NCBI GenBank assembly: GCA_035317605.1
Contig: DATHGT010000133.1
Coordinates: 5,452-69,451, forward strand
From: Candidatus Acidiferrum sp.
GTDB lineage: Bacteria > Methylomirabilota > Methylomirabilia > Rokubacteriales > CSP1-6
Reading direction: 5' to 3'
Length of the DNA stretch: 64,000 nt
Position 1 is the stretch's first letter. Each line of letters begins with the position of its first letter. The notes below the pieces were generated by a model. The model worked only from the letters and a program-made list of their open reading frames with translations, had not been told where the DNA came from and did no database searches. This document shows positions 1 through 64,000 of the stretch, piece by piece. Made by a program: the position numbers and the translations under genes.

Positions 1-435
1 GAAGCGTCCGTTGAGGAGTTCGGCGACGATCGCCACGTGGCCGACGTTGGGGAGCGAGGCCACCACGTAGCCGTCGGGCGCCAGCAACGGCCGCAGGGCC
101 GCGAGCGCTCGGCCGGGATCGCGCAGGTGTTCGAGCACGTCGGCGCAGACGATGACGTCGAACCGCTCGGCGCCCAGCGCCGCCGCGAAATCGAGCGCGT
201 CGATGTCGGCCACGATCACCCGGCCGCAGGCCGCCCGCGCCCGCTCCGCCGCCTCGGGATCGCACTCGATGCCCACGACCGTGCAGCCGAAGCGCTCGAC
301 CAGAACCTGTGACATGTATCCGCTGGCGCACCCCAGCTCGAGGACGCGCTTGCCCGCGCCGACCAGATGGAGCACGCGACGGTGCGCGTTGTCGGCGTCG
401 AGATCGATGCGGTGTTCGTACTTGAGCGGCGTCAT
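1..435 (-). CDS. class I SAM-dependent methyltransferase (start inside window, 3' end runs off the window start)
   Basis: Not in the ORF track because it has no in-window stop. Minus-strand translation from ATG 435..433 reads MTPLKYEHRIDLDADNAHRRVLHLVGAGKRVLELGCASGYMSQVLVERFGCTVVGIECDPEAAERA...DVIVCADVLEHLRDPGRALAALRPLLAPDGYVVASLPNV. It shows a Gly-rich SAM motif I (VLELGCASG) and the acidic/hydrophobic downstream motifs of Methyltransf_11/23-type enzymes. The ATG lies 2 nt after the TGA of the upstream gene. Confidence 0.6.
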   Translation of the reverse strand, partial: MTPLKYEHRIDLDADNAHRRVLHLVGAGKRVLELGCASGYMSQVLVERFGCTVVGIECDPEAAERARAACGRVIVADIDALDFAAALGAERFDVIVCADVLEHLRDPGRALAALRPLLAPDGYVVASLPNVGHVAIVAELLNGRF

Positions 436-437
436 GC

Positions 438-1253
438 TCAGCCGCGAGCACCCTCCATCGTGCACACGAACACGCCCCGTCCCTGGCGCTCGAAGCCTTC
501 GGCGGTCTTCGTACCGGGGGGCGGCGCCCACACGATGCCCTGGAACGTCACCTCGGCGAAGCCGGCGGCACGGACCATCCGCTCGACACAGGCCGGCCCG
601 TAGATCCACCAATTGGTGGTATCTCCGCAGTACGGGCCCTCGATGAACCAGGCGTACTCCGAGGCCGCGGGGTCGGTAAGCACCTCGGTCTCGAGGTACA
701 TGGTCCGCCGGGTGATCTTCGCCATCTTGGCGAGCATGTCGAGCGGGTTCTGCAGGTGATAGAGGAGTCCGGTGTTGAGCACGACGTCGAAGGGTGGCAG
801 GTCGGTGAGGGCGGCGTGTCCGTCCTGCAATCGAAACTCGACGTCGACGGCCAGGATCTCCCGAATCAACTGCGCCTGGCGGAAGTAGTGCGGCAACGTC
901 TCCAGGCCGAGCACCGATCGGGCCCCGCGCAGCGCGGCCACGAACGAGTAGAACCCGGCGTTGCAACCCACGTCGAGCACGGTCTGGCCCGTGAAGTCCC
1001 GCGGGAACCCGTGCTGGTCGAGCACGGCGAGGGCCCCATGGCACGGGTGGATGCCCGGCGTCTCCAGGCGCTGGCCGGCCGCGTCCTCGATGGTCAGACG
1101 ATGATAGTAGTCGACGCCGCGGCACTCCTCGATGCGCTGCGCGTACCGCCGAAACTCGTCGGGCGAGAGCGCACGGCCGAGCAGGAAACGGTCGGGCGCG
1201 AGGCTCACCGCCCTACTCGCCACCGCGGGCACGGCGACGGCGTCCGACCTCAT
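438..1253 (-). CDS. SAM-dependent methyltransferase, CmoB/DUF1698-like fold (paralog A)
   Basis: 271-aa ORF with motif TVLDVGCNAGFYSF and an NWWIYGP block. About 65% identical in protein to the plus-strand ORF 3466..4284. Its stop overlaps the wzt start region. Confidence 0.7.
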   Translation of the reverse strand: MRSDAVAVPAVASRAVSLAPDRFLLGRALSPDEFRRYAQRIEECRGVDYYHRLTIEDAAGQRLETPGIHPCHGALAVLDQHGFPRDFTGQTVLDVGCNAGFYSFVAALRGARSVLGLETLPHYFRQAQLIREILAVDVEFRLQDGHAALTDLPPFDVVLNTGLLYHLQNPLDMLAKMAKITRRTMYLETEVLTDPAASEYAWFIEGPYCGDTTNWWIYGPACVERMVRAAGFAEVTFQGIVWAPPPGTKTAEGFERQGRGVFVCTMEGARG

Positions 1254-2536
1254 GTGTGCAGGGTAATTTGCACGGGCAGCCAGACCTTGGTGTGGATCAT
1301 CCGGCCGTCGGTGGGAGGCAGGACTTCGAACACCAGGGCGTTGTCCACCCAGTCGAAGAAGGTCGCGGAGTAACGGTTGTACGCCAGTGCCGTTGTCACG
1401 CTGTACGTCCCGGGCGCGAGCGGAAGCCGATGTCGGTAATCTACCACAATCGTCTCACCGGCCCGGCGTGACGGGATGGGGGCGTGGTCCTCGTACGTGT
1501 TCGTCCCGATGATGTTGGTGCCGGTTTTGTCACGGACCAGGTAGCCCAGGATGCACTCGGCAACGTCCTGGTAGAACTCGACGTGGACCCGCAGGACGAT
1601 CTCCGCGTCGAAATCGGCCGCGGCCAGCGGCCGCAGGTTTCCGTTCAGCAGCTCGACGTTCCGGATCCGTGCGGCCCCCGTCCCATGGCGAAACAACCCG
1701 GCCCGCTGGTCGAAGGTTGCATCCGGACGAAAGACACTCGCGGTGGGGGCGAGGGCGGGCGCGGCCAGCGGCGCCGTCGCCGGCCCCGGGGACCGGGTCT
1801 CCAGGCTCGCGATATGGGCGTGGTAGAGGTTGGCGACGTCGGCTGGGTCGCCGAAGGCACGGACCTCGCCAGCGTGCATGAAGAGCACTTCCGAGCACAG
1901 CGCCTGCACCGTGCCGATGTCGTGGCTCACGAAGACGATGGTCTTGCCCTGCTCCTGCAGCTCCTTGATGCGACGGATGCAGCGGTGCTGGAAGATCGCG
2001 TCGCCGACGGCGAGGGCCTCGTCGACCAGCAGCACGGCGGGGTCGACGTGAATGGCGGCGGCGAAGGCCAGGCGAACGAACATGCCGCTCGAGTACGTTT
2101 TCACGGGCTGGTCGAAGTAGTGACCGATCTCGGCGAAGGCCTCGATGGCCGGCACCCGCGCCCGCGTCTCCTCGGAGCGGAACCCGAGGATCGTGCCCTG
2201 CATCATGACGTTCTCCCGACCGGTGAACTCGGGGTTGAAGCCCGCCCCCAGCTCGAGCAGCGAAGCCACCCGGCCCTGCACGGCGACCCGGCCGTGGGTC
2301 GGCTGCACGATGCCGGCGACGACTTGCAGCAGCGTGCTCTTGCCGGAGCCGTTCATGCCGATGATGCCCAGCGTGGACCCGCCCCGGATCCGAAAATTGA
2401 CGTTGTGCAGGGCCCAGAAGTCCCGGTGATAGCGACGACGTCCGCGCCAGAGGGCCTCGTAGAGACGATGCCGCGGATGCGCGTAGATCCGGTAGATCTT
2501 GGACACGGCCTCGACGTCGACCGCGAAGGCGGACAT
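1250..2536 (-). CDS. wzt: polysaccharide/O-antigen ABC transporter ATP-binding protein Wzt with C-terminal carbohydrate-binding (Wzt_C-like) domain
   Basis: In the 1250..3364 track ORF the real start is ATG 2536..2534 (MSAFAVDVEAVSKIYR...), in a TGATG overlap with the wzm stop. It has Walker A GMNGSGKST, signature YSSGM and Walker B LLVDEA. After the NBD there is a roughly 170-aa beta-rich C-terminal extension, as in Wzt proteins that recognise a capped glycan terminus. The 276 upstream codons of the track ORF are Arg/Gly-rich read-through. Confidence 0.85.
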   Translation of the reverse strand: MSAFAVDVEAVSKIYRIYAHPRHRLYEALWRGRRRYHRDFWALHNVNFRIRGGSTLGIIGMNGSGKSTLLQVVAGIVQPTHGRVAVQGRVASLLELGAGFNPEFTGRENVMMQGTILGFRSEETRARVPAIEAFAEIGHYFDQPVKTYSSGMFVRLAFAAAIHVDPAVLLVDEALAVGDAIFQHRCIRRIKELQEQGKTIVFVSHDIGTVQALCSEVLFMHAGEVRAFGDPADVANLYHAHIASLETRSPGPATAPLAAPALAPTASVFRPDATFDQRAGLFRHGTGAARIRNVELLNGNLRPLAAADFDAEIVLRVHVEFYQDVAECILGYLVRDKTGTNIIGTNTYEDHAPIPSRRAGETIVVDYRHRLPLAPGTYSVTTALAYNRYSATFFDWVDNALVFEVLPPTDGRMIHTKVWLPVQITLHT

Positions 2537-3300
2537 CAGAGCACGTCGACGAAGGCGTGCTTCGAACGACCGAAGACCCAGTGGCCCCCCACGAAGCTGG
2601 CCACGGCCACCGCGGCGAGGACGAGCAGCTGCGGACCCAGCGGGAATCGCCCTTCCAGGATCACATCGCGATAGGCCTGGACGACGTAGTACATCGGGTT
2701 CAGGGCGAGCACCCACGCGTAACGGGCCGGCATCAAGTCCGCGGGGTAGAAGATCGGGGTCAGGAACATCCAGAGCGTCATGGCCAGCCCCAGCACCTGT
2801 CCCACGTCGCGCAGGAAGACGTTCAGGCTGGCCAACACCCAGCCGACACCCATGGTGAACAGGAACTGCAGCACCATCACCAGGGGCAACAGAGCCAGGC
2901 TCCACCCGACGCCCCGCGAGAACAGTCCCACCCCCACGAGCATGATCGCGAGCCCCACCAGCTCCATCAGGAGCGCCGAGATCACCACGTACGCGGGCAG
3001 GATCTCCGAGGGAAAGACCACCTTCTTGATCAGTGGCGCCTGCTCCACGATGACCGAAGCGGAGCGGGTGATCCCCTCCGCGAAGGCCAGCCAGGGCAGC
3101 ATGCCGCAAAAGAGGTACAGGGCGAAGCCACCGGTCGTCCCGCCGCCGAACCGGATCTTGAGCACGTACGCGAAGACAAAGGTGTAGAGGAGCAGGAGCG
3201 CGAGCGGCTGGATGATCGCCCACGACAGGCCCATGACCGAGGTGACGTACCGTCCACGGATGTCTCGCCGCACGAACGCCTCGATCGTGGCGCGGTGCAA
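2536..3300 (-). CDS. wzm: ABC-2 type polysaccharide exporter permease Wzm
   Basis: 254 aa with 6 predicted TM segments. The N-terminus RDIRGRYVTSVMGLSWAIIQPL is typical of ABC-2 permeases. It lies immediately upstream of wzt and is translationally coupled to it. Confidence 0.85.
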   Translation of the reverse strand: MHRATIEAFVRRDIRGRYVTSVMGLSWAIIQPLALLLLYTFVFAYVLKIRFGGGTTGGFALYLFCGMLPWLAFAEGITRSASVIVEQAPLIKKVVFPSEILPAYVVISALLMELVGLAIMLVGVGLFSRGVGWSLALLPLVMVLQFLFTMGVGWVLASLNVFLRDVGQVLGLAMTLWMFLTPIFYPADLMPARYAWVLALNPMYYVVQAYRDVILEGRFPLGPQLLVLAAVAVASFVGGHWVFGRSKHAFVDVL

Positions 3301-3465
3301 GACGAGAATTCGAAACGGGGCGATCAGGGCGCCGGCGAACGTCGCGATGGCCGCCCTCCGACACTGCTCACGCCTGGATCATACATGACGCTACGCGGCC
3401 CACGAACGAATCGTGCGCGCGCCGTCCCGGAACCGGCCCCGAGTGCGGTATAGTGACCGCGACAT
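3301..3465. promoter_or_regulatory. divergent intergenic region between wzm (-) and methyltransferase B (+); candidate promoters
   Basis: 165 bp non-coding. A TATAGT hexamer sits about 13 nt upstream of 3466. An inverted repeat CACGA-N5-TCGTG lies near 3400. Confidence 0.3.
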
Positions 3466-4284
3466 GTGCGTCAACCGCGGCCGCTCGACGCCGCTTGCTC
3501 GCGTACCGGCCGCCCCTCGACGATGACGGTGACGCTGACGCCCGACGCCATGGTGCTCGACCGGCGGCTCACCGCGGACGACTACGCGCGTTACCGCAGG
3601 CAGATCGACGAGCGGAAATCCTGGGGGTACTACCAGCGGCTGGTCATCGCCGACGCGGGCGGCCAGCGCCTGGAGACCCCGGGCAGCCACGCGTGTCTGG
3701 GCTCCCTCGCCCTGCTGGATCGTCACGGGTTCCCGAAGGACCTCGCGGGTCAGACCGTGCTCGACATCGGCTGTAACGCCGGCTTCTACTCCTTCGTGGC
3801 CAAGCTGCGCGGAGCGAAGTCCGTCCTCGGTCTCGACTCGCAGCCCCACTACGTCGAGCAGGCGCTGCTGATGAGGGAGATCCTCGGTCTCGACGTGGAA
3901 TTCCGCGTGAGCGACGGCCACGATCTCGACGCGAACGCCGGGACGTTCGACGTGGTGATCAACACCGGCGTCATCTATCACCTGCAGAATCCCATGGACT
4001 TCCTGGTCCGCGTGGCCCAGGTCACCCGGCACCTCATGTATCTCGAGAGCGAAACCCTGCTCGACCCCAAGATGTCCGAGTACGCGTGGTTCATCGAGAA
4101 GGAATACGGCCAGGATGCCTCGAACTGGTGGATCTACGGCCCGCGCTGCGTGGAACGGATGGCGCGGGCCGCCGGGTTTCGGCAGGCCGTGTTCCAGGGC
4201 TTCGTGTGGACGCCGCCACCCGGCATGAAGACGCCGGAGGGATTCGCGCGCCAAGGACGCGGCGCCTTCCTCTGCCAGAAGTGA
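3466..4284 (+). CDS. SAM-dependent methyltransferase, CmoB/DUF1698-like fold (paralog B)
   Basis: The protein aligns along its full length with paralog A (TVLDIGCNAGFYSF, NWWIYGP, FQGFVWTPPPG). The alternative internal start MTVTLTPD at 3523 matches paralog A's N-terminus better. The TGA at 4282..4284 overlaps the GTG of the next gene. Confidence 0.7.
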   Translation: MRQPRPLDAACSRTGRPSTMTVTLTPDAMVLDRRLTADDYARYRRQIDERKSWGYYQRLVIADAGGQRLETPGSHACLGSLALLDRHGFPKDLAGQTVLDIGCNAGFYSFVAKLRGAKSVLGLDSQPHYVEQALLMREILGLDVEFRVSDGHDLDANAGTFDVVINTGVIYHLQNPMDFLVRVAQVTRHLMYLESETLLDPKMSEYAWFIEKEYGQDASNWWIYGPRCVERMARAAGFRQAVFQGFVWTPPPGMKTPEGFARQGRGAFLCQK

Positions 4285-6236
4285 GCGTGGAGTCCGCGTC
4301 CGCTCGCGCGGACGACCCGTCGTCGTTCTCCCGCGACCCCGTCACCCTCGCCGTCGGCCTCGCCGCCTTCGGTGTCCTGGCCGGCGCGCTCGGCCTCGCC
4401 GGCCTCTCGCTCCGACCGGTCGAGGCCGTCATGGTCGCGGTGCTCATCGCCTTCTTCGTGGTCAGCGTGCTGCTCTCGCCGGCCAACGGACTCGTGCTCC
4501 TCTATCTCGTGCCCCCGCTCTTCAACGGAGAGGACGGGCGTCCGTACTTCTGGCTGCTCGAGGTGCTCGTCTACCTGACCGTGGTGGTGGGCATCGTCAT
4601 CCGTCTGCGGCACCGGCAACGGCTCGTCGTCCCTCACGGGGTTCTGCTCGCGATGCTCTTCGCCTCGACCGTGGTTTCGTTTCCCCTCAACCTCAGGGAG
4701 GTGTGGCTCCAGCTCCAGGTTTCGCCCTGGAGCGAGGTGCTGCAAGGCGTCCGCCGGGCCGATCTCTGGGACAACCTCTTCTACGTGCGCACCGTCCTCA
4801 ACGTCGCCAGTGGCATCGGGCTGTTCGTGCTGGTCGTGAACGAGCGGTGGCCCCGCGAGCGGATCGCGCGACTGGCCGCGTCCATCGGCCTCGTCTACCT
4901 CGCCACGACCGCCCTCGGGCTGTGGTGTCACTGGCGGCCGGCGTCCCCCGCGGGCGCGTTCGTCACGCTCTGGCTCGGGGGGCCCGTGTTGGAGGGCTTT
5001 CAGAGCGTCGGTTTCAACATGTCGTATTTCGCGCAATACGCGCTCACCTATCTTCCGCTCATGGCCCTGCCCCTGGCGCTGACGGACGTGGCACCTCGCT
5101 GGGGGGCCGCCGTCGCCCTGCTGAGCTTGATCGTCAGCGGCTACACGATTCCCGCGGCCCACCAGAGGACGGCCTACCTCTTGTTCGTGATGGAGGTGCT
5201 GCTGTTGGTCGCGGCCGCCGTGAACTGGCGGCGGGGCCGAGGGGGACGGGCCGTCCTGGTCGTGGGGATGGGGGCCCTCGTCTTCACCGTCGTCGGGCTC
5301 GTCGTCTTCACCCCACTTGGTCACGGCATCGTCGTGCACGTCAAGCAGTTGTGGTGGAACGGCGACCCCTATCGGGTCAAGGCCCTGTCCGTCACGTGGC
5401 GCATGTTCCGCGACGAGCCACTGCTCGGCATCGGCAGCGGTCGATTCGCGGGCGTCTTCTCCCAGTACGACCAGGAGCCCAGGATGCAATGGGGCTCGTT
5501 GTCAGCTCACAACATCTACGCGCAGTTCCTCGCCGAGCAGGGCGGGCTCGGCTTGGTGAGCTTCCTCCTGCTGGTCGGGGCCGTCGTGATCCCGGCGGTG
5601 CGCAGCGTCCGCCGAGGTGGCCAGGGGCAGACGGCTCTGGTCTTCTTGCTGATATCGATGGCGGGGTGGCTGGCGTATGGGTGCCTTCAGTACACGTTCC
5701 TCATGCGATCGATGCAGGGGTATTTCTGGATCACGCTGGGGCTCCTGCTCATCTTGTCCGAGCCCTGGCGTGGTCGGCCGATGTCGAAGCGGTGGCTCGC
5801 CGCGATCGTGGTGGCGGTTCTGGTGCTGGGGTCGCTGCGCGTCGACGCCGCGCTCCGCCGTCCCGTTCCCGTCGGCTACGCCTGGGGGCTGTATCCCGGC
5901 GAGCCGGGCCAGACCCTCTGGACGCGCGGGGGCGCCGTGTTCAATTTTCCCGCGAATGGGACCCTGCTGACCCTCGCCTTCAGTTTCCCGATGCCGCAGG
6001 TGATCCACCGCCACCCGCAGCGCGCCACCGTGATCGTCGACGGCCGGCCGTTTCGTCAGATCGTCTTCGACTCGCCGTGGACCTGGGAGGTGGTCGACAT
6101 TCCCATCGACAAGCCGCGCGGCGCCCCGGTCCTCGTCCAGGTGAGGGTGGCGCGGACCGTCGTGCCCGCGGCGCTCGGGATCAACACCGACACGCGCCCG
6201 CTCGGCGTCCTCATGAAGCCTCCGTCCTGGCGCTGA
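4281..6236 (+). CDS. O-antigen ligase/polymerase-family (Wzy_C domain) polytopic membrane protein with about 130-aa C-terminal periplasmic extension
   Basis: The track ORF 4086..6236 overlaps the upstream gene. A GTG at 4281 (GTGA overlap) or 4287 precedes the first TM segment (PVTLAVGLAAFGVLAGALGLAGL). There are about 12 TM segments and the Wzy_C/O-antigen-ligase signature LLGIGSGRFAGVFSQYD...SAHNIYAQFLAEQGGLGL. The C-terminal soluble domain ends ...VQVRVARTVVPAALGINTDTRPLGV. Confidence 0.65.
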   Translation: MSVESASARADDPSSFSRDPVTLAVGLAAFGVLAGALGLAGLSLRPVEAVMVAVLIAFFVVSVLLSPANGLVLLYLVPPLFNGEDGRPYFWLLEVLVYLTVVVGIVIRLRHRQRLVVPHGVLLAMLFASTVVSFPLNLREVWLQLQVSPWSEVLQGVRRADLWDNLFYVRTVLNVASGIGLFVLVVNERWPRERIARLAASIGLVYLATTALGLWCHWRPASPAGAFVTLWLGGPVLEGFQSVGFNMSYFAQYALTYLPLMALPLALTDVAPRWGAAVALLSLIVSGYTIPAAHQRTAYLLFVMEVLLLVAAAVNWRRGRGGRAVLVVGMGALVFTVVGLVVFTPLGHGIVVHVKQLWWNGDPYRVKALSVTWRMFRDEPLLGIGSGRFAGVFSQYDQEPRMQWGSLSAHNIYAQFLAEQGGLGLVSFLLLVGAVVIPAVRSVRRGGQGQTALVFLLISMAGWLAYGCLQYTFLMRSMQGYFWITLGLLLILSEPWRGRPMSKRWLAAIVVAVLVLGSLRVDAALRRPVPVGYAWGLYPGEPGQTLWTRGGAVFNFPANGTLLTLAFSFPMPQVIHRHPQRATVIVDGRPFRQIVFDSPWTWEVVDIPIDKPRGAPVLVQVRVARTVVPAALGINTDTRPLGVLMKPPSWR

Positions 6237-6267
6237 GCCGACGCCCGCGCCATCGTTCGTCGGTCCG

Positions 6268-7587
6268 CTAGCCGGGCAGATCGACGATTCGCCAGTCGCC
6301 CCAGGCGAGATCACGGATGGCGAACTGCCAGATCACCACGCGTGTCCCATCGAGCCGCCGCCAGCCGCGCGCCAGCTCGTTGGCGAGGACGAGACGGGAC
6401 AGATACGCGCCTCCGCCGGGTAGGCAGATCTTGTCGAGCGGACGAGCGAGCTCGACGCTGAGCGTCTCCGGCAGGCCGGCGGCGAGCGGGCGGCCGATCT
6501 GGTCTGTCCCGTACATCATGCAGAAGCTGTCGCCGAGCAGGAGCACGTCCGCCGAAGGTGTCGGCTGCCACAGGGCGCCCGCGTGATCGACGACCTGCCG
6601 TACGCGAAGCGTCAGCGGCGGGTACAGCATCTGGCCGAGTGGAAGATAGAGCAGGTTGACCAGGTCGAACTGGACGAGATGGGCCTCGGCCTCCTTCGTC
6701 CGATAGGCCTGCGGGCGCGGGGGCAGGCCGGCGGCCCGGCCGATGGTCCGCGCCAGGCCGGCCGCCACCACGCCCATCGTCTCCGGAAGCCAGTGCGTGT
6801 CGGCCCGCAAGTACGCGGGCGACGTTCGGGAGCGAGCATAGATGTCGGCCGACGGATCGAACACCTCGACGCGTTCGCGCGCGAGCGCTTCCCTGAACGC
6901 GGCGTACGACGGATTCTGCGGCACCGAGTCCCAGCGCGGGACGGATCGGAATCGCTCCGGATGGATCATGTCCTTGTCGGGCGTGGGCAGGAGGATCAGG
7001 TCGATGCCGCGCGCCGCGAGCTGGCGCCGAAAGCGGATGATCGCGGGGCGGGGATCGGGTTGCTGGAGGTCGTCGGTGCTCTTGGCGGCGGCCCTCCGCC
7101 GGGCCAGCACCTGGGGATCGAGAAACCCGGGGCCCATGACGTACTCGACCCCCATGCGGTCGAAGAGCCAGCGATGCTCGCCGACGTAGATGGTGTCGTT
7201 CCCCACGTCGAGGCGGCTGGTGATGATCGTCTGCGCCGTGGTCCGGACGACGTGGCCGACGACCGAGCCGCGTTCGAGCGCCGTCTCGAAGCGACGGAGT
7301 CGGGCCTCGGTCGGCACCCAGGCCAGCAACCGCCGGACGCGCCGACGGAGGTCCCGTCCGAAGGGAAGCACCTCCGCTTCGAGCATTTCCGGCGACGCCG
7401 CCTCGACCGCCGCCGCCGACGGCACGCGGAAACGCCCCAGCTCCGAGCAGGCCTGCACGAGGGGCACGATGAGGATGGTGAGGAGGAGCGCGCCCACCAG
7501 CATCCAGCGCACACCCCGCGAAAACGAGGTGTGCCCCAGCTCGGCCAAGGCTTGCTCTTCGCGACTGCGGGGGGCGTCACTCGTCAT
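6268..7587 (-). CDS. AlgX/AlgJ-like (SGNH/DHHW-type) periplasmic polysaccharide O-acetyltransferase partner protein
   Basis: 439 aa with an N-terminal TM anchor (WMLVGALLLTILIVPLV), the motif YLRADTHWLPETMG and a GDS-like block LLLGDSF. It lies directly downstream of the MBOAT gene in the same orientation, the classic two-component O-acetylation arrangement. Confidence 0.6.
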   Translation of the reverse strand: MTSDAPRSREEQALAELGHTSFSRGVRWMLVGALLLTILIVPLVQACSELGRFRVPSAAAVEAASPEMLEAEVLPFGRDLRRRVRRLLAWVPTEARLRRFETALERGSVVGHVVRTTAQTIITSRLDVGNDTIYVGEHRWLFDRMGVEYVMGPGFLDPQVLARRRAAAKSTDDLQQPDPRPAIIRFRRQLAARGIDLILLPTPDKDMIHPERFRSVPRWDSVPQNPSYAAFREALARERVEVFDPSADIYARSRTSPAYLRADTHWLPETMGVVAAGLARTIGRAAGLPPRPQAYRTKEAEAHLVQFDLVNLLYLPLGQMLYPPLTLRVRQVVDHAGALWQPTPSADVLLLGDSFCMMYGTDQIGRPLAAGLPETLSVELARPLDKICLPGGGAYLSRLVLANELARGWRRLDGTRVVIWQFAIRDLAWGDWRIVDLPG

Positions 7588-7630
7588 CGCCGCTGGCCCG
7601 GCCGTCCCGATCGCGCTCGGCTTGCCATGC

Positions 7631-9118
7631 TCAAAAGATGAAGTAGATAAACGGGTTGTAGGCCTGGGTGAACAGCACCACCAGGGCCAGCCACAGCACG
7701 GCCAGGCTGGCGCAGGCCCGCGGCCAGGTCAGGCGGCGGGTGAAGTCCCAGGCCTGCGGCGCGCTCCACACCACCACGGCCGCCAGGACGAACGTCCCCA
7801 CGTAGTACGGCTTGTACACCAGTCCCCGCAGCAGATCGGCCGCCTCCGAGGTCGTGGTCAGGCCGGCCATTGTTCTCAGATACGCGACCGCGTCGGGGAG
7901 GCTGGCGGCGCGGAAGAAGACCCAACCGACGAGCACGACGAGGAACGTCGCCATCCACTGGATCGGCGGCGCCCCCCATCGCCGTCCCCTGCCGGCGAGG
8001 GCGCCCCTGCCGGCGAGGGCGCGCTCGACGGCCAGGCAACCCCCGTGCAGGCCGCCCCAGACCAGGAAGTTCCAGGACGCCCCGTGCCACAACCCACCCA
8101 GCAGCATCGTCAGGATCAAGTTCACGTAGGTGCGCACGGGCCCCCGACGGTTTCCCCCGAGTGGGATGTAGAGATAGTCCCTGAGCCACGTCGACAGTGA
8201 GATGTGCCACCGCCGCCAGAACTCCGTGATCGAGCGGCTGCGATACGGCGAATCGAAATTCTTGGCGAAGACGAAGCCGAGCATGAGGCCGAGCCCGATC
8301 GCCATGTCGGAGTAACCGGAGAAGTCGAAGTAGATCTGAAAGGCATAGGCGACGGCCCCGTACCAGGCATCGAGGGCATGGGCGCTGGGCGCCGTGAAGA
8401 CGGTGTCGGCGATCTTGCCGCAGGGATTCGCCAGCAGCACCTTCTTGCCCATCCCCAGGCTGAACAGGGCCACGCCGCGGGCGAACTTGTCGACGGTGAG
8501 CGACCGTCCGGTCAGCTGCCCGGACAGGAACGAGAATTGGAGGATGGGACCGGCCACCAGGTGGGGAAACATCGAGACGAAGCAGGAGAAGTCGACGAAC
8601 CGGTCGAGGGCCCGCGCATGCCCGCGGTACACGTCGATGGTGTAGCTGAGCGACTGGAACGTGTAGAAGCTGATGCCGAGGGGCAACACGACGTGGAGCA
8701 CGCCCACCCAGGCCGCCCCCTCGAAGCCGAGCCCCCTGACCAGGGCATTGTAGTTGTCGATGCCGAAGTTGAAGTATTTGAAGAACCCCAGCACGAGCAG
8801 GTTCGACACGACGGAGACCACGATGGCCCCGTGCTGAAGCCTGCTCCGGGGCGTGCCCGGCGCCAGCGCGGGGGCCGGACGCGCCCTCGCCCACAGCCGC
8901 CAGTCGTCGTGAGCGACGACCAGGCTGGCCAGCCAGTCGATCGCGGTCGTCCCGAACATGAGGACGATGAAGAGCGGGTTGCTCCATCCGTAGAAGACGT
9001 AGCCGAGCAGGGCCAGCGACAGGTTGCGCATCCGCGGGTACAGCGCGCTCACCGAAAAATAGACCGCGAGCGCGATGGGAAGAAAGTAGAAGACGAAGAC
9101 CTGGGAGCTGAAGACCAT
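7631..9118 (-). CDS. MBOAT family membrane O-acyltransferase (AlgI/DltB/PatA-like)
   Basis: 495 aa. It carries FYTFQSLSYTIDVY, WRRWHISLSTWLRDYLYIPLGGNR and MLLGGLWHGASW, with the conserved His in the MBOAT core. It contains an in-frame 2x18-bp tandem duplication (ALAGRG-ALAGRG). Confidence 0.85.
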   Translation of the reverse strand: MVFSSQVFVFYFLPIALAVYFSVSALYPRMRNLSLALLGYVFYGWSNPLFIVLMFGTTAIDWLASLVVAHDDWRLWARARPAPALAPGTPRSRLQHGAIVVSVVSNLLVLGFFKYFNFGIDNYNALVRGLGFEGAAWVGVLHVVLPLGISFYTFQSLSYTIDVYRGHARALDRFVDFSCFVSMFPHLVAGPILQFSFLSGQLTGRSLTVDKFARGVALFSLGMGKKVLLANPCGKIADTVFTAPSAHALDAWYGAVAYAFQIYFDFSGYSDMAIGLGLMLGFVFAKNFDSPYRSRSITEFWRRWHISLSTWLRDYLYIPLGGNRRGPVRTYVNLILTMLLGGLWHGASWNFLVWGGLHGGCLAVERALAGRGALAGRGRRWGAPPIQWMATFLVVLVGWVFFRAASLPDAVAYLRTMAGLTTTSEAADLLRGLVYKPYYVGTFVLAAVVVWSAPQAWDFTRRLTWPRACASLAVLWLALVVLFTQAYNPFIYFIF

Positions 9119-9154
9119 CGATCAGGTCAACCCGGCCGGCCAGGGGTCCCGTGG

Positions 9155-10399
9155 TCAACGATGACCGAGGAGCCTCGTCGAGACGTGGCGCTTGAGCGCC
9201 TGGTACGCGGGAAGGTGTCGGACCCGGTCCACGGCGGGCTTGATCGGCCCGGTATTCCGCAGCCGCTGGAGCAGACGCCAGAGGCGGAAGGCCTGGCGTC
9301 GGGCGTGGGCGCGCAGGGCCTTCTTCAACGTGCCGGCGTCGTCACGCTCGTCGACGGGCAGGGCGAACAGCTCGATGGCCGGTGAGACGAGGGGAACCTC
9401 GATCGTCTCGGGAATGCCGCGGTTGCGCGCGCACACCAGGATGCGCTCGATGCTCTCGCCCCCCGGTCCCCGGCCCGGGCTCACCGACGCAACCCCCGCG
9501 ACTTCGAATCCGCACGCGGTGAACAGCCGCTCCAGCTCGGCCCGAGCATAGACACGGACGAACGCCCCGCCCCGGTCCTTGGCCTCGAACCACGCCTCGG
9601 AGACGAGCATCTCGGGGTCGAGCTGGACGAAGTCGACGCAGGCCCAGGCGCCGAGGGCGAGCTGGCGTTGGACGTTCTGGAGCGTCCGCACGAAGCTCGG
9701 GTAGAGATGCTCGAAGGTCGCCGAGCATACGAACAGGTCGCACTCCGCCTCCACCTGGTCGGTCATGGCGTCGCCCCGAACGAAGCGGGTGTGCTCGTCG
9801 CCGAACCTTTCGGAGAGCTTCTGGACCCGGTCGCCGGAGAGGTCCAGCCCCGTATAGCTCCGATAGGTATGTCCAGCGGCGCGCAGCGAGGCCAGCAGAC
9901 GGCCGTACCCGGGACCGACCTCCAGGATGCGCCCTTGGCGGAGGGTGCCCAGGTCGACGTGGGCGCCGAGGGCGCCGATGAAGGTGTCGCCGGTCATGAC
10001 CGAGCCCCAGGTGAGCGAGGCCTCGGATTCCGCGCCTTGCCACCGCTCCTTGGAGCGGGTCATCGGGTCCTCGGCCGCGAATCGCGCGGCCGAGTGCGTG
10101 TCGTAGTAGAGCGTGGAGGTGCCGTTCGGCAGCAACGCTCGGGTGTCGGCGAAGCGCACCTCGAAGCGATTCTCGCCGTACTCCAGAGACTCGAAGGGGT
10201 TGAACCAGAAGGCCCCGCGCGCGTCGACCACACCGGCGTTCAGGAGGTCGGCGCGGACGCCGCGGGCGGGGACGACGGCGACCAGGCGATCGTTCCGCAC
10301 GATCTCCACGCCCACGGTCCGCCCGGGGTGTTCGCGGTCGGCCGCCCATCCGTGGATCGAAAACATCGTGAACCGGTCGACGTGACCGTCCAGCCTCAT
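9155..10399 (-). CDS. class I SAM-dependent methyltransferase with about 130-aa N-terminal beta-rich domain of unknown function
   Basis: 414 aa. Motif I is ILEVGPGYGRLLASL, followed by the D/E-containing motifs. The N-terminal domain (FSIHGWAADRE...FWFNPF) has no recognisable catalytic motif. Confidence 0.65.
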   Translation of the reverse strand: MRLDGHVDRFTMFSIHGWAADREHPGRTVGVEIVRNDRLVAVVPARGVRADLLNAGVVDARGAFWFNPFESLEYGENRFEVRFADTRALLPNGTSTLYYDTHSAARFAAEDPMTRSKERWQGAESEASLTWGSVMTGDTFIGALGAHVDLGTLRQGRILEVGPGYGRLLASLRAAGHTYRSYTGLDLSGDRVQKLSERFGDEHTRFVRGDAMTDQVEAECDLFVCSATFEHLYPSFVRTLQNVQRQLALGAWACVDFVQLDPEMLVSEAWFEAKDRGGAFVRVYARAELERLFTACGFEVAGVASVSPGRGPGGESIERILVCARNRGIPETIEVPLVSPAIELFALPVDERDDAGTLKKALRAHARRQAFRLWRLLQRLRNTGPIKPAVDRVRHLPAYQALKRHVSTRLLGHR

Positions 10400-10433
10400 G
10401 GGTGACTGCGGCCCGCTCCCGGCGGCGCGGCCG

Positions 10434-11390
10434 TCATGACGGGCGCGACGTCCAGTAGACCTTCTTCTGGTAGCAGTAGAAGCTGTGCTTCCCCCACGGG
10501 ACTCGGTCGCTGTGCTCGACGTAGTGGAAGTACATCGGGTAGGTATTGGCGGGACTGTAGTGCGTCACCAGACTCCGCCGGGTCCGCGTCTCGTCGGTGT
10601 ACGGCGATCCGCCGTGGCCGAGATCGGCCGACCAGATGAAGACGTCGCCCTTCTTGGCCAGGAACCTCGTGGCCGCGACCTTCCGCTGCCTGGCGCAGTC
10701 CGCGAGGTGCCGGTGGAACTGGTCGGTCTCTTCGTTTCCCGGAGGCCACCACTTATACTTGCCCTCGAAGAGGAACTCCGGCCAGGTGTGGCTGCCCTTG
10801 TAGTACTCCAGCTCGCCCGAGCCGGGATGCACGTCCTCGAGGGCCACCCACGAGGCCACCAGCTCCATCGGTGAGCTGACTTTGACGAAGGCGGTGTCAC
10901 GGTGGATCGGCTGCTTGGATCCACGGTAGAAGCTCAAACCCTGGTGGGCCAGGACGGGACGCTCGAAGATGATCTCGAGGAAACGCTGGATCCGGGGGGC
11001 GAAGATGACCCGTCGCGCCGACTCCATGAACTCGTAGATGTCGAGGAGCTTGACGAGGTTGTCGGGCTTGAGGCGATCCTCGGGCTTGAGCGGTCGCGAG
11101 TACCCCACGCCGTCCTCGATGAGGTTCACCCACGCGTTGGGATGCCCCTTTTCCCAGACGTCCTCGATCTCCGCGCTCAACGCGTCGATCAGGTCCAGGT
11201 CGACGGCGCCCGGCATCACCACGTAGCCGTCGTCGATCCACGACATCAGGTCCGCGTGTTCCTCTTCGGTGATCACGCCGAGCCGGAGCTTGCCGTCCGC
11301 CAGCGTCTTGGCGTGACCGAGGTCGGGCCAGAGGCCGCCGAAGGGACTCCGATACTTCGGGACGAAGACGGGATTGCGGAACGGGTCCAT
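10434..11390 (-). CDS. phytanoyl-CoA dioxygenase (PhyH) family Fe(II)/2-oxoglutarate-dependent oxygenase
   Basis: The real start is ATG 11390..11388 (MDPFRNPVFVPKY...) inside the track ORF 10434..11678. An HxD motif sits in PIHRDTAF, with a downstream His and the double-stranded beta-helix core typical of PhyH. It is the first gene of the minus-strand operon PhyH - methyltransferase - MBOAT - AlgX-like. Confidence 0.65.
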   Translation of the reverse strand: MDPFRNPVFVPKYRSPFGGLWPDLGHAKTLADGKLRLGVITEEEHADLMSWIDDGYVVMPGAVDLDLIDALSAEIEDVWEKGHPNAWVNLIEDGVGYSRPLKPEDRLKPDNLVKLLDIYEFMESARRVIFAPRIQRFLEIIFERPVLAHQGLSFYRGSKQPIHRDTAFVKVSSPMELVASWVALEDVHPGSGELEYYKGSHTWPEFLFEGKYKWWPPGNEETDQFHRHLADCARQRKVAATRFLAKKGDVFIWSADLGHGGSPYTDETRTRRSLVTHYSPANTYPMYFHYVEHSDRVPWGKHSFYCYQKKVYWTSRPS

Positions 11391-11462
11391 CCGAGAGGCA
11401 GATCCTAGCACATCGATCGCGCGCCACCGACGCGATTGCCGTCGATCGCCCCGACTCGCCCC

Positions 11463-11518
11463 AAAAAGTTGACTTTTTCGACGGCCAGGAATCAGACTCG
11501 CCGAGTGCGATTTCGCAC
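11463..11518. promoter_or_regulatory. two short perfect/near-perfect palindromes in AT-rich divergent promoter region
   Basis: The 302-bp intergenic region 11391..11692 lies between the PhyH operon (-) and the S8 peptidase (+). AAAAAGTTGACTTTTT (11463..11478) contains a TTGACT -35-like hexamer. GTGCGAttTCGCAC (11505..11518) is a perfect 6-bp-arm palindrome. Confidence 0.3.
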
Positions 11519-11734
11519 CCGACGGGGTGAAGCATCGCGGCGGCTCGCGGGTTCCGTCACTCACCTCGACGTGACTCGCCCGTTCGAGACCGTCCCCTTC
11601 CCGCGCGATCGTCGCCGACGTCCTGACGACCCTCGTCCACATGGCCGGGCTCGTCACGCGAATCATGCCGGAGAGCATGTCTGGCCCCGGCCGTGCAGCC
11701 AGGAGCGCGCTGCCATGAGAGGGAGGACACGCTG

Positions 11735-13846
11735 ATGCACGCCTCGCGGACCTTCGTGTTGATCGCGGCCGTCTGCCTGTTGGCTCTGGCCCTCGGCTCC
11801 GAGCGCGGGGGGATTCGTGGTTCGGCCCGCGCGGACGATCTGTTCGTGTCGCCCGACGTGATGAACCAGCTGGCGACCTCCGGGCGCGCGCGGGTCATCG
11901 TGGAGGTCCGGCTGCCGAACGCATTCGTTCCCGAGGGACAGCTGCCCACGCCGGCGCATGTGGCACTCCAGCGAGCCAATCTGGCGTCAGCGCAATCTCG
12001 GGTGCTGTCTCGGCTCCAGGGCCGGAGCCACGCGGTCCTGCGTCAATTCTCTTCCGCTCCCTACCTCGCACTGGAGGTCGCCGCCGACGCCATGCAAGAG
12101 CTCGCGGGGGCGTCCTCTGACGTCCAGCGGGTGGTGGAAGATGCGCTGTACGAGCCGATGCTGCCGCAGAGCGCGCCGCTGGTCGGAGCCACCGAGGCGT
12201 GGGGGTTACAATTCGACGGGACAGGGGTCATGGTCGCCATTCTCGACACCGGCGTGGACCGAAGCCATCCCTTCTTCGCGGGAAAGATCCTCGAAGAAGC
12301 GTGCTTCTCCAGCAGCATCTTGGGATCGGCCTCCGTCTGTCCGAACGGTCAGCCGCAGCAGTTCGGGGCAGGCGCCGGCGTCCCTTGCCCGTCGACCATT
12401 CCCGGATGCTGGCATGGCACGCACGTGGCGGGCATCGCCGCGGGCAACGGCGCTAGCGCCGGGGTGGCGTATTCCGGCATCGCCAAGGGCGCCCAGATCA
12501 TGGCGGTCCAGGTCTTTTCCCGAATGACGATCGTCTCCACCCAGTGCCCGGCGCCCCCCTGCGCCTTGGCCTGGAACTCCGACATCATGGCGGGTCTCGA
12601 CCGCGTCTACAGCCTGCGCAACCAGCGCAACTTCGCGTCGGTCAACCTGAGCCTCGGCGGAAGCCTCTTCAGCGGCAACTGCGACTCCGATCCGACGAAG
12701 TCGTTCATCGACAATCTCCGCTCGGTCGGGATCGCCACCGTCATCGCCTCCGGCAACGACGGCTCGACCTCGAAGATGAGCTCGCCGGCGTGCATCTCCT
12801 CGGCGGTGAGCGTGGGTTCGACGGAGAAGGCCGACGTCGTGTCGTCGTTCTCGAACGTGGCCCCGGTTCTTTCCCTCTTCGCTCCCGGGGGGATCATCCA
12901 GTCGTCCTATCCCGGGGGCCAGTGGATCTTCGCCAGCGGAACCTCCATGGCGACCCCGCACGTCACCGGCGCCTTCGCGATCCTGAAACACGCGGTGCCC
13001 AGCGCCTCGGTGAGCACGATGTTGAGCGCGCTCCAGCAAACCGGCGTGTCGATCACGGACATCCGGCCCGGAGGGACCGTCACCAAGCCCCGGATTCAGG
13101 TCGCCAAAGCCCTGTCGTCCCTGGCCCCCGCGCCCCCGCCTCCGTCGCCGATCCCGAACGTGCAACTCGGCGTCTCCGGGGACATTCCCATCCCCGCCGA
13201 CTACGACGGCGACGGCAAGGTCGATCCCGCCGTCTATCGGCCGTCGACCGGACAGTGGTTCGTCCTGGGCAGCGCCACCGGCCTGCAGACCCGTATCTTC
13301 GGTGCGCCGGCCTCGAGCGGCCTCGGCGATACCGCGGTGCGCGCGGATTTCGATGGCGACGGCAAGGCCGACATGGCGATCTATCGTCAGGCGACGGGGG
13401 AGTGGTTGGTCTTCGGCAGCCGTAGCGGATTCCTCACCCTGCTGTTCGGGTCGCCGGCCTCTCTCGGCCTCGGCGACATTCCGGTCCCCGCCGACTACGA
13501 CGGCGACGGCATCGCCGATCTGGCGGTCTATCGCCAGGCCACCGGCGAGTGGTTCATCTTCGGTAGCCGCACGGGATTTCGCACGCTGCTCTTCGGCTCA
13601 CCGGCCTCTCTCGGCCTCGGCGACGTCCCGGTCCCCCGCGACTACGACGGCGACGGTAAGGCGGACCTGGCGGTCCGCCGGAACAGCACCGGCACCTGGT
13701 TCATCTTCCAATCGAGCCTCGGTCAGGTCCAGCAGGTCTGGGGGACACCCACGGACATCCCGACGCCCGGCGACTTCGACGGCAACAAGAAGAGCAACAT
13801 CGCCGTCTGGCGGCCGAGCGATGGAACCTGGCTGATTTCTCCGTGA
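11735..13846 (+). CDS. secreted subtilisin-like serine peptidase (S8) with C-terminal FG-GAP/VCBS-like repeat domain
   Basis: The start is ATG 11735, 8 nt after GGGAGG (track ORF starts at 11693). It has a signal peptide MHASRTFVLIAAVCLLALALG. The catalytic triad blocks are VAILDTGVD, HGTHVAGIAAG and GTSMATPHVTGAFAIL. Five C-terminal repeats of about 45-49 aa each carry DYDGDGKxDxAVYR...G.W...FG.PAS.GLGD (a Ca-binding DxDGDG plus FG/GAP signature). Confidence 0.85.
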   Translation: MHASRTFVLIAAVCLLALALGSERGGIRGSARADDLFVSPDVMNQLATSGRARVIVEVRLPNAFVPEGQLPTPAHVALQRANLASAQSRVLSRLQGRSHAVLRQFSSAPYLALEVAADAMQELAGASSDVQRVVEDALYEPMLPQSAPLVGATEAWGLQFDGTGVMVAILDTGVDRSHPFFAGKILEEACFSSSILGSASVCPNGQPQQFGAGAGVPCPSTIPGCWHGTHVAGIAAGNGASAGVAYSGIAKGAQIMAVQVFSRMTIVSTQCPAPPCALAWNSDIMAGLDRVYSLRNQRNFASVNLSLGGSLFSGNCDSDPTKSFIDNLRSVGIATVIASGNDGSTSKMSSPACISSAVSVGSTEKADVVSSFSNVAPVLSLFAPGGIIQSSYPGGQWIFASGTSMATPHVTGAFAILKHAVPSASVSTMLSALQQTGVSITDIRPGGTVTKPRIQVAKALSSLAPAPPPPSPIPNVQLGVSGDIPIPADYDGDGKVDPAVYRPSTGQWFVLGSATGLQTRIFGAPASSGLGDTAVRADFDGDGKADMAIYRQATGEWLVFGSRSGFLTLLFGSPASLGLGDIPVPADYDGDGIADLAVYRQATGEWFIFGSRTGFRTLLFGSPASLGLGDVPVPRDYDGDGKADLAVRRNSTGTWFIFQSSLGQVQQVWGTPTDIPTPGDFDGNKKSNIAVWRPSDGTWLISP

Positions 13847-13889
13847 GGTCTCGCCTCGCCCGAGGCCTCGCGACGAGCGAACCAAGCGC

Positions 13890-16800
13890 GTGAGCCACGA
13901 CAGTCCTTCCGACGTCTGCATCGTCATCCCGGTGTTCAACAAGCGGGCCTTCACGCTCCAATGCCTCGACCGGATCTGGCGGAACACGTCGACCATCGTC
14001 CCCTACGAAGTCGTCGTGGTGGACAACGGCTCGAGTGACGGCACCCGGGAGCACTTCGAGGGCGGCGTCGTCTCGCCGCGACTGCGGTACCTCCGGAACG
14101 ACACCAACCTCGGCTTCGCCAAGGGCAACAACCTCGGAGCGCGACTGGCCCGGGGGAAGTATCTGCTGTTCCTCAACAACGACACGCTGGTCCAGCCCAA
14201 ATGGCTCGAAGACATGGTCGGCCTGGCCAGCGGCGATCCCGCGATCGGCATGGTCGGCATCAAGCAGCTGTTCCCCTACACCAGCACCATCCATCACACC
14301 GGCATCGTCTTCACCGCGGGCGCCCGTCCCCTGCACCTCTATCCGCACGCGGACGCGCGGTGGCCTCACGTCAACAAGCAGCGCGAGTATCAGGCCGTCA
14401 ACGGCGCGTGCTTCTTGATCCGGCGCGAACTGTTCGAGGCGTGCGGCGGCTTCGACGAGGGCTACGTCAACGGATACGAGGACATGGACCTCTGCCTGGC
14501 CGTGCGGCAGCGCGGCTTCAAGATCGTCTGCTGCACGTCGTCCTTCATCTATCACTACGGCCAGATCTCCGAGGGGCGGACCAGCGCCGACGCCCGCAAC
14601 GCGGCGCGCTTCGTCGCCAAGTGGGGAGCCCACGTCCGGGCCGACGACGGCGACTACGCTCACGCCGACCTGGAGGACGTTCAGCGGGTCGAGGCGGCCC
14701 GCCGCCTCGTGCCCGCGCCCCGGCCGGAGGGCGGGGCCGCGTTCCACTTCGTCGACGACCTCTCGCGGGGCAGCGCGCTGTCCTGGGCGGTGGCCGATCT
14801 CGTCCTCGCCCTCAAGCGCCTCGGGGCGCCGGTCCACATCGCGAACACGCCCCTGACGAAGACCCTCGACGAGTCGACCCGCCGGGAGCTGCAGCCCCTG
14901 ATGCGCGGCGATCGTGACCCGGACGGAGTGCACATCAAGTGGTCGCATTACTGGCCGGAGCATCTCGCCCTCGATCTGACCGGCCGGATCAACCTGGAGC
15001 TGTTCGTCATCAACTACACGTTCGCCCGGCCTGGCGCCGACCCGTGGGACTACTGGCTCCAGTGCCTGGCGCAGAATCACTATCACAAGCTGCCGCTGAC
15101 TCGGTTCTGCCAGGACGTGCTCCTCGAGGTCGGGGTGCCGGCGGCGGAGAGCCACCTCTTGCACCTCGGCTATTCCCGCGAAGTCCACGACGTGGGGCCG
15201 CCCCCGCGCCGCCCGGGGGGATTCCGCTTTCTCACCGTCACCAACTCGCACGACCTCACGCGCTACGGGACCCGACTGCTCCTGGAGGCCTACTGGGACG
15301 CCTTCGCGCGCGGGGACGACACGGTCCTGGTCGTCAAGGACTACGGGGCCACGTCGGCGGACACCACGCTCCGCGACCTCATGCGCCGGGCGAACGGCCG
15401 GGCCCGCGTCGAGTACGTCGATGCGTTCACGAGCAAGCGGGACCTGATCAGCCTCTATCGTTCCTGCGACGCCTTCGTCTCGGCCCACCGCAGCGAAGGC
15501 TTCGGCATGAAGATCCTCGACGCGCTCGCCTGTGGTCTGCCCGTGATCACCCCGCGCTTCGGCGGCCCCGCGGACTTTTGCACGCCCGAGACCAGCTTCG
15601 AGGTGGCGTTCACCCTGGAGCCGATGACCGACTGCCTCGACACCCGCTCGCTCCGGATCACCAATCAACCGCTCTGGGGTGCGCCCGACCGCAACGACCT
15701 CGTGAGGCAGCTGCGGTTCGTGGCCGGCCACCCCGCGGCCGCCGCCGCGGTGGGCGAGGCCGGACGTCGCTCGGTCGTGGATCGCTTCACCTGGGACGCC
15801 TCCGCGCGGCGGCTGGTCGCCATCGTGGACGAGATCCGCGAGGGGCAGACGCGGCGCACCACGCGACGGGCCGACCGGGCCCCGGCCCCCGCGGCCGAGG
15901 CGTCGCCCTACTGGCTCGGCTGCCGGTTGAGCGTGGTCATTCCCACCTATAACCGCAAGGACACGCTGCTCCAGTGTCTGGCCGCGCTGGAGCGGCAGTC
16001 GATCCTGCCCTCGGAGTTCGAGGTCGTGGTCGTGGACGACGGCTCGACGGACGGCACCGAGGCGGCGCTGGCCGCGCGTCAGTTCACGTTTCCCCTCGAA
16101 TACCACCGGCAGTCGAATCAGGGGCCGGGCGCCGCCCGCAACCTCGGCGTCACCCTCGCCCGCGGCGAGCTGGTGCTCTTCATCGGAGACGACATCATCG
16201 CCCACGAGCGGCTGCTGGAGCACCATCTCCTGACCCACGCGCAACATCCCGAGGCGAGCGCGTCCGTGCTCGGACACATCGACTGGCCGCCGTGGCTGAC
16301 GCCCACGCCGGTGATGGACTACGTGTGCGGGGAGGGCGGTCTTCAGTTCGCGTACCAGTTCATCCCGGATCTTCCGTCGCTCGACTACCGGTTTTTGTAC
16401 ACGAGCAACATCTCTCTGAAGCGCCGGTTTCTCCTGGAGGCGTTCGAGGCGGGCGTCCGCTTCGACCCGTGCTTCCGGTACGCGGCGTTCGAGGATTCCG
16501 AGCTGGCCCTCCGGCTCGAGTCGCGGGGACTCACCATCCACTACTCCAGCGACGCGCTCGCCTACCACGATCACTGGATGGACCTCGAAAGCTTCGCGCG
16601 CCGCGAATACAGCGCCGGGCAGATGGCGGTGGTCTTCTACCGCAAGCATCCGAAGATGGACGAGGTCCTGACCGTGCGCTGGATCGGAGACTGGGTCGAG
16701 GCCGTCGAGAAGCTCCGCGCGCAGCCGGCCTTGCTGGACAAGGTCAAGACGCTGGACGCGCACACCGACCAGTTCCTCGTCTCGCTGGAGCGGTCCCTGG

Positions 16801-17303
16801 AGGAGCTCCTGACCCTCGAAGCATCGCTCGCGTCGACCATCGGCCGCGAACGACCGCGGACCGTGGTCCGCTCGGCGCTGCACAGCGTCCTCGCCGTGAT
16901 TTTCGACGTGCATCGCACGCGGGGCAAGGTCCAGGAGTGGTACGCGATGGTCGAGGATCGCGACAAGGTCGAGAGCGCGAAGGCCCTGCTCGGCTGCCTG
17001 CGCAAGCTCGAATTCCTCGGCACCGACGGAACCGCGCTGGGACGCCTGGTTCCGGGTCTTTCCTGGGGACGTCAGGAGGTCCGGGACCTGAAGGCCCAGG
17101 CCGCCGCGCTGCAGAGCGAGCTGGGCACGCCCGTCCCCTCCGGGGCTCGCGCCCTCGTGCGCCGCGTGCTCCTGCGCGGCGGCGTCTTCAGGGCGCTACG
17201 GAACGCCGACCGCCGCCTCCAGGCCGCCCTGCACCGGCGCCAGCGGCTCGGCTGGCTCGCGGCCTATCACCGGATCCGCGGCCGGCTCAAGCGCCTCTTG
17301 TAG
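13890..17303 (+). CDS. 1137-aa three-domain glycosyltransferase (GT2 - GT4/GT-B - GT2) with C-terminal helical region
   Basis: GTG start at 13890. Domain 1 is CIVIPVFNKR...VVVVDNGSSDGT...DTLV (GT2, with DXD-like DNDT). The middle domain ...VEYVDAFTSKRDLISLYRSCDAFVSAHRSEGFGMKILDALACGLPVITP carries the GT4 EX7E-type C-terminal motif. Domain 3 is LSVVIPTYNRKDTL...VVVVDDGSTDGT...FIGDDII (GT2). The last roughly 250 aa are helical/coiled-coil-like. Confidence 0.8.
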   Translation: MSHDSPSDVCIVIPVFNKRAFTLQCLDRIWRNTSTIVPYEVVVVDNGSSDGTREHFEGGVVSPRLRYLRNDTNLGFAKGNNLGARLARGKYLLFLNNDTLVQPKWLEDMVGLASGDPAIGMVGIKQLFPYTSTIHHTGIVFTAGARPLHLYPHADARWPHVNKQREYQAVNGACFLIRRELFEACGGFDEGYVNGYEDMDLCLAVRQRGFKIVCCTSSFIYHYGQISEGRTSADARNAARFVAKWGAHVRADDGDYAHADLEDVQRVEAARRLVPAPRPEGGAAFHFVDDLSRGSALSWAVADLVLALKRLGAPVHIANTPLTKTLDESTRRELQPLMRGDRDPDGVHIKWSHYWPEHLALDLTGRINLELFVINYTFARPGADPWDYWLQCLAQNHYHKLPLTRFCQDVLLEVGVPAAESHLLHLGYSREVHDVGPPPRRPGGFRFLTVTNSHDLTRYGTRLLLEAYWDAFARGDDTVLVVKDYGATSADTTLRDLMRRANGRARVEYVDAFTSKRDLISLYRSCDAFVSAHRSEGFGMKILDALACGLPVITPRFGGPADFCTPETSFEVAFTLEPMTDCLDTRSLRITNQPLWGAPDRNDLVRQLRFVAGHPAAAAAVGEAGRRSVVDRFTWDASARRLVAIVDEIREGQTRRTTRRADRAPAPAAEASPYWLGCRLSVVIPTYNRKDTLLQCLAALERQSILPSEFEVVVVDDGSTDGTEAALAARQFTFPLEYHRQSNQGPGAARNLGVTLARGELVLFIGDDIIAHERLLEHHLLTHAQHPEASASVLGHIDWPPWLTPTPVMDYVCGEGGLQFAYQFIPDLPSLDYRFLYTSNISLKRRFLLEAFEAGVRFDPCFRYAAFEDSELALRLESRGLTIHYSSDALAYHDHWMDLESFARREYSAGQMAVVFYRKHPKMDEVLTVRWIGDWVEAVEKLRAQPALLDKVKTLDAHTDQFLVSLERSLEELLTLEASLASTIGRERPRTVVRSALHSVLAVIFDVHRTRGKVQEWYAMVEDRDKVESAKALLGCLRKLEFLGTDGTALGRLVPGLSWGRQEVRDLKAQAAALQSELGTPVPSGARALVRRVLLRGGVFRALRNADRRLQAALHRRQRLGWLAAYHRIRGRLKRLL

Positions 17304-17320
17304 CGATCCTCGCCCGGGCA

Positions 17321-19396
17321 TCAGCGAGCGATCTGGGGGAGCGGGATGTCGACCGTCGTCCCCCACGTGGTCGTTTGCGTCTGTCCGTCGACCGACCGGT
17401 TCACGAGCCACTCGCTGGTCGTGCTCCGAAAGACCGCGAGGTCGGTCTTGCCGTCACCGTCGAAGTCGCCCGGCATCGGGACGTCGCCGAGGCGCGCGCT
17501 CGCCGGCGCTCCGAAGGCGCGTGTCTGGAAGCCGCTCAGGCTTCCGAAGATGTACCACTCACCCGTCGCCTGCCGGTAGATGGCCAGGTCCGTCTTGCCG
17601 TCGCCGTCGTAATCGGCCGGCACCGGGATGTCGCCGAAGTCGTTGGGGGCGGGAGAGCCGAAGACGACGGTGCGGAAGCCCGAGGCCGTCCCATAGATCA
17701 ACCACTCGCCCGTGGCGCGGCGATAGATGGCGAGGTCCGTCTTGCCGTCGCCGTCGTAGTCGGCCGGCACCGGGATGTCGTCGAGCCCGGCCGCGCCCGG
17801 CGCGCCGAACACCACGGTGCGGAAGCCGGAGGCCGTCCCATAGATCAACCACTCGCCCGTCGCCCGGCGATAGATGGCGAGATCCGCCTTGCCGTCGCCA
17901 TCGTAGTCGGCCGGCACCGGGATGTCGTCGAGCCCACTTGACGCGGGAGCGCCGAAGACGAGGGTGCGGAAGCCGAAATCCGTCCCGTAGATCAACCACT
18001 CGCCCGTCGCTTTACGATAGATGCCCAGGTCCGTCCTGCCGTCGCCGTCGTAGTCCGCGGGCACCGGTGTGTCACCGAGCCCGCTGGACGCAGGAGAGCC
18101 GAAGACGAGGCTGTGGAAGCCGGCGGCGCTGGTGAAGGCGAACCACTCACCCGTGCTTGGACGGTACACCGTGTAGTCCGTCTTGCCGTCCCCGTCGAAA
18201 TCTCCAAACACGCGCCTGACCACGGTGACCGCGAGCGTTGCCGTCGCCGTCCGCGCCGCGGCATCGGTGATGGTGAGGGTCAGCGTCCGCGCTCCCATCT
18301 CGACCGTCGCCGTGTTCCAGGCGTAGGTCGCGGCCGCCCCGTTCACCGTCTGCGTCGAGACCACCGTCCCGTCCACCGCGAGCTTGAAGGTCGATGACCC
18401 GCTGGCCCCCGCCGATATCATGCCGACGGTCGTGACCCCGCCCACGGTCGCGCCGCCCGTGGGCGCCGTGAACGACGCGGTCAACGGCGCCAAGGGTGGC
18501 GGCGGGTTGTTGACGGTGACCGGCAGCGCCGCCGTGGCCGTCTGGCCGGCCATGGTCACCGTCGTGGTCAGCGTCCGCGGGCCGTTCCCCACCTTGGTCG
18601 TATCCCAGGTGTACGAGAGCGTGGTGCCCTGCTCGCTCTGCGTGATCAGCACCGTGCCGTCGACCGGCAGCGCGAAGGTCTTGGCCTGTCCTCCCGCGGC
18701 CGTGGTCGACAGCGCCACGGTCGGTGTGCCGCTGACCGTGGCGCCGCCGGCGGGAGACGTGAACGTCACCGTGAAGGCCACCGGCGGCGGCGTGACGACG
18801 TTCGAGACCGTGACCGTCTGGGTCGCCGTGGCGGTGCGGTTCTGGGAATCCGTCACCGTGGCCGCCAGCGTGTGCGACCCGTTGGCCACCGTGGCCGTGT
18901 TCCAGGTGAAGCTTCCGTTCGTTCCCGAGTAGATCGTCGAGCCATCCACCTTGATCGTGTACGTATATCCGCTGCCGCCGCCCGCGGTCAGCGAGACCGC
19001 CGCGGTGCCGCTCACCGTCGTCCCGCTCGTCGGATTCGTGAACGACAGGATGAGCGGAGTGGCCGTGCTGGAGGTTGCGCACACCTCGTCGGAGTACGCC
19101 GAGACGCCGCCGGTGTCGTGGGCGAGCACGCGATAGCAGTACCTCGTCCCCTCGCCGACGGAGGTGTCGACGTACTGCGTGACGCCTGCCGGGATGTCGG
19201 CGAGGGCGGCGAAGCCCGAAGCCGACGCCAGTCGGCGCTCGAGCAGGGTCGCCGCGGCGCCGTTCGAGTTGTCGACCCACGATGCCGTGAGCTGGACGCC
19301 CGCGGCTTCGGCGGCTCCGAGACTGACGGCCGTGATCATCAGGGCGAGGAGCAGCAGGTGAACGGTGACCGAAGCGAATCGAGCCTTCGCGACCAT
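17321..19396 (-). CDS. secreted repeat protein: signal peptide, fibronectin-III/Ig-like domains, and six C-terminal FG-GAP/VCBS-like repeats
   Basis: 691 aa. ATG at 19396 has GGGAG 7 nt upstream on the minus strand. The signal peptide is MVAKARFASVTVHLLLLALMITAVSLGAAEA. There are three roughly 90-aa Ig-like repeats (T.SFT.P.GGATVSG...TATA.L.VTV), then six 49-aa repeats DYDGDGKTDLAIYRRATGEWLIYG...FGAP...GLDDIPVP. Confidence 0.7.
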   Translation of the reverse strand: MVAKARFASVTVHLLLLALMITAVSLGAAEAAGVQLTASWVDNSNGAAATLLERRLASASGFAALADIPAGVTQYVDTSVGEGTRYCYRVLAHDTGGVSAYSDEVCATSSTATPLILSFTNPTSGTTVSGTAAVSLTAGGGSGYTYTIKVDGSTIYSGTNGSFTWNTATVANGSHTLAATVTDSQNRTATATQTVTVSNVVTPPPVAFTVTFTSPAGGATVSGTPTVALSTTAAGGQAKTFALPVDGTVLITQSEQGTTLSYTWDTTKVGNGPRTLTTTVTMAGQTATAALPVTVNNPPPPLAPLTASFTAPTGGATVGGVTTVGMISAGASGSSTFKLAVDGTVVSTQTVNGAAATYAWNTATVEMGARTLTLTITDAAARTATATLAVTVVRRVFGDFDGDGKTDYTVYRPSTGEWFAFTSAAGFHSLVFGSPASSGLGDTPVPADYDGDGRTDLGIYRKATGEWLIYGTDFGFRTLVFGAPASSGLDDIPVPADYDGDGKADLAIYRRATGEWLIYGTASGFRTVVFGAPGAAGLDDIPVPADYDGDGKTDLAIYRRATGEWLIYGTASGFRTVVFGSPAPNDFGDIPVPADYDGDGKTDLAIYRQATGEWYIFGSLSGFQTRAFGAPASARLGDVPMPGDFDGDGKTDLAVFRSTTSEWLVNRSVDGQTQTTTWGTTVDIPLPQIAR
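17395..18280. repeat. tandem 147-bp coding DNA repeats (about 6 units) encoding the FG-GAP-like blades
   Basis: Near-identical units, for example ccgtcccatagatcaaccactcgcccgt...ggcgagGtccg starting at 17686, 17833 and 17980 (period 147 nt). Adjacent units are roughly 85-90% identical at DNA level. Other frames show matching periodic ORFs (17521..18135). Confidence 0.7.
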
Positions 19397-19828
19397 AGCG
19401 AGTCTCCCATTGCGCGAAGACCGCCATGGCCCCCTTCGTTTCGGTAACCCGGCTATCAGACCTCATGTCTGACCCGTGGCTTTGCGTCCCCGCCTCACGA
19501 CGGGTTTGCCTTTATCGGGGAAGGGGTCTTCGTTCTGGCAGAAGCCTAGAGCAACACTCGTACCGGACCGGATGCGAGTGCGACAACACGCCTTAAATAG
19601 TTGATTTCTTACGTACGAAGTACATTTCAGCAATCACCGTGGAGGGCGTGCTGCCATTTTCTGTCCAGCATCCGCCGGGCGGGGTGACACGATCACGATC
19701 GACTGCGCGCCAGGTAAACCCCTGAACCGGATTCCCAAACCGTCGCGTCGTGGGTTAGAGTACCCGCGACGATGTTCTCTGCCGTATTCACCCCTAGCCC
19801 AACCGTGAAAGGTTCGAGCGTCCGTTAG
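19397..19828. promoter_or_regulatory. 430-bp non-coding divergent leader/promoter region with AT-rich core
   Basis: No ORF of 60 aa or more. An AT-rich stretch acgccttaaatagttgatttcttacgtacgaagtacatttcagcaatca (about 19590..19640) stands out in a 70% GC background. It contains a TTGATT hexamer and short palindromes TACGTA/CGTACG. A stem CGTCGCG-N17-CGCGACG lies at 19740..19770. Confidence 0.3.
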
Positions 19829-21616
19829 GTGGAAGTCACCGATGGCCCCATGAGAGTCGCGGCGCTCGCCGGGCCATATGTGACCGCGCTGCTCGTCGCC
19901 GTCGTGTTGACCCTCGTGTGCGAGCGCGTGGCCCGTCGCTTCCGGTTGATCGCGCACCCGCGCGAGGATCGATGGCACCGTGAGAGCGTCCCGCTGCTCG
20001 GCGGCCTGGCCATCATGCTGACGGTCGCCGTGGTGGGCGCCGGATGGGGGGCCCGACTTGGTCGGTTTGCGCCGCTGCTGGTGCTGTCCTTCGCCATGGG
20101 CGTCGTGGGACTCGTCGACGACGTCAGGACGCTGCGCCCCCAGACCAAGCTGGCCGCACAGATCGTCGGCGCGGCCGTCCTGATCCAGTTCGGAGCCCTC
20201 CTCCCGCTCACCCAGTTCGCGATCGTCAATCTGCTCCTCACCCTGTTCTGGATGGTGGCGATCACCAATGCCTTCAACCTCCTCGACAACATGGACGGCC
20301 TGGCGGCCGGCGTGGCCGTCCTCACCGCGGTGTTCCGGCTGTGGCTCTTTCTCATCGACGGCGACGGCGACGGCGCCTGGATGATGGCGGCGCTCGTCGG
20401 CGCGGCGGGCGGGTTCCTCATCCGCAACTATCCGCCGGCCAAGATCTTCATGGGCGACGCGGGAAGCCTCTTCCTGGGCTTCTTTCTGGGCGGCGTCTCG
20501 CTGGTCAGTAGCTACGCCCAAACTCGCGGGGTCATCGCCGTGCTCGTCTTCCCGATCCTGCTCGTCCTCGTGCCCATTCTCGATACCTCATTCGTCACCG
20601 TGACGCGCCTGCTCAGCGGGCGATCGGTCGCCCAGGGCGGCCGGGATCATACCTCCCACCGGCTCATGGCCCTGGGGATCAGCGAGCGGAAGGCGCTCAG
20701 CCTGCTTCTGGGCGTTTCGACGGTCTCGGGGGTCCTGGCGATCCTGTCGTATCAGCAGGGGTTCCGATACTCGATCATCCTGCTCGCCTTGCTCATCATC
20801 TGGCTCGCCCTTCTGGGCGTACATCTCAGTCGCGCGCACGTCGTCACGGCTCAGGCCGGCGGGGAGGCGGCGGCCACCTTCCGTTTCGTGAACGACTTCC
20901 CGTACAAGCGTCACGTCGTTACCCTGGGCATCGATGCGATGTTGATCGTGGTGGCCTACTATGCGTCGTACCTGCTCCGCTTCGAAGGGACGTTCGAAGC
21001 CGAACGAGCGAACTTCATGCGCAGCGTCGGGCCGATCCTCGGCCTGCAGATCCTGGCTCTTGCCGTCTTCGGCAGCTATCGCGGAATCTGGCGTTACACG
21101 AGCCTTTCCGACCTTGTCCGTCTGTGCCGCGCGGCGACGGCCGGCGTGGCCGCCAGTGTCCTGTACCTGGTGTTCACCACGCGGTTCGAGACGTTTTCGA
21201 GAGCGGTGTTCGTGCTCGACTGGGCCCTCTTGATCCTCCTTCTCGCCGGAAGCCGGGTGGCGTTCCGTCTCCTCGGTGACTGGCTGCGGCCGCGATCGAG
21301 AACGTCCCGGCGGGCATTGATCTACGGCGCCGGCGACGGTGGCGCCCTCACCCTGCGTGAGCTGCTGAACAATGCCGGTCTCGCGCGGCGCCCGGTGGGC
21401 TTCCTCGACGACGATCGGCACAAGCGAGGCCGGCGGATCTACGGGCTCCCCATCCTGGGTGGGCTCGACCTCGCCGAGGAGATCTTCACGGCCCAGCAGG
21501 TCGAAGAGGTGATCGTCGCCTCACAGAAGATCCCGCCCGAACGGCTCGAGCAGCTGAGCGCCCTGTGCACGGCCCGCGGCGTCCTGGTGACGCGGGCGTC
21601 GCTGTGGATCCAGTGA
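19829..21616 (+). CDS. WecA/MraY-family (Glycos_transf_4) polyprenyl-phosphate HexNAc-1-phosphate transferase fused to C-terminal membrane segment plus CoA_binding-type Rossmann domain
   Basis: 595 aa. Residues 1-330 carry the 11-TM MraY/WecA core with NAFNLLDNMDGLAAG and FMGDAGSLFLGF motifs. Four more TM helices follow, then ALIYGAGDGGALTLRELL...PVGFLDDDRHKRGRRIYGLPILGGLD...VEEVIVA. This resembles the nucleotide/CoA-binding domain found at the N-terminus of WbaP/PglF/WbpM-type proteins. Confidence 0.75.
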   Translation: MEVTDGPMRVAALAGPYVTALLVAVVLTLVCERVARRFRLIAHPREDRWHRESVPLLGGLAIMLTVAVVGAGWGARLGRFAPLLVLSFAMGVVGLVDDVRTLRPQTKLAAQIVGAAVLIQFGALLPLTQFAIVNLLLTLFWMVAITNAFNLLDNMDGLAAGVAVLTAVFRLWLFLIDGDGDGAWMMAALVGAAGGFLIRNYPPAKIFMGDAGSLFLGFFLGGVSLVSSYAQTRGVIAVLVFPILLVLVPILDTSFVTVTRLLSGRSVAQGGRDHTSHRLMALGISERKALSLLLGVSTVSGVLAILSYQQGFRYSIILLALLIIWLALLGVHLSRAHVVTAQAGGEAAATFRFVNDFPYKRHVVTLGIDAMLIVVAYYASYLLRFEGTFEAERANFMRSVGPILGLQILALAVFGSYRGIWRYTSLSDLVRLCRAATAGVAASVLYLVFTTRFETFSRAVFVLDWALLILLLAGSRVAFRLLGDWLRPRSRTSRRALIYGAGDGGALTLRELLNNAGLARRPVGFLDDDRHKRGRRIYGLPILGGLDLAEEIFTAQQVEEVIVASQKIPPERLEQLSALCTARGVLVTRASLWIQ

Positions 21617-21670
21617 GGGGGCGCCGGCTCCGGCCGTCCGCTCAGGTGGAGGACCGGTCGCAGACCGAGA

Positions 21671-22840
21671 TCATCTGGACTTCTCGGAGCGCAGCCGCGT
21701 ATACAGGTCATCGATGTCGGCCAGGAGCCGATCGGCGTTGAGCGCGGGATAGACGCGCTTGCGCCCGGCGCCGCCCATCGCGCGGGCGCGATCAGGATCG
21801 GCGAGGAGGCCGACGATGGCGCTCGCGAGGGCACGAGCGTCTCCGGGCGGAGCGAGCCGTCCGCTGATTCCATCCTCGACGAGGTCCGGAACGCCTCCCA
21901 CGCTGGTCGCGACGACCGGCCGCGCCGCTGCCATGGCCTCGATCAGTGACACCGGCAACCCCTCGTTGCGCGAGGTGAGCGCGACGACATCGAGGTCGAC
22001 GTACACGCGATCCAGGTCTCCGCGCCAGCCGAGAAAATGCACGCGCCCCTCGAGACCAAGCCGCCCGGTCAGCTCCTCCAGTTCTCGCCGCCGCTCGCCA
22101 TCGCCCACGATGGCGAACCGGCACTCGGGAACGGTGCGATGGATCTCGGCGGCCGCGGCCAGGAAGAGCTCGTGGGCCTTGATGGGAACCAGGCGCGCGA
22201 CGATCCCCACGATCGGGGTGTGCGGCCCGACGGCCAATTCGCGACGGAGTTGACCGCGGAGGCTTTCGCAGCGCAAGAAGGGGTCGAGGTCGAGGCCCAG
22301 GGGTACGGTTTCGAAGCGGGTGGGCGTTCCGATGCCCATGGCCAGCAACTCCTGCCGGACGCGCTCGCTCACCGCCAGGAGTCGGTGGGTCCGACGGGCC
22401 AGCCATCGCTCGATCGCCACGAAGAACCGGGTCGTCGAGGGCGAGAAGTATCCGTGCAGGACGTGGCCGTGGTACGTGTGCACGACGGTCGGGACCCGAC
22501 AGATCAGCGCGGCGATGCGGCCGAGGGTCCCCGCCTTCGCGGTATGGGTGTGGACGATGTCGGGCCGCACCCGGCGCATCAGCCGCACGAGCTGCGCGAG
22601 GGCAACGGCGTCCTGCCCGGCCCTGATGTTTCGTCCGAGAGCGGGAATCATCTCCAACCGATCGAGCCGCTTGGCCTGCAGCTCGAGAAAGTTGCCCTCG
22701 GTCGCCTCCTCCGACCCGGTCACCAGGGTGGAGCTATAGCGGCTCGTGTCGAGGCGCTCGGTGAGGAGCACCGCGTGGAGCGCCGGTCCGCCGATGTTCA
22801 GCCGGGCGATGACCCGCAGGAGGCGGATGCGCTCAGACAC
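21671..22840 (-). CDS. glycosyltransferase family 4 (GT-B)
   Basis: 389 aa. The N-terminus RIRLLRVIARLNIGGPALHAV is a Glyco_trans_4-like_N start. The C-terminal motif is EGLPVSLIEAMAAARPVVATSVGGVPDLVEDGISG. It is the last gene of the long minus-strand array. Confidence 0.8.
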   Translation of the reverse strand: MSERIRLLRVIARLNIGGPALHAVLLTERLDTSRYSSTLVTGSEEATEGNFLELQAKRLDRLEMIPALGRNIRAGQDAVALAQLVRLMRRVRPDIVHTHTAKAGTLGRIAALICRVPTVVHTYHGHVLHGYFSPSTTRFFVAIERWLARRTHRLLAVSERVRQELLAMGIGTPTRFETVPLGLDLDPFLRCESLRGQLRRELAVGPHTPIVGIVARLVPIKAHELFLAAAAEIHRTVPECRFAIVGDGERRRELEELTGRLGLEGRVHFLGWRGDLDRVYVDLDVVALTSRNEGLPVSLIEAMAAARPVVATSVGGVPDLVEDGISGRLAPPGDARALASAIVGLLADPDRARAMGGAGRKRVYPALNADRLLADIDDLYTRLRSEKSR

Positions 22841-24749
22841 CGCATGTGTCCGGCGGGCCGACGGGGCAGGGCTGGTCGATGAAGGTTCGATGCCACAGCT
22901 CGAGCATCAGCAGCGCCCACAGCTGGCGGTGCCGGGGCTGCCCCGCCTCGTGGGCCTCGAGCAGCTTGCGCACACCCTCCGGGTCGAAGTAGCCGCGCTG
23001 CCGGGCGCGGGAGTCCAGCAGCACGTCGTGGGTCATTTGACGCAGCTCCTGGCGCAGCCACCGATCGATCGGTACCGCGAATCCCATCTTGGCCCGGCCG
23101 AGGATGCTCTCGGGGAGCACGCCCCGCATCAGCGCCTTGACCAGGTACTTCTGCGTCGTTCCCCGGAGCTTCATCCGGGAGGGCAGCGCCGCCGCGAACT
23201 CGACGACCCGATGATCGAGGAACGGCGACCGCAGCTCGAGCGAGTTCGCCATGCTGGCGATGTCCATCTTCACGAGGAGGTCGTCGGGCAGGTAGAGGTG
23301 GACGTCGGCCGAGGCCGCCGCCTCGGCGTCGCCGTCGCCATCGGCCGACGCAAAGAGCGCGTCGAGCCGGGCCAGTGGCGTTCCCCCGGCAACCGCGGAC
23401 TGGAACGCCGGGGTGCACAGCGCGCGGCGAGTCTCCTCGTCGAACACGACCATCCAGCGTGCGTACCGGCGCGCTCGCTCGAGGCCGAGGGCCTCGACGA
23501 ACCGGCGGAGCGCGTGCACGCGCGACTTGGGGTCGGTGTGGGGCAGCCACGAGGCGCCGTGGACCACGCCGGCCAGCAGCGGACGCGGCAGGGCGTCGGC
23601 GAGCCGGCCGAGCCGAGCGGCCTGGTAGCGATCGTAGCCGAGGAAGCTTTCGTCGCCACCGTCGCCGTTCAGGGCGACCGTCACCAGGCGGCGCGCCATC
23701 TGACACACGGCATACGACGGCACCGCGGACGAGTCGGCGAACGGCTCGTTGTAGTGCCAGACCAGCCGCGGCAGCAGCTCGACGGCATTCGGCCGCACGA
23801 CCAGCTCGTGGTGGTCGGTGTCGAAGCGCCGGGCCACTTCGCGCGCGTACCGCAGCTCATCGTAATCCGCGTCCTCGAACCCGATGGAGAACGTGGTGAT
23901 CCGTCCCGAGGTGACCTGACGCATGAGGGCGACCACCGTGCTGGAGTCGAGGCCGCCGCTCAGCAGCGCGCCCACGGGGACGTCGGCGATGAGCCGCAGC
24001 CGCACGGCCTCCCGCAACAGCGCCCCCAGTTCCTCGATCAGATGGTCTTCGCGCTCCTCGCGCTTCGGCGAATAGCGGAGCGTCCAGTAGCGTTCGACGC
24101 TCAGCGCGCCCTCGTGAAGACGGAGGTAGTGGGCGGGCGGCAACTTGCGCAGCCCGCGGAACGCCGAGAGCGGCGACGGGACGTAGCCGTAGGTCAAATA
24201 GTGATCGATGGCGGAGGGGTCGGCCTCCGCGGTCACGTCGGGATCCTGAAGGATCGTCTTGGGCTCGGAGCCGAAGACCAGGTGTTCCCCGTTGAAATGA
24301 TAGAAGAGCGGCTTCTTACCCAGCCGGTCACGGGCCACGATCAGGCTGCCGTCGCGGGCGTCCCACAGCGCGAGGGCGAACATCCCCCACAGCCGATCCA
24401 GACACTTGATTCCCTCGTCCTCGTAGAGGCGGAGGATCGTCTCGGTATCGCTGTCCGACCGGAAGCGATGACCCCGCCGCTCGAGGTCGGCGCGGAGGGC
24501 CTGGAAGTTGTAGATCTCGCCGTTGAAGACGAGGTGCAGGGACCCGTCGTCGTTGGTCATCGGCTGCCGCGCGCGCGGCGAGAGGTCGATGATGGCCAGC
24601 CGTCGGCTGCCGAGACCGACGTGACCGTTCACCCAGAGACCTTCGTCGTCCGGCCCGCGATGGCGGATCGTGTCGAGCATGCGCTGGACCAGTCGAGGGT
24701 CGACGGGCCGGGAGCGGTCGGTGTAGACCTTACCGGCGATTCCGCACAC
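22833..24749 (-). CDS. asparagine synthetase (glutamine-hydrolysing)-like amidotransferase, copy 1 (WbpS-like)
   Basis: 638 aa. It has an N-terminal Cys-2 (MCGIAG) Ntn glutaminase domain and the PP-loop SGGLDSS. Full-length AsnB architecture. Confidence 0.85.
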   Translation of the reverse strand: MCGIAGKVYTDRSRPVDPRLVQRMLDTIRHRGPDDEGLWVNGHVGLGSRRLAIIDLSPRARQPMTNDDGSLHLVFNGEIYNFQALRADLERRGHRFRSDSDTETILRLYEDEGIKCLDRLWGMFALALWDARDGSLIVARDRLGKKPLFYHFNGEHLVFGSEPKTILQDPDVTAEADPSAIDHYLTYGYVPSPLSAFRGLRKLPPAHYLRLHEGALSVERYWTLRYSPKREEREDHLIEELGALLREAVRLRLIADVPVGALLSGGLDSSTVVALMRQVTSGRITTFSIGFEDADYDELRYAREVARRFDTDHHELVVRPNAVELLPRLVWHYNEPFADSSAVPSYAVCQMARRLVTVALNGDGGDESFLGYDRYQAARLGRLADALPRPLLAGVVHGASWLPHTDPKSRVHALRRFVEALGLERARRYARWMVVFDEETRRALCTPAFQSAVAGGTPLARLDALFASADGDGDAEAAASADVHLYLPDDLLVKMDIASMANSLELRSPFLDHRVVEFAAALPSRMKLRGTTQKYLVKALMRGVLPESILGRAKMGFAVPIDRWLRQELRQMTHDVLLDSRARQRGYFDPEGVRKLLEAHEAGQPRHRQLWALLMLELWHRTFIDQPCPVGPPDTCGV

Positions 24750-25929
24750 GGTCGACCGTCTCCTCGTAGACCGCCTCGTATTTGGCGGCCATGACCGGCA
24801 AGGCGAACTGCTGCTCGATGCGCCGGCGGGCCGCGCACCCCAGCCGGAGCCGTTCGTCGTCGTCCTCGAGGAGGGCCAGACAGGCGTCGGCGAGAGCTCG
24901 AGGGTCCCTGGGGGGAATCACGCGGCCCGTGTCCGCGACGAGGGACGCGGAATCCCCGACGTCGGTCACCACGCACGGCACGCCGCAGGCCATCGCCTCT
25001 CCGATCACGTTGGGAAATCCCTCGCCGAGCGAGGACGAGCAGGCCAAGTCGACCGCGGCGTGCACCCGCTGCACGTCGTCGCGGCGGCCGAGCAAGTGCG
25101 CGCGCCCCTGCAGGCCCGCCGCCCGCACCCACCCGGCGAGCTCCCGATTCTCCCCGGTGACGCCGTCACCGCACAGGACGAAGTGGACGTCCGCCCGCGC
25201 CGCCGCGATTCGCCGCGCGGCGTCGACGAACGTTTGGTGGTCCTTGTAGGGGTCGAAGCGGGCGACGAGGCCAACCAGCGGGGTGCCGGGAGCGAGCGCG
25301 AGCTCGCGACGCAGCGCCAGCCGGGAGCCGGGATCCGGCCGGAACGTCGAGACGTCGAACCCCGTCGGGATCACGGTCATCCGGGGCGCCGGATAGCCGA
25401 GCGACGCGTGCAGCTGGCGGCCGGCCTCCGAGTTACAGATGATCTTGCGAGGAACTTTCGAGGACAGCGCGACACAGGCGCGGACGGTGAGCCGGGTGAG
25501 GCGCGAGGTCCCCTCGGGGACGAGACTTCCCAGCTGCACGTTCCACACGACGGGAATCCGGCCGGCCAGGAGGGTGGCCAGGCCGCCGATCAAATCCGCG
25601 TGGTGCATCCACGTCTGGACGAGGTCGGGACGCCGGCGCCGCAGCAGGCCCGCCAATCGTAGGATTCCGGCGGGGTTCGGACGGCCCCGCCGCAGCCCGA
25701 GCGACTGCACGGGCACCCCCAGCGCGCGAATCCTGTCACCGATGGGACCGATGTTCGTGAGCGAGATCACGTCGCACGCGAAACGCCGGTGATCGATGGT
25801 GCTCAAAAGCTTGTAGAGGTTGACCTCGGCGCCGCCGGTCGACAGCGTGGTGATGACGTGGAGCAGGCGGATCGGCCGCGAGCTCATCCCTCGCCGAGGT
25901 CTCCCGCGCGTGTCCGGGGCGACGGTCAT
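24730..25929 (-). CDS. glycosyltransferase family 4 (GT-B)
   Basis: Inside the track ORF 24730..26148. The probable start is ATG 25929..25927 (ATGA overlap with the upstream stop); 25887 (MSSRPIRLLHVITTLSTGGAE) is also possible. The C-terminal block is GEGFPNVIGEAMACGVPCVVTDVGD. Confidence 0.75.
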   Translation of the reverse strand: MTVAPDTRGRPRRGMSSRPIRLLHVITTLSTGGAEVNLYKLLSTIDHRRFACDVISLTNIGPIGDRIRALGVPVQSLGLRRGRPNPAGILRLAGLLRRRRPDLVQTWMHHADLIGGLATLLAGRIPVVWNVQLGSLVPEGTSRLTRLTVRACVALSSKVPRKIICNSEAGRQLHASLGYPAPRMTVIPTGFDVSTFRPDPGSRLALRRELALAPGTPLVGLVARFDPYKDHQTFVDAARRIAAARADVHFVLCGDGVTGENRELAGWVRAAGLQGRAHLLGRRDDVQRVHAAVDLACSSSLGEGFPNVIGEAMACGVPCVVTDVGDSASLVADTGRVIPPRDPRALADACLALLEDDDERLRLGCAARRRIEQQFALPVMAAKYEAVYEETVDRVRNRR

Positions 25930-27209
25930 GCGCGGGAGCCGGACGGCGTCGGTGCGAGCAGCGTGCTCGTCCCGAGTCGCGCTTCGGCCCGCTGAGCCCA
26001 GACGGACAGGGTCTGCGTCAACAGGGCCAGCATCATGAACCCTGGCGCGCTGCCCCAGCCGTACTCCGAGAAGGCCAGGACCTGCGTGAGGGTTCCGAAC
26101 AGCAGCACCGCCATGATTCGCTGCCGTCCACGAGCCGCATCGACGCATCGGGCAAGGTAGGCGAACAACCGGAAGTACGCGACCACGGCCACGGCGATGC
26201 CCACGACGCCGCCCCGGACATACGCGCCCAAGAGCGCGCCCGCGTCCGTGGCCTCCACCCGCGTGCCCCAGAGCGAGCCTGCGCTCGCCTGGGCAGTCTC
26301 CGCCATCCAGCTGAGGCGCGCCAGCGCAGAACCGGTCTTCGAGAACGCGGTATACACCTCGCCGAGCTGGGCACTCATCTCCGCGATGGCGAAGACGATG
26401 ACTGGGACGTCAGCCAGCAGGACGATACCGATGCCCGCCGCGGTGACGATGAACGGAAGCGCGGCGGCCAGCCGCGTCCGTCGCGAGAAGATTCGCAGGA
26501 TCGGCCACAGGGCGGCGGAGGCGAGAATGGACAGCCAGACGGTGCCGGATGCCGCCAGGATCACCACAAACACGGCGATCGGGAGGGTGGCCCAGAACGA
26601 CAGGGCGCCACGCGCACCGAGAGCCAGGATGCCCGGGACCAGGAACGAGTAGATGAGCACAGAGGGCTCGGAGGCGAACGACTCGAATCGCGGAAACTCG
26701 TGCCCGGCGATGAAGATGGGGTACGGCTGGAGGAAGCCGAGATAATTGAGCGAGTGCGAGACCTCGACCGGGTCGGCCGAGGTGCCCGAGGTGTACGACG
26801 CATCGAGCGCCGCCGTGATCCCGGGATTGGTGGCGACGGCGACCGCTTGCAAGATCACCATCGACGAGAACACCGCCGCGACGACGACGATGCCGCGAAC
26901 GATGCGCCGGCTGTACGCCGGCCCCAAGCTGTCCACGATCGCGACGAGGACGAGCGCCAGGGCGGCATCCGCGATCCGCTCGACGGATGCCTCCTTCACG
27001 ACGTTCGCACAGAAATAGACCGCGGCGAGGACGAACAGCGGCTCCACCAGGAACGAACGGTGGCGCCGCCAGAGCAGCGGCAGCAACAGCCCCAGCGGGA
27101 GGAGGAGCACGACCTGCAACGATCGTCGATCGCCGATCGCGTTCAGGAATCCGAAGTTTCCAAACGCATAGAAGATGAGGGCGAGCAGGGACACGTAGAA
27201 GGCGGTCAC
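25926..27209 (-). CDS. polytopic membrane protein, Wzy-like (candidate O-unit polymerase)
   Basis: 427 aa with about 11 TM segments and one larger loop near the C-terminal third (AEMSAQLGEVYTAFSKTGSALARLSWMAETAQASAGSLWGTRVEATD). There is no enzymatic motif. The topology and the context next to GTs and Wzx suggest Wzy. Confidence 0.45.
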   Translation of the reverse strand: MTAFYVSLLALIFYAFGNFGFLNAIGDRRSLQVVLLLPLGLLLPLLWRRHRSFLVEPLFVLAAVYFCANVVKEASVERIADAALALVLVAIVDSLGPAYSRRIVRGIVVVAAVFSSMVILQAVAVATNPGITAALDASYTSGTSADPVEVSHSLNYLGFLQPYPIFIAGHEFPRFESFASEPSVLIYSFLVPGILALGARGALSFWATLPIAVFVVILAASGTVWLSILASAALWPILRIFSRRTRLAAALPFIVTAAGIGIVLLADVPVIVFAIAEMSAQLGEVYTAFSKTGSALARLSWMAETAQASAGSLWGTRVEATDAGALLGAYVRGGVVGIAVAVVAYFRLFAYLARCVDAARGRQRIMAVLLFGTLTQVLAFSEYGWGSAPGFMMLALLTQTLSVWAQRAEARLGTSTLLAPTPSGSRA

Positions 27210-27246
27210 CGGCGCCTCCGACCGCAGGGACTCACGACACTCCGGG

Positions 27247-28227
27247 TCACCGCCGGGGCTCCGGCACCCCGCCGGGCATCAGCGTGGTATCGCCCAGGAA
27301 CAGACCGAGCTTGGTGGCGATGCCGCGGGAGAGGGCGAACAGGCGCGGGGGCAGAACGAAATGGACGGCATCGATGAGCGCGAACAGTGGGAACCCCCGA
27401 CGGAGCTCGCGCTCGAGCGCGCGCACTCTCGCCCGCCCCCCTCTGGCGATCCGATACTGGAGGTGGAGGAGATACTTGAGATGCCGCCGACGGCAGGGGC
27501 GTGAGAAGCGGCCGGCGTGGCGGAGATAGGCCCGGCGATAACCGCGGTAGATGTCGTCGTACCGCCGGGAGATGCGGTCGCGCACCTCGTCGTGGTACGT
27601 GGCCAGGTGGTGCTGGAGCACGTGGATGGGGCCGACCTCGCTCATGCGCAGCCAGAAATCCCAGTCCTGGCAGGAGGCCAGGTCGTCGGTGATCCCGCCG
27701 CTCCGCCGAAGCGCGCTCCGGCGGGCCATGGCGAAGGAGAAGCTGCCGCACACGTTCCCCCACTGGAGCTCGTCGAGCGTCACCTCCGCGGGCGTGCTGG
27801 AACGCCTGCCCCCGATCTTCGCGCGGCGGGCGGTGTGCGCACCCTGTCTGACGAACAGGCAGGAGACCGCCACGTGCCGCGCGTGGGATTGCAGGAAGGA
27901 GACTTGACGCGACGTCTTGTCGGGCAACCACTCGTCGTCGTCGTCGAGGAACGCCACGAAATCGGCCGTCGCGCGGGCGATGCCGACATTGCGGGCGCGG
28001 GCGCCCCCCTGCCGAGCCTCGTGCCGGACGTAACGGAGCTGCAGGTCCGGGTGCGCAGCCGCGAAGGCCTTCACGGTCTCGCCGGTGGCGTCGGTCGACG
28101 CGTCGTCGACCACGATGACCTCGAGCGGCCGGTAGGTCTGACCCACGACGCTCTCCAGGGCGCGGCGCAGGAGCGCCGCGCGGTTCCTCGTGGGGATCAC
28201 GATCGAGACCACCGGCGTCGTGGACAT
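27247..28227 (-). CDS. glycosyltransferase family 2
   Basis: The start ATG 28227..28225 (MSTTPVVSIVIPTRNRA...) forms a TGATG overlap with the AsnB copy-2 stop. VVDDASTDAT and the DDDDEW (DXD) motif are present. Confidence 0.8.
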   Translation of the reverse strand: MSTTPVVSIVIPTRNRAALLRRALESVVGQTYRPLEVIVVDDASTDATGETVKAFAAAHPDLQLRYVRHEARQGGARARNVGIARATADFVAFLDDDDEWLPDKTSRQVSFLQSHARHVAVSCLFVRQGAHTARRAKIGGRRSSTPAEVTLDELQWGNVCGSFSFAMARRSALRRSGGITDDLASCQDWDFWLRMSEVGPIHVLQHHLATYHDEVRDRISRRYDDIYRGYRRAYLRHAGRFSRPCRRRHLKYLLHLQYRIARGGRARVRALERELRRGFPLFALIDAVHFVLPPRLFALSRGIATKLGLFLGDTTLMPGGVPEPRR

Positions 28228-30074
28228 CAGGCCGGGACCAGCACCTGGCGCCGCCACTCGGCCAACAGGGTCAGACCGAACAGGAGGTTGGCGTCACCGG
28301 ACGCTCCCCGGAGATCCGTCCAGCTCGCCGCGGCCGCCGTCACGTCGATGCGGTCGCGGAGGAATTCGTCGCTCTTCCAGACCCGGTCCCACGGCTCGTC
28401 GCTCTCCCGCGCCGCCTCGGCGAGCCAGTGGCCGACGGGGGCCCCGAATCCGCGCTTGGGGATCGCGAGCACTTCCTTCGGCAGGAGGTCACCGATGGCC
28501 TGCCGGAACAGCCGCTTGGTGGCCCCTCCCGCGACGCGATATCGGTCGGGCAGCGCGAACATCCATTCCACCAGCCGATGGTCGAGCAGCGGCACCCGGC
28601 CTTCCACCGACGCGGCCATCGTCATCTTGTCGAGGAGCGGCAGCAGGTCGCCGGCCAGGTACGTGTGCAGATCGAAATACGTCCGGCGGCTGACCGCGGT
28701 GACCAGCCGCGGATCGTGGAAGATCGGCGACAGCAGAGCGTCCAGTCGCTCGGTCAGGCGCCGCGTCCAGGCCGGGTCCCTCAGCAGACGACTCATGAGA
28801 TCGACACGTCCGGAGATCCGGCAGAGGTAGTCGACCACCGGGCTTCGCAGGCGCAGGGCCTGCGCGCTGCCGCCGGCCCCGAGCGCGAGGCCGGCGAGAC
28901 GGCGGAGGCCCCGCGGCATCGCCTCGAGACCGCGCCGCCACGCCTGGTCACTATAGCGGGGATAACCCCCGAACACCTCGTCGCCCCCGGTGCCGTTGAG
29001 AATGACGGTGATCCCGTCTTCGCGGGCCAGCCGCGACAGGAGCAGGGTCGGCACCGCCGCGGAATCGCAGACGGGCTCGTCGATGGAGGCGGCGACCTCG
29101 GGCAGCGCGGCGATCGCCGCCTTGGCGTCGAGGAGCAGCTCGCGATGGCGCGCGCCGTGGCGGGCGGCCACCATGCGCGCGGCCGGCCGCTCGTCGTAGA
29201 GGTGTCCCTCGAACCCGACCGAGAAGGTCCGCACCGGCTGGGTCACCTGCTCGGCCATCAGCGCGACCACGGTGCCGCTGTCCAGTCCGCCGCTGAGGAA
29301 GATGCCCAGCGGGACGTCGCTGCGCTGCTGGAGGCGAATCGCGTCGCGCAGCAGCTCCAGCAGGCGCTCCCTCGCCTCTCGCTCGTCGATCCGAGCGTCG
29401 CCGAAGCGCTCGACGTCCCAGTACCGTCGGGTCTCGATGCGGCCGTGTCGGTCGATCTTGAGGTAGTGCGCGGGCGGGAGCTTCCGGATCCCCTCGACGA
29501 GGCAGTCGGGGGCCGGGACGTACATCATGAGCAGGTACATGAGGAACGCGGTCTCGTCGATCGTGCGCCGGCCCGTCAGCTCGACGAGCGAGCGCAGCTC
29601 GGAGGAGAAGGCGAAGCGTCCGGGCTCGGCGACGTAGAACAGCGGCTTGATGCCGAGCCGGTCGCGGGCCACGAACAGCTCGCGCTCCCGCCGGTCCCAG
29701 ACGGCGAACGCGAACATGCCGTTGAGATCGGCGAGACAGGCCGGGCCCCGCTCCTCGTACAGGTGCAGCAGGACCTCGGTGTCGCTGTGCGTCCGGAACG
29801 TGTGCCGGCCGACCAAGTCGGCCCGCAGCTCGAGGAAGTTGTAGATCTCGCCGTTGAACACGATGCAGTAGCGCCCGTCCTCGCTCTCGATCGGCTGGTG
29901 CCCGCCCTTGACGTCGATGATCGAGAGGCGGCGGATGCCGAAGGTCAACCCGCCGTCCGTGAAGCTGCCCTGATCGTCCGGGCCACGGTGCACCATCCGG
30001 TCCAGCATCGACTGCAGCGCCCGCGTCTCAGGCGGGGCGCCGTCGAACCGGTGGATCCCGGCGATCCCGCACAT
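28227..30074 (-). CDS. asparagine synthetase (glutamine-hydrolysing)-like amidotransferase, copy 2
   Basis: 615 aa with MCGIAG and SGGLDSG. It is paralogous to 22833..24749 (roughly 45-50% identity by eye). Confidence 0.85.
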   Translation of the reverse strand: MCGIAGIHRFDGAPPETRALQSMLDRMVHRGPDDQGSFTDGGLTFGIRRLSIIDVKGGHQPIESEDGRYCIVFNGEIYNFLELRADLVGRHTFRTHSDTEVLLHLYEERGPACLADLNGMFAFAVWDRRERELFVARDRLGIKPLFYVAEPGRFAFSSELRSLVELTGRRTIDETAFLMYLLMMYVPAPDCLVEGIRKLPPAHYLKIDRHGRIETRRYWDVERFGDARIDEREARERLLELLRDAIRLQQRSDVPLGIFLSGGLDSGTVVALMAEQVTQPVRTFSVGFEGHLYDERPAARMVAARHGARHRELLLDAKAAIAALPEVAASIDEPVCDSAAVPTLLLSRLAREDGITVILNGTGGDEVFGGYPRYSDQAWRRGLEAMPRGLRRLAGLALGAGGSAQALRLRSPVVDYLCRISGRVDLMSRLLRDPAWTRRLTERLDALLSPIFHDPRLVTAVSRRTYFDLHTYLAGDLLPLLDKMTMAASVEGRVPLLDHRLVEWMFALPDRYRVAGGATKRLFRQAIGDLLPKEVLAIPKRGFGAPVGHWLAEAARESDEPWDRVWKSDEFLRDRIDVTAAAASWTDLRGASGDANLLFGLTLLAEWRRQVLVPA

Positions 30075-30077
30075 GGC

Positions 30078-31976
30078 TCAGCGCGCCTCCATTCCCTCGA
30101 CGAGCACGGTCATCACCCGCGAGGCCGGGAGCGTCACGCGGGCCCGCACCCGCGACGACAGCGTGGGGACAGCCTGACCATACTCCCCGTGATACCAGCC
30201 GAGCGGGAACGCGCCCCCCTCACCTCGATGATGCGACGTCTCGCACGTCGCCGGTCCGTCGGCTCCCTGGCACTGCACCAGCGCCGTGATCGTTCCAGCG
30301 GGCGTGGACACGGCGAGTCGATCCGGCGCCGCCGGCATCGGGTCGGATCCCGGCGCCCAGTGGAAGAACGCCTCGATCTCGGCCGGCCCCGAACCGGCGT
30401 AGCGGTCGTGAAGGGTGAAGCCGTCGGTGCGGCACGAGAGCGTGCGCTCGAATCGGACGCCCCGCCGCACGCGCTCGAAGCCGTCGTGGGCCACGACCAC
30501 CTCGACTCCGGCGGCGCTCACCTTGACGTCGGCGCGGCAGGAGGACCTCGTGTAGGCGGGTGGGAACCATCCCAGCCAGTCGTCGGGAAATGGCTCGAAC
30601 CCGTCGAGGGCTACCGAGTTGTGGGCGAAGGCCTGGACGGGGAATCGCGATCCGGCGTCCGTCGCGTAGCTGCGGCGTCCCACGTCGACGAGCAGCGGGC
30701 GACCCTCCAGGAACGCGCAGAAGGCCCCGCTGTCGTTGTGGCCATGGCTCGGGTGATCGGGGCGGCCGGTTCGCTCGATCCGCCAGAAGATCGTCAACGG
30801 TCCCACGTCGGTGCGATACCAGCCGCTCTCCGGAAAGGCCTCGACCGACGGCGCGGCCGATCGCTCGGCGCGCGGGGCTGCGGCGGGAGGCTCGATGAGA
30901 CGGCCCCAGCCACGCGGCGGACCGGGGGCCACGAGGTCGAGCAGCCAGGGCACCGTGCAGTCCGGCGACACGTCGCCGATCCGCGGGATGTCGACGGCCC
31001 CGTCGGGCGACTCCAGCAAGAAGAACCGGCAGCGATCGAGCATGCGCCGTCGATACGGCTCCGTCAGTCGGAGGACGCCGTCGTCTCCGACCGCCTCCGC
31101 CGCGCGGTGGATCTCCGCGACGGTGCGGGTGAGCAGGAAGTGATAGTGGGAGGAGCCTTCGCGGAGAAACCCGTCCTCGGTGACCAGGCGTGGCAGCATG
31201 CGCTCGAGGAGCGCGCGTCCGAGGGACGCGTACCGGTCCTGGTCCGTGGCCGCTCCGAAGAGGTAGAGCGCTCGCGCGTTGTTGACGAGGTGGTTGTTCG
31301 TGCGGTCGCCGTGATCCTCGAGGCGCCCGGCCAGGAACGCGCCCATCTCGCCCAGCGCGCCCACCAGCCGGCGCTCGGCGTCGGAGTTTCGCGGCGAGCA
31401 CGCGCGCGTCGCCGACAGGAACACCAGCGCGTTGGCGATGCGCTCGGACACCGAGTAGCTTTCCCAGGCCGGCGCGCCCGGGCGCGGCGGGCCACAGCGC
31501 TCGACCCACTGGAGCATGCGGTCCAGGATCCACATGGGGAGTTGTGGGCAGGAGTGCGTGGCGAGCAGGCGAAGCGCCCATCCCCAGCGGTGCAGGGCCA
31601 GGACGTCTTCGAGCTCCGCGAATTCGGCCGCCCACTCGGGGGCCGGCACCGCCGAGACGCTGGTGGTGACCAGCGGGAGATCCACCGGCGGGGGACACGC
31701 GACGTCACCACCGTTGACCGGCCACGGCCGAGCGAACCCGCGGAGGAACGACGCGCTCATCGCGGTCGGGGCACCGGAGGGCGGAAGCCCGTCCATGGCC
31801 GACCGGCCCGCCCGGCCCTGACGAAATGCGCGGCGGCGCTCGAGCAAGCGCAGCCCCTCGCGGACGGTATGGACGCCCCAGCCCAGGCGCCGCTCGGCGA
31901 TCACGCGGCGGAGATAGTTCCGCCATTCCGGTGTCGTGAACACCTGAAGTCGCGAGGGGCGCCGGAGCGGAGTCAC
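30078..31976 (-). CDS. heparinase II/III-like family protein (polysaccharide-modifying, alpha/alpha-toroid plus beta-sandwich)
   Basis: Track ORF 30078..32066. The probable start is GTG 31976..31974 in a GTGA overlap with the upstream stop. It contains NHLVNNARALYLFG and HGHNDSGAFCAFLEG, blocks characteristic of the Hepar_II_III family. Confidence 0.55.
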   Translation of the reverse strand: MTPLRRPSRLQVFTTPEWRNYLRRVIAERRLGWGVHTVREGLRLLERRRAFRQGRAGRSAMDGLPPSGAPTAMSASFLRGFARPWPVNGGDVACPPPVDLPLVTTSVSAVPAPEWAAEFAELEDVLALHRWGWALRLLATHSCPQLPMWILDRMLQWVERCGPPRPGAPAWESYSVSERIANALVFLSATRACSPRNSDAERRLVGALGEMGAFLAGRLEDHGDRTNNHLVNNARALYLFGAATDQDRYASLGRALLERMLPRLVTEDGFLREGSSHYHFLLTRTVAEIHRAAEAVGDDGVLRLTEPYRRRMLDRCRFFLLESPDGAVDIPRIGDVSPDCTVPWLLDLVAPGPPRGWGRLIEPPAAAPRAERSAAPSVEAFPESGWYRTDVGPLTIFWRIERTGRPDHPSHGHNDSGAFCAFLEGRPLLVDVGRRSYATDAGSRFPVQAFAHNSVALDGFEPFPDDWLGWFPPAYTRSSCRADVKVSAAGVEVVVAHDGFERVRRGVRFERTLSCRTDGFTLHDRYAGSGPAEIEAFFHWAPGSDPMPAAPDRLAVSTPAGTITALVQCQGADGPATCETSHHRGEGGAFPLGWYHGEYGQAVPTLSSRVRARVTLPASRVMTVLVEGMEAR

Positions 31977-33958
31977 AGGAGGCCCCGAGCCGTCAGGAAG
32001 CCGACGAGGCGGTCGTCGGCTCGGCCGTCGAGGACGTGGAACGTCCGGCGGAGCGCGGCCGGCCAAGCGGCCCGCAGCCGCGCGAGCACGGCCGGATCGA
32101 GCAACGCCTCGAGCGCCTCCGCCAGTCCGGCGGCGGAGTGCGCGAAGAGCGCGGCGTCCTTCATGTCGACCAGCGGCCCGATGTTGACGATCGCTCGATT
32201 GTCGAACACCACCGGTGGCCGGCCGAGGGCGATCGCCTCGAGGCCGGTCGTCGAATTGGTGAGCACCACCGCGTCGCTCGCGCGGATGTGTGCGTGGAGG
32301 TCGCTGTCGACGCCGAGGAGCCGCCAGCCGTGGCGCGGGCGGCCGCCGAAGAGACGCTGCACGTCGGCCGCGATGGGACAGTGATAGTGCGGCTTGAACA
32401 GGAGCACGAACTCCCCGGCTCCGTCGGCGGTGGCGCCGGCCAGCGCCTCGAGCAGGGCGAGCGAGTCGTCCCGGTCGCTGGAGCCGGCCACCAGCAGGAT
32501 GCGGCGCTCGAGGGGCAGATCAAGGCTCGCCCTCGCCTCGCGCGCGGGAGCCGCCTCGACCCTGAGCATGTTGTAGCGGACCGCGCCCACGACCTCGGAT
32601 CGCGTCTCGGGATAGCCGGTCGCCCGCATGATCTGAAGGGGCCAGTCCCCGGTCGCCAGGTAGTAGTCGGGCAGCGGCGTGTCGAGCCGGTCGTGGCCGG
32701 CGAGCGCCCGCTCGATTTCACCCTTGGCGAAGAAGAACATGAGCGTGTTCGACGACACGGTCGTGTGCTGAAAGGCGACCGTGCGGGTCGCGGTCCCCGA
32801 CGCCGCGTGCCAGATCGCGCGCTCCATGGGCTGGAACTCGCAGGGGTGCAGCACGAACGAGGGCCGGTGGGCGATCATCAGCCGACGCATGGCGGCGGCG
32901 AGCACGAGGTTCGTCGGCAGCTCGAAGCCCGTGAAGCTGCGGTCCAACTCCTCGCGCCACAGCGGCGTCACGTCCCACTCCGCGAAGTGAGCCGACAGAC
33001 GGCGCCGCAACCTCCGATAGTGCCACGTCCATCGGAGCCCATCCGCTCCGGCCAGCGCGGAGCATAGCTCGCCGACGGTGGCGAACAACAGGACCGGCAC
33101 GATCCGTCCGTGATCGAACGCCCGCCGGATGTTCCGACGGCGCCGGAGCAGGCGCCACGGCCACAGAGTGAGCAGCACCACCTGCCACATCGGCCCCCGG
33201 CTGCGCAGGGCCGGGAACACCGGCTCGAGGTTCCGCTCGCGGACGACCTCCGAGTCGGCCGCCTCGTACAGCACGGGGTATCGGCTGAACACCACCGAGC
33301 GCACCGCCGAATCCGGCCGGGGACGGCGGAGACCGATCATGGCCAGCACCAGACGGTTGCCGAGCGTCTGGATGCCCCATGCCGTGCGCATGGCCACGAA
33401 GCGCAACCAGAAATGCCTGAGACCGCTCAGCCGGGTACGAAGTCCCCGGCCGCGGGCCGGCCGTCTCGTCATCTCCTCGACCGCCAGCCCCCGCGCGCGC
33501 AGTCCGGACACCAGGCAGGCGGCCAGAGATCCGTCGACCAAGTCGAGCCGGGCACGTGGGAATCCGCGGCGGGCCAGCACCCCCTCGACCAGGAGCAGGG
33601 CGTAGAGCCGGTTGAGGAAGGGCGTCCTCAGCGGGCTCTTCTCACACGCATCGGTGAACCACCACGCGCTCGTGCCGTCCCGCTCGAGCAGCGTCAACAG
33701 CGAGGGGCCGGCCCCGATGCGCTGACGGACGGCCTCGTCGAGAAACGCGGGGTAGAGCCCGCGCAGCTGCTCGAGCGCCCGCTCGGAGACGTCCTCGACG
33801 GGAAGGACCGTGGCGCTCGCGCGGGTCAGGGCTTCGGCGAGGTGGGCCACGTAGAGGCTCGGGACGATCCCGAGGGGAAGGATCGTCACCGGACCCCGGT
33901 CCGACGGAATCCCCGCCGGATCGAGGTGATCGACGATGAGCAAGAGGGGCTCGCTCAC
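31973..33958 (-). CDS. large (661 aa) putative GT-B-like transferase of the KpsC/KpsS (capsule_synth) or TagF-like type; candidate nonulosonic-acid or polyol-phosphate transferase
   Basis: The C-terminal half has RILLVAGSSDRDD ... FVLLFKPHYHCP ... DAVVLTNSTTGLEAIALGRPPVVFDN, resembling the two-His 'KPH.H' and terminal donor-binding blocks of TagF/Capsule_synth folds. No Pfam-grade motif can be confirmed by eye. It is a remote paralog of 44359..46287. Confidence 0.4.
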   Translation of the reverse strand: MSEPLLLIVDHLDPAGIPSDRGPVTILPLGIVPSLYVAHLAEALTRASATVLPVEDVSERALEQLRGLYPAFLDEAVRQRIGAGPSLLTLLERDGTSAWWFTDACEKSPLRTPFLNRLYALLLVEGVLARRGFPRARLDLVDGSLAACLVSGLRARGLAVEEMTRRPARGRGLRTRLSGLRHFWLRFVAMRTAWGIQTLGNRLVLAMIGLRRPRPDSAVRSVVFSRYPVLYEAADSEVVRERNLEPVFPALRSRGPMWQVVLLTLWPWRLLRRRRNIRRAFDHGRIVPVLLFATVGELCSALAGADGLRWTWHYRRLRRRLSAHFAEWDVTPLWREELDRSFTGFELPTNLVLAAAMRRLMIAHRPSFVLHPCEFQPMERAIWHAASGTATRTVAFQHTTVSSNTLMFFFAKGEIERALAGHDRLDTPLPDYYLATGDWPLQIMRATGYPETRSEVVGAVRYNMLRVEAAPAREARASLDLPLERRILLVAGSSDRDDSLALLEALAGATADGAGEFVLLFKPHYHCPIAADVQRLFGGRPRHGWRLLGVDSDLHAHIRASDAVVLTNSTTGLEAIALGRPPVVFDNRAIVNIGPLVDMKDAALFAHSAAGLAEALEALLDPAVLARLRAAWPAALRRTFHVLDGRADDRLVGFLTARGLL

Positions 33959-34599
33959 CGTTCTCCCAGACCGACGAGCGCGGCGGAGAGCGAGCGCAGG
34001 TCGTCGACGACGGTGACCTCGGCCGGGAAGGGCGAGGCGGTCCCCGGCGGCACGCGCCCCACGAACGAGACTCCGGCGTCGCGGGCGCCCGTGAAGTCGC
34101 TCCAGGCGTCCCCGACCATCACCACCGTGGTCCGGTCGAACCCCGCGGTGCCGAGGATGCCGCGGATGATCTCCGCCTTGCTCGCCGGGCTGCCGAATAC
34201 CGCCTTGAAGTACGGGTCCAGACGGCGACGCGCGACGATACGCGCCAGCTCGGCGTCGGGCGTGCCCGACGCGACGTAGAGCGGCATGGGGGCGGTCTCC
34301 AGGAATTCGCGCGCGCCGTGAACGAGCGGGACCGCCACCACCTGGTCTTCGACCAGCGCGGAAAACCGCTCCCCCAGCTCGTGCTCTTCCCCGGGACCGA
34401 GGGGACGACGCAGGATCTCGCGATACGCGTAGCGGAATTTCTCGAAGCGCGAGATGCCGACGTGTCGCCGATGGTAGGCCACCACCGCTTCCGCGGCGTC
34501 CGGACCCCAGGGCGCGAAGAGCGCGCGGAACGCCTCGGTCTTGACGTCGGCCGACTCGACGATGACGCCGTCGAAGTCGAGCACGACGGCTTGAATCAC
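33955..34599 (-). CDS. HAD-superfamily phosphatase (beta-phosphoglucomutase-like subfamily IA)
   Basis: The real start is GTG 34599..34597 (VIQAVVLDFDGVIVESAD...), in a GTGA overlap with the upstream stop. HAD motif I is DFDGV and motif IV is MVGDAWSDFTGARDAG. The track ORF 33955..35400 carries 267 spurious N-terminal codons. Confidence 0.7.
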   Translation of the reverse strand: MIQAVVLDFDGVIVESADVKTEAFRALFAPWGPDAAEAVVAYHRRHVGISRFEKFRYAYREILRRPLGPGEEHELGERFSALVEDQVVAVPLVHGAREFLETAPMPLYVASGTPDAELARIVARRRLDPYFKAVFGSPASKAEIIRGILGTAGFDRTTVVMVGDAWSDFTGARDAGVSFVGRVPPGTASPFPAEVTVVDDLRSLSAALVGLGER

Positions 34600-35366
34600 A
34601 CGCTGGCTCCGCGACGCTCGTCGCCCCGGCCCGTCAGCAGGTCCGAGGGCACGCCGAGCTCGAGGCGGACGTTCTCCTCGCGGGCGTCGGCCGACCGGTG
34701 CGCCGCGAACACGGTGAAGGCGAGACGCTCGTACGGCGTCACCGCGGTACGGGAGGGGGGGCCCCAGTACCCATAGCCGACCAGCATATCGGGGCCGAGC
34801 CCGGCCAGCAGCCCGATCGCCTCGTGGACATTGAACACCACGTAGTTCGCCACTTCGGCACCCGGGTCGTCGCCCTCGAACACGATGCGCTGGCGGCTCA
34901 CCGCGGGGTCCGTCGTCCCCGCCCCATCCGTCAGCCGGAGCGACAGGATCAGGAGACCGCCCGGCGCGACGCAGGCCCACAGGCTCCGGATCGTCTCGAT
35001 CGGCGCGAGGTTCCAGTCCACGCAGCTCAACGACACCACCCACTGAAACCGCGCGGAGCCGCTCGGCGTCGTTCCCACGTCGGCACAGATGAAGGTCTGC
35101 CAGGGGCGGGCGCGGCCCTGGGCCACGGAGATAGCCTGGGGATTGACGTCGACCCCCACGTACCGATCGAGCGTGGAGAACCGCTCCTGAAGGGCCAGTC
35201 CGAGCCCGCCGGCGGCGCAGCCGGCGTCGAGCACCGAGCGGGGCGGCCCGAACCTGGCCGCGACCTGTTCGAAGACCGTCCGCTCGGAGGGATAGAACTC
35301 CTCCCAGCGGAGCCGGTGGCCTCCGTAGAACCGGGCGATCTCGTCGGTGCGATACGTCTTGTTCAT
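34596..35366 (-). CDS. class I SAM-dependent methyltransferase
   Basis: The real start is ATG 35366..35364 (MNKTYRTDEIARFYGG...) in an ATGA overlap. Motif I is VLDAGCAAGGLGLAL. Confidence 0.7.
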   Translation of the reverse strand: MNKTYRTDEIARFYGGHRLRWEEFYPSERTVFEQVAARFGPPRSVLDAGCAAGGLGLALQERFSTLDRYVGVDVNPQAISVAQGRARPWQTFICADVGTTPSGSARFQWVVSLSCVDWNLAPIETIRSLWACVAPGGLLILSLRLTDGAGTTDPAVSRQRIVFEGDDPGAEVANYVVFNVHEAIGLLAGLGPDMLVGYGYWGPPSRTAVTPYERLAFTVFAAHRSADAREENVRLELGVPSDLLTGRGDERRGASV

Positions 35367-36268
35367 TTCGCCTCGAGCCCCGCGGCCCGCTCGCGACCAC
35401 CGACGACCTCGTACATGTCGGCGAGACACTGTAGGAGCCCTTGGCCGAGATCGAGATACGAGGTGCCGACCAGCTTCTGGGCCACCTTCGGCGTGAAGGA
35501 ATAGGGAGTCAACCGATAGTGCACGTCGTCGTCGGAGACGGGCTGGAAGTGGATCTCGACGCGATTGTCGAGGATCTCGCGGATCATCTCCAGCAGCTCG
35601 GCGAACTTCATCCGGTGCGGACCCGTGATCAGGCAGTGCGTGTTCGCGAACTCGTCGGCCAGGGCCTGCACGCTGAGGCACGCCGCGTCCTTCACGTGCA
35701 CGTATTCCCGCATCTCCTCCCCCGTTCCCTGGCACACGATCCGGCCCGTGGTCAGCGCCTGGTGCAGATACCGGTAGACGCTGTTGCGCCCATCGGCACG
35801 GGGGCCGTAGACGGTCCCGTAGCGCAGGATCGTGTACCCCAGGCCGTAGCGACGCGCGTACTCTTCGATGTAGAGCTCGGCCGACTGCTTGCTACAGCGA
35901 TAGAACCCGCCGGCCCGGCTGTACACGTAGACCGTGCTCGCGTAGACGTACCGCTGGAGCTGCCGTTGCACGGCGGCCTCGAGCAGGATCGCGTTGCCCA
36001 GGACGTTCTGCTTGACCGTGTCGATGGGGCGTTCGGCCGCCGCGTCGAGATCGGCGATGCCCGCGAAGTTGTACGCGCACTGCGCCGCTTCGAGGGCGCG
36101 GTCCACGGCCACCGGATCGAGGACGTCGGCGACGATCATCTTCTGCGTCGGTCGCCGATAGGGCGACGGGGTGACGTCGAAGAGGCTGACCTGGTGGCCG
36201 GCATCGGTGAGGGCGTCGGCGACGTGGCTGCCGAGATAGCCGCTGCCCCCAAAAACGACGACGTTCAT
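35363..36268 (-). CDS. NAD-dependent epimerase/dehydratase (extended SDR)
   Basis: Start ATG 36268..36266 (MNVVVFGGSGYLGSHV...) in an ATGA overlap. YxxxK-type catalytic region YRCSK. Confidence 0.8.
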   Translation of the reverse strand: MNVVVFGGSGYLGSHVADALTDAGHQVSLFDVTPSPYRRPTQKMIVADVLDPVAVDRALEAAQCAYNFAGIADLDAAAERPIDTVKQNVLGNAILLEAAVQRQLQRYVYASTVYVYSRAGGFYRCSKQSAELYIEEYARRYGLGYTILRYGTVYGPRADGRNSVYRYLHQALTTGRIVCQGTGEEMREYVHVKDAACLSVQALADEFANTHCLITGPHRMKFAELLEMIREILDNRVEIHFQPVSDDDVHYRLTPYSFTPKVAQKLVGTSYLDLGQGLLQCLADMYEVVGGRERAAGLEAK

Positions 36269-37359
36269 CGGGCCATTCTCTGCTCGACGGCCTCCTGGAC
36301 CACCGCCTCGAGGGCGCTGACGAATCCCGCCATGATCTCGGCGTCGCCCAAGGTCACCCGAATGCAATCCTGGACCGCCGGCGCGCCGAAGGGACCTCGG
36401 ACGAGATAGCCGCGGCCGCGCAGCGCATCGACGATCACCGCCGGGCTCACGCTTCCGGGAAGCCGCACGAGCTGGAAGTTCGTCGGGCAGCCCGGCACGT
36501 CGAGACCCAGACGGGTCGCCCCCTCGCAGAGCACTCGACGGCCCTCCTCGATCTCGCGCCGGAACGCCTCACCCATCTCGGGGTGATCGAGCACGTAGCA
36601 CCCCAGACTGATCGCCACGCTGTTGACCTCGTAGGATCCGCGAACCCTCCGGACCGCGTCCACGATCCCGGGGTTCCCGGCCAGGTAGCCGAGCCGGAGC
36701 CCGGCCAGGCCGCCGACCTTGGAGAACGTCCGCGTCACGACGACGTTGTCGAACTCCGTGACCAGGGACAGGGCGGTGATGGGATGGAACGGAAAGTACG
36801 CCTCGTCGACGATGAACAGGGCGCCGACGGCGGCGGCGGCCGACGCGACCTCACGCAGCTCCGCGAGGCTGACCACGGTCCCCGTCGGCTGGTCAGGATT
36901 CGGCAGCGCGACCAGCCGGGGACGCTGCCGGACCTTCGAGATGAGCAGGTCCAGGTCCAGCCGGCGGTCGCGACCGTACGCCACCGTGTCGGGCACCGCC
37001 TGGAACATTCGCGTGTAGATGGCGTACATGGCGTAGGTCGGGTCCGGCGTGACGACCCGATCACCCGGCCGGACGTAGGCATGGAACAGCACGCGGATCG
37101 CCGCGTCGGACCCCGGCGTCAGATGAAGATGGTCGACGGGAAGCTCGAGCTCACGACTCAGACGGGCGTAGAGCGGCGAAGGATCCGGATACGCGCACAG
37201 CGTCTCCGGCGTGATCTCCGACAGCATCGCACGCACTGTCGGCTCGGGAAACGGCGTGACCCGCTCGTTCCGGTCCAGGCGCACGAAGGCCAGGCGCTCG
37301 GCCATGGCGTCGTCGACGCGGTGGATGGCGAGAAGGTGAGGATTGGGTTCCGGCCTCAT
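36265..37359 (-). CDS. class I/II PLP-dependent aminotransferase (HisC/CobD-like)
   Basis: Start ATG 37359 with a perfect AAGGAGG 6 nt upstream on the minus strand. The PLP-Lys motif is TRTFSKVGGLAGLRLGY. Confidence 0.8.
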   Translation of the reverse strand: MRPEPNPHLLAIHRVDDAMAERLAFVRLDRNERVTPFPEPTVRAMLSEITPETLCAYPDPSPLYARLSRELELPVDHLHLTPGSDAAIRVLFHAYVRPGDRVVTPDPTYAMYAIYTRMFQAVPDTVAYGRDRRLDLDLLISKVRQRPRLVALPNPDQPTGTVVSLAELREVASAAAAVGALFIVDEAYFPFHPITALSLVTEFDNVVVTRTFSKVGGLAGLRLGYLAGNPGIVDAVRRVRGSYEVNSVAISLGCYVLDHPEMGEAFRREIEEGRRVLCEGATRLGLDVPGCPTNFQLVRLPGSVSPAVIVDALRGRGYLVRGPFGAPAVQDCIRVTLGDAEIMAGFVSALEAVVQEAVEQRMAR

Positions 37360-37428
37360 GCGTCCTCCTTCATGATCGGAAAGTGACCGCGGTGCCGCGG
37401 GTCGACCCATCGCGCCGGCACGCCCGCG

Positions 37429-38361
37429 TCATGGCTCGAGCCCCTGCGCCCACTCGACCATCCTGCGTAGCCCTTCGTCGAGCGGCGTCACCGGTCGCCA
37501 GCCGAGGTCCTGCTCGGCCCGGCTGATGTCCGCGCACAGTCCGAACTGGTCGCCGATGTGGCCAGCCAGTTCCTGGACCGGGTAATCGGGCTCGCGGCCG
37601 AGGGCGACGGCCAGCCGGGAGATGAGATCGCCCACCTCCGTGCGCTCGCCGGCCCCGATGTTGTACTCGAGGGCCGGAGTGCTCGGCCGGTACAACGCCC
37701 GGAGCCACGCGTCGATCACGTCGTCGATGTAGACGAAGTCGCGGAAGCGCTTGAGCGACCCCGTGACCGGCACCGGCACACCCTGCAGCAGGTACGCGAG
37801 GTAGATGCTCGCCATGCCCTGCCGCAAGTTGCCGAGGTTCTGGCCGGGACCGTAGACGCTGAACATCCGGAAGCTCGTCACGCTCAGGCCCTCGGCCGCG
37901 GCCAGACGCAGGACATGTTCGGAGGTCAGCTTGGAGACTCCGTAGTAGGACAGCGGCACGCACGGCGCGGTCTCCCGGACCGGAAGCTCGTCGGGGCTGC
38001 CGTAGACCGCCATCGAGCTGGCGTAGATGAACCGTGGCGTGCCCTGCTCCAGGCACCAGCGAGAGAGGAGCACGGTGGAGCCGGCGTTCGCCTGGAGGTC
38101 GTAGTACGGTACCTCCGCCGAGGCGGGTCCCGAAGACTGGGCAGCCAGGTGGCACACGGCGTCGAAGCGCGGCGGCGGCACCTGGTCCAGAAAGTTGGAC
38201 CGGTCGAGATCGAGCTCGACGATCCGCGCCGCCCGCGGAACGGCGGCGCGCTGCCCGGTTCGCATGTTGTCGATCACGACCACGTCGTGGCCATCCTCGA
38301 CGAGCCGGCGCGCCAGATGGCTCCCGATGAAGCCGGCGCCGCCGGTCACGAGCACGCGCAT
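37429..38361 (-). CDS. NAD-dependent epimerase/dehydratase (UDP-sugar 4-epimerase-like)
   Basis: The real start ATG 38361..38359 (MRVLVTGGAGFIGSHLARRL) forms a TGATG overlap. YGVSK catalytic motif. Confidence 0.8.
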   Translation of the reverse strand: MRVLVTGGAGFIGSHLARRLVEDGHDVVVIDNMRTGQRAAVPRAARIVELDLDRSNFLDQVPPPRFDAVCHLAAQSSGPASAEVPYYDLQANAGSTVLLSRWCLEQGTPRFIYASSMAVYGSPDELPVRETAPCVPLSYYGVSKLTSEHVLRLAAAEGLSVTSFRMFSVYGPGQNLGNLRQGMASIYLAYLLQGVPVPVTGSLKRFRDFVYIDDVIDAWLRALYRPSTPALEYNIGAGERTEVGDLISRLAVALGREPDYPVQELAGHIGDQFGLCADISRAEQDLGWRPVTPLDEGLRRMVEWAQGLEP

Positions 38362-39464
38362 CAGCGCCCGCCTTCCCCGGCGGCCGGCGGCGAAACTCGA
38401 TAGAGCGCGGCCAGCCGGTCGTCCTTCCGGCCCAGGCGCCGGGACGCGACGTCTTCGGCGAGCCGCACCTCGCGCCCGTCCTCGGCCGACCGATAGATCG
38501 CGTTGAGCAGCCGGAGCGCCTGCGTCCCCTCCTCGAACGAGATCGGGTGGGGGCGGCCGTCGAGCAGATCGGCGACCACGTCGAGCAGGAACGGCCGGTG
38601 GCCCAGGCCATAGGCGTTGGGAAAGATCTCGGAGTGCAGCGCGCGCTCGTCCGGAGCCGGGGTGAACACGGCCAGCTCGTTGGCGGCGATGCCCTGGAGC
38701 ACGGCGGTGCCGCGCTCGGCCAGGACCGAGATCGACGCCTCGAAGTCGTCGGGGCGCGCGGCCGTGGTCACCTCGATCACGCCCAGCGCTCCGCTGGCGA
38801 ACCGGATGGTGGCCACCGCGGTGTCTTCGACCTCGATGTCGACGAGCTGGGTCGCGGTGCGCGCGTTCACCGCGTCGATGTCGCCCACGATGTAGCGCAC
38901 GAGGTCGATGTAGTGGATCCCCTGGTTGGTCAGCGCGCCGCCGTCCATGGCCCACGTCCCCCGCCACGGGTCGCGCCGGTAGTAGGCCTGGGGCCGGCAC
39001 CAGCGCACGCGCACGGTGCCGAGCACCGGACGGCCCAGCTCGCCGGAGGCGAGCGCGGCGCGGACCTTGCGCACGGCCTTGTTGTAGCGGTTCTGGTACA
39101 CGGGAAAGATCTTGACCCCCGCGCGCTCCGCCGTCCGCCTGAGCGTCTGCACGTCCTCCCAGGCCAGGGCCATGGGCTTTTCGAGGATCACGTGCTTGCC
39201 GTAGCGCTCCATCGCGTCGAGCGCGTGCTCGGGGTGCATCCCGCTCGGGGTGAGGATGTTGACGACGTCGATCTGCTCCCGGCGCAGCATCTCGTGATAG
39301 TTGGTGTAGGCGGGCACGCCGTGCTTGCGCGCGTACGCCTCCGCCCGCTCGGGCTGAAGGTCGCAGACCGCGGCCAGCCGGGCCCGCGGGAGATCGGCGA
39401 GGTGATCGGCGTGGTGACCGGCGATCCGTCCGCACCCGACGACCGCGAAGCTCAGGGGGGCCAT
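38361..39464 (-). CDS. Gfo/Idh/MocA family NAD(P)-dependent sugar oxidoreductase
   Basis: The real start ATG 39464..39462 (MAPLSFAVVGCGRIAGHHA...) forms a TGATG overlap. N-terminal Rossmann fold plus the EKP block (HVILEKPMA). Confidence 0.8.
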   Translation of the reverse strand: MAPLSFAVVGCGRIAGHHADHLADLPRARLAAVCDLQPERAEAYARKHGVPAYTNYHEMLRREQIDVVNILTPSGMHPEHALDAMERYGKHVILEKPMALAWEDVQTLRRTAERAGVKIFPVYQNRYNKAVRKVRAALASGELGRPVLGTVRVRWCRPQAYYRRDPWRGTWAMDGGALTNQGIHYIDLVRYIVGDIDAVNARTATQLVDIEVEDTAVATIRFASGALGVIEVTTAARPDDFEASISVLAERGTAVLQGIAANELAVFTPAPDERALHSEIFPNAYGLGHRPFLLDVVADLLDGRPHPISFEEGTQALRLLNAIYRSAEDGREVRLAEDVASRRLGRKDDRLAALYRVSPPAAGEGGR

Positions 39465-40210
39465 CACTTCGCGGGCTCGATACCGTGCGCGCGAAGCCAG
39501 AATTCCAGCATGGGCACCTGCCACTCGTAGTCGACGTCGAAGCCGCCCCATTGCTGGAGCGGGAAGATCTTCTGCCCCATCCACTTCTGGGGCAGCAACC
39601 CGTCGTGGAGGTGCTCCAGGCAGCGCGGCCTCACGATCGAGGTGCCCATGTCGGCGAACCAGACGTCGCCCTGGGAGTCGCGATCGCAGTTCAGGGTCGC
39701 GGGATCACCGAAGGTCTCGAAGGGGACGAACGGATGGAGCAGCCCGTCCCCGCCGATCTTGCGGGCGCGGAGCGGGCTCCACATGTTGTAGCGCGAGACG
39801 GTGACGGCCGAATCGTAGTCCGGATGCTCCCGGAGCACGTCGATCCCCTCTTCGAGAGTCTTGGCGGTGATGGTGGCCGCGTTGGCCATCAGCAGCACGA
39901 TCAGCTCGACCTCGCCCCCGTCCCGTCGGACCTCGTCGCGAATCACCTCGTAGCCGTGGACGTAGGCGTCTTCGCCCAGCGCCTGGTTCGTGGCCAGGTG
40001 GGCGGGCCGGTCGATGATCCGGGCGCCGTACTCCGTCGCGATGGCCTTCAAGCGCGGGGAGTCGGTCGAGAGGTACACGCGGTCCACGCGCTTGGCGTCG
40101 CGGGCCGCCATGAGCGGATACGCGACGAGGGGCCGGCCCAGGAGCGGAAGGACGTTCTTGCCTGGAAACCCCGAGGACCCTTCTCGTCCCAGCATCAGTG
40201 CACAGATCAC
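39464..40210 (-). CDS. acylneuraminate/CMP-sugar cytidylyltransferase family (NeuA/KdsB-like, CTP_transf_3)
   Basis: 248 aa. ICALMLGREGSSGFPGKNVLPLLGRPLVAYPL matches the sugar-binding N-terminal signature of CMP-nonulosonate/Kdo synthetases. Confidence 0.75.
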   Translation of the reverse strand: MICALMLGREGSSGFPGKNVLPLLGRPLVAYPLMAARDAKRVDRVYLSTDSPRLKAIATEYGARIIDRPAHLATNQALGEDAYVHGYEVIRDEVRRDGGEVELIVLLMANAATITAKTLEEGIDVLREHPDYDSAVTVSRYNMWSPLRARKIGGDGLLHPFVPFETFGDPATLNCDRDSQGDVWFADMGTSIVRPRCLEHLHDGLLPQKWMGQKIFPLQQWGGFDVDYEWQVPMLEFWLRAHGIEPAK

Positions 40211-40316
40211 GGTCGACCTCCTTCGTCGTCTCTCCGTTCACGGTCGAGCGCCCGTCCGGCGTCACTGTATGCGACCCGGAAGTTTTCGTCTAGCAACGGT
40301 CCCGAGTTCCGCCCGT

Positions 40317-41126
40317 TCACCGGATCGGCTCCAGCTCGTAGTACTGAAGCTTCGGAAAGTAGTTCGGGTACATGAGCGTGCCCAGCCACCACTGGGTGAG
40401 CGGGTTGACCGGCTCCGGGAACACCTGGACCCGACTCTGGTACACGATCTTCACCCGCGCGTAGCTCAGGACCTTGGAAAAGTCCGCCTCCGAGAACTCG
40501 AAGATATGGCTCTCGACGTTGGGCCACCCGTGCGGCCGGTGCGTGATTCGCGTCCGCAGCATCCACGGGATGGTCAGGAAGATCCGCCGCGCGGCGACCC
40601 GGATCAGCTCGTCGAGCGCGGCCAAGGGGCTGCGGACGTGCTCGAGGGTCTCGCAGCTGACGACGTAGTCGAACGCCTGGTCGGCGAACGGCAGACGCTC
40701 GAGGTCGGCCAGGCACGCCTGGGAACCATCGCTCCTGATCTTGCGGGCGCAGGCCAGCAGGATGTTGACCCCCACCCCTCGCTTGACGCCCAGCCGGGAC
40801 AGGAAGAATCCATCCGAGGCGGCGGCGTCGAGCACGCGCGCGTCGCCCACCGTGCCCACGCGCCGGCGCAGCATTCCGGTGAGCTCGTACAACTGGGACG
40901 CCAGGTGCAACTGCTTGAACTCTCCGTGAAGCTCCTCGTGTCCCCAGTGCCCTTCGACGATCCGCTGGCCCTCGCGGCTCCACCACTCCCGGAAGTCGAC
41001 GTCCCGCGCCAGCTTCCGGCGGTACGCGCGCGTCGCCAGCCCGTGCCACAGCCGCTCCGGCTGGAGGCCCGCGCGCGCCGCGACGCTCCGAAGTCTGTGG
41101 CGAAGCGCGGAGGCGACCGGCGTCAT
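40317..41126 (-). CDS. class I SAM-dependent methyltransferase
   Basis: The real start ATG 41126..41124 (MTPVASALRHRL...) is in an ATGA overlap. The track ORF 40317..41942 has 272 spurious N-terminal codons. Motif VLDAAASDGFFLS and the acidic motif FDYVVSCETLEH are present. Confidence 0.65.
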   Translation of the reverse strand: MTPVASALRHRLRSVAARAGLQPERLWHGLATRAYRRKLARDVDFREWWSREGQRIVEGHWGHEELHGEFKQLHLASQLYELTGMLRRRVGTVGDARVLDAAASDGFFLSRLGVKRGVGVNILLACARKIRSDGSQACLADLERLPFADQAFDYVVSCETLEHVRSPLAALDELIRVAARRIFLTIPWMLRTRITHRPHGWPNVESHIFEFSEADFSKVLSYARVKIVYQSRVQVFPEPVNPLTQWWLGTLMYPNYFPKLQYYELEPIR

Positions 41127-41974
41127 GCCCGATCTCCGCGCGGACGGTCGAGTTTCGGCCGAGGAACCGCGAGCAGTCGGGCCGTGTAGCCATGGTACTC
41201 GCCGAGGGACTGCGGAAACGCCTCCCCGGTGATGGCGACGGAGGCCACCTCGGTGCAGCCGAGCCCCTCGAACACCCGCCGGTAGTCGCGGGCGAACACG
41301 TACCCGCAATTCGCGGCCTCGAGCTCGACGACACACACGTACTTCCGCGCCACCCGCACCATGTGCCGGAAGATGGCGCGGCTGTTCGGGTGCACGTGGA
41401 TGAGGACGGCCATCGTGAAGATCACGTCCGCGCTCCCACTCTCCAGTCCGGGAAGGACGTCCTCGACGGAGCCCACGGTGATCGTGCTGACCGCGGACAC
41501 CTCGGGAAAGATCGACGGCATGTAGGCGACGGCATGGGCGTTGATCTCCACGCCGTTCAGCCGCTCGTAACCGAGCGTGAGCAGGCCGTTCAGGTTCGCT
41601 CCGCAGTTGCACCCGAGCTCGAGAATGCGATCGTGACGCGTGACGTGAGGACCCCAGAACTCGTGCAGGAACCGCACGATGTCCTGCGACTTGGCCCCGT
41701 AGGAGGCCGGGTGATTGCTGTCGGTGGTGGCGTACTCGGCGCCGTTGGTGCGGGTGCGCCAGTAGGCTTGGCACTCCGACCGGGTCATGACCCATGGCGC
41801 CGTCACGCCACGCTCCGTGATCCACTGGTTGACGCGATTCAGGCGCCGCGCGGGCAGCGACTCCCCGTGCGCGCCCACGCGATCCTGGTAGAAGAGCCAT
41901 CGTCCCAGGTGCTGTCCGAAGAACTTCTTCTGCACCTTCCACAGCCCGATTCCCGCGTCACGTGCGGTCAACAT
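41123..41974 (-). CDS. class I SAM-dependent methyltransferase
   Basis: The real start ATG 41974..41972 (MLTARDAGIG...) is 2 nt after the upstream stop. Motif I is ILELGCNCGANLNGL, followed by ADVIFTMAVLIHV. Confidence 0.7.
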   Translation of the reverse strand: MLTARDAGIGLWKVQKKFFGQHLGRWLFYQDRVGAHGESLPARRLNRVNQWITERGVTAPWVMTRSECQAYWRTRTNGAEYATTDSNHPASYGAKSQDIVRFLHEFWGPHVTRHDRILELGCNCGANLNGLLTLGYERLNGVEINAHAVAYMPSIFPEVSAVSTITVGSVEDVLPGLESGSADVIFTMAVLIHVHPNSRAIFRHMVRVARKYVCVVELEAANCGYVFARDYRRVFEGLGCTEVASVAITGEAFPQSLGEYHGYTARLLAVPRPKLDRPRGDRA

Positions 41975-41976
41975 CG

Positions 41977-43536
41977 TCACCTCTTTCCCAGCCGCCCCTG
42001 CCCATGACCCAAGCCGAGGAAGCTCAGCCCGGCGAGGGCAGGCCACAGCACCACGAGTATTCCCAGTAACGCGAAGTACAGGACCGACGCCAGAGCAAGG
42101 CCGCCGATCGTCCCCCATTCCAGCTGGACCCGCAACCAGTCGCTCGGGCCGGCGAGGATCGTCACGGCGCAGGTCCCGACCACGACGAACGCGGCGAGCC
42201 GGTCCCGGAGCCCGCGGAGATAGCTCTGGCCCAGGAACCGACTGTTCACCCACTCGTAGATTTGCCGGCTCACGAATCCCCAGCCGACGAGCTGGACGGC
42301 CACGCCGATGGCGCCCAGCCCCAGACCCGGCACCCGCGCCGTCGAAGGAGCGACGGTGAAATAGGTGATGAGCAGGTCGGGAATGGCCAGCCCCAGGCGC
42401 AGGTTCCGAAGCTGCACGGTGCGCTCGGTGGCCTTCAGGGCGGCGTCGTTGAGCTGTCCCATCGTCTGGACGACCGGGTAGAAGGCCATCACCATCAGGA
42501 CCGGCACCGCCGCGAGATATTCGGGTCCGGCCAACCACTCGACGAGCGATCGGCTGGCGAGGCTCAGCCAGCAGCTCAGCGCCAAGGCGACGAAGAACAA
42601 CGACTGGCTGAACCGCGCGTACACCCGGGCCGCCTGGACCCGGTCGCTCCCGGCCATGGCCTTGGAGATTTCCCTCCAGAAGATCGGCACGGCCGCGCCG
42701 GCGAACGTCAAGGCGAGCAAGGACCACCGAGAGGCGAGGGCGAAGTAGGCCTGCTCGGACGACCCATACGCCCGCTGCAGGATGTACGCGCTGAACCAGG
42801 ATCCGGCGCAGCCGTAGAGGTTGACCACGATCATGGGGCGCGCGTAGCGCCACCAGCGCGTCAGGTACCACCGGGAATGCTCGAACAGACGCCCGATCCA
42901 GCACTCGTCTCGCCTGATCGTGAGCAGCCACCAGGCCAGAACCGCGCACAACACCAGCGACGACCCCACGTTGACCCGGACGTAGCTGTCGAAATCCAGC
43001 TCTCCCAGCGAATGCAGCAGCAGCAGGGCGGCGACGTTCAGCCCCGCCACCGCGGCCCCGATGGCCTGGGTGCGGACGGTCAACGCCTTGCTGTCGCCCA
43101 GGCTCTGCAAGGCGATGCCCACGAAGACGAGCCAGTCGAGGATGGTCAGCCACACGATTCGATCCGGCGGTTGGGCCAGCCAGAGCCAGCCCGCGGCCCC
43201 GGTGGTCACGCCGACGCCGACCAGGATCAGCGTCAGTGCGAGCTGGCTGGCCAGACAGGCCACGTAGAGCCTCGTCAACGAACCGCTGCGGCGCTCCTGG
43301 GACGAAAAGGTGAAGAACGCGTCGTACGCGCTCAGGTCGACGACGCCGCGCACCGAGGCGGCCGTGGTCATGAGGAAGGCGTAGCTTCCGTAGGCCACCG
43401 GCCCCAGCGCCCGCGGAACGACGGTGAGCGTGATCGCCGACGCCCCCAGCTGGACGAACCTGGCCAGCAGCGTGGCCAGGTATCGATACCGGATGCTGTC
43501 GGCGAAGCTCACCGTCGGCACGACGTCCTCGGTCAT
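41977..43536 (-). CDS. Wzx-like (MOP/polysaccharide biosynthesis protein family) lipid-linked oligosaccharide flippase
   Basis: The real start ATG 43536..43534 (MTEDVVPTVSFADSIRYRYLATLL...) is in an ATGA overlap. It is about 519 aa with 12-14 TM segments. The N-terminal pattern is typical of the Polysacc_synt family. Confidence 0.7.
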   Translation of the reverse strand: MTEDVVPTVSFADSIRYRYLATLLARFVQLGASAITLTVVPRALGPVAYGSYAFLMTTAASVRGVVDLSAYDAFFTFSSQERRSGSLTRLYVACLASQLALTLILVGVGVTTGAAGWLWLAQPPDRIVWLTILDWLVFVGIALQSLGDSKALTVRTQAIGAAVAGLNVAALLLLHSLGELDFDSYVRVNVGSSLVLCAVLAWWLLTIRRDECWIGRLFEHSRWYLTRWWRYARPMIVVNLYGCAGSWFSAYILQRAYGSSEQAYFALASRWSLLALTFAGAAVPIFWREISKAMAGSDRVQAARVYARFSQSLFFVALALSCWLSLASRSLVEWLAGPEYLAAVPVLMVMAFYPVVQTMGQLNDAALKATERTVQLRNLRLGLAIPDLLITYFTVAPSTARVPGLGLGAIGVAVQLVGWGFVSRQIYEWVNSRFLGQSYLRGLRDRLAAFVVVGTCAVTILAGPSDWLRVQLEWGTIGGLALASVLYFALLGILVVLWPALAGLSFLGLGHGQGRLGKR

Positions 43537-44378
43537 ACCAGCGTCACGCCCCGTTTCGTGGCCTCGGCCCGAAAATCCTCCGGATAGGCGAAGTCGCCGA
43601 GGAACGCGTACACGCCGCGGATGTAGTCGTGGTACGCGCGGACGTGCGCGTTGTTCCGGCCGCACATCACGAACAGGGCGACCTTCTCCCGATCGGGAGG
43701 GACCACGGGCTGGCGGGGCTGGGTCGGCCGGTGCGTCGCCCGCTGGTGAAAGATCACGAGGTCACCGGCCTTGTTGGGAATGGAGACCCCGGCTCGGACG
43801 TGCCGGTCCCGCCACGCATCATCCTCCCGGCCGAGACGGCGGAGCACCGGCAACGCCGCCCGGTAGTAGAGCCGCTCGGCCACCTTCCCCACGGGCCCGT
43901 GGGCGATGAAGGGGTCGCGGCCCCGGTGCGAGCCCGGATCGACGTCGAGGCCGCCCCCGTACTCCGGGCCGTTGTCCTGGAGGTAATAGGCGACCTGGAC
44001 CATCAGGAAATCCGGCGCGAGGCTGAAGGCGTGCCCCCTGCCCTCGTGTCGAGAACTGTCCTTGTGCCAGGAGCCCTCGAAGTGATTCAGCATCGCGGAG
44101 CACTCGCGCACCACGGCGAAGTCGGGGCCGAGAAGCGTTCTCAGGACACCGAGGGTGCGATCGTGGAACAGCAGCCACCGCAGGTCGGCGTGCTGGGAGT
44201 ACACGTCGAACAGCATGGTCCCGGTATCGCCCGTCCGCCGGCGCTCCGGGGGCAGCTCGAACTTCGCCCTCAGGAGCGCGCGGGCCCGCGTCACCTCCTC
44301 GTCCGTCAGCACGTTCGGCACCAGCAGATAGCCATCGCGATCGAACGAGTCGACCTGCTCACGCGTCAGCATCGGCAC
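43533..44378 (-). CDS. phytanoyl-CoA dioxygenase (PhyH) family Fe(II)/2-oxoglutarate-dependent oxygenase, copy 2
   Basis: 281 aa. HxD motif in GSWHKDSS, and a distal His in LVIFHQRATHRP. Confidence 0.65.
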   Translation of the reverse strand: MPMLTREQVDSFDRDGYLLVPNVLTDEEVTRARALLRAKFELPPERRRTGDTGTMLFDVYSQHADLRWLLFHDRTLGVLRTLLGPDFAVVRECSAMLNHFEGSWHKDSSRHEGRGHAFSLAPDFLMVQVAYYLQDNGPEYGGGLDVDPGSHRGRDPFIAHGPVGKVAERLYYRAALPVLRRLGREDDAWRDRHVRAGVSIPNKAGDLVIFHQRATHRPTQPRQPVVPPDREKVALFVMCGRNNAHVRAYHDYIRGVYAFLGDFAYPEDFRAEATKRGVTLV

Positions 44379-53808: not shown

Positions 53809-54794
53809 CGCGCGCCCAGCTCCAGGACGGCCTCGGCCACACGGTGCGCCCCCCCGCCATCGACGAGGCTTCGGCCACGCCGACTCATCGCCTCCCGAAG
53901 GGCCGCGTCCGCGGCCAGACCGCGCAAGGCTTCGCCCACTCGTCGGCCGACGCCCTCGTCGTCGACGTCCCCCGCAAAGCGGAAGACGCCTTCCGCATCC
54001 CACGAGCGCGACTGCGGCGTCTGGTTGGGAGCCACGGCCACCAGGACCGCCGGTACGCCCATGGCGGCGAGTTCGTACGTCACTTGACCGCCTGCGCTCA
54101 GGGCCAGGTCCGCCGTCACCATCAGGTCCGCGAGGGACTTGGGATGGTGATGCACGGTCACGAGCTCCTCGGGAACACCGAGAGGCCCGCTGGCCAGAGG
54201 ACCCACCACCGCATCGATCGTCACCGCGGGCAACGCGGCGCGAACCCAGCTCAGGAACCGGCTCATCGAAGCCTTCGGATCCGCTCCTCCGACCGTCACC
54301 AGCACTCGGAGCACCGGGTGGGAGGCGGCAGGCCTTCCGTCCCGCGCGAACTCCGGACGGAGCAGCGCGTAGCGCGGCCCCAGGAGCAGCCGCGCGTCGG
54401 CCGACCCGCGGTAGGCGGAGACGCCCACGCCGGGTGCCGTGTTGACGACGACGTCGGCGGGGATCTCGCGATCGGCCAGGTCGTCGATCACGACCAGCGG
54501 GCCCGCTTGCCGCAAGCGCGCCAGGTCCTCCCTCCGGAGCTCGTAGGAGTCGGCCACGAACACCCGCGGCGCCGCTCGGTCGACTTCATCGAGCCACGAC
54601 GTGACGCCGCCTCCGTCGATCGCCTGAACCCTGAAGCCGGCGTCGGCAATGAGCGCGGCCACGGTCGGTTCCGGATTAACGACGAAGCGCGACGCCGCTC
54701 CCAGGTTGCGGAGCGTTTCCGCGAGGGTCAGGCAACGACGGACGTGTCCGAAGCCCTCCACACGACCTCCGCGCGTGACGAAGACGACGGTCAC
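53805..54794 (-). CDS. pseG: UDP-2,4-diacetamido-2,4,6-trideoxy-hexose hydrolase PseG-like (MurG-like GT-B fold)
   Basis: GTG start 54794..54792 in a GTGA overlap. VVFVTRGGRVEGFGHVRRCLTLAETL matches the PseG/SpsG N-terminal GxGHxxR signature. TVGGADPKA and the C-terminal sugar-nucleotide block are present. The upstream 374 codons of the track ORF are spurious. Confidence 0.7.
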   Translation of the reverse strand: MTVVFVTRGGRVEGFGHVRRCLTLAETLRNLGAASRFVVNPEPTVAALIADAGFRVQAIDGGGVTSWLDEVDRAAPRVFVADSYELRREDLARLRQAGPLVVIDDLADREIPADVVVNTAPGVGVSAYRGSADARLLLGPRYALLRPEFARDGRPAASHPVLRVLVTVGGADPKASMSRFLSWVRAALPAVTIDAVVGPLASGPLGVPEELVTVHHHPKSLADLMVTADLALSAGGQVTYELAAMGVPAVLVAVAPNQTPQSRSWDAEGVFRFAGDVDDEGVGRRVGEALRGLAADAALREAMSRRGRSLVDGGGAHRVAEAVLELGAR

Positions 54795-55948
54795 GCGCTT
54801 CGCGCTTCCAGGACCCGTCGAACGGTGTCCACCACGCGGTCGACGTCGGCATCGTTCAACTCGGGAAACATCGGGAGCGAGAGGATGCTCGCGTACGCGG
54901 CCTCCGCGACCGGGCATTGCCCCGGGGACGTCCCGAAGCGCTTCTGATAGAAGGGATGCAGGTGCACGGGAATGTAGTGGACGTTGACGCCGAGGCCCTC
55001 CGCCCGCAAGGCCGCGAACACGTCCGCCCGATCGGTACGCAGTCGCTGCAGACGGAGGCGCACGACGTAAAGGTGGTAGGCATGCCCAGCCGCGGGGCGG
55101 ACGGCGAGGGGGGCCAGCCAGGGCATCCCTTGGAAGGCCGCGTCGTACCGGCGGGCCAGCTGCCGCCGGCGCGCGACCCAACCCTCCAGCTTGCGGAGCT
55201 GGCTGATCCCCAGGGCGCACTGCAGGTCGGTCAAGCGGTAGTTGAATCCCAGGTCCACCATCTCGTAGAACCAGGATCCCGCGGCCTCCCGCTGTCGATG
55301 ATCGCTGGTGATGCCGTGATTGCGGAAGATCCGCATCCGCCGCGCCCGCTCCGCGTCGTTGGTGGTGATCATCCCGCCTTCGCCGGTCGTGATGTGCTTG
55401 ACGGGATGAAAGCTGAAGGTCGACAGGTCGGCGAGCGTCCCCACGGGGACGCCCGACAGGTCCCCGCCGAGCGCGTGGCAGGCGTCGGCGATCAGCACGA
55501 GCCCGTGCGCGACGGCCAACTCCCGGAGCTTCACGTAGTCGCAGGGCTGACCGGCGTAGTCCACCGCCACGATGGCTTTCGTCCGTGCCGAGAGCCGCGA
55601 CTCCACCGAGGCGGGATCCACCAGCAAGGTGTCCGGGTCGACGTCGGCGAACACCGGCGTGCCGCCCTCGTAGACGACGCAGTTCGCGCTCGCCGCGAAG
55701 GTGAGCGCGGGCACGATCACCTCGTCGCCTGCCCCGATCCCGATCGCATGGACGGCCGCGTGCAGTGCCGCGGTCCCGTTGCTGACCGCCACCGCCTCCG
55801 TCGCTCCCACGAAATCCGCGAAGGCCCGCTCGAACTGTCCCACCAGCGGCCCCGTGGTCAGGTATTCGGAGCGCAGAACGCGGACGACGGCCTCGATGTC
55901 GTCGTCGCCGAGCCACTGCCTGCCGTACGGGAGGTGCCGGTTGGTCAC
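54791..55948 (-). CDS. pseC: DegT/DnrJ/EryC1/StrS-family PLP aminotransferase (PseC-like UDP-4-keto-6-deoxy-HexNAc transaminase)
   Basis: GTG start 55948..55946 in a GTGA overlap. The N-terminus LPYGRQWLGDDDIEAV is PseC-like. The PLP-Lys region is FSFHPVKHITTGEGG. Confidence 0.85.
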   Translation of the reverse strand: MTNRHLPYGRQWLGDDDIEAVVRVLRSEYLTTGPLVGQFERAFADFVGATEAVAVSNGTAALHAAVHAIGIGAGDEVIVPALTFAASANCVVYEGGTPVFADVDPDTLLVDPASVESRLSARTKAIVAVDYAGQPCDYVKLRELAVAHGLVLIADACHALGGDLSGVPVGTLADLSTFSFHPVKHITTGEGGMITTNDAERARRMRIFRNHGITSDHRQREAAGSWFYEMVDLGFNYRLTDLQCALGISQLRKLEGWVARRRQLARRYDAAFQGMPWLAPLAVRPAAGHAYHLYVVRLRLQRLRTDRADVFAALRAEGLGVNVHYIPVHLHPFYQKRFGTSPGQCPVAEAAYASILSLPMFPELNDADVDRVVDTVRRVLEARSA

Positions 55949-56949
55949 GGATCTCGAGAGAGTGGACTCGCGTGGAGCTTGGAGACCATCTCGGCGAGCT
56001 CCTCCCGCGAGAGCCAGCGATCGTTCAGATCCGAGGAATAGCGGAAGCCTTCCGGGCACGGTTTCGCGTGTTCGTAGTGGTTCGAGTCGAACCAGTCGAA
56101 CTCGGGCCGGATCACGAACCGGTCCGGGAGTTCGGCCGTGTGATGCGCGTCGTCCTCGGGAACCATGACCTCGTGGAGCTTCTCGCCGGGTCGAATACCG
56201 ATGACTTCCGTGCGGCACTCCGGCGCCAGGGCCGCCGCCAGATCCATGATGTTCATCGACGGGATCTTGGGCACGAAGATCTCACCGCCGGTCATCCGAT
56301 CGAGGCAGTCGATCACGAACTCAACGCCCTGCGGCAGGGTCAGCCAGAATCTCGTCATGCGGGGGTCGGTGATCGGAAGGACACCCGTCTTTCGACGCCC
56401 CAGGAAAAACGGGATGACGCTGCCCCGGCTGCCCACCACGTTTCCGTACCGCACCACGGAGAAGCGCGTGTTTCGGTGTCCCGCGTAGACGTTCCCGGCC
56501 ACGAACAGCTTGTCGGAGCAGAGCTTGGTCGCCCCGTAGAGATTGATGGGGTTGGCGGCCTTGTCCGTGGAGAGGGCGACCACGCGCTCCACGCCCATGT
56601 CAATCGCCTCGTTGATGACGTTTTCCGCGCCGACGACGTTGGTCTTGACGGCCTCGAACGGGTTGTATTCGGCCGCGGGGACCTGCTTGAGGGCGGCCGT
56701 GTGGATGACGACGTCGACGCCCTGAAAGGCTCGGTGGAGGCGATCACGATCGCGGACGTCTCCGATGAAGTACCGCAGCGCGGGAAACCGACTCTCCGGG
56801 AACTCCTGCCTCATCTCGAATTGCTTGAGCTCGTCCCGGCTGAAGACGATGACTTTCCGGGGCTGATAGCGGGTCAGGACCGTCCGGACGAAGGAACGCC
56901 CGAATGAACCCGTCCCCCCCGTGATCAACACGACCTTGTCGTCGATCAT
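55945..56949 (-). CDS. pseB: UDP-N-acetylglucosamine 4,6-dehydratase (inverting), PseB/FlaA1-like (Polysacc_synt_2)
   Basis: 334 aa. KVVLITGGTGSFG, the catalytic YGATKLCSDKLF and the C-terminal extension are typical of PseB/CapD short forms. It is the first gene of the long minus-strand array. Confidence 0.85.
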   Translation of the reverse strand: MIDDKVVLITGGTGSFGRSFVRTVLTRYQPRKVIVFSRDELKQFEMRQEFPESRFPALRYFIGDVRDRDRLHRAFQGVDVVIHTAALKQVPAAEYNPFEAVKTNVVGAENVINEAIDMGVERVVALSTDKAANPINLYGATKLCSDKLFVAGNVYAGHRNTRFSVVRYGNVVGSRGSVIPFFLGRRKTGVLPITDPRMTRFWLTLPQGVEFVIDCLDRMTGGEIFVPKIPSMNIMDLAAALAPECRTEVIGIRPGEKLHEVMVPEDDAHHTAELPDRFVIRPEFDWFDSNHYEHAKPCPEGFRYSSDLNDRWLSREELAEMVSKLHASPLSRDP

Positions 56950-56986
56950 CGGATCATTCTTTCCGCGCGCCCGTCGGAGTCCGCTT

Positions 56987-57007
56987 CGTGTTCAAAATGT
57001 GAACAGG
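56987..57007. promoter_or_regulatory. palindromic candidate operator CGTGTTCA-aaatg-TGAACA upstream of the pseB array
   Basis: Perfect 6-bp arms TGTTCA/TGAACA with a 5-nt spacer at 56989..57005, about 40 bp upstream of the pseB start. The same core recurs at 58631..58646. Confidence 0.35.
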
Positions 57008-57158
57008 ATTCTATCGCCCCGGCCGCCGCGCCGTCAAGCGCCCCATCGGCGAATGGGCCGGTCGCTTGACAGGTCGCGAGAAGAACCCGAAGATCCGGCC
57101 TCGTGCGGAACGGGCAGATTCGAGAATCACCGCCGACGCGGACGCTCCCGCCACCGTC

Positions 57159-57947
57159 ATGAGCGCCCCCCGAACGTCTCAGGAGCGGCTGGACGACTTC
57201 AGCGCCGGGGCCCTGGCCGATCGGCACGACCGCCAGCAGTCGCTCCTGGAGAACACCGGCGCGCTCGGGTCGCCGCCTTACCGCGTGCTCGATCTGGGAA
57301 GTGGAAGCGGCGTCACCGCCGTGTGGGCGGCGCGCCGAGGCTGGCCGGTCACAGCCGTGGATGTCGACGGCAAGCACATGGCGGTGCTGGAACGCCACCT
57401 CGCGGTCGAGGAGCCGGGCCTGCCCATCGAGCGGGTGGTCTCCGACGCGGTCACCTGCGAAGGCGTGCCCGACGCCGCCTACGACATCGCGTATCTCAAG
57501 GATCTGCTGGAGCACGTCGATGATTTCCGTACCTGCCTCGCCACGGCGTACCGGAAGCTCAAGCCGGGGGGGCTGTTGTACGTGGCCACCACCAACGTCG
57601 TGTGTCCGCTCCAGTTGGAATATCACGGCGTGGGGCCGTACTCGTGGTATCCGCGCTGGCTCAAGGACAGGATCCGCCTATGGGCGCTCGCCGGCCATCC
57701 CCGCGTCGTCGCCCACAGCGCCCGGCCGGCGCTCCACTGGTTCAGCCGGCGCTCGCTGAGCCGCGCCATGCGCGAGGTCGGATTCACGCGCACCTGGGAC
57801 CTCTACGACCTCGTGCGCTCGCCGGGAGACCTCACGCGCCGCACCCGTCTCATCTACCCGTTGATCCGTCACGCGCGCCGCGTCCCGCTCGGGCCGGACC
57901 TGGTCGACCTCATGGTGGTCGGGCTCACCATGGTGGCACAGGCCTAG
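57159..57947 (+). CDS. class I SAM-dependent methyltransferase
   Basis: Track ORF 57066..57947. The likely start is ATG 57159 (MSAPRTSQERL...). Motif I is VLDLGSGSGVTAVWAA and the acidic motif is YDIAYLKDLLEHV. Confidence 0.7.
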   Translation: MSAPRTSQERLDDFSAGALADRHDRQQSLLENTGALGSPPYRVLDLGSGSGVTAVWAARRGWPVTAVDVDGKHMAVLERHLAVEEPGLPIERVVSDAVTCEGVPDAAYDIAYLKDLLEHVDDFRTCLATAYRKLKPGGLLYVATTNVVCPLQLEYHGVGPYSWYPRWLKDRIRLWALAGHPRVVAHSARPALHWFSRRSLSRAMREVGFTRTWDLYDLVRSPGDLTRRTRLIYPLIRHARRVPLGPDLVDLMVVGLTMVAQA

Positions 57948-57997
57948 GTTCGGATCTGCCCTGAGGGGGGCCGGCAGGCCGGCGACCGCGCCGTCAT

Positions 57998-58588
57998 CTA
58001 TGCCGGCCGTTCACCGAGCACGATCAGTTTCGCCCTGGGGAGCCCCAGCCGCGTCACCTGCTCGACCAGGCGGTCGTTGGCGTTGAACGTCACCACCACG
58101 ACCCGATCGACCTCGGCGCTCGCGAGCTCACGGAGCGGACGGACGGGGAGATCGAGAAACGTCGACGCCTTGGTGTCGGCGAACACGGCGATCGCGTCCA
58201 GCCCGAGCTCCTTGAGCGTGAGGTAGGTGAGCTCCGCGGCCTCCCCGGTCCCGCACAGCGCCACCCGCTTCGGGCCCGCGCTGGCGATGGGCTGCAGGGC
58301 CTCGCGGAGCCGCTGACGTGTCTCGCGGTACAGCACGAGTGAGAAGCTCATGTACTCGTAGGTGAGGCGCGTCTTCTGGGCGATGCCGCGGGGCGTGAGG
58401 AGGTATTTCAAGCGGTTCGTGGGGATGGTGGTGATCTTGACGTAGCCCTTGCGGGTGAGCCGCTTGAGGTAGAGATTCGTCAGGCCGAGGGCGACCCCGA
58501 GGCTCTCGGACAGGCCGCGCTGGGTGACGTCGTCGCGGGCGGCGATCTCGGTGAGGATCTTGAGATCGCGCTGGGCCGCTTGCCTCAC
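57998..58588 (-). CDS. transcriptional regulator: N-terminal winged helix-turn-helix plus C-terminal Rossmann-like (CoA-binding/Rex-like) domain
   Basis: 196 aa. The N-terminus LKILTEIAARDDVTQRGLSESLGVALGLTNLYLKRLTRKGYVKI is AsnC/MarR-like wHTH. The C-terminus RVALCGTGEAAELTYLTLKELGLDAIAVFADT...VDRVVVVTF has a GxGxxA nucleotide-binding pattern. It resembles the C-terminal domain of the WecA fusion at 19829..21616. Confidence 0.55.
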   Translation of the reverse strand: MRQAAQRDLKILTEIAARDDVTQRGLSESLGVALGLTNLYLKRLTRKGYVKITTIPTNRLKYLLTPRGIAQKTRLTYEYMSFSLVLYRETRQRLREALQPIASAGPKRVALCGTGEAAELTYLTLKELGLDAIAVFADTKASTFLDLPVRPLRELASAEVDRVVVVTFNANDRLVEQVTRLGLPRAKLIVLGERPA

Positions 58589-58627
58589 GCGCCGGTCCCG
58601 TCGCCGCCCGCTTGGAGCCCGCTCATC

Positions 58628-58648
58628 GCGTGTTCATGTTTTGAACGG
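58628..58648. promoter_or_regulatory. second copy of the palindromic operator GCGTGTTCA-tgttt-TGAACGG, about 45 bp upstream of the regulator gene
   Basis: TGTTCA-N5-TGAAC at 58631..58646. It shares the CGTGTTCA...TGAAC core with the site at 56989..57005. Confidence 0.35.
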
Positions 58649-58723
58649 CGCCAGCCTAACAAGAGTTCCGGCGCCCGTCAACGACGGCGGGAGGCCGGCC
58701 GTGGAGCCGTCGCCGGCGACCCG

Positions 58724-60211
58724 TCACAGGGCCTGACGGGTCGCCTCCTCGGAGACCTGCCGGGCCGTTCGCGCCTCGTCGCGGGCCTTCTTGAAGAGAT
58801 GCTCGAAGCTCATCAAGGCGATGGCCAGGAACAGGCTCACCACAATGATCCCGGCCAGGATGGTGCTCCAGGCGTAGCCCTCTCGCCTGATCACGGGCGG
58901 CTGGGCGATGGCGACCTGGCTGCTCACCGTGAACGTGAGGTAGTCGTCGAGGAGCTTGGAGTAGTTCTGAATGATCTCCCGCAGCTCGGTCGAGACGGTC
59001 CCCAGGATGTCCTTGTAGCCGGAGGGCAGCTGGCCGATGCCGATGTCGCTGGCCTTGGGCAGCCAGGCGAGCTGATTCTGCAGGCGGGCTTTCTCGGCCT
59101 CCAGCGTTTGCCTGTCCTCCTGGAGCTTCGAGATCCGGGACACCACGGGCCCTTCGTAGTCGCTCTTGAGCAGCTTCTCGAGCGCGGTGACGTCGAGGAT
59201 CGAGGTGCCGCGTTCATTGCTGAGCTGGCCGGCCATCAGCGACTTGGGCCGGTCGATCAACGCCAGCAGCCGCCCCTGCTCCTCGGCTTCCCGCGTCTTC
59301 TGATGGATCCGGATGTCGACTTCGGCGATGCGGTGCTGAACCCGCTGCTGGATGAGGTCGCGGTTCTTGACCAATCGGCCGTGGTAGGTCACGGCCTCCA
59401 GGGCTTGCAGTCGCGTGGCGTACCAGGTCTCGAGATCGTTGACGAGGGTCCGGAAGGCGACCTGATACTTGGGATAGTTGTTCTGCAGCGTTTCCAGGAC
59501 GAGGCCGTTCAGCTCCGAGCTGAGCGTCGAGTAGGTCGTCACGAACCGCATCGGAAGGTCCCAGAAGTCGTAGGTCGCGATGAGTTTCTCGTAGGCGATG
59601 TCGTTCAGCGTGACCAGCGTCGATTTCTGCGCGTATTTGAGCTGTTCCTGGTACTTGAGCTGTTCCCGGTAGTGGCGGACCAGCGCGTCGAAGAACCGGA
59701 TCCGCTGCGCGTCGCTGATACCGGGGATCTCGGCGGCGATCCTGAACTCGCTGGGGAAATACTCGTCCCGTCTCGCGCCTTCCTTCTCCTGCCGTCTCCA
59801 GCGCCCCTGAATATCCCCGGGAATGATCGGGGTGACGAAGATGTGCGAAGCCAGATTCGTCAGGTTGCGACCGAACTGCGGGATGCCCGCTTCCGCGAGC
59901 GCGCTCGTCAGGACGGCGGGACTACGAAAGTCCTCGACGCTGAATTTTCGTCCGGTGGGATATTCGTTGCGCTCGATCCCCCGGAAGCTCAGCCGCAGCG
60001 TGCCCTCGACGAGCTTGGGAGCGGACAGGTACGCGTTGAGGAAGATGAGCACCCCGACCCCGAGAAACGCGATGAAGCGCACCGCGAGGGCGATGCGCCG
60101 GGCGTACAGGAATTTGATCGCGTCCACGAACCCGGGATGGAGCTCCTCTTCGTCGGCATCACGACCCACCTTTGGCGCCTTGGAAGACGCCGCCGCCGCT
60201 GGTTCGGTCAT
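58724..60211 (-). CDS. polysaccharide co-polymerase (Wzz/PCP-family chain-length determinant), no kinase domain
   Basis: 495 aa. The N-terminal Wzz motif and TM are FVDAIKFLYARRIALAVRFIAFLGVGVLIFL. It has a long periplasmic helical/coiled-coil region and a C-terminal TM (WSTILAGIIVVSLFLAIALMSF). GC is lower (about 60%). Confidence 0.7.
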   Translation of the reverse strand: MTEPAAAASSKAPKVGRDADEEELHPGFVDAIKFLYARRIALAVRFIAFLGVGVLIFLNAYLSAPKLVEGTLRLSFRGIERNEYPTGRKFSVEDFRSPAVLTSALAEAGIPQFGRNLTNLASHIFVTPIIPGDIQGRWRRQEKEGARRDEYFPSEFRIAAEIPGISDAQRIRFFDALVRHYREQLKYQEQLKYAQKSTLVTLNDIAYEKLIATYDFWDLPMRFVTTYSTLSSELNGLVLETLQNNYPKYQVAFRTLVNDLETWYATRLQALEAVTYHGRLVKNRDLIQQRVQHRIAEVDIRIHQKTREAEEQGRLLALIDRPKSLMAGQLSNERGTSILDVTALEKLLKSDYEGPVVSRISKLQEDRQTLEAEKARLQNQLAWLPKASDIGIGQLPSGYKDILGTVSTELREIIQNYSKLLDDYLTFTVSSQVAIAQPPVIRREGYAWSTILAGIIVVSLFLAIALMSFEHLFKKARDEARTARQVSEEATRQAL

Positions 60212-60385
60212 TCAGTTCTCCCCATTGGGATGGGTGGGACGGCCCACCATCCGCCAAGATATTGTGTCGTCCCTCGTCCTGTCAACCTGAACCGCACCCG
60301 CGACGCGGGGAGAGTTTTCTTGACTCGGAGCGGTGGCTGGTCGATCATGCCGTGCGTGCCGGATCGCGGAACCAACGAAGGAGGC

Positions 60386-61696
60386 ATGGGAGTGCTGGAG
60401 CTCGAAACACGCATTGAGCGGCGCGTCGCACGCATCGGCGTCGTCGGTCTCGGCTATGTCGGTTTGCCCCTCGCCGTCGAGTTCGCCAAGGCCGGCTTCG
60501 GTGTGGTCGGACTGGACGTCGATCGACGCAAGGTCGAACGCATCCGCCAGGGCGAGAACTACATTCCGGACATCGAGGACAGTGATCTGCAGAACGCCGT
60601 CCGGAAGGGGCAGCTGTCGGCCACCGATGACTGGGACGTCGTGGCCGATCTGGACGTCCTCATCGTCTGCGTGCCGACCCCCTTCAACCGCAACAAGGAG
60701 CCCGATCTCTCCGCCGTCGTCGAGGCGGTCCAGGCCATCGGCAAACGCCTGCGACGCGGCCAGCTCGTGGTCCTCGAGAGCACGACGTACCCGGGCACGA
60801 CCGAGGAGATCCTCCAGCCCGTGCTCTCCGAGAGCGGCCTCCGCGTGGGCGTCGACTTCGCCCTAGCCTACTCCCCGGAACGCGTCGATCCCGGCAACCG
60901 GCTCTATCAGATCCCCAACACGCCTAAGGTCGTGGGGGGCGTGACCCCGACGTGCGGCCGGCTGGCCGCCGCCCTCTATCGCACCATCGTGGTGAAGATC
61001 GTGCCGGTGTCCTCGTCCCGGATCGCAGAGATGGTCAAGCTGCTGGAGAACATCTTCCGCAACGTCAACATCGCGTTGGTCAACGAGCTGATGATCCTGT
61101 GCGACCGCATGGGCATCGACATCTGGGAAGTGGTCGAGGCCGCGGCCACCAAGCCCTTCGGGTTCATGAGCTTCCAGCCGGGTCCCGGGGTTGGCGGTCA
61201 CTGCATTCCCGTCGACCCGGTGTATCTGTCCTGGAAGGCGCGCGAGTACGACTTCTATACGAACTTCATCGACCTGGCCGCCGAGGTCAACGGCAACATG
61301 CCGTACTTCGTGGCGCAGAAGACGACCCGCGCGCTGGCCGCCCGGGGATGCGCGCTGTCGAGAGCGAACATCCTGGTGCTCGGGACGGCGTTCAAGCGCG
61401 ACGTGGGTGACGTGCGGAACTCGTCGGCCCTACGGCTGATGGAACTCCTCGCGCAGGACGGCGCGATGATCTCCTACCATGACCCCTACGTCCCGGAAGT
61501 GCGGTTGCGGGGCCACACCATGCGATCGGTCGAGCTCACCCCCGCCGTTCTCGGCGCCGCCGATTGCGTGCTGATCCACACAGACCACACGGTCTTCCGG
61601 TGGGAGTCGATCGTCCCGCACTGCCGCCTCGTCGTCGACACCCGCAACGCCACGCACGGCGTGCCCAACACCGCCGGCGTCGTCGTCAAGCTGTAG
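60386..61696 (+). CDS. UDP-N-acetyl-D-glucosamine/mannosamine 6-dehydrogenase (nucleotide-sugar dehydrogenase, WbpA/WecC-like)
   Basis: The real start ATG 60386 has AGGAGG 5 nt upstream. MGVLELETRIERRVARIGVVGLGYVGLPLAVEFA. The catalytic Cys is in GPGVGGHCIPVDP. 436 aa. The 5' 600 codons of track ORF 58580..61696 are antisense read-through of the PCP gene. Confidence 0.85.
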   Translation: MGVLELETRIERRVARIGVVGLGYVGLPLAVEFAKAGFGVVGLDVDRRKVERIRQGENYIPDIEDSDLQNAVRKGQLSATDDWDVVADLDVLIVCVPTPFNRNKEPDLSAVVEAVQAIGKRLRRGQLVVLESTTYPGTTEEILQPVLSESGLRVGVDFALAYSPERVDPGNRLYQIPNTPKVVGGVTPTCGRLAAALYRTIVVKIVPVSSSRIAEMVKLLENIFRNVNIALVNELMILCDRMGIDIWEVVEAAATKPFGFMSFQPGPGVGGHCIPVDPVYLSWKAREYDFYTNFIDLAAEVNGNMPYFVAQKTTRALAARGCALSRANILVLGTAFKRDVGDVRNSSALRLMELLAQDGAMISYHDPYVPEVRLRGHTMRSVELTPAVLGAADCVLIHTDHTVFRWESIVPHCRLVVDTRNATHGVPNTAGVVVKL

Positions 61697-61705
61697 GTCT
61701 CGGCG

Positions 61706-62665
61706 ATGAGAGCGCTGGTCACCGGGGGGGCGGGCTTCATCGGCTCCCACCTCACCGAACGCCTGCTCGCCGAAGGGCATGCGGTCACGGTCATCGACGA
61801 CCTCTCCACGGGGCGCTCCGAGAACCTGGCCGCCGTCTCCGGTTCCCCCTCTCTCCGCACGCACTGGGCCTCGATCCTGGAGGACGAGGGGCTCCAGGAG
61901 CTGGTCGACGAGTGCGACGTCGTGTATCACCTTGCCGCGGCGGTCGGCGTCCGCCTGATCCTCGAGCGTCCGGTGGAGACCATCGAGACCAACATCCTGG
62001 GGACGGACCGGATCCTGCGCGCGGCCGCGAAGGGCCAGAAGACGGTGGTCATCGCCTCGACGTCGGAAGTCTACGGAAAGAACGATCAGGTTCCGCTCAA
62101 GGAAGACGACGACGGCATCTTCGGGCCCACCACGAAGAGCCGGTGGAGCTACGCCTGCTCGAAGGCGATCGACGAGTTCCTCGGCCTCGCCTACGTCCGA
62201 GCGCGGGGCCTTCCGGTCGTGATCGTCCGGTACTTCAACACGATCGGGCCCCGCCAGACCGGACAGTACGGCATGGTGGTGCCTCGCTTCGTCCAACAGG
62301 CGCTGGCCGGCCAGCCCATCACCGTGTATGGCGACGGCGAGCAGTCACGGAGCTTCACCGACGTTGACGACGCCGTCCGCGCCACCATCGCGGTATCCCG
62401 CCACCCGCGGGCGGTGGGACAGGTCTTCAACGTCGGCTCCGGGAGCGAGATCACCATCAACCAGCTCGCGGATCGGGTGAAGGTCCTGACCGGGAGCCGC
62501 TCGGAGGTCGTCCACATCCCCTACGAGCAGGCCTACGAAGGCGGGTTCGAGGATCCGCGTCGTCGCGTCCCCAACGTCTCGAAGATCCGGGCCCTCGTCG
62601 ACTTCGTGGCCGCGGTGGACACCACCGCTTCGCTCGAAAAAGTCATCCGTTTCTATCGCCGATAG
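61706..62665 (+). CDS. NAD-dependent epimerase/dehydratase (UDP-HexNAc(A) 4-epimerase or UDP-GlcA decarboxylase-like)
   Basis: 319 aa. MRALVTGGAGFIGSHLTERL, catalytic YACSK. It lies 9 nt downstream of the dehydrogenase. Confidence 0.8.
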   Translation: MRALVTGGAGFIGSHLTERLLAEGHAVTVIDDLSTGRSENLAAVSGSPSLRTHWASILEDEGLQELVDECDVVYHLAAAVGVRLILERPVETIETNILGTDRILRAAAKGQKTVVIASTSEVYGKNDQVPLKEDDDGIFGPTTKSRWSYACSKAIDEFLGLAYVRARGLPVVIVRYFNTIGPRQTGQYGMVVPRFVQQALAGQPITVYGDGEQSRSFTDVDDAVRATIAVSRHPRAVGQVFNVGSGSEITINQLADRVKVLTGSRSEVVHIPYEQAYEGGFEDPRRRVPNVSKIRALVDFVAAVDTTASLEKVIRFYRR

Positions 62666-62701
62666 CGGCGAGAACGACCGGTACTCGCCCTCGCCGGACG
62701 G

Positions 62702-62731
62702 TTGACAAGACAAGCCTTGCCCACCTAGACT
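62702..62731 (+). promoter_or_regulatory. near-consensus sigma70-type promoter (TTGACA-N17/18-TAGACT) upstream of the beta-helix gene
   Basis: TTGACA at 62702..62707 and TAGACT at 62726..62731. The RBS GAGGAGG and ATG at 62858 follow. Confidence 0.35.
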
Positions 62732-62857
62732 GGCGCTCCGGATTCATCGACCCGATTGGGTTGGGAAGACGTAGTGGGAAAGAAGAAGGAGGTGTCGGTT
62801 CAACGCCGCAGTAAACGCAGCATTCACGTCACAGACTTCGCTGAGGAGGCAAGACCC

Positions 62858-63775
62858 ATGAAGTATCTTCGCATCGCCCTGGGCATCGTGGCCGTCGCCC
62901 TTGTCGCACTTATCCTGGTACCGGACGCGCAAGCGCAAGCGACCCGAACGTGGGTGTCCGGTGTCGGCGACGACGTCAACCCGTGCAGCCGCACGGCCCC
63001 GTGCAAGACGTTCGCGGGCGCCATTTCCAAGACCGCTGCGCACGGCGAGATTTCCGTCCTCGATCCCGGCGGCTTCGGCGCGCTCAACATCACCAAGTCG
63101 ATCACGCTCAACGGTGACGGCACCCTGGCCGGCATCCTGGCCGCCGGCACCACCGGCATCATCGTCAACCCGCCGCTCGCGACCGACAAGGTCATGATCC
63201 GCAGCATCACGATCAACGGCGCCAACTCGGGGACCAACGGGATTCGCTTCATCGGCCAGGGCACGCTGACGGTCGAGAACGTGGCGATCTACAGTTTCAA
63301 CGGGGCCCCGGGTCGCGCCCTCGACGTGACGGGCGCCGGCGAAATGATCCTCAACAACGTCACCATCACGGACTGCCAGGCCGGCGTCCGCATCGCGTCC
63401 TCGGGGTCCCACACCGCGACGCTCGACAACGTGCGGATCCAGGACATCAATGGTCATGCCTTCGAAGCCGCGTCGGGTAGCGTCTTCGCCCTGATCACGC
63501 GGTCGAGGTTCACCAACAATGGCGCCGACGCCGTTCGGGCCGGCGTGAGCTCCTCGACCATCATGGTCGAGGACAGCTCGCTCTCGTTCAACAGCGGCAC
63601 GGGCGCGAATGCCGCGGTGTCAGGTTCCAAGATCCGGATCAAGGGCAACAACATCAACGTCAACAACGTCGGCATCGCCATCGCCGGCGGAGCGGTCGTA
63701 GAGTCGACCGGCACCAATACCGTCATCGGGAACGTCAGCAACACCGCCCCGAACGGCACCTACACCCAGCAGTAG
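62858..63775 (+). CDS. secreted right-handed parallel beta-helix repeat protein (pectate-lyase-fold/PbH1 repeats)
   Basis: The start ATG 62858 follows GAGGAGG (track ORF from 62756). Signal peptide MKYLRIALGIVAVALVALILVPDAQAQA. Repetitive G/N/T/I-rich beta-helix rungs (ITLNGDGT..., ITINGANSGTNGIRF..., NNVTITDCQAGVRI...). GC is about 62%. Confidence 0.65.
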   Translation: MKYLRIALGIVAVALVALILVPDAQAQATRTWVSGVGDDVNPCSRTAPCKTFAGAISKTAAHGEISVLDPGGFGALNITKSITLNGDGTLAGILAAGTTGIIVNPPLATDKVMIRSITINGANSGTNGIRFIGQGTLTVENVAIYSFNGAPGRALDVTGAGEMILNNVTITDCQAGVRIASSGSHTATLDNVRIQDINGHAFEAASGSVFALITRSRFTNNGADAVRAGVSSSTIMVEDSSLSFNSGTGANAAVSGSKIRIKGNNINVNNVGIAIAGGAVVESTGTNTVIGNVSNTAPNGTYTQQ

Positions 63776-63796
63776 CCTGCTCGCCTAGCCTCACAC

Positions 63797-63832
63797 GACG
63801 CCGGGCCCCTCGGGGTCCGGCGTCGTCGTTTC
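63797..63832. terminator. putative bidirectional intrinsic terminator between convergent genes
   Basis: GACGCCGGGCCCC-tcgg-GGTCCGGCGTC is a 12-bp stem with one mismatch. It is followed by GTCGTTTC, a weak U-tract. It lies between the stops at 63775 (+) and 63848 (-). Confidence 0.4.
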
Positions 63833-63847
63833 AACCAGCGGACGCGA

Positions 63848-64000
63848 TTACTGGAGTGAACGGAAGTAGTCGACCGTCCGCGCGAGACCCTCGTTGAAAC
63901 CCACCAGGGGAGTGTGGCCGAGCAGCCGTCGGCCCTTGGAGACGTCGGCCAGGGTGTGCGCGATGTCCCCGACCCGGACGGGCGTGTGCCGTCGTTCGAG
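63848..64000 (-). CDS. C-terminal fragment of an NAD-dependent epimerase/dehydratase-family gene (gene continues beyond window end)
   Basis: The minus-strand translation is LERRHTPVRVGDIAHTLADVSKGRRLLGHTPLVGFNEGLARTVDYFRSLQ-stop (TAA at 63850..63848). The ...LGW.P...eGl..tv.yfr ending is typical of extended SDR epimerases. It is not in the ORF track because it is truncated. Confidence 0.5.
   Translation of the reverse strand, partial: LERRHTPVRVGDIAHTLADVSKGRRLLGHTPLVGFNEGLARTVDYFRSLQ

Follow-up and report, generated by a model that had tools for sequence, protein, structure and literature searches.

A 64-kb surface-glycan region of a soil bacterium encodes both known lipid-linked glycan export routes

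Introduction

When the parts of two glycan export routes are found within one stretch of DNA, are two different glycans being made, or is there instead some hybrid of the two pathways? That question is raised by the region considered here, a 64-kb stretch from an uncultured soil metagenome-assembled genome (MAG), which in its entirety will be described as the window. A preliminary description had placed both routes in one locus and viewed either outcome as uncommon. Both of the known routes for exporting lipid-linked glycans are indeed encoded here. Profile, family, or fold evidence confirms, within 64 kb, an ABC exporter together with a Wzx-family flippase, a polymerase candidate from the Wzy_C superfamily, a protein of polysaccharide co-polymerase (PCP) fold, and a ligase-family protein. 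The reading preferred here, to which a probability of roughly 60% is assigned, is one of two separately transcribed, neighboring modules, making two different undecaprenyl-linked polysaccharides.

The ABC-transporter module

Module A (about 1-21.6 kb) brings together an initiator, a ligase, a multidomain glycosyltransferase (GT), several methyltransferases, and a Wzt that bears a carbohydrate-binding domain. The exporter itself is an ABC-2 permease along with its ATPase, i.e., Wzm (2536..3300, minus strand) and Wzt (1250..2536, minus strand), encoded by adjacent genes with a 1-nt overlap. Wzm, with about seven hydrophobic segments, matches PF01061 (82 bits) as well as the solved permease of Aquifex aeolicus Wzm-Wzt (6M96/6OIH; E 2e-32). 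Wzt matches PF00005 (74 bits) and, over residues 283-411, Wzt_C (PF14524; 109 bits vs. a cutoff of 30.4), with A. aeolicus WztC as its best solved relative (7K2T/8DKU; E 6e-77). Wzt possesses a C-terminal carbohydrate-binding domain, as in the subclass that recognizes capped chains.

The first unit of the module also includes a SAM methyltransferase of 373 aa, of which the C-terminal part is in the window (1..435, minus strand; Pfam Methyltransf_23/11/12), with the gene running on to the left, where it is found complete. A second SAM methyltransferase (438..1253, minus strand; Pfam Methyltransf_9/31) overlaps wzt by 4 nt and is a candidate chain-terminating, that is, capping enzyme. Its 63% identical paralogue (3523..4284, plus strand) overlaps by 4 nt the gene for the ligase-family protein. 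A three-domain, GT2-GT4-GT2 enzyme of 1137 aa (13890..17303, plus strand; Pfam) is a candidate for the processive polymerization of the ABC-route glycan. An AlgX/AlgJ-like SGNH protein (6268-7587; PF16822, 96 bits) and an MBOAT (7631-9118; PF03062, 102 bits), together 6268..9118 on the minus strand, may by analogy form a post-export O-acetylation pair, the paradigm for which is alginate's AlgI/AlgJ/AlgX. Genes for several secreted FG-GAP/Ig-like proteins are interspersed through this module. A membrane protein immediately beyond the left edge of the window, truncated by the end of its contig, matches YfhO (GT-C) over 50 residues, at below the Pfam cutoff.

The ligase-family protein (4281..6236, plus strand; 651 aa) is a candidate WaaL-type ligase or O-oligosaccharyltransferase of the Wzy_C family (PF04932, 53 bits), with 12 transmembrane (TM) segments and an extra C-terminal domain of ~130 aa. 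At residue 410 it carries the ligase motif H[NSQ]X9GXX[GTY] (bioRxiv 10.1101/2022.10.31.514599), as HNIYAQFLAEQGGLG, which is the sole match among the 51 window proteins, with 0.69 matches expected by chance across all 51. A profile search against the PDB found no solved relative by sequence, nor did hhalign produce an informative alignment of the Wzy-like family (below) with this single sequence. The Wzy_C match and motif make the protein a candidate WaaL O-antigen ligase, one for which lipid A-core and protein acceptors (the latter as with PglL) are inseparable by sequence.

Export via module A may be envisaged as follows. The WecA-like initiator (below) would prime the lipid carrier. Cytoplasmic polymerization would fall to the GT2-GT4-GT2 enzyme, and a methyltransferase from the cluster would add a cap to the chain at its non-reducing end. 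Once capped, the chain would be recognized through Wzt_C of Wzt and exported whole by Wzm/Wzt. Both the substrates and the capping step are putative. As a last step, the 651-aa protein would transfer finished chains to an acceptor, presumably either lipid A-core or protein.

The Wzx/Wzy-type module

Module B consists of GTs, sugar pathways, Wzx, Wzy, and a PCP. Most of it is a co-directional string of 31 genes, ~35 kb in length (21671..56949, minus strand; 21.7-57 kb), with overlapping or abutting genes at 17 of its 30 junctions and a largest gap of 269 nt. The string includes GT4, AsnB, GT4, Wzy-like, GT2, AsnB, heparinase II/III-like, and LIC13510-like genes, along with a second CMP-sugar pathway, the Wzx-like gene, PhyH, LIC12162-like, HisH/HisF/WbuX, and a NeuB/PseG/PseC/PseB-like nonulosonic-acid pathway.

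The Wzx-family (PST/MOP) flippase (41977..43536, minus strand; 519 aa) has at least nine strong hydrophobic segments, as based on a crude hydropathy scan, and its gene overlaps its neighbors within the sugar-pathway and glycosyltransferase string. Direct Pfam and NCBIfam scans were empty, with no match of the protein itself to Polysacc_synt (PF01943) at E <= 0.01. Many of its 97 relatives are named oligosaccharide flippase, and 23 of 24 that were aligned (23-82% identity, full length) match PF01943, with a best E of 1.3e-10; Wzx/PF01943 membership is thus indicated transitively, via homology. NCBIfam scans of the family gave sporadic single matches, including one relative matching the 'O-glycosylation flippase' model, and a PDB profile search gave no meaningful sequence match. 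NeuB is found in 40 of 78 loci possessing flippase relatives. Relatives of Wzm, Wzt, the Wzy-like protein, or the PCP lie within 10 kb in none of those 78, i.e., no functional coupling of this flippase family to an ABC exporter is visible elsewhere. Defined here is a nonulosonic-acid-associated Wzx subfamily, one found across many phyla.

The Wzy-like polymerase candidate (25926..27209, minus strand; 427 aa), belonging to a family of 211 representatives, appears to represent a divergent Wzy_C-superfamily branch. Topology and profile checks suggested by the preliminary description give ~10 TM segments and PF04932 matches in 36 of 110 family members (best E 7.5e-9), with no other family recurring, but no direct Pfam or NCBIfam match for the window protein itself. 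In light of these matches among relatives, neither the Wzx-like nor the Wzy-like protein turns out to be an unrelated transporter. R174 is invariant across the Wzy-like family, with E181-P182-S183 and R298 near-invariant; R174 and R298 are predicted to fall within two long loops. The ligase motif is missing from 106 of 110 members, the window protein included. The gene follows a GT2 both here and in another locus (L165), each locus being glycosyltransferase-rich and of repeat-unit type. An AF2 model from a 4-sequence alignment was poor (pLDDT 56), with Foldseek matches that were noise, and PDB sequences compared with the family profile yielded nothing meaningful. Polymerization of Wzx-flipped units is the protein's candidate role.

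Beyond the string is the PCP-like protein (58724..60211, minus strand), which the preliminary description had as a Wzz/PCP. Its fold is that of a PCP. Two TM helices surround a large, extracytoplasmic alpha-helical hairpin domain (~390 aa) with an alpha/beta base. By sequence, 0 of 28 family members match Wzz (PF02706) or GNVR (PF13807) at E <= 0.1. Direct Pfam and NCBIfam scans were also empty, and no PDB sequence match was found for the family. The protein thus folds like a PCP, and would work like one, from outside of curated sequence families. With ~26 residues following TM2, no BY-kinase domain, and no OPX (Wza) partner, it is not of the PCP-2a (Wzc) type; profile scans found neither OPX (Wza)/Poly_export nor kinase genes in the window or just beyond. 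Its relatives adjoin flippase/GT4/AsnB loci, and both they and the Wzy-like protein's relatives reside in heteropolysaccharide loci that are ABC-free. On gene context, its partner is probably the Wzy-like protein, ranked above a PCP-3 assignment (KpsE-like, i.e., partner to the ABC route).

In module B, about five glycosyltransferases would build a repeat unit containing nonulosonic acid, as provided by the NeuB pathway along with functions for acetamidino groups and amidated sugars, substrates here being predicted. The Wzx subfamily member would flip that unit, the Wzy-like protein would polymerize units in the periplasm, and the kinase-less PCP (58.7-60.2 kb) would set chain length.

One region, two modules

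The 'one locus' of the preliminary description is accurate in that this is one contiguous glycan region, and inaccurate in that its two routes are not interleaved. The wzm/wzt genes lie ~18 kb, and five strand switches, from the wzx/wzy string. As wzm/wzt overlap their own neighbors (gaps of -4 and -1 nt), as wzx and wzy lie within the 31-gene same-strand string, and as those strand switches intervene, the two are seen as separate units. Each module looks self-sufficient. Gene counts in the window suggest that one initiator and one ligase may serve both.

That initiator, the only initiating enzyme in the window, sits where the modules meet (19829..21616, plus strand). It is a WecA-like polyprenyl-phosphate HexNAc-1-P transferase fused to a WbaP-type non-catalytic domain (PF00953 and PF13727, with partial matches to TIGR02380 and TIGR03025). 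In relatives whose WecA-like gene is 73-76% identical, the same site holds other cassettes, and copies, 71-76% identical, of the conserved UDP-sugar dehydrogenase and epimerase genes flanking module B (60464..62665, plus strand) are directly beside the WecA-like gene in one relative (L088). The site is hypervariable, i.e., a variable-cassette hot-spot. This comparison covers the module B side, as the contigs of four close relatives start <=1.5 kb upstream of the WecA-like gene.

Alternative readings

Both routes being in one contiguous region, with just one initiator and one ligase-type protein between them, could also reflect dual-chain assembly, that is, an ABC-exported polymer joined outside of the cytoplasmic membrane to a Wzx/Wzy nonulosonic-acid polymer, forming a composite glycoconjugate. 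Gram-positive bacteria provide established examples (PMC9574508), and the YfhO-matching protein could be seen as a potential joining enzyme. That match is short and sub-threshold, however, and a joining enzyme of clear GT-C or LCP type was not found. In addition, the flippase family lacks nearby ABC exporters elsewhere, the two modules are transcribed separately, and their site serves as a hot-spot for variable cassettes, all of which leaves the idea unlikely. Less likely again is its more specific form in a Gram-negative-type bacterium, where a methyl-capped Wzm/Wzt polymer and a heteropolymer of nonulosonic acid (from the divergent Wzx, Wzy, and PCP) would share the fused WecA/WbaP-like initiator, with the 651-aa protein either joining the two or attaching both to the same acceptor.

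Also doubtful, and to much the same degree as dual-chain assembly generally, is that the Wzx route serves protein O-glycosylation or single-unit core addition. The 651-aa protein would then be a PglL-type O-oligosaccharyltransferase and the 427-aa protein a ligase or transferase rather than a polymerase. The Wzy_C superfamily does span O-oligosaccharyltransferases, ligases, and polymerases, and this reading could accommodate the one 'O-glycosylation flippase' match, the 651-aa protein's unusual extra domain, the interleaved secreted proteins, and the missing OPX gene. PCPs normally accompany a polymerase, however, and one of PCP fold is present, nearly all of the 427-aa family is without the ligase motif, and the gene resides within repeat-unit loci. 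Very improbable is a non-functional second route, with its three proteins drifted to other roles or decaying and the ABC route the sole exporter. None of the three reaches Pfam/NCBIfam thresholds directly, but all are full length, with coding-type third-position GC, are members of sizeable conserved families with invariant residues (97 Wzx-like, 211 Wzy-like, and 39 PCP-like relatives), and are encoded within tightly coupled operons. Two modules for two polysaccharides remains the preferred reading. The main value of the analysis is in annotation: the flippase and polymerase candidate are 'hypothetical' in the public record and the PCP-like family has no curated model, with all three now placed. 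A new question would arise only if experiments were to show that the two products are joined.

Comparison with known systems

As in E. coli O8/O9a and A. aeolicus, the Wzm-Wzt exporter here combines an ABC-2 permease with an ATPase bearing a C-terminal Wzt_C domain. The chain terminator WbdD is a methyltransferase adjoining the transporter, as methyltransferases adjoin wzt in the window; unlike in E. coli O8/O9a, no WbdD-like coiled-coil kinase/methyltransferase was identified in the window. Wzx/Wzy-dependent loci for capsules and O-antigens with nonulosonic acids, examples of which are found among Acinetobacter K loci, have NeuB/PseB/PseC/PseG-type genes in one operon with wzx and wzy, an arrangement that the window shares. 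It differs in that its Wzx, Wzy, and PCP are of divergent subfamilies that Pfam and NCBIfam miss, and in its second CMP-sugar cassette, which comes with proteins resembling LIC12162 and LIC13510.

Dual-chain systems, i.e., Lactococcus lactis cwps (rhamnan-PSP) and Enterococcus faecalis epa (EPA), have the same part list in one gene region: ABC exporter, Wzx-family flippase, polymerase-like protein, and Wzz-like two-TM protein (PMC9574508). There a GT-C or LCP enzyme joins the products on peptidoglycan, whereas in the window no joining enzyme was identified and a WaaL-type motif protein is present; the window's modules, in addition, show no conserved linkage. Members of the Klebsiella pneumoniae complex have their K locus, of Wzx/Wzy type, directly beside an O locus that always has wzm/wzt, these too being separate units, hypervariable between conserved flanks (PMC9176290). 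Unlike Klebsiella, the window is without wza/wzb/wzc export and kinase genes, its PCP has no kinase domain, and its Wzx/Wzy module, at 35 kb and 31 genes, greatly exceeds the Klebsiella one in size and centers on nonulosonic acids. The Klebsiella loci make two glycans, as proposed for the window. Coexistence is not uncommon, contrary to initial expectations, given Klebsiella along with dual-route loci established in Lactococcus, Enterococcus, and Streptococcus (PMC9176290, PMC9574508). With the Klebsiella K and O loci as precedent, two-module adjacency follows known patterns, and the coexistence of two export routes in this region is real but of an already known pattern.

Gene content of the window

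GC content of the window is 65–72%, and raw ORF lists consequently are dominated by spurious overlapping frames. Calling by third-position GC yields 51 genes, and the ORFs named in the preliminary description are all present just where it had placed them. Two modules can be distinguished. Module A (1–21.6 kb) holds methyltransferases, wzt/wzm, a ligase, AlgX-like/MBOAT proteins, a PhyH protein, a GT2-GT4-GT2 enzyme, secreted proteins and a WecA-like initiator. Module B (21671–56949, minus strand) is a 31-gene string that includes the Wzy-like and Wzx genes, with 17 of its 30 junctions overlapping or abutting and a largest gap of 269 nt. The right flank then supplies a polysaccharide co-polymerase (PCP), a regulator, a UDP-sugar dehydrogenase and an epimerase. 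Neither OPX/Wza nor BY-kinase genes were found in the window or just past either edge.

Pfam and NCBIfam scans give no match for the Wzy-like (25926–27209), Wzx-like (41977–43536) or PCP-like (58724–60211) proteins, i.e., exactly those proteins whose turning out to be unrelated transporters would undo the claim of a second export route. Identical proteins in public records, HMH50526.1 (Wzx-like) and HMH50512.1 (Wzy-like), are both annotated ‘hypothetical protein’.

The ABC exporter and module A

The ABC exporter is readily recognized, as had been claimed. Wzt (1250–2536, minus) carries ABC_tran plus a strong Wzt_C domain, and Wzm (2536–3300, minus), whose gene overlaps that of Wzt, is an ABC-2 permease. 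Among solved structures, the O-antigen exporter chains of Aquifex aeolicus come closest (E of 6e-77 for Wzt and 2e-32 for Wzm), with teichoic-acid TarGH ranking behind. Methyltransferase paralogues that are 63% identical (438–1253, minus; 3523–4284, plus) flank wzm/wzt, one overlapping wzt and the other the ligase-type gene, each by 4 nt; the methyltransferase and ligase genes, with that mutual 4-nt overlap, form a divergent pair. Module A also has a further methyltransferase, a PhyH dioxygenase and a 1137-aa GT2-GT4-GT2 enzyme. A Wzt carbohydrate-binding domain beside methyltransferases would fit the capped-chain export established for E. coli O8/O9a.

An AlgX/AlgJ-like SGNH protein adjoins an MBOAT protein (6268–9118, minus), a pairing that is a signature of post-export polysaccharide O-acetylation. 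PhyH-type Fe(II)/2-oxoglutarate dioxygenases are found in module A (10434–11678, minus) as well as in module B (43533–44378, minus, overlapping wzx by 4 nt), and both may be hydroxylases of a sugar or substituent. Large secreted-type proteins are interleaved with the ABC module, at 11693–13846 (plus), 17321–19396 (minus) and 12121–15012 of L080. They comprise a subtilase/FG-GAP protein, a bacterial Ig/FG-GAP protein and one FG-GAP protein of 963 aa, and could be glycoprotein substrates or instead unrelated.

The only initiating enzyme in the window (19829–21616, plus) is a fusion protein. A WecA-like PNPT domain (PF00953, residues 82–227) precedes what in WbaP/WcaJ-type phosphoglycosyltransferases is the non-catalytic TM/CoA_binding_3 half, with residues 368–587 matching positions 2–220 of TIGR03025, TIGR03023 and TIGR03022. 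The fusion is conserved, at 73–76% identity in four metagenome contigs (L085–L088) and about 36% full-length in L089, L091 and L148. Neighbors in those four contigs, compared on the downstream side as all four start less than 1.5 kb upstream of the gene, are entirely different from those in the window; in L088 the gene leads straight into the dehydrogenase/epimerase pair known from the right flank of the window, with other Wzy_C proteins and a GT4 present. The site behaves like a hypervariable cassette position, and the contig starts suggest strain-level variation breaking assemblies.

Polymerase versus ligase

A word-indexed search recovers only four relatives of the Wzy-like protein, and a structure model built from four sequences is poor (pLDDT 56), with fold matches that are noise. 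Exhaustive profile search gives 211 cluster representatives, nearly all 400–470 aa and matching end to end. PF04932 (Wzy_C) is matched by 36 of 110 sampled members (best E 7.5e-9) and is the sole family to recur among them. R174 is invariant, inside the loop motif G-x4-R-x2-SF-x2-EPS, and R298 is near-invariant in a second loop. Given the poor model, the Wzy-like protein is assigned no further than to the superfamily. In L165, a relative with 31% identity directly follows a GT2, the same order as in the window, within a typical heteropolysaccharide locus (GT4s, HisH/HisF, a small Bac_transf initiator) that has no ABC exporter.

The 651-aa ligase-family protein (4281–6236, plus) also matches Wzy_C. 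A ligase motif from the literature, H[NSQ]X9GXX[GTY], is found a single time among the 51 window proteins, at residue 410 of this one and within its Wzy_C domain; in the 427-aa Wzy-like family just 4 of 110 members have it. By this distribution, 4281–6236 is predicted to be of ligase (or O-oligosaccharyltransferase) type, leaving 25926–27209 as polymerase candidate. At its C-terminus the 651-aa protein carries an additional extracytoplasmic domain (about 130 aa, residues ~520–651) that matches no family.

The flippase and module B

Homology search finds 97 relatives of the Wzx-like protein, many carrying PF01943 and named oligosaccharide flippase or O-antigen/teichoic acid export protein. Among 24 aligned members (23–82% identity to the window protein), 23 match PF01943, the window copy being the sole one below threshold. 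The protein therefore is assigned, by transitive homology, to the PST/Wzx family, as had been proposed. A reference-genome scan yields 75 loci with relatives, from Anaerolineales, Nitrospirota, Elusimicrobia, Proteobacteria, Campylobacterota, Vibrio and others. When all 51 window proteins were searched (tblastn) against 78 flippase-relative loci (±10 kb), NeuB was found in 40, epimerases in 33–44, HAD in 20, GFO/IDH/MocA in 18, CMP-transferase in 16 and AsnB in 13–14, with Wzm, Wzt, Wzy-like and PCP-like relatives in none. Since NeuB is so frequent and Wzm/Wzt absent, the flippase belongs to a nonulosonic-acid-associated Wzx subfamily that shows no conserved linkage to an ABC exporter.

Module B itself encodes a PseB/PseC/PseG/GNAT/NeuB/CMP-transferase set, a second CMP-sugar cassette, HisH/HisF/WbuX, two AsnB paralogues (41% identical), GT4, GT2, LIC13510-like and LIC12162-like transferases, and a heparinase II/III-like protein. 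The last (30078–32066, minus) lies inside the biosynthetic operon, flanked by the LIC13510-like gene and one for an AsnB amidotransferase, and could be polymer-modifying rather than a degradative lyase. The cassette at 31973–46287 (minus) recurs in Anaerolineales and other MAGs (L002, L003, L004): a LIC12162-family protein, this Wzx subfamily, GFO/IDH/MocA, epimerase, methyltransferase, class I/II aminotransferase, CMP-transferase, HAD and a ~665-aa LIC13510-like protein. Alongside the NeuB pathway, this set seems to form a second CMP-activated sugar pathway, uncharacterized so far and equipped with transferases of its own.

The putative co-polymerase

In the PCP-like protein (58724–60211, minus), TM helices 40–58 and 451–469 enclose a ~390-aa domain, and as only about 26 residues follow the second helix, there is no kinase domain. 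None of 28 members matches the Wzz or GNVR Pfam models. An AF2 model (pLDDT 77) combines long helical hairpins with a small α/β base, and every one of its 11 best Foldseek hits in the PDB is a co-polymerase (Wzc, WzzE, Wzz; E to 6e-8), with low TM-scores. The PCP claim holds for the predicted fold, but not at the level of the curated sequence families. The family has 39 relatives at 42–88% identity and many invariant residues; Pfam and NCBIfam lack a model for it and no source gives it a name, which makes it a candidate new curated co-polymerase family.

Relatives adjoin GT4/AsnB loci. One of them (L084) has as neighbors a Polysacc_synt flippase and a polytopic protein, a loop of which, read by eye, is Wzy_C-like; no ABC exporter is near those relatives examined. 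Because KpsE is the partner of an ABC exporter, it is tentatively, on genomic context, that this PCP is placed with the Wzy route.

Two glycans or one

Coexistence of both export routes is confirmed, and its interpretation is only partly supported. Most likely (probability about 0.6), two adjacent modules make two glycans, with initiator and ligase, going only by gene counts in the window, presumably common to both. Joining of the ABC-route and Wzx-route polymers into a dual-chain product has precedent elsewhere but seems improbable here. It is about equally improbable that the Wzx route serves instead protein glycosylation or a single-unit role. The main value of the analysis is annotation of three divergent families, i.e., Wzx-like, Wzy-like and PCP-like.

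The two-glycan and hybrid readings had both been called uncommon, which does not hold. In the Klebsiella pneumoniae complex, Wzx/Wzy and ABC-dependent loci side by side are standard; there the O locus, in which wzm/wzt are always present, has the K locus on one side and hisE on the other (PMC9176290), an adjacency that the window resembles. Dual-route loci with joined products are established as well (PMC9574508). Neither reading, that is, is new: the former has its likeness in Klebsiella, and the latter its precedent in L. lactis cwps, E. faecalis epa and S. pyogenes gac.

Follow-up and report, generated by a model that had tools for sequence, protein, structure and literature searches.

A predicted GT-B glycosyltransferase, putatively using a CMP-activated ulosonic acid, in a pseudaminic acid locus of Candidatus Acidiferrum

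The window analysed here, a 64,000-nucleotide stretch of Candidatus Acidiferrum DNA, carries on its minus strand (where all features given with coordinates below also lie) an open reading frame of 661 codons plus a stop codon at exactly 31973-33958, encoding a GT-B-fold protein (the target) of a clade sister to the TIGR04326 family. Its GTG start, preceded by GGAG, overlaps the stop codon of a HAD-IA phosphatase gene of ~230 aa (33955-34650) in the tetranucleotide GTGA, i.e. the two genes are translationally coupled; what had appeared as a 481-aa 'HAD' reading frame is really a methyltransferase gene together with this HAD gene. Downstream lie a heparinase II/III-like gene and an AsnB-like amidotransferase gene (28227-31946), and the neighbours are thus those named in the original prediction. 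The gene of about 650 aa that was proposed for this position is likewise borne out: GC1/GC2/GC3 of the target are 0.73/0.51/0.90, the pattern of the overlapping plus-strand reading frames is that of antisense sequence (GC1 > GC3), full-length homologs share 52-85% identity with the target, and an identical protein, annotated as hypothetical, has already been recorded from a Candidatus Acidoferrum MAG. Because of this GC3, the full-length homologs and the quality of the AF2 model (pLDDT 95.2, pTM 0.94), we regard the target as a real gene and not as a GC-rich artefact. No transmembrane segment is predicted. An exhaustive profile search with the target family recovered 2508 cluster representatives, most of them 620-690 aa long, with ~800 sequence clusters from many phyla at a profile E value of 1e-10 or below.

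Two CTP_transf_3 cytidylyltransferase genes are present in the window. One forms part of a fusion with an AKR within the pseudaminic acid (Pse) pathway and modification genes at 46345-56949, which comprise PseB, PseC, PseG, NeuB/PseI and PseH, making the Pse pathway complete within the window, and also an SDR, a methyltransferase, WbuX, HisH and WbuZ. The second, at 39464-40210, is NeuA-like (E 2e-13 against NeuA in the PDB) and is a candidate maker of the donor used by the target, which lies 5.5 kb downstream of it; that the nearest cytidylyltransferase of this window lies at such a distance, and is not adjacent, was counted against a CMP-ulosonate donor. The Pse and acetamidino genes are immediately followed downstream by a gene for a LIC12162-like protein of 642 aa (44359-46287), whilst the target is 12 kb from the Pse genes, behind the second NeuA-like gene and the tailoring genes of the latter. 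Wzx/Wzy-like polytopic proteins are encoded near the target, and three conventional GT2/GT4 genes are already present in the locus.

The modelled target consists of an N-terminal Rossmann-like domain and a canonical GT-B core, with two Rossmann-like lobes of which the C-terminal one is nucleotide-binding; the fold is that of the GT-B superfamily and not an unrelated one, and to this extent the original prediction stands. The N-terminal domain (aa 1-215; 33314-33958) is an alpha/beta domain with a long linker helix (aa 175-207), and contains the WWFTDACEKSPLR motif (aa 99-111; 33626-33664), where W99, W100 and E106 are kept in at least 90% of family sequences and are invariant in alignments A3 and A4, with K107 and R111 also invariant in alignment A3 (26 sequences). 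The GT-B N-lobe (aa 216-470; 32549-33313) is probably the acceptor side. Within it the EFQPME motif (aa 374-379; 32822-32839), a candidate catalytic base region, is conserved at E374 (128/129 family sequences), Q376 (121/129), P377 (121/129) and E379 (122/129), and R461 (32576-32578), which may be a carboxylate or phosphate ligand, is the sole residue invariant across all 129. The C-lobe (aa 471-661; 31976-32548) is the nucleotide-donor domain, and it is here that the weak matches to Capsule_synth, BFO_1060, TIGR04396, Epimerase_2, LpxB and TagF arise. D498 (32465-32467) stands after the first strand of this lobe, ~26 residues before the His of the HP-type motif, at a position that is acidic (E or D) in 125 of the 129 family members.

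Both the KPHYH motif and the terminal donor block noted originally are present in the C-lobe. KPHYH (aa 522-526; 32381-32395) is an HP-type motif with the family consensus K-x-H-P, conserved at K/R522 (128/129) and H524 (126/129); position 525 is Pro in 89 of the 129 sequences and Tyr in the clade of the target (H-Y), a replacement that was likewise counted against a CMP-ulosonate donor. The donor block, NSTTGLEA (aa 568-575; 32234-32257), is a phosphate/ribose-binding loop typical of GT-B C-lobes, with E574 kept in 124/129. The HP motif is common to CMP-sugar transferases (PMC10148158; PMC5420450), and its His acts on the CMP phosphate in GT107, GT99 and GT118 enzymes and in bacterial sialyltransferases.

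The top family match of the target is TIGR04326 (O_ant_LIC13510, NCBIfam), which resembles it in length and architecture (E 3.5e-37, 128 bits, aa 315-619; model of 602 positions). All 26 relatives examined also match TIGR04326 (best E 8.4e-41), and the scores of ten that were rescanned individually, 72-139 bits, lie below the curated cutoff of 250 bits, as does that of the target, so that we place the clade as a sister of TIGR04326 and not within it. No characterised member of the target family or of TIGR04326 ('surface carbohydrate biosynthesis protein') was found. The LIC12162 family (TIGR04331 / PF27859) is similar in size, homologous to the target over the GT-B core, often co-resident in the loci of target homologs (PMC6679464), and shares QH, HP and S-T-x-x-x-E/H-A blocks with the target family; its members, likewise uncharacterised, nevertheless lack the N-lobe EFQPxE motif. 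The second transferase of about 650 aa in the original prediction corresponds to the LIC12162-like protein at 44359-46287, a distant homolog and not a close paralog: its BLASTP match to the target is non-significant (E 0.066), and homology emerges in HHalign comparison with the family profile (Prob 94.9-98, E 4.5e-8 to 2e-13, 283-316 columns).

A further relationship is to the BFO_1060 family (NF046086), which includes the Tannerella forsythia transferases of Pse and legionaminic acid (Leg) derivatives, Tanf_01245 and TFUB4_00887; when members of this family are knocked out, the Pse or Leg derivative at the glycan terminus is lost (PMC5420450). Of the 26 relatives, 15 match NF046086 in its C-terminal half (best E 4.3e-13), the highest score among the ten rescanned being 48.8 bits (E 5.5e-13), with the likeness confined to model positions ~196-362. 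Like the target, the Tannerella enzymes have an HP-type motif, a GT-B/TagB-like assignment and an adjoining nonulosonate pathway (PMC5420450), but at ~445 aa they have no counterpart of its N-terminal domain. The scores of the target itself, 12.6 bits (E 0.056) against NF046086, where the curated cutoff is 200 bits, and 128 against the 250 bits of TIGR04326, were entered against the CMP-ulosonate reading.

Gene context was surveyed in those homolog loci for which 1.5 kb or more of upstream sequence is available, 20 distinct ones in all, from Acidobacteriota, Nitrospirota, Omnitrophota, Saganbacteria, Desulfotomaculaceae and metagenomes. A CTP_transf_3 (KdsB/NeuA-type) gene occurs within 10 kb in 18 of these and is adjacent or one gene off in 13-14; three such genes exceed the NCBIfam KdsB subfamily cutoff. 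HAD homologs repeatedly adjoin homologs of the target, and the heparinase II/III-like and AsnB-like genes are syntenic with them in three loci (L001, L002 and L004). Support of this kind is correlation only.

As the family almost always adjoins genes for CMP activation, the target probably attaches a CMP-activated acidic keto-sugar, here pseudaminic acid or a relative of it, to a polysaccharide of the cell surface. We accordingly lean, if not by much, towards a GT-B transferase whose donor is most likely a CMP-2-ulosonic acid and whose acceptor is most likely an undecaprenyl diphosphate (Und-PP)-linked sugar of a repeat unit. A (non)ulosonate donor is the reading best supported by the cross-phylum gene context and the similarity to the Tannerella Pse/Leg family, with further support from the complete Pse pathway and the NeuA-like gene of the window; the nonulosonate transferase originally proposed is thus indirectly supported as to donor class, although the locus contains another candidate for the role. 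The gene, its fold, the motifs with their conservation, the family ties and the gene context are established here, whereas we infer the donor, acceptor, residue roles and stereochemical outcome, and the function is at present a well-founded prediction rather than a discovery. The target would be a soluble or peripheral three-domain enzyme with a canonical GT-B catalytic part, in which E574 and the S/T-rich loop of the C-lobe may hold a cytidine-nucleotide donor, H524 would help the CMP phosphate to leave, and R461 probably pairs with the sugar carboxylate or with the phosphate; E374/E379 of the N-lobe, or D498, might engage either the hydroxyl of the acceptor or the anomeric carbon. In this locus the donor could be either a Pse derivative or the product of the NeuA-like sub-cluster that runs from 39464-40210 down to the HAD gene, and the acceptor would be the Und-PP-linked repeat-unit sugar of a Wzx/Wzy-type polysaccharide.

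That the target is the pseudaminyltransferase of this locus, moving a Pse derivative (probably 7-acetamidino) from CMP-Pse to the repeat unit, is possible but, in our judgement, doubtful. The complete PseB/C/G/H/I set with its acetamidino module is consistent with such a role, as is the C-lobe resemblance between members of the family and the Pse/Leg transferases of Tannerella (PMC5420450). However, it is the LIC12162-like protein that directly follows the Pse and acetamidino genes and so occupies the pathway position of the Tannerella transferase (PMC5420450), making it a rival candidate better placed than the target, which lies beyond the NeuA-like sub-cluster; moreover, in other loci the usual partners of the family are KdsB-like genes and HpcH aldolases rather than NeuB or Pse genes. 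The target does lie in a locus with a complete Pse pathway, but the designation 'missing pseudaminyltransferase' is too specific.

An ordinary GT-B glycosyltransferase that lengthens the repeat unit from a UDP-, GDP- or dTDP-sugar donor, tied to ulosonic acids through shared locus membership only, seems to us rather unlikely. A weak Glyco_trans_1_4 match in the target and several SDR epimerases/dehydratases of the locus that make NDP-sugars would fit such an enzyme, but this explanation has to contend with a KdsB-like gene immediately adjoining, again and again, in many unrelated lineages, with a K-x-H-P motif and a C-lobe likeness to BFO_1060/Capsule_synth that suggest CMP donors, and with the conventional GT2/GT4 genes that the locus already possesses.

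The resemblance to KpsC and TagF holds only at superfamily level and not as the specific kinship originally envisaged. KpsC/KpsS (GT107), WbbB (GT99) and KpsS1 (GT118) are retaining Kdo/Pse transferases (PMC12887879, PMC10148158) which resemble the target in the His of an HP-type motif, in a donor loop of the form S-S/T-x-G-L-E-A and in their CMP-ulosonate context. In these families a QxxxD motif is invariant, its Asp acting as nucleophile (PMC10148158), and a true member of this type would operate by double displacement via a covalent Asp adduct. With respect to the HP motif, the nearly invariant acidic D498 is placed much like the Asp of the KpsC motif (PMC10148158), but the target has no corresponding Gln (residues 493-498 being S-S-D-R-D-D), and no conserved Gln precedes the acidic residue in the family. 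Capsule_synth (PF05159) exceeds its gathering score of 20 in three close homologs, in the C-lobe only (P0005, P0007 and P0004: 30.1, 25.2 and 20.3 bits), and has no match in the target at E <= 0.01; profile matches to KpsC structures reach E 2e-4, and, when the donor loop was compared with the PDB as a single sequence, WbbB ranked first, although without significance. KpsC/WbbB have a highly modified GT-B architecture, by which they retrieve one another in structure searches, whereas that of the target is canonical, and structural comparison, whilst recovering the GT-B fold, placed KpsC and WbbB outside the best 50-60 matches and TagF below many ordinary GT-B enzymes. Nor is the dual-domain KpsC-type layout borne out: HHalign of aa 1-215 against aa 216-470 and 471-661 gave no internal duplication (Prob < 1), and the target has a single GT module with an N-terminal domain that returns generic Rossmann matches only. 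We accordingly judge a KpsC/KpsS-type retaining mechanism improbable.

A TagF-type phosphotransferase, which would take a polyol or sugar phosphate from a CDP-linked donor, is in our estimation more improbable still. Profile matches to TagF (E 1.3e-3) and TarL (0.05), a similar K-x-H-P block and size, and the nearby phosphatase, dehydrogenase and cytidylyltransferase genes lend it some colour. Against this, neither the target (E <= 0.01) nor any of four homologs (E <= 0.1) matches Glyphos_transf (PF04464), TagF ranks low as noted above, and, whereas TagF/TarL need a CDP-polyol donor, every linked cytidylyltransferase belongs to the KdsB/NeuA type (CTP_transf_3) that makes CMP-ulosonates, and none is TagD-, TarI- or IspD-type; no TagD-, TarI- or TarJ-type CDP-polyol supply was found in the window, where the two CTP_transf_3 genes are the only cytidylyltransferases detected and where the first 21 kb and the final 7 kb were covered only by phmmer with CTP_transf_3 queries.

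The best Foldseek and profile-to-PDB matches (E 1e-8 for the latter) to solved structures are UDP-sugar 2-epimerases rather than CMP-sugar transferases, which was also counted against a CMP-ulosonate donor. UDP-GlcNAc 2-epimerase/NeuC (Epimerase_2) and the target both begin their C-lobe with an H-P block, but a non-transferase role in donor synthesis, as nucleotide-sugar hydrolase or 2-epimerase-like enzyme, appears the least probable explanation, given that identity is only 10-18%, that the match is limited to the stretch between the lobes and the first part of the C-lobe, about the HP motif, that PseG is already encoded in the locus, that the target is larger (~650 aa against ~370 aa for the epimerases) and carries an additional N-terminal domain, and that its conserved EFQPxE and WW..EKSPxR (the WWFTDACEKSPLR region) are no epimerase motifs.

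To our knowledge few transferases of pseudaminic, legionaminic and related ulosonic acids have been described, i.e. Maf proteins, KpsS1 (GT118) and the Tannerella enzymes, and this scarcity limits both the prediction of glycans from genomes and enzymatic synthesis. If the family that we favour as CMP-ulosonate transferases does move such donors, the ~800 sequence clusters would join this short list, a way would open into an aldolase-based ulosonic acid pathway that has apparently not been described, and, for the present locus, one of two candidate enzymes would be matched to one of two CMP-activated donors. More tentatively, TIGR04326-like and LIC12162-like proteins may together form a large unrecognised family of glycosyltransferases dedicated to CMP-ulosonates, of which the target would represent a branch recruited to a Pse-type donor in Acidobacteriota, whilst many other members would serve a new aldolase pathway. 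The gene set linked to many members comprises an HpcH/HpaI pyruvate aldolase, a HAD phosphatase, two SDRs, a KdsB-like cytidylyltransferase and a D-2-hydroxyacid dehydrogenase, and could lead to a new 3-deoxy-2-ulosonic acid with no need of a synthase of the NeuB or KdsA type.

The minus-strand open reading frame at 31973-33958 is a real gene, as judged by its codon-position G+C (0.73, 0.51 and 0.90 at first, second and third positions), a GTG start overlapping the upstream gene's TGA (as GTGA) with GGAG ahead of it, an identical 661-residue protein recorded as a hypothetical protein in a Candidatus Acidoferrum MAG, and its homologs. Six to seven metagenomic proteins share 52-85% identity with it over their full length, and an exhaustive profile search of 1.84 billion cluster representatives returned 2508 proteins with E ≤ 1e-3, of which 811 reach 1e-10 and 187 reach 1e-30, the majority being of 620-690 residues and aligned end to end. 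Exhaustive searching was required, as word-indexed searches, even with a profile, recovered only 7-9 close relatives; tblastn against plasmid records gave no match. The G+C content of the window is ~69%, spurious long ORFs are frequent there, and plus-strand ORFs overlapping the gene show the antisense pattern. A 1318-codon open frame at 28428-32384 (plus strand), antisense to three real genes, is marked as a high-GC artefact by its codon-position G+C (GC1 0.85, GC3 0.74). The neighbours are those named in the original prediction, except that the 481-residue "HAD" ORF (33955-35400, minus strand) is a frame artefact over two genes: GC3 frame analysis and Pfam identify it as an over-extension and separate a SAM methyltransferase gene (34596 to ~35375, minus strand) from a HAD phosphatase gene of ~230 codons (33955 to ~34650, minus strand). 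Its N-terminal 260 residues were considered as a fused aldolase and rejected, as they represent the separate methyltransferase gene in a different frame.

The 661-residue protein belongs, as a divergent member, to a catalogued yet unstudied family and is encoded in a typical surface-polysaccharide locus. It matches the NCBIfam model TIGR04326 ("surface carbohydrate biosynthesis protein") with E 3.5e-37, its 128 bits falling short of the 250-bit cutoff; since all 26 relatives scanned match this model, yet the ten rescanned individually all score under its cutoff, sequence comparison places the group as a sister clade of TIGR04326, itself uncharacterised. Literature searches for TIGR04326, LIC13510, TIGR04331 and "surface carbohydrate biosynthesis protein" returned a single genome paper, in which such genes adjoin neuABC, and no characterised member of the family was found. 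The C-terminal half of the BFO_1060 family model (NF046086) is matched by 15 of the 26 relatives (best 48.8 bits, E 5.5e-13), the likeness being limited to that half, and by the protein itself only at E 0.056. This family holds Tannerella forsythia Tanf_01245 and TFUB4_00887, deletion of which yields an O-glycan without its terminal Pse or Leg derivative (PMC5420450).

Conservation across 129 family sequences is concentrated at R461 (invariant), E374 (128/129), Q376 and P377 (121/129 each), E379 (122/129), G437 and G458 (at least 90%, with G458 in 128), an acidic residue at position 498 (Glu or Asp in 125), K/R522 (128), H524 (126) and E574 (124). W99, W100 and E106 are present in at least 90% and are invariant in alignments of 26 and 33 sequences, and K107 and R111 are invariant in the former. 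Both C-lobe blocks originally described are present, KPHYH at residues 522-526 and NSTTGLEA at 568-575; the family consensus over positions 522-525 is K-x-H-P, with Pro replaced by Tyr in the clade studied here. The HP motif is a signature common to CMP-sialic acid transferases and beta-Kdo transferases, in which its His acts on the CMP phosphate (PMC10148158; PMC5420450). From conservation and analogy to HP-motif transferase families, H524 is predicted to act on the phosphate leaving group, the nucleotide would be held by the Ser/Thr loop and E574, and R461 together with acidic residues of the N-lobe may complete the active site. The KpsC/WbbB group is defined by a QxxxD nucleophile motif, which this family lacks: an acidic residue occupies a comparable place, but no Gln accompanies it.

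Scans of genome and metagenome collections located 37 distinct loci holding homologs, 20 of them with 1.5 kb or more of sequence upstream. A CTP_transf_3 (KdsB/NeuA-type cytidylyltransferase) gene lies, as a raw count, within 10 kb in 18 of these 20 and is adjacent or one gene removed in 13-14; three such genes exceed the curated cutoff of a KdsB subfamily model. Chance does not readily account for the two genes lying side by side in Acidobacteriota, Nitrospirota, Omnitrophota, Saganbacteria and Firmicutes as well as on unassigned metagenome contigs. A seven-gene cassette recurs in the order HpcH/HpaI aldolase, HAD, SDR, SDR, KdsB-like protein, D-2-hydroxyacid dehydrogenase and TIGR04326-like homolog (homolog loci L015:198-7102, L016:346-6308, L017:5166-11851 and L021:2714-9415, with variants in L024, L006 and L012). 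Its gene content suggests an as yet undescribed pathway that makes a CMP-activated 3-deoxy-2-ulosonic acid and carries its own transferase, and we found no literature tying HpcH aldolases to cytidylyltransferases or linking the cassette genes to one another. This family-wide evidence for a CMP-ulosonate link, the aldolase-based cassette included, was not part of the original prediction. The best-supported reading, to which we give slightly better than an even chance with the Pse-transferase case included, is that the protein is a GT-B glycosyltransferase using a CMP-activated 2-ulosonic acid, a prediction open to direct experiment. At this locus the donor would be either a Pse derivative or the product of a sub-cluster with a NeuA-like enzyme.

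Between ~21.7 kb and 57 kb every gene is on the minus strand. In transcription order they encode PseB, PseC, PseG, NeuB/PseI, PseH and a CTP_transf_3-aldo/keto-reductase fusion; an SDR, a methyltransferase, WbuX, HisH and WbuZ; a LIC12162-like protein; a PhyH dioxygenase, a 10-TM protein and two methyltransferases; a second, NeuA-like CTP_transf_3 protein (E 2e-13 to solved NeuA); a Gfo/Idh/MocA oxidoreductase, an SDR, a HisC/CobD-like PLP enzyme, an SDR, a methyltransferase and the HAD phosphatase; the transferase itself; and then a heparinase II/III-like protein, AsnB, a GT2, an 11-TM Wzy-like protein, a GT4, a second AsnB and a second GT4. Because the pseudaminic acid pathway is complete and accompanied by the WbuX/HisH/WbuZ acetamidino module (46345-56949, the unusual cytidylyltransferase fusion being at 50589-52232), the locus is predicted to make an amidino-modified Pse. 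A second sub-cluster (35363-44378) combines the NeuA-like cytidylyltransferase, Gfo/Idh/MocA, two SDRs, the HisC/CobD-like enzyme, three methyltransferases, PhyH and HAD, with no sugar-acid synthase among its genes; phmmer with locus-derived queries found no HpcH aldolase, 2-hydroxyacid dehydrogenase or KdsB among the window's unassigned genes. Across the window there are just two cytidylyltransferases and two HP-motif GT-B proteins, with a single NeuB-type synthase, and position would pair the LIC12162-like protein with the Pse genes and the transferase at 31973-33958 with the NeuA-like sub-cluster.

The LIC12162-like protein (44359-46287, minus strand, 642 residues, weak TIGR04331 match) is the "second ~650-residue transferase" of the original prediction and is homologous to the family studied here across the GT-B core. 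BLASTP between the two proteins is non-significant, whereas HHalign against the family gives Prob 94.9 (E 4.5e-8) from the single sequence and Prob 98 (E 2e-13) with one homolog added, over 283-316 columns spanning the whole GT-B core; the two are, by profile comparison, distant homologs, and the EFQPxE motif is missing from the LIC12162-like one. Its position directly behind the Pse and acetamidino genes makes it a candidate Pse transferase no weaker than the protein at 31973-33958, a rival newly found here. The proposal of a missing pseudaminyltransferase at 31973-33958 faces this competitor beside the Pse genes; that the protein is specifically the Pse transferase of this locus appears doubtful. 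LIC12162-like and TIGR04326-like genes also occur together in L004, on the contig of the close homolog P0004 and in Herbaspirillum (PMC6679464); in a Nitrospirota MAG the former lies directly upstream of the latter, and on one contig LIC12162, Wzx, a radical SAM enzyme, an aminotransferase, CTP_transf_3 and further genes precede the homolog. A 562-residue protein (41977-43665) was rejected as a third GT-B relative, being polytopic and without HHalign similarity.

The AlphaFold2 model (129-sequence alignment; pLDDT 95.2, pTM 0.94) comprises an N-terminal alpha/beta domain (residues 1 to ~165), a long helix (175-207), a GT-B N-lobe (~216-470) and a C-lobe (~471-661); an internal duplication or second GT module was rejected. 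The sole Pfam match is a sub-threshold one to Glyco_trans_1_4, on the C-lobe. In the Foldseek search the top-ranked structures are UDP-GlcNAc 2-epimerases (E 1.6e-10), with TagF at ~1.5e-8, and GT4, GT28 and GT1 enzymes also appear among the structural matches. An ordinary NDP-sugar glycosyltransferase is an unlikely reading of the protein. The family profile against PDB sequences retrieves UDP-ManNAc3NAcA 2-epimerase (1e-8), a GT28 enzyme (2.5e-6), LpxB (8e-5), KpsC (2e-4) and TagF (1.3e-3), and the single sequence only chance HisF matches. Three close homologs marginally pass the Capsule_synth (KpsC/KpsS) gathering score, on the C-lobe only, the donor loop NSTTGLEAIALG aligns non-significantly with NSSVGLEAILTG of WbbB, and KpsC and WbbB are missing from both lists of top structural matches. 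From these profile matches, the KpsC/TagF resemblance first proposed is real at the level of the HP-motif GT-B superfamily and nothing closer, and a true KpsC-type, TagF-type or epimerase-like enzyme is in each case very improbable.

In five loci, KdsB-like genes adjoin a family of ~600-650 residues with a weak TIGR04417 ("PFTS motif") match (L009:6532-8481, L010:2799-4616, L011:6201-8048, L012:5043-6791 and L034:6190-8058), whose similarity to the family studied here is marginal and confined to the C-lobe (HHalign Prob 57). A Wzx flippase and a Wzy polymerase are the probable identities of the products of 41977-43665 and 25926-27209 (both minus strand), which have no Pfam or NCBIfam match at E ≤ 0.01 and contain ~10 and ~11 hydrophobic segments; homologs of the second occur in L004 and L015. 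Close homologs retain the order transferase, AsnB, heparinase-like protein, GT4 and Wzy. The heparinase II/III-like and AsnB-like amidotransferase genes (28227-31946, minus strand) adjoin the transferase gene, and the pair is syntenic with its close homologs (L001:2506-6373, L002:2502-6304 and L004:11861-15891), which suggests a conserved uronic acid tailoring (amidation, possibly C5 chemistry) tied to this transferase.

Follow-up and report, generated by a model that had tools for sequence, protein, structure and literature searches.

The enzymes that decorate pseudaminic acid (Pse) and legionaminic acid are poorly known, as the Tannerella papers state, and the decorations themselves determine recognition by phages, antibodies and lectins. 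Within bacterial surface glycans, KdoO of Burkholderia and Yersinia LPS is an Fe/2-oxoglutarate (2OG) dioxygenase that hydroxylates C3, the 3-deoxy carbon, of the ulosonic acid Kdo (PMC5462993). Our literature searches, in which pseudaminic or nonulosonic acid was paired with PhyH, phytanoyl, dioxygenase or hydroxylase, turned up nothing relevant, in agreement with the original prediction for the gene studied here, which knew of no characterised nonulosonate hydroxylase in the PhyH family. That family is named after human phytanoyl-CoA 2-hydroxylase. Several PhyH-like Fe/2OG enzymes, namely SnoK and SnoN, EvdO1 and EvdO2, and HygX, act on sugar moieties; the substrates of their carbocyclisation, epimerisation or orthoester-forming reactions are glycosides of secondary metabolism rather than nonulosonates of the cell surface. 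The substrate of another relative, EctD, carries an amidinium and a carboxylate, and the methylene beside the carboxylate-bearing carbon is hydroxylated.

The window, by which we mean the whole 64,000 nt stretch of DNA that was analysed, contains an open reading frame at 43533..44378 (-) that had been predicted to encode a PhyH-type Fe/2OG oxygenase with an HxD...H site. The frame plot marks it as coding, with a position-3 GC of 0.87–0.91 and a position-2 GC of ~0.46 along its length. Its product is 100% identical to P0001, a deposited MAG protein of 279 aa (Candidatus Acidoferrum sp., NCBI), in which the start codon is the ATG at 44372 rather than the alternative GTG at 44378. The target gene is accordingly given here as 43533..44372 (-), with a GC3 of 0.89, and residues are numbered from this ATG. 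The protein matches Pfam PF05721 (PhyH) at 55.5 bits (cut-off 22 bits; E=1.3e-14), with residues 12–217 covering model positions 1–201 of 213, and contains the H-K-D ... H motif, so that the predicted enzyme class is borne out. No transmembrane segment or signal sequence was found. We conclude that the target is a real gene, apparently encoding an active Fe/2OG dioxygenase from an uncharacterised small branch of the PhyH family.

H103-K104-D105 (codons 44058..44066 (-)) would supply the first two ligands of the iron, and H214 (43731..43733 (-)) the distal one. H103, D105 and H214 are invariant in 115/115 homologs and align with the iron triad of EctD, the distal histidine being aligned to that of SnoK as well. 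Members of the PhyH superfamily bind the C5-carboxylate of 2OG through a basic residue, usually Arg, ~11 residues after the distal His. The target has no Arg at this canonical spacing; its conserved basic residues are R211 (H-3), present in 94% of the 115 homologs, and K230 (H+16; codon 43683..43685 (-)), which is kept in 114/115 (99%) and, in the AF2 model, opens the strand that follows the one carrying the His. From its position, K230 is a candidate for the 2OG anchor, with Lys in place of the Arg of PhyH and EctD. Acidic positions D49, E90, E110, D133, D143 and D153 are conserved as well and would be candidates for contact with an amidinium group. The model itself has a pLDDT of 90.2 and a pTM of 0.87, and the best 50 Foldseek PDB matches listed are all PhyH-like double-stranded beta-helix oxygenases (E 1e-13 to 1e-11). 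We regard the modelled fold and the conserved iron triad as established. The presence of HxD instead of HxA/G favours a hydroxylase-type enzyme over a halogenase; an Fe/2OG halogenase of the SyrB2/CytC3 type was rejected, given that D105 is invariant and CytC3 scores only 26 bits.

Among solved structures, EctD (PDB 3EMR, 4MHR, 4Q5O) was the best single-sequence match (E=1.1e-8, 37.9 bits). It resembles the target in fold and in its aligned HxD...H triad, but the two share only ~20% identity, with a TM score of 0.55, and would differ in the 2OG ligand (Arg in EctD, the candidate Lys230 here). SnoK/SnoN, EvdO1/EvdO2 and HygX all appear in the Foldseek list, at 16–22% identity and TM 0.5–0.6. 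Scored against the family profile, SnoK came first (56 bits), and EctD reached 55 bits. Human phytanoyl-CoA 2-hydroxylase (PDB 2A1X) shares both the Pfam family and the fold with the target, but at 23 bits against the clade profile it falls below both; by this measure the protein does not group with fatty-acid or phytanoyl enzymes, the outcome that would have spoken against the original prediction, and nothing points to an acyl-CoA substrate. The sole NCBIfam match is ectoine hydroxylase (TIGR02408, ectoine_ThpD), an assignment that we rejected, as the score of 33 bits is far below the cut-off of 336.5. We also decided against borrowing a reaction type from the solved structures, because all of these relatives are too distant for one to be transferred.

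The target is coupled in an operon with both of its neighbours. There is a 14-nt overlap between the end of the upstream gene (44359..46287 (-)) and the target ATG, and the target stop is overlapped by the ATG of the downstream gene (41977..43536 (-)) in the sequence ATGA. The upstream gene encodes a putative glycosyltransferase of 642 aa, originally labelled a KpsC/TagF-like transferase. This label was not supported: a Pfam search of the protein returned no match, and weak NCBIfam matches (TIGR04331, E=4e-8, partial; NF046086; TIGR04396) point instead to the LIC12162, BFO_1060 and surface-carbohydrate families, the first two of which its C-terminal part resembles. In the closest relative, L042, the protein at the same position matches PF27859 (LIC12162), although it shows only 25% identity to the 642-aa protein over 278 aa. 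The downstream gene encodes a membrane protein of 519 aa with ~10–12 hydrophobic segments. Its earlier designation as a Wzx flippase holds in so far as the protein is polytopic and has an L042 homolog (82% identity) with a weak PF01943 match, but Pfam and NCBIfam searches of the window protein itself gave no match, and we consider the designation plausible.

Further upstream is a trio of acetamidino genes, comprising a WbuX-type N-acetyl sugar amidotransferase (47758..48960 (-); TIGR03573, 316 bits, cut-off 203), a HisH-like glutaminase subunit of the WbuY type (47133..47837 (-); TIGR01855, 219 bits; Pfam GATase) and a HisF-like WbuZ subunit (46345..47140 (-), start approximate). The last matches TIGR03572 (WbuZ) at 276.7 bits, which is high, yet under the cut-off of 299.7, and NF038364 (AglZ/HisF2) at 263 bits; the frame plot changes frame near 47130, at its approximate start. 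The end of WbuZ is 2 kb upstream of the target, and PseB–I are 8–13 kb upstream, in a Pse core block at 52229..56949 (-). Here, PseB (55945-56949 (-); 522.5 bits, cut-off 407.75), PseC (54791-~55930 (-); 475.3 bits, cut-off 423.5) and PseG (53805-~54800 (-); 160.7 bits, cut-off 153.55) exceed their NCBIfam cut-offs, and PseI (52762-~53800 (-); 282 bits) and a PseH-like GNAT (52229-52762 (-); 78 bits) score under theirs. The predicted train of Pse genes around the target is thus recovered, and these profile matches confirm the assignment of a Pse locus. The locus is of the Wzx/Wzy polysaccharide type, and the window also encodes SDR, AKR and Gfo/Idh/MocA reductases, methyltransferases and two AsnB-like genes. 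A 335-aa methyltransferase that is conserved in related loci is absent from the window.

The target had been described as a paralog, the second of two PhyH oxygenases inside the array. However, the window has just one further PhyH-family gene (10434-11390 (-)), which is separated from the target by 32 kb, does not belong to the Pse genes and has methyltransferase, MBOAT and AlgX genes as neighbours. A BLASTP comparison of the two products gave E=0.09, i.e., no detectable similarity, and a tblastn search of the window with the target revealed no second copy. Therefore, we dropped the idea of a duplicated oxygenase. The argument for sugar tailoring drawn from two such oxygenases in one glycan locus lapses with it, since the genes are unrelated beyond the superfamily level and belong to different sub-clusters.

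Support for a link to Pse came from other genomes. Orthologs of the target (31–77% identity) occur in Acidobacteriota, Nostocales, Melainabacteria, Gemmataceae, Archangium, Actinomycetota, Burkholderiales and Verrucomicrobiae, where their neighbours are the HisH-HisF-WbuX acetamidino trio, the conserved 335-aa methyltransferase and Pse core genes. Counting the 24 genome loci with near-full-length orthologs, WbuX/HisH/HisF, the methyltransferase or Pse core genes lie within 10 kb in 17; the ortholog often immediately adjoins WbuX (Nostoc, Anabaena, Calothrix, Gemmataceae, Verrucomicrobiae, Betaproteobacteria). The remaining seven loci have no glycan genes within 10 kb, one of them being that of a Gemmataceae ortholog located among housekeeping genes. 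Metagenome relatives show a matching context, and in the phylogeny the window protein is nested in a clade whose members have Pse/acetamidino surroundings. Altogether, at least eight phyla show synteny of the dioxygenase with Pse/WbuXYZ genes, and this comparative link across phyla is our main new result. It bears directly on the view that the protein is an unrelated metabolic enzyme (an ectoine, phytanoyl or fatty-acyl hydroxylase) which sits in the locus by chance. That view could draw on ectoine hydroxylase and EctD being the top NCBIfam and PDB sequence matches, but the low ectoine_ThpD and human PhyH scores, the overlaps with both neighbours, the recurrent synteny and the lack of ect genes among the window ORFs scanned against Pfam all oppose it, and we consider this already disfavoured explanation barely credible.

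The gene is, at the same time, an optional component of these clusters. In 30 loci anchored on the methyltransferase, WbuX and PseI are each found in 28, but the dioxygenase in only four, which indicates an optional, stand-alone tailoring enzyme. A scheme in which the methyltransferase is its obligate partner, O-methylating what the dioxygenase has hydroxylated, was rejected, because the methyltransferase occurs without the dioxygenase in 26/30 loci and is missing from the window. Natural relatives of the L046 type have a methyltransferase in the slot that the dioxygenase takes elsewhere. All-against-all clustering of the ORFs from 25 loci with and 31 loci without the dioxygenase identified no co-varying gene family beyond a lineage-specific small ORF. 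We regard both the cross-phylum synteny and the optional distribution as established, and propose that the clade, which belongs to no named family, be viewed as a putative accessory dioxygenase of Pse/acetamidino loci.

Its recurrence in clusters for amidine-modified Pse suggests that the dioxygenase may oxidise that sugar. The host clusters would generate acetamidino pseudaminic acid through the Pse core and the HisH-HisF-WbuX amidotransferase, usually accompanied by the 335-aa methyltransferase. The dioxygenase would then use O2 and 2OG to hydroxylate an unactivated C-H on the (CMP-)Pse-amidine derivative, as a late tailoring step ahead of sugar transfer and flipping; in the window, it is co-translated with the putative transferase and flippase. 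Attack might fall on the C3 methylene, on the C9 methyl, or on the methyl carried by the N-acetyl or N-acetimidoyl substituent. The substrate, the hydroxylation outcome and the site of attack are all inferred. Some orthologs (L012, L013 and L026) have Pse genes with no WbuX nearby, so the enzyme may recognise something other than the amidine. The general idea of the original prediction, oxidative tailoring of a Pse derivative, gains backing from the synteny across phyla, and we give about an even chance to the specific form proposed here, namely an optional, stand-alone, soluble cytoplasmic Fe(II)/2OG dioxygenase of acetamidino-Pse clusters for which late hydroxylation of Pse-amidine is the most likely role. 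A bolder claim is that the clade represents the first bacterial nonulosonic-acid oxygenase, converting CMP-Pse-amidine into a hydroxylated nonulosonate (e.g., a 3-hydroxy “Ko-like”, 9-hydroxy or N-glycol(imid)oyl form); this we put forward only tentatively, as somewhat less probable than its converse. We found no reports in the literature of a Pse derivative that would need such an oxidation, and to our knowledge none of the known derivatives requires it; nor do we know of a structural description of a hydroxylated nonulosonate of this kind.

A Pse-derived substrate could also be oxidised with an outcome other than hydroxylation, such as N-demethylation of an N-methyl-acetimidoyl group, KanJ-like oxidative deamination, or epimerisation, cyclisation or desaturation as by SnoN, SnoK and the EvdO enzymes. 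The sugar-active SnoK, SnoN, EvdO1, EvdO2 and HygX are among the nearest solved relatives, the loci are rich in methyltransferases, the SDR, AKR and Gfo/Idh/MocA reductases of the window locus could follow an oxidation, and N-methylation of the acetimidoyl group is known from legionaminic acid (PMC13306086). Against this, the solved relatives are remote (27–56 bits; TM 0.5–0.6), the PDB sequence matches at E<=1 do not include KanJ, a demethylase beside a methyltransferase would be futile, and the window keeps the dioxygenase without the conserved 335-aa methyltransferase. We consider such an outcome unlikely.

In a further alternative, the dioxygenase would tailor another component of the surface glycan: a different sugar, the product of a second block (cytidylyltransferase, Gfo/Idh/MocA, HisC-like aminotransferase, HAD), or an amino-acid substituent attached by AsnB-like amidoligases. 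Between the window and L042, the dioxygenase (77% identity) groups with the downstream block of Wzx, methyltransferase, second cytidylyltransferase and Gfo/Idh/MocA genes (82–95%) and is set apart from the upstream transferase, WbuX and HisF (25–46%), so its substrate might come from that second pathway. The Archangium ortholog has an AsnB-like gene immediately upstream, and the window contains two AsnB-like genes. In Nostoc-type operons, however, the second block is absent and the ortholog, flanked by WbuX and the methyltransferase, is part of a compact Pse operon; nor does any gene family outside the Pse set co-vary with the dioxygenase. This alternative, too, appears improbable. Cyanobacterial loci end in large GT2/GT41 (OGT-like) proteins, suggestive of protein glycosylation, and many 2OG oxygenases are protein hydroxylases, so that the enzyme might hydroxylate a protein acceptor, creating or tuning glycosylation sites, instead of a sugar. 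But the window locus is of the Wzx/Wzy type, the fold is that of small-molecule PhyH enzymes and not JmjC, P4H or AspH, and the gene is placed among sugar-precursor genes; we consider this very unlikely.

Tailoring of Pse-amidine can be put to a direct test in cultured cyanobacteria, since Anabaena cylindrica UHCC 0172, Calothrix brevissima NIES-22 and Nostoc sp. LEGE 12447 have the dioxygenase gene within compact operons. If this reading is correct, a conserved oxygenase cassette plugged into the Pse-amidine pathway predicts a new hydroxylated nonulosonate and a new class of PhyH-type substrate, and would add an extra, optional layer of surface-sugar diversity to aerobic soil and freshwater bacteria (Acidobacteriota, Nostocales, Gemmataceae, Myxococcota). 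If the substrate lies elsewhere, the finding shrinks to one further PhyH-family protein without an assigned function.

Known systems offer three points of comparison for the proposed hydroxylation. By analogy, the chemistry of the EctD substrate may correspond to attack at C3 of Pse-amidine, though the target lacks an ect context. Animal CMP-Neu5Ac hydroxylase (CMAH) hydroxylates the N-acetyl methyl of a CMP-activated nonulosonate, and would be a functional analogy only, for attack at that methyl, since it is a Rieske iron-sulfur monooxygenase with a fold unrelated to that of the target. KdoO, which we take not to be annotated as a PhyH family member, differs in acting on lipid-linked Kdo2-lipid A and in having no tie to Pse or amidotransferase genes; it provides a functional precedent, in that an ulosonic acid of a surface glycan is hydroxylated by an Fe/2OG enzyme.

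The high G+C content of the window (68%) results in long open reading frames in all frames, and genes were called by codon-position GC. On the minus strand, 43533-44378 shows a GC of 0.87-0.91 at third and ~0.46 at second codon positions, which is the pattern of a genuine minus-strand gene. The translation matches Pfam PF05721 (PhyH; E=1.3e-14, 55.5 bits, cut-off 22), and a deposited 279 aa protein from a metagenome-assembled genome (MAG) is 100% identical to it, which places the start at the ATG at 44372 (dioxygenase gene, 43533-44372, minus strand). This ATG lies 14 nt within the end of the upstream gene, while the TGA and the start codon of the next gene overlap in the sequence ATGA; the gene is therefore co-translated with a putative transferase and a putative flippase in a long minus-strand operon. 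A hydrophobic-segment scan indicated that the protein is soluble.

PhyH enzymes form a well-known family. When 115 homologs of the dioxygenase were aligned, the invariant residues included W102, H103, D105, Y130, Q132, N134, G203, D204, and H214; conservation was 99% at R31 and K230, and 94% at R211. The iron ligands of EctD and SnoK align to H103-x-D105 and H214. The protein is a predicted Fe/2-oxoglutarate oxygenase with an intact site; D105 excludes a halogenase. The usual Arg ~11 residues past the distal His is absent, and instead K230 begins the following beta-strand in the AF2 model (pLDDT 90.2), where it may anchor 2-oxoglutarate. Among the best 50 PDB matches listed by Foldseek, there were only PhyH-like oxygenases, including proline hydroxylase H11, EctD, GriE, SnoK, SnoN, EvdO1, EvdO2, HygX, and FtmOx1 (TM 0.5-0.6, identity 13-22%). 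A profile of the clade (the dioxygenase and its homologs) scored against PDB sequences gave 56 bits for SnoK, 55 for EctD, 41 for H11, 39 for GriE, 27 for EvdO2 and SnoN, and 23 for human PhyH, with no match to KanJ at E<=1. The sole NCBIfam match, ectoine_ThpD, reached 33 bits where the cut-off is 336.5, which is too low for assignment as an ectoine hydroxylase. Given these low scores, the protein groups with none of the characterised enzymes, and specifically not with the phytanoyl/fatty-acyl enzymes. The clade is small: a search of 1.84 billion representative proteins gave 69 matches at E<=1e-30 and 568 at E<=1e-3.

The dioxygenase belongs to a run of ~35 minus-strand genes, from 56949 down to 21671. 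The run opens with PseB (TIGR03589, 522.5 bits, cut-off 407.75), PseC (475.3 bits, cut-off 423.5), and PseG (160.7 bits, cut-off 153.55), such that the nonulosonic acid (NulO) array of the original prediction is real, and is a pseudaminic acid (Pse) array. These genes are followed by PseI/NeuB (282-330 bits, below cut-off), a PseH-like GNAT, a cytidylyltransferase (CTP_transf_3) fused to an aldo-keto reductase (50589-52232, minus strand; no match to the PseF model), an SDR, a methyltransferase, WbuX (316 bits, cut-off 203), HisH, and WbuZ/HisF. Directly upstream of the dioxygenase lies a 642-aa protein whose matches to LIC12162, BFO_1060, and "surface carbohydrate" families are weak; directly downstream lies a 519-aa protein with ~10-12 hydrophobic segments, followed by two methyltransferases. 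A second, stand-alone PseF-like cytidylyltransferase (39464-40210, minus strand; CTP_transf_3; PseF 72 bits, cut-off 205.7) lies 10 kb downstream of the fused one and belongs to a second sugar-like pathway block (33955-40210, minus strand), which also encodes an inositol-dehydrogenase-like Gfo/Idh/MocA protein, two SDR epimerases/dehydratases, a methyltransferase, a HisC/CobD-like class I/II aminotransferase, and a HAD hydrolase. The last part of the run contains glycosyltransferases, together with a heparinase II/III-like protein and two AsnB-type amidotransferases (30078-32066, 28227-30074, and 22833-24917, all minus strand). Two Archangium loci (L011, L012) also have an AsnB-like gene, immediately upstream of their dioxygenase ortholog.

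The window encodes another PhyH-family protein of 318 aa (10434-11390, minus strand; PF05721 E=1.9e-16), with a canonical HxD...H...R site (IHRD...GH...RR). It had no match in an NCBIfam search and nothing better than E=0.0045 among PDB sequences. It adjoins a methyltransferase (9155-10564), an MBOAT (7631-9121), and an AlgX-like SGNH protein (6268-7728), in what looks like an O-acylation sub-cluster. The original prediction took the two PhyH genes for related copies in one array, and proposed oxidative tailoring of the Pse derivative. The gene and its Pse setting were borne out, as was the idea of tailoring, in part, by conserved synteny (below). The paralogous pair was not: the genes are 32 kb apart and share no detectable similarity (tblastn over the window; BLASTP E=0.09); they are independent members of a huge superfamily and not a duplicated pair.

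We fetched 35 genome loci with a clade motif and used tblastn to place the proteins of the window on them. Orthologs with 31-46% identity are present in Blastocatellia, Gemmataceae, Nostoc, Anabaena, Calothrix and other Cyanobacteria, Melainabacteria, Archangium, Solirubrobacterales and other Actinomycetota, Burkholderiales, Rhodoferax, and Verrucomicrobiae. The acetamidino trio HisH-HisF-WbuX lies within 10 kb of the ortholog in 13 of the 24 loci with near-full-length orthologs, often with the ortholog immediately after WbuX, and WbuXYZ, Pse core genes, or a conserved 335-aa methyltransferase are nearby in 17. For example, the operon of Nostoc sp. LEGE 12447 reads PseB, PseC, PseF, a Pse-associated methylase (TIGR03587, 216 bits), HisH, HisF, WbuX, dioxygenase, 335-aa methyltransferase, PseG/H fusion, PseI, and GT2/GT41. 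Metagenome relatives agree; the closest (77% identity, locus L042) has WbuX, the 335-aa methyltransferase, LIC12162 (PF27859), dioxygenase, Wzx (weak PF01943), a methyltransferase, and a cytidylyltransferase. A neighbour-joining tree pairs our protein with this relative, inside a clade bearing WbuX or methyltransferase tags, with actinomycete sequences lacking that context (L030-L041) as outgroup. The dioxygenase is evolutionarily tied to the biosynthesis of Pse with an acetamidino group (Pse-amidine), and such recurrent synteny effectively excludes chance co-location. The link is strong but not universal, since some orthologs at 35-41% identity, in L005/L009 (Gemmataceae) and L022-L024, have housekeeping genes around them (those for RuvB, ribonucleotide reductase, and FBPase) and lack glycan genes in the surrounding 10 kb. 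In a cyanobacterial MAG (L008), a second, divergent PhyH-like ORF (11840-12841, minus strand; PF05721 E=6e-7) is convergent to the dioxygenase-methyltransferase pair.

The 335-aa methyltransferase (L016:10797-11792 and homologs) has a Zn-ribbon-like CxxC...CxxC N-terminus, is of the Methyltransf_23 SAM type, and has no specific NCBIfam name. It accompanies WbuX nearly everywhere, directly following it in Pse loci of many phyla at 45-64% identity (L001, L003, L008, L010, L013-L018, L020, L021, L027-L029, L033, L042-L123; >439 matches in a metagenome scan). By analogy with Legionella ORF8 and Campylobacter PtmH, it may N-methylate the acetimidoyl group. Among 30 loci anchored on this gene with 5 kb or more on each side, WbuX was found in 28, PseI in 28, and HisH/HisF in 25, but the dioxygenase in only four. 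Dependence thus runs one way only: the dioxygenase usually requires the Pse-amidine module, which itself can do without the dioxygenase. This pattern is characteristic of a late-acting, optional tailoring enzyme. In an all-against-all clustering, no other gene family tracked with the dioxygenase. Between WbuX and the 335-aa methyltransferase, the dioxygenase was not detected in L047 and L048; a cyanobacterial-type contig without it (L046:9181-9990) carries two short ORFs there that look like a split (frameshifted?) SAM methyltransferase, suggesting an alternative cassette at that position.

The window itself has no homolog of the 335-aa methyltransferase, and a different, 264-aa methyltransferase flanks WbuX. 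When genes in 38505-46287 were compared with L042, identity was 77% for the dioxygenase, 82% for the Wzx-like protein, 84% for the methyltransferase, 94% for the second cytidylyltransferase, and 95% for Gfo/Idh/MocA, but 46% for HisF, 34% for WbuX, and 25% for the upstream transferase. The step from 82-95% downstream to 25-46% upstream points to a probable recombination junction just upstream of the dioxygenase, near 44.4 kb, and in this lineage the enzyme could thus possibly serve the downstream pathway. The same mosaic, in setting the dioxygenase apart from the transferase, WbuX, and HisF, favors another substrate within the same glycan, which we consider unlikely; a protein substrate is very improbable.

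Our preferred reading is that the enzyme would hydroxylate an unactivated C-H of a (CMP-)Pse-amidine derivative in the cytoplasm. Tannerella papers describe NulO-modifying enzymes as largely unknown, and the searchable literature held no description of this clade, its Pse-amidine locus association, or NulO oxygenase activity. Few positions on Pse would be candidates, namely the methylene at C3, the methyl at C9, and a methyl of the N-acyl or N-acetimidoyl groups. A different oxidative outcome (demethylation, deamination, or cyclisation) seems quite unlikely. The substrate of EctD combines an amidinium and a carboxylate, with a methylene beside the carboxylate carbon. By analogy only, EctD chemistry resembles a C3 hydroxylation of Pse-amidine. 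For C3 hydroxylation of an ulosonic acid, KdoO offers a precedent (PMC5462993).

Follow-up and report, generated by a model that had tools for sequence, protein, structure and literature searches.

A predicted autoregulated winged-helix regulator and its probable, conserved palindromic operator at a pseudaminic-acid locus and other bacterial glycan loci

The regulator analyzed here, a protein of 196 aa, can be compared with several described systems. The EPS-associated MarR family TIGR04176 is encoded, like our regulator, in exopolysaccharide or glycan loci, and residues 6-95 of the regulator, which correspond to its winged helix-turn-helix (wHTH) and the following helix, align with positions 4-97 of the 105 in that model (E = 1.9e-16). 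With 60 bits against a curated cutoff of 88, the regulator is not a member of TIGR04176. The proteins of that family have about 105 aa and a single domain, whereas members of our regulator's family carry an additional Rossmann-like domain, about 95 aa long. For TIGR04176, whose name is scarcely mentioned in the literature searched, no operator is described.

Rex, the redox-sensing repressor whose operator is TTGTGAA-N4-TTCACAA, shares with the regulator the two-domain architecture of a wHTH and a Rossmann-like domain. However, neither PF06971, the N-terminal DNA-binding domain of Rex, nor PF02629, CoA_binding, matched the regulator at E <= 0.01, and the conserved GxGxxG loop is missing from its family; on these two grounds, the Pfam domains and the motif, membership in Rex was rejected. 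In addition, the N-terminal half of the regulator is closest to MarR, PadR, and Sso10a, which are nearer to it than Rex; relative to the dyad described below, the half-sites of the Rex operator are oppositely oriented and differently spaced; and the surrounding genes serve glycan synthesis and not respiration or fermentation. Canonical MarR proteins (MarR, MepR, CouR, FabT) and the MarR-type regulators of polysaccharide genes (TcaR at ica, SlyA at kps, KvrA/B at the Klebsiella capsule locus) do not have a separate alpha/beta domain, whereas the regulator has one. Its wHTH occupies the very N-terminus and is not preceded by the dimerisation helix that MarR has there, and the MarR models PF01047 and PF12802 stay under their gathering cutoffs (19.4 vs 24.6 and 22.2 vs 27, respectively). 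UpxY/UpxZ and RfaH are likewise regulatory genes at the head of each glycan locus, but they act on elongation and antitermination, whereas our regulator is proposed to act through a promoter operator. A literature search, with incomplete coverage, returned no description of the regulator family, of its operator, or of a dedicated regulator of pse genes, in agreement with the earlier note, which considered such a regulator-operator pair for a pse locus to be undescribed.

The window, by which we mean the whole 64-kb stretch of DNA that was analyzed, contains the following features around the two sites of interest. The labels of the pse unit beyond pseB are those given by Pfam to the genes called on the identical contigs L081 and L082, whose coordinates were mapped to the window.

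48979..48999, minus strand: possible weak third site, cgTGTTCAaccgtCGAACcc, in a 68-nt gap between two array genes
49029..49772, minus strand: methyltransferase of the pse unit (Pfam label)
49801..50592, minus strand: SDR (Pfam label)
50589..52232, minus strand: cytidylyltransferase fused to an aldo-keto reductase (Pfam label)
52229..52762, minus strand: GNAT acetyltransferase (Pfam label)
52762..53808, minus strand: NeuB/pseI (Pfam label)
53805..54761, minus strand: 318-aa ORF in the pseG position, no Pfam hit on record
54791..55948, minus strand: DegT-type aminotransferase, pseC-like (Pfam label)
55945..56949, minus strand: pseB, inverting UDP-GlcNAc 4,6-dehydratase (TIGR03589, 522.5 bits vs a cutoff of 407.75; PF02719, E = 6e-101)
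56989..57005: predicted operator O1, TGTTCAaaatgTGAACA, a perfect 6+6 dyad, 39 nt 5' of the pseB ATG (56949)
57008..57037, minus strand: pseB promoter-like element, TTGACG (57037-57032), 18-nt spacer, TAGAAT (57013-57008)
57159..57947, plus strand: SAM-dependent methyltransferase gene (PF13489, E = 7e-20)
57998..58588, minus strand: regulator gene, 196 aa; wHTH at residues 1-65, long helix at 66-103, Rossmann-like alpha/beta domain at 109-191
58631..58647: predicted operator O2, TGTTCAtgtttTGAACg, 42 nt 5' of the regulator GTG (58588)
58653..58681, minus strand: regulator promoter-like element, TTGACG (58681-58676), 17-nt spacer, TAGGCT (58658-58653)

The identification of the pse locus is based on the PseB equivalog model TIGR03589 and on the DegT, GNAT, NeuB, and CTP_transf_3 genes that follow pseB, which stand for PseC, PseH, PseI, and PseF at the Pfam level and not by equivalog models. 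These genes, at 49029..55948 on the minus strand, are tightly packed, overlapping or separated by short gaps, and pseB is predicted to be the first gene of the operon and the direct target of O1. The regulator gene had been described previously as divergently placed; with respect to pseB this is wrong, as both genes are on the minus strand. It is the methyltransferase gene between them that is divergent from pseB and convergent with the regulator gene, and this gene is missing from the corresponding position of the closest relative, L087. From co-directionality only, we infer that the whole 35-kb array may be under the control of the regulator, and the extent of the pseB transcript is likewise presumptive.

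The proposal of an N-terminal wHTH followed by a Rossmann-like domain is supported by our analysis of the regulator. PF13412 (38.1 bits vs a cutoff of 21.9) is the only Pfam wHTH model to pass, and the DNA-binding half has a MarR-like fold. A PDB sequence search with the regulator gave only weak wHTH matches, the best being FabT (6jbx, E = 0.004). The long helix probably mediates dimerisation. Across the family, the surface predicted to read the DNA is invariant (T22, Q23, R24, A33-L36, N38-Y40, K42-L44, R46, G48, and K51), and, as judged from sequence, this matches the invariant half-sites of the operator.

Two palindromic sequences can be read directly in the window, CGTGTTCAaaatgTGAACA at 56987-57005 and GCGTGTTCAtgtttTGAACGG at 58628-58648. 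They contain the only exact matches to TGTTCA-N5-TGAAC in the 64 kb (56989-57004 and 58631-58646), compared with an expected count of 0.17 from 100 dinucleotide shuffles, none of which equalled the observed number; a single further match, at 48982-48997, has one mismatch. The O2 dyad is 5+5, with an outer pair T..G instead of T..A. With a 21-nt position weight matrix (PWM) trained solely on sites from other genomes, O1 (21-mer 56987-57007) scores 26.8 bits and O2 scores 24.3 bits, and no other site of the 64-kb window reaches 10 bits. The third-best score, 6.5 bits, belongs to the site at 48979-48999 and lies within the range of 30 shuffles, whose maximum was 11.9; this site was rejected as not significant, and its membership in the regulon is uncertain. 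These results bear out the presence of two copies of the dyad in promoter positions, both next to sigma-70-like promoters, as well as the reported spacings to the start codons of pseB and of the regulator gene.

The comparison with other genomes was based on 80 species-level loci with an ortholog of the regulator, gathered by protein similarity alone and totaling 1.14 Mb. In 75 of the 78 evaluable loci, the 260 bp preceding the regulator gene contain an exact GTTCA-N5-TGAAC, and in the exceptions (L032, L041, and L012) the site heads the operon that contains the regulator gene. Conversely, 80 of the 84 exact matches in the 1.14 Mb fall within these upstream 260 bp, while shuffled sequences yielded 0-1 matches in total; thus the frequency of the motif is non-random both in the window and in these loci. 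The consensus of the operator is T-GTTCA-N5-TGAAC-R, with rare deviations such as that from TGAAC to CGAAC in L024 and L050. Since the same palindrome precedes the regulator gene in about 75 other species, the dyad is almost certainly the regulator's own predicted binding site, and its conservation ahead of the regulator gene from ortholog to ortholog is the pattern by which comparative genomics recognises an autoregulatory operator, which supports the autoregulation proposed earlier.

The copy ahead of pseB, proposed as a second operator, is supported by its score with the foreign-site matrix and by its conservation, together with its promoter, in L087. This sister contig, whose regulator is 90% identical, carries both operators and their promoters; there, the pseB promoter and pseB come immediately after the regulator gene, the arrangement in front of pseB is TTGACG-N18-TAGAAT-cc-dyad, and the O1 site is identical. 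In L019, a second operator is found ahead of a Wzx flippase gene. Most loci of the family carry just the autoregulatory site, so a wider regulon is documented in few genomes: the window, L087, L019, and, weakly, L050.

The position of the dyads relative to the promoters is also conserved. The -10 hexamer of the pseB promoter ends 2 nt ahead of O1, and that of the regulator gene, as read from the sequence, ends 5 nt ahead of O2. The pseB promoter agrees with the consensus at 10 of 12 positions and is the sole match of the consensus scan in 56800-58900 (shuffle mean 0.2). Upstream of the regulator gene, CGTTCAAAACATGAAC is invariant among five relatives with regulator identities of 70-100%, in contrast to its diverging flanks; in the five-way alignment, the only conserved blocks are the -35 (CGTTGAC, invariant), the -10 (TAGAAT/TAGGCT, with four of the six bases of TAG(A/G)(A/C)T invariant), and the dyad. 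Among 83 family sites, 58 have a match of at least 5/6 to TTGACA ending 14-16 nt before GTTCA, which implies that the dyad overlaps the -10/start region, and in 12 further sites this match ends 27-31 nt before GTTCA, which places the dyad after the -10, the arrangement seen in the window. In some loci, only 4-8 nt separate the end of the dyad from the start codon. By sequence prediction, then, the site overlaps the core promoter or start, as in autoregulated repressor-operator systems. Two other explanations of these elements were discarded: an intrinsic terminator of the upstream 495-aa gene at O2, for which the scan found none and the dyad has no T-run, and, by inspection, an ECF-sigma promoter of the GAAC ... 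CGT type, because the palindrome is conserved in both arms, the dyad is preceded by a conserved sigma-70-like -35/-10 pair, and in many loci the start codon lies 4-20 nt after it.

We consider it likely that O1 and O2 are the operators of the adjacent regulator, which would act as a dimeric repressor. In a regulator dimer, one recognition helix would contact each of the half-sites TGTTCA and TGAACA, whose centres are 11 bp apart, that is, one helical turn. Each operator of the window starts 2-5 nt after the -10 and would hence cover the transcription start, in which case the bound regulator would block RNA polymerase. The regulator would thereby repress its own gene at O2 and the pseB-led pseudaminic-acid operon at O1, with a small molecule in the C-terminal domain presumably modulating DNA binding. 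Within this scheme, repression as the sign of regulation is argued from the position of the operators alone, and we infer both the physical binding of the regulator to the dyads and its control by a ligand.

The same protein and sites would serve if the regulator activates, or both activates and represses, as do some MarR-type regulators of polysaccharide loci: SlyA/RovA and KvrA/KvrB activate or anti-silence. We regard this as distinctly unlikely, given that activators are usually located upstream of the -35 or overlapping it, whereas in essentially all loci the dyad is downstream of the -35, overlapping the -10/start or abutting the -10, which is the position of a repressor.

It is very unlikely that the dyad acts in RNA, as a short hairpin at the 5' end of the mRNA that affects stability or translation, and not as a DNA operator. 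Both dyads of the window are at or near the 5' ends of the predicted transcripts and can form hairpins of 5-6 bp (-5.7 and -8.0 kcal/mol), and the short distance to the start codon in some loci would fit such a role. However, the arms are invariant across phyla without covariation, the CGAAC of L024 and L050 being uncompensated; the 5' UTRs as a whole do not exceed shuffled ones in stability (z = -0.3 and -0.5); and 56800-58800 has no relevant Rfam match at E <= 1. Furthermore, in most loci the dyad overlaps the -10, and hence would be only partly transcribed, and the gene inherited with it encodes a predicted DNA-binding protein with an invariant recognition helix.

Binding by a different, unlinked factor, such as a global regulator or a LexA-type repressor, is highly improbable. 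LexA boxes in several phyla do resemble GTTC/GAAC palindromes, but LexA boxes are not known to have the N7 that separates GTTC from GAAC here, the neighbouring genes have glycan functions and not DNA repair functions, and a LexA/SOS box was rejected on this genomic context. Moreover, the site co-occurs with the regulator gene in species of several phyla and is essentially absent from the remaining 1.1 Mb of flanking DNA. Lastly, that two short AT-rich palindromes came together by chance, for which nothing speaks except the shortness of the motif, has a negligible probability and is already refuted by the comparative counts (2 and 84 vs the expected 0.17 and 0-1) and the extreme positional bias of the sites.

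Returning to the regulator as a dimeric repressor, the nature of its C-terminal domain bears on what it might sense. In the window, the loop of this domain reads G113-T-G115-E-A-A; homologs have D, A, T, or S at G115, and E116 and E119, near the loop, are invariant. The variable G115 and the invariant glutamates argue against a canonical Rex-type binding of NAD(H), and together with the lack of a conserved GxGxxG they suggest that the domain may be an oligomerisation module and not a ligand sensor. A profile search with the domain for fusions to enzymes returned 800 representatives and no informative fusions; nearly all have 100-220 aa with the domain at about residues 98-195, which indicates that they are the same family or fragments thereof. 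A relationship with the Maf/MptE-like putative nonulosonic-acid transferases through PDB 2g6t was discarded, because a phmmer search of the PDB with a neighbouring MptE-like protein did not recover 2g6t. We advance only as a tentative and rather doubtful suggestion that this Rossmann-like domain, confined to this regulator family, senses a nucleotide-activated sugar of the pathway, e.g. CMP-pseudaminic acid or a UDP-amino-sugar intermediate, and would thereby exert end-product feedback on nonulosonic-acid and glycan operons.

The regulator family comprises about 2,800 sequence clusters, with relatives in 545 of 185,579 species genomes, and occurs in Rokubacteria/Methylomirabilota, Nitrospirota, Acidobacteriota, Binatia, and other groups. 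In Nitrospira moscoviensis NSP M-1 (NZ_CP011801.1), the ortholog lies at about 3313533-3314102 and its site at about 3314140-3314154. Its neighbours include glycosyltransferases, Wzx, ABC-2/Wzm, MsbA-like ABC proteins, DegT, NeuB, CMP-sugar synthase, and SDR dehydratases. In 13 other loci, each from a different species, the regulator gene has an ortholog of pseB (57-64% identity) downstream of it on its own strand, with a single operator in front, and in L023, L028, L059, and L060 this ortholog comes immediately after it; 27 of the 80 loci contain a NeuB-like gene, and in 8 loci the dyad lies within a divergent NeuB/regulator gap of about 70 bp. The regulator is not restricted to pse loci, since the family heads many kinds of glycan locus. 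A NusG-like paralog immediately follows the regulator gene in 11 of 66 called loci; in the window there is none beside the regulator gene. Paralogous copies of the regulator within one genome share the operator core, so these regulators could also, as part of the tentative suggestion above, coordinate several glycan loci.

How bacteria of soil and groundwater phyla, among them Rokubacteria, Nitrospirota, and Acidobacteriota, control the transcription of their surface-glycan and nonulosonic-acid loci has hardly been described. For these organisms, our results provide a defined regulator family, a precise operator consensus, and a promoter architecture; the operator motif can be used for annotating regulons in metagenome-assembled genomes, Nitrospira moscoviensis offers a culturable organism in which to test the regulator family, and the compact regulator-operator pair could be a portable genetic switch. 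As a switch for surface-sugar genes, the pair is undescribed so far but of conventional build, consisting of an autoregulated one-component wHTH regulator; its value is therefore incremental and leaves concepts as they are, unless the ligand is a nucleotide-sugar of the pathway. If such sensing were true, bacterial nonulosonic-acid biosynthesis would have its first described dedicated transcriptional sensor, one shared by several phyla that are largely uncultured.

The window holds exactly two TGTTCA-N5-TGAAC sites in 64 kb, compared with a mean of 0.17 matches in dinucleotide shuffles, none of which (0 of 100) reached the observed count. As the G+C content of the window is 68%, an AT-rich 17-mer dyad is rare in it. 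Both dyads lie upstream of start codons, 39 nt from that of pseB and 42 nt from that of the regulator gene, and the earlier note's observation of a dyad at each of these two promoters is real and highly non-random. The same note's description of the regulator gene as divergent from pseB is wrong, since both genes lie on the minus strand. The elements of the region are the following:

55945-56949, minus strand: pseB (TIGR03589, 522.5 bits against a cutoff of 407.75)
56987-57005: first dyad (O1, the predicted operator before pseB), CGTGTTCAaaatgTGAACA, read from the sequence
57159-57947, plus strand: SAM-methyltransferase gene between the regulator gene and pseB
57998-58588, minus strand: regulator ORF, 196 aa
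58628-58648: second dyad (O2, the predicted operator before the regulator gene), GCGTGTTCAtgtttTGAACGG, read from the sequence
pseB promoter-like element with its dyad, minus strand: TTGACG-N18-TAGAAT-cc-TGTTCAcatttTGAACA, 10 of 12 consensus positions
Regulator promoter-like element with its dyad, minus strand: TTGACG-N17-TAGGCT-ggcgc-CGTTCAaaacaTGAACA, read from the sequence

About 2,766 sequence clusters are homologous to the regulator, and the named ones are Candidatus Rokubacteria proteins annotated merely as wHTH or MarR-family regulators. In an alignment of 32 homologs, the DNA-binding surface is almost invariant (T22, Q23, R24, A33-L36, N38-Y40, K42-L44, R46, G48, and K51). When one genome per species was scanned, 545 stretches with relatives turned up, and the best 80 loci, chosen by protein similarity alone, were fetched; they span Rokuibacteriota/Methylomirabilota, Nitrospirota (with the cultured Nitrospira moscoviensis), Acidobacteriota, Binatia, Nitrospinota, and others. 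In 75 of the 78 loci having upstream DNA, an exact GTTCA-N5-TGAAC lies no more than 260 bp before the regulator gene. The 1.14 Mb contain 84 exact matches, of which 80 are located in the 21 kb of regulator-upstream DNA; shuffled loci gave 0-1 matches in total. The operator consensus is T-GTTCA-(AT-rich N5)-TGAAC-R. In the apparent exceptions, the dyad heads a co-directional operon containing the regulator gene: it precedes a NusG-like gene and then the regulator gene in L032, is present twice before a six-gene run ending with the regulator gene in L041, and lies about 250 bp upstream in L012.

A 21-nt weight matrix (PWM) trained solely on 73 distinct sites from foreign genomes scored 26.8 bits at 56987-57007 (the pseB site) and 24.3 bits at 58629-58649 (the regulator site), with 6.5 bits at the third-best position of the whole window and 11.9 bits at the top of 30 shuffles. 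The pseB site therefore equals the autoregulatory site as an instance of the family operator. Comparative genomics strongly supports what the earlier note had proposed, a dedicated, autoregulated regulator with a predicted operator also on the pse promoter.

Five loci carry two abutting dyads upstream of the regulator gene, GTTCA-N5-TGAAC GTTCA-N5-TGAAC, head to tail in a 15-nt register (L013:1228-1257, L023:9950-9979, L037:9945-9974, L045:6406-6435, and L067:890-919), an arrangement that could allow cooperative binding of two dimers.

The pseB element is the sole promoter-like match in 56800-58900 in a consensus scan. A terminator was considered at O2, and none is predicted there. Since the dyads lie directly 3' of sigma-70-like promoters, each would cover the transcription start. 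When the DNA upstream of the regulator gene was aligned between the window and four relatives with regulators 70-90% identical, only three conserved blocks stood out amid diverged DNA: CGTTGAC, the -35 element; TAG(A/G)(A/C)T, the -10 element (four sequences have TAGAAT); and CGTTCAAAACATGAAC, the dyad. Over all loci, 58 of 83 sites have a TTGACA match of 5/6 or better whose end is 14-16 nt before GTTCA, placing the dyad on the -10/start region; at another 12 the distance is 27-31 nt, placing the dyad after the -10 as in the window. In either position class, a protein on the dyad would exclude RNA polymerase, so the regulator is predicted to repress its promoters; these same positions speak against a role as an activator.

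Downstream of pseB lie about 35 kb of minus-strand genes with mostly short gaps. Tight packing is confined to the first ~8 kb, which run from pseB as far as the methyltransferase gene at 49029, and the PWM scan found no further operator in the window, which leaves the proposed control of the entire array unsupported. The third-best PWM position, cgTGTTCAaccgtCGAACcc (48979-48999, minus strand), is not significant alone at 6.5 bits; it contains a one-mismatch dyad (48982-48997), lies in the 68 intergenic nt that separate the methyltransferase gene (49029-49772) from the next array gene (47758-48960), and has a T-to-C deviation that L024 also shows in its genuine upstream site. The CTP_transf_3 CMP-sugar synthase in the pseF position (50589-52232, minus strand) carries a fused aldo-keto reductase domain, making a protein of 547 aa.

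L087 and L019 share the two-operator arrangement. In L087, the closest relative, the regulator is 90% identical and both operators are present, TTGACG-N18-TAGAAT-gtccg-CGTTCAAAACATGAAC before the regulator gene and TTGACG-N18-TAGAAT-cc-TGTTCACATTTTGAACA in the 107-nt gap immediately ahead of pseB (L087:9844-9951), whose promoter begins at the regulator stop codon. The methyltransferase gene at 57159-57947 is absent there, so it is probably a local insertion in the window, and the two-operator design predates or is independent of it. In L019, a second operator (1813-1833, 27.5 bits) directly precedes a Wzx flippase gene and is 1.5 kb ahead of the regulator's own. The window and L087 also share a 495-aa ORF upstream of the regulator gene (58724-60211, minus strand, in the window) with no Pfam or NCBIfam match; it has hydrophobic segments close to both ends and a long coiled-coil-like middle, and could be a divergent Wzz/PCP-type chain-length determinant.

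In 13 of the 80 loci, the regulator gene has a pseB ortholog (57-64% identity) downstream of it and co-directional with it; in L023, L028, L059, and L060 it follows directly, and the regulator-gene operator is the sole one found. Of the 80 loci, 27 have a NeuB-like gene, which in 8 of them is divergent from the regulator gene, with the dyad inside the ~70-bp gap. Genes often found right next to the regulator gene encode a NusG-like paralog (11 loci), an MsbA-like ABC exporter (9), an MptE/Maf-like protein (7), and ABC-2/Wzm. Glycosyltransferases, DegT aminotransferases, CMP-sugar synthases, and PglD-like acetyltransferases are recurrent as well, and closer relatives of the regulator, with 70-78% identity, stand at the front of loci for other sugars. 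Judged by these neighbours, the regulators are a glycan-locus family whose attachment to nonulosonic-acid pathways is frequent, not universal. Binding of the dyad by an unlinked factor such as LexA does not fit this glycan context, nor the strict co-occurrence of the dyad with the regulator gene. An RNA hairpin was likewise considered, and the dyad arms are invariant without covariation, deviations are uncompensated, UTR stability is ordinary (z = -0.3 and -0.5), and no Rfam family matched.

Of 66 called loci, 11, for the most part from Nitrospira, have the NusG-like paralog (PF02357, ~170-195 aa) as the gene directly 3' of the regulator gene (L088:7323-7868; L010, L024, L034, L040, L042, L044, L051, L052, L054, L066, L078, and L079). 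This order recalls RfaH/UpxY at the start of long polysaccharide operons, an analogy that suggests two-layer control by promoter operator and antitermination. Two genomes carry paralogous regulator loci with a common operator core, Binatia MAG SMAG_U11632 (L013 and L037, with identical tandem dyads) and Rokubacteria MAG AR15 (L043 and L064), so such paralogs could cross-regulate several glycan loci. A near-identical NeuB-dyad-regulator junction, ttacaccaNNgtGTTCAACTTGTGAAC, is found in bins labelled Nitrosotalea (an archaeon), Acidimicrobiaceae, Limnocylindria, and Deferrimicrobiaceae (L011, L063, L069, and L070) and in Rokubacteria/Methylomirabilia (L027, L048, L050, and L056), which suggests either that contigs were mis-binned or that the locus was recently transferred horizontally.

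An AF2 model of the regulator, built with a 32-sequence alignment (pLDDT 82), comprises the following parts:

Residues 1-65: wHTH, three helices and a wing
Residues 66-103: long helix of 38 residues
Residues 109-191: alpha/beta domain

The structures listed for it are an uncharacterised protein (2g6t, 11.2), the N-terminal domain of a WbpM-type sugar dehydratase (3nkl, 9.6), the succinyl-CoA synthetase alpha chain, matched over its CoA-binding Rossmann fold (6mel, 9.5), Rex (5zz5, 9.3), and the VioB N-acetyltransferase (7txp, 8.4). The Rossmann-like, Rex-like or CoA-binding-like domain of the earlier note is borne out at the fold level. The nucleotide, NAD or CoA ligand proposed with it is unsupported. 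The second glycine of GxGxxG varies among the 32 aligned homologs (E116 and E119 are conserved), and the Rex and CoA_binding Pfam models do not match the regulator. It also scored below the threshold of the MarR Pfam models and, with 60 bits against a cutoff of 88, outside TIGR04176. A profile of the C-terminal domain found 800 representatives among 1.84 billion proteins, nearly all with the same architecture or fragments; by this search the Rossmann-like domain is family-specific, and fusions give no clue to a ligand, should it have one.

We found no description of the regulator family or its operator in the searchable literature. In kind, the system would be a conventional one-component wHTH repressor, and its unusual part is the family-specific Rossmann-like domain.
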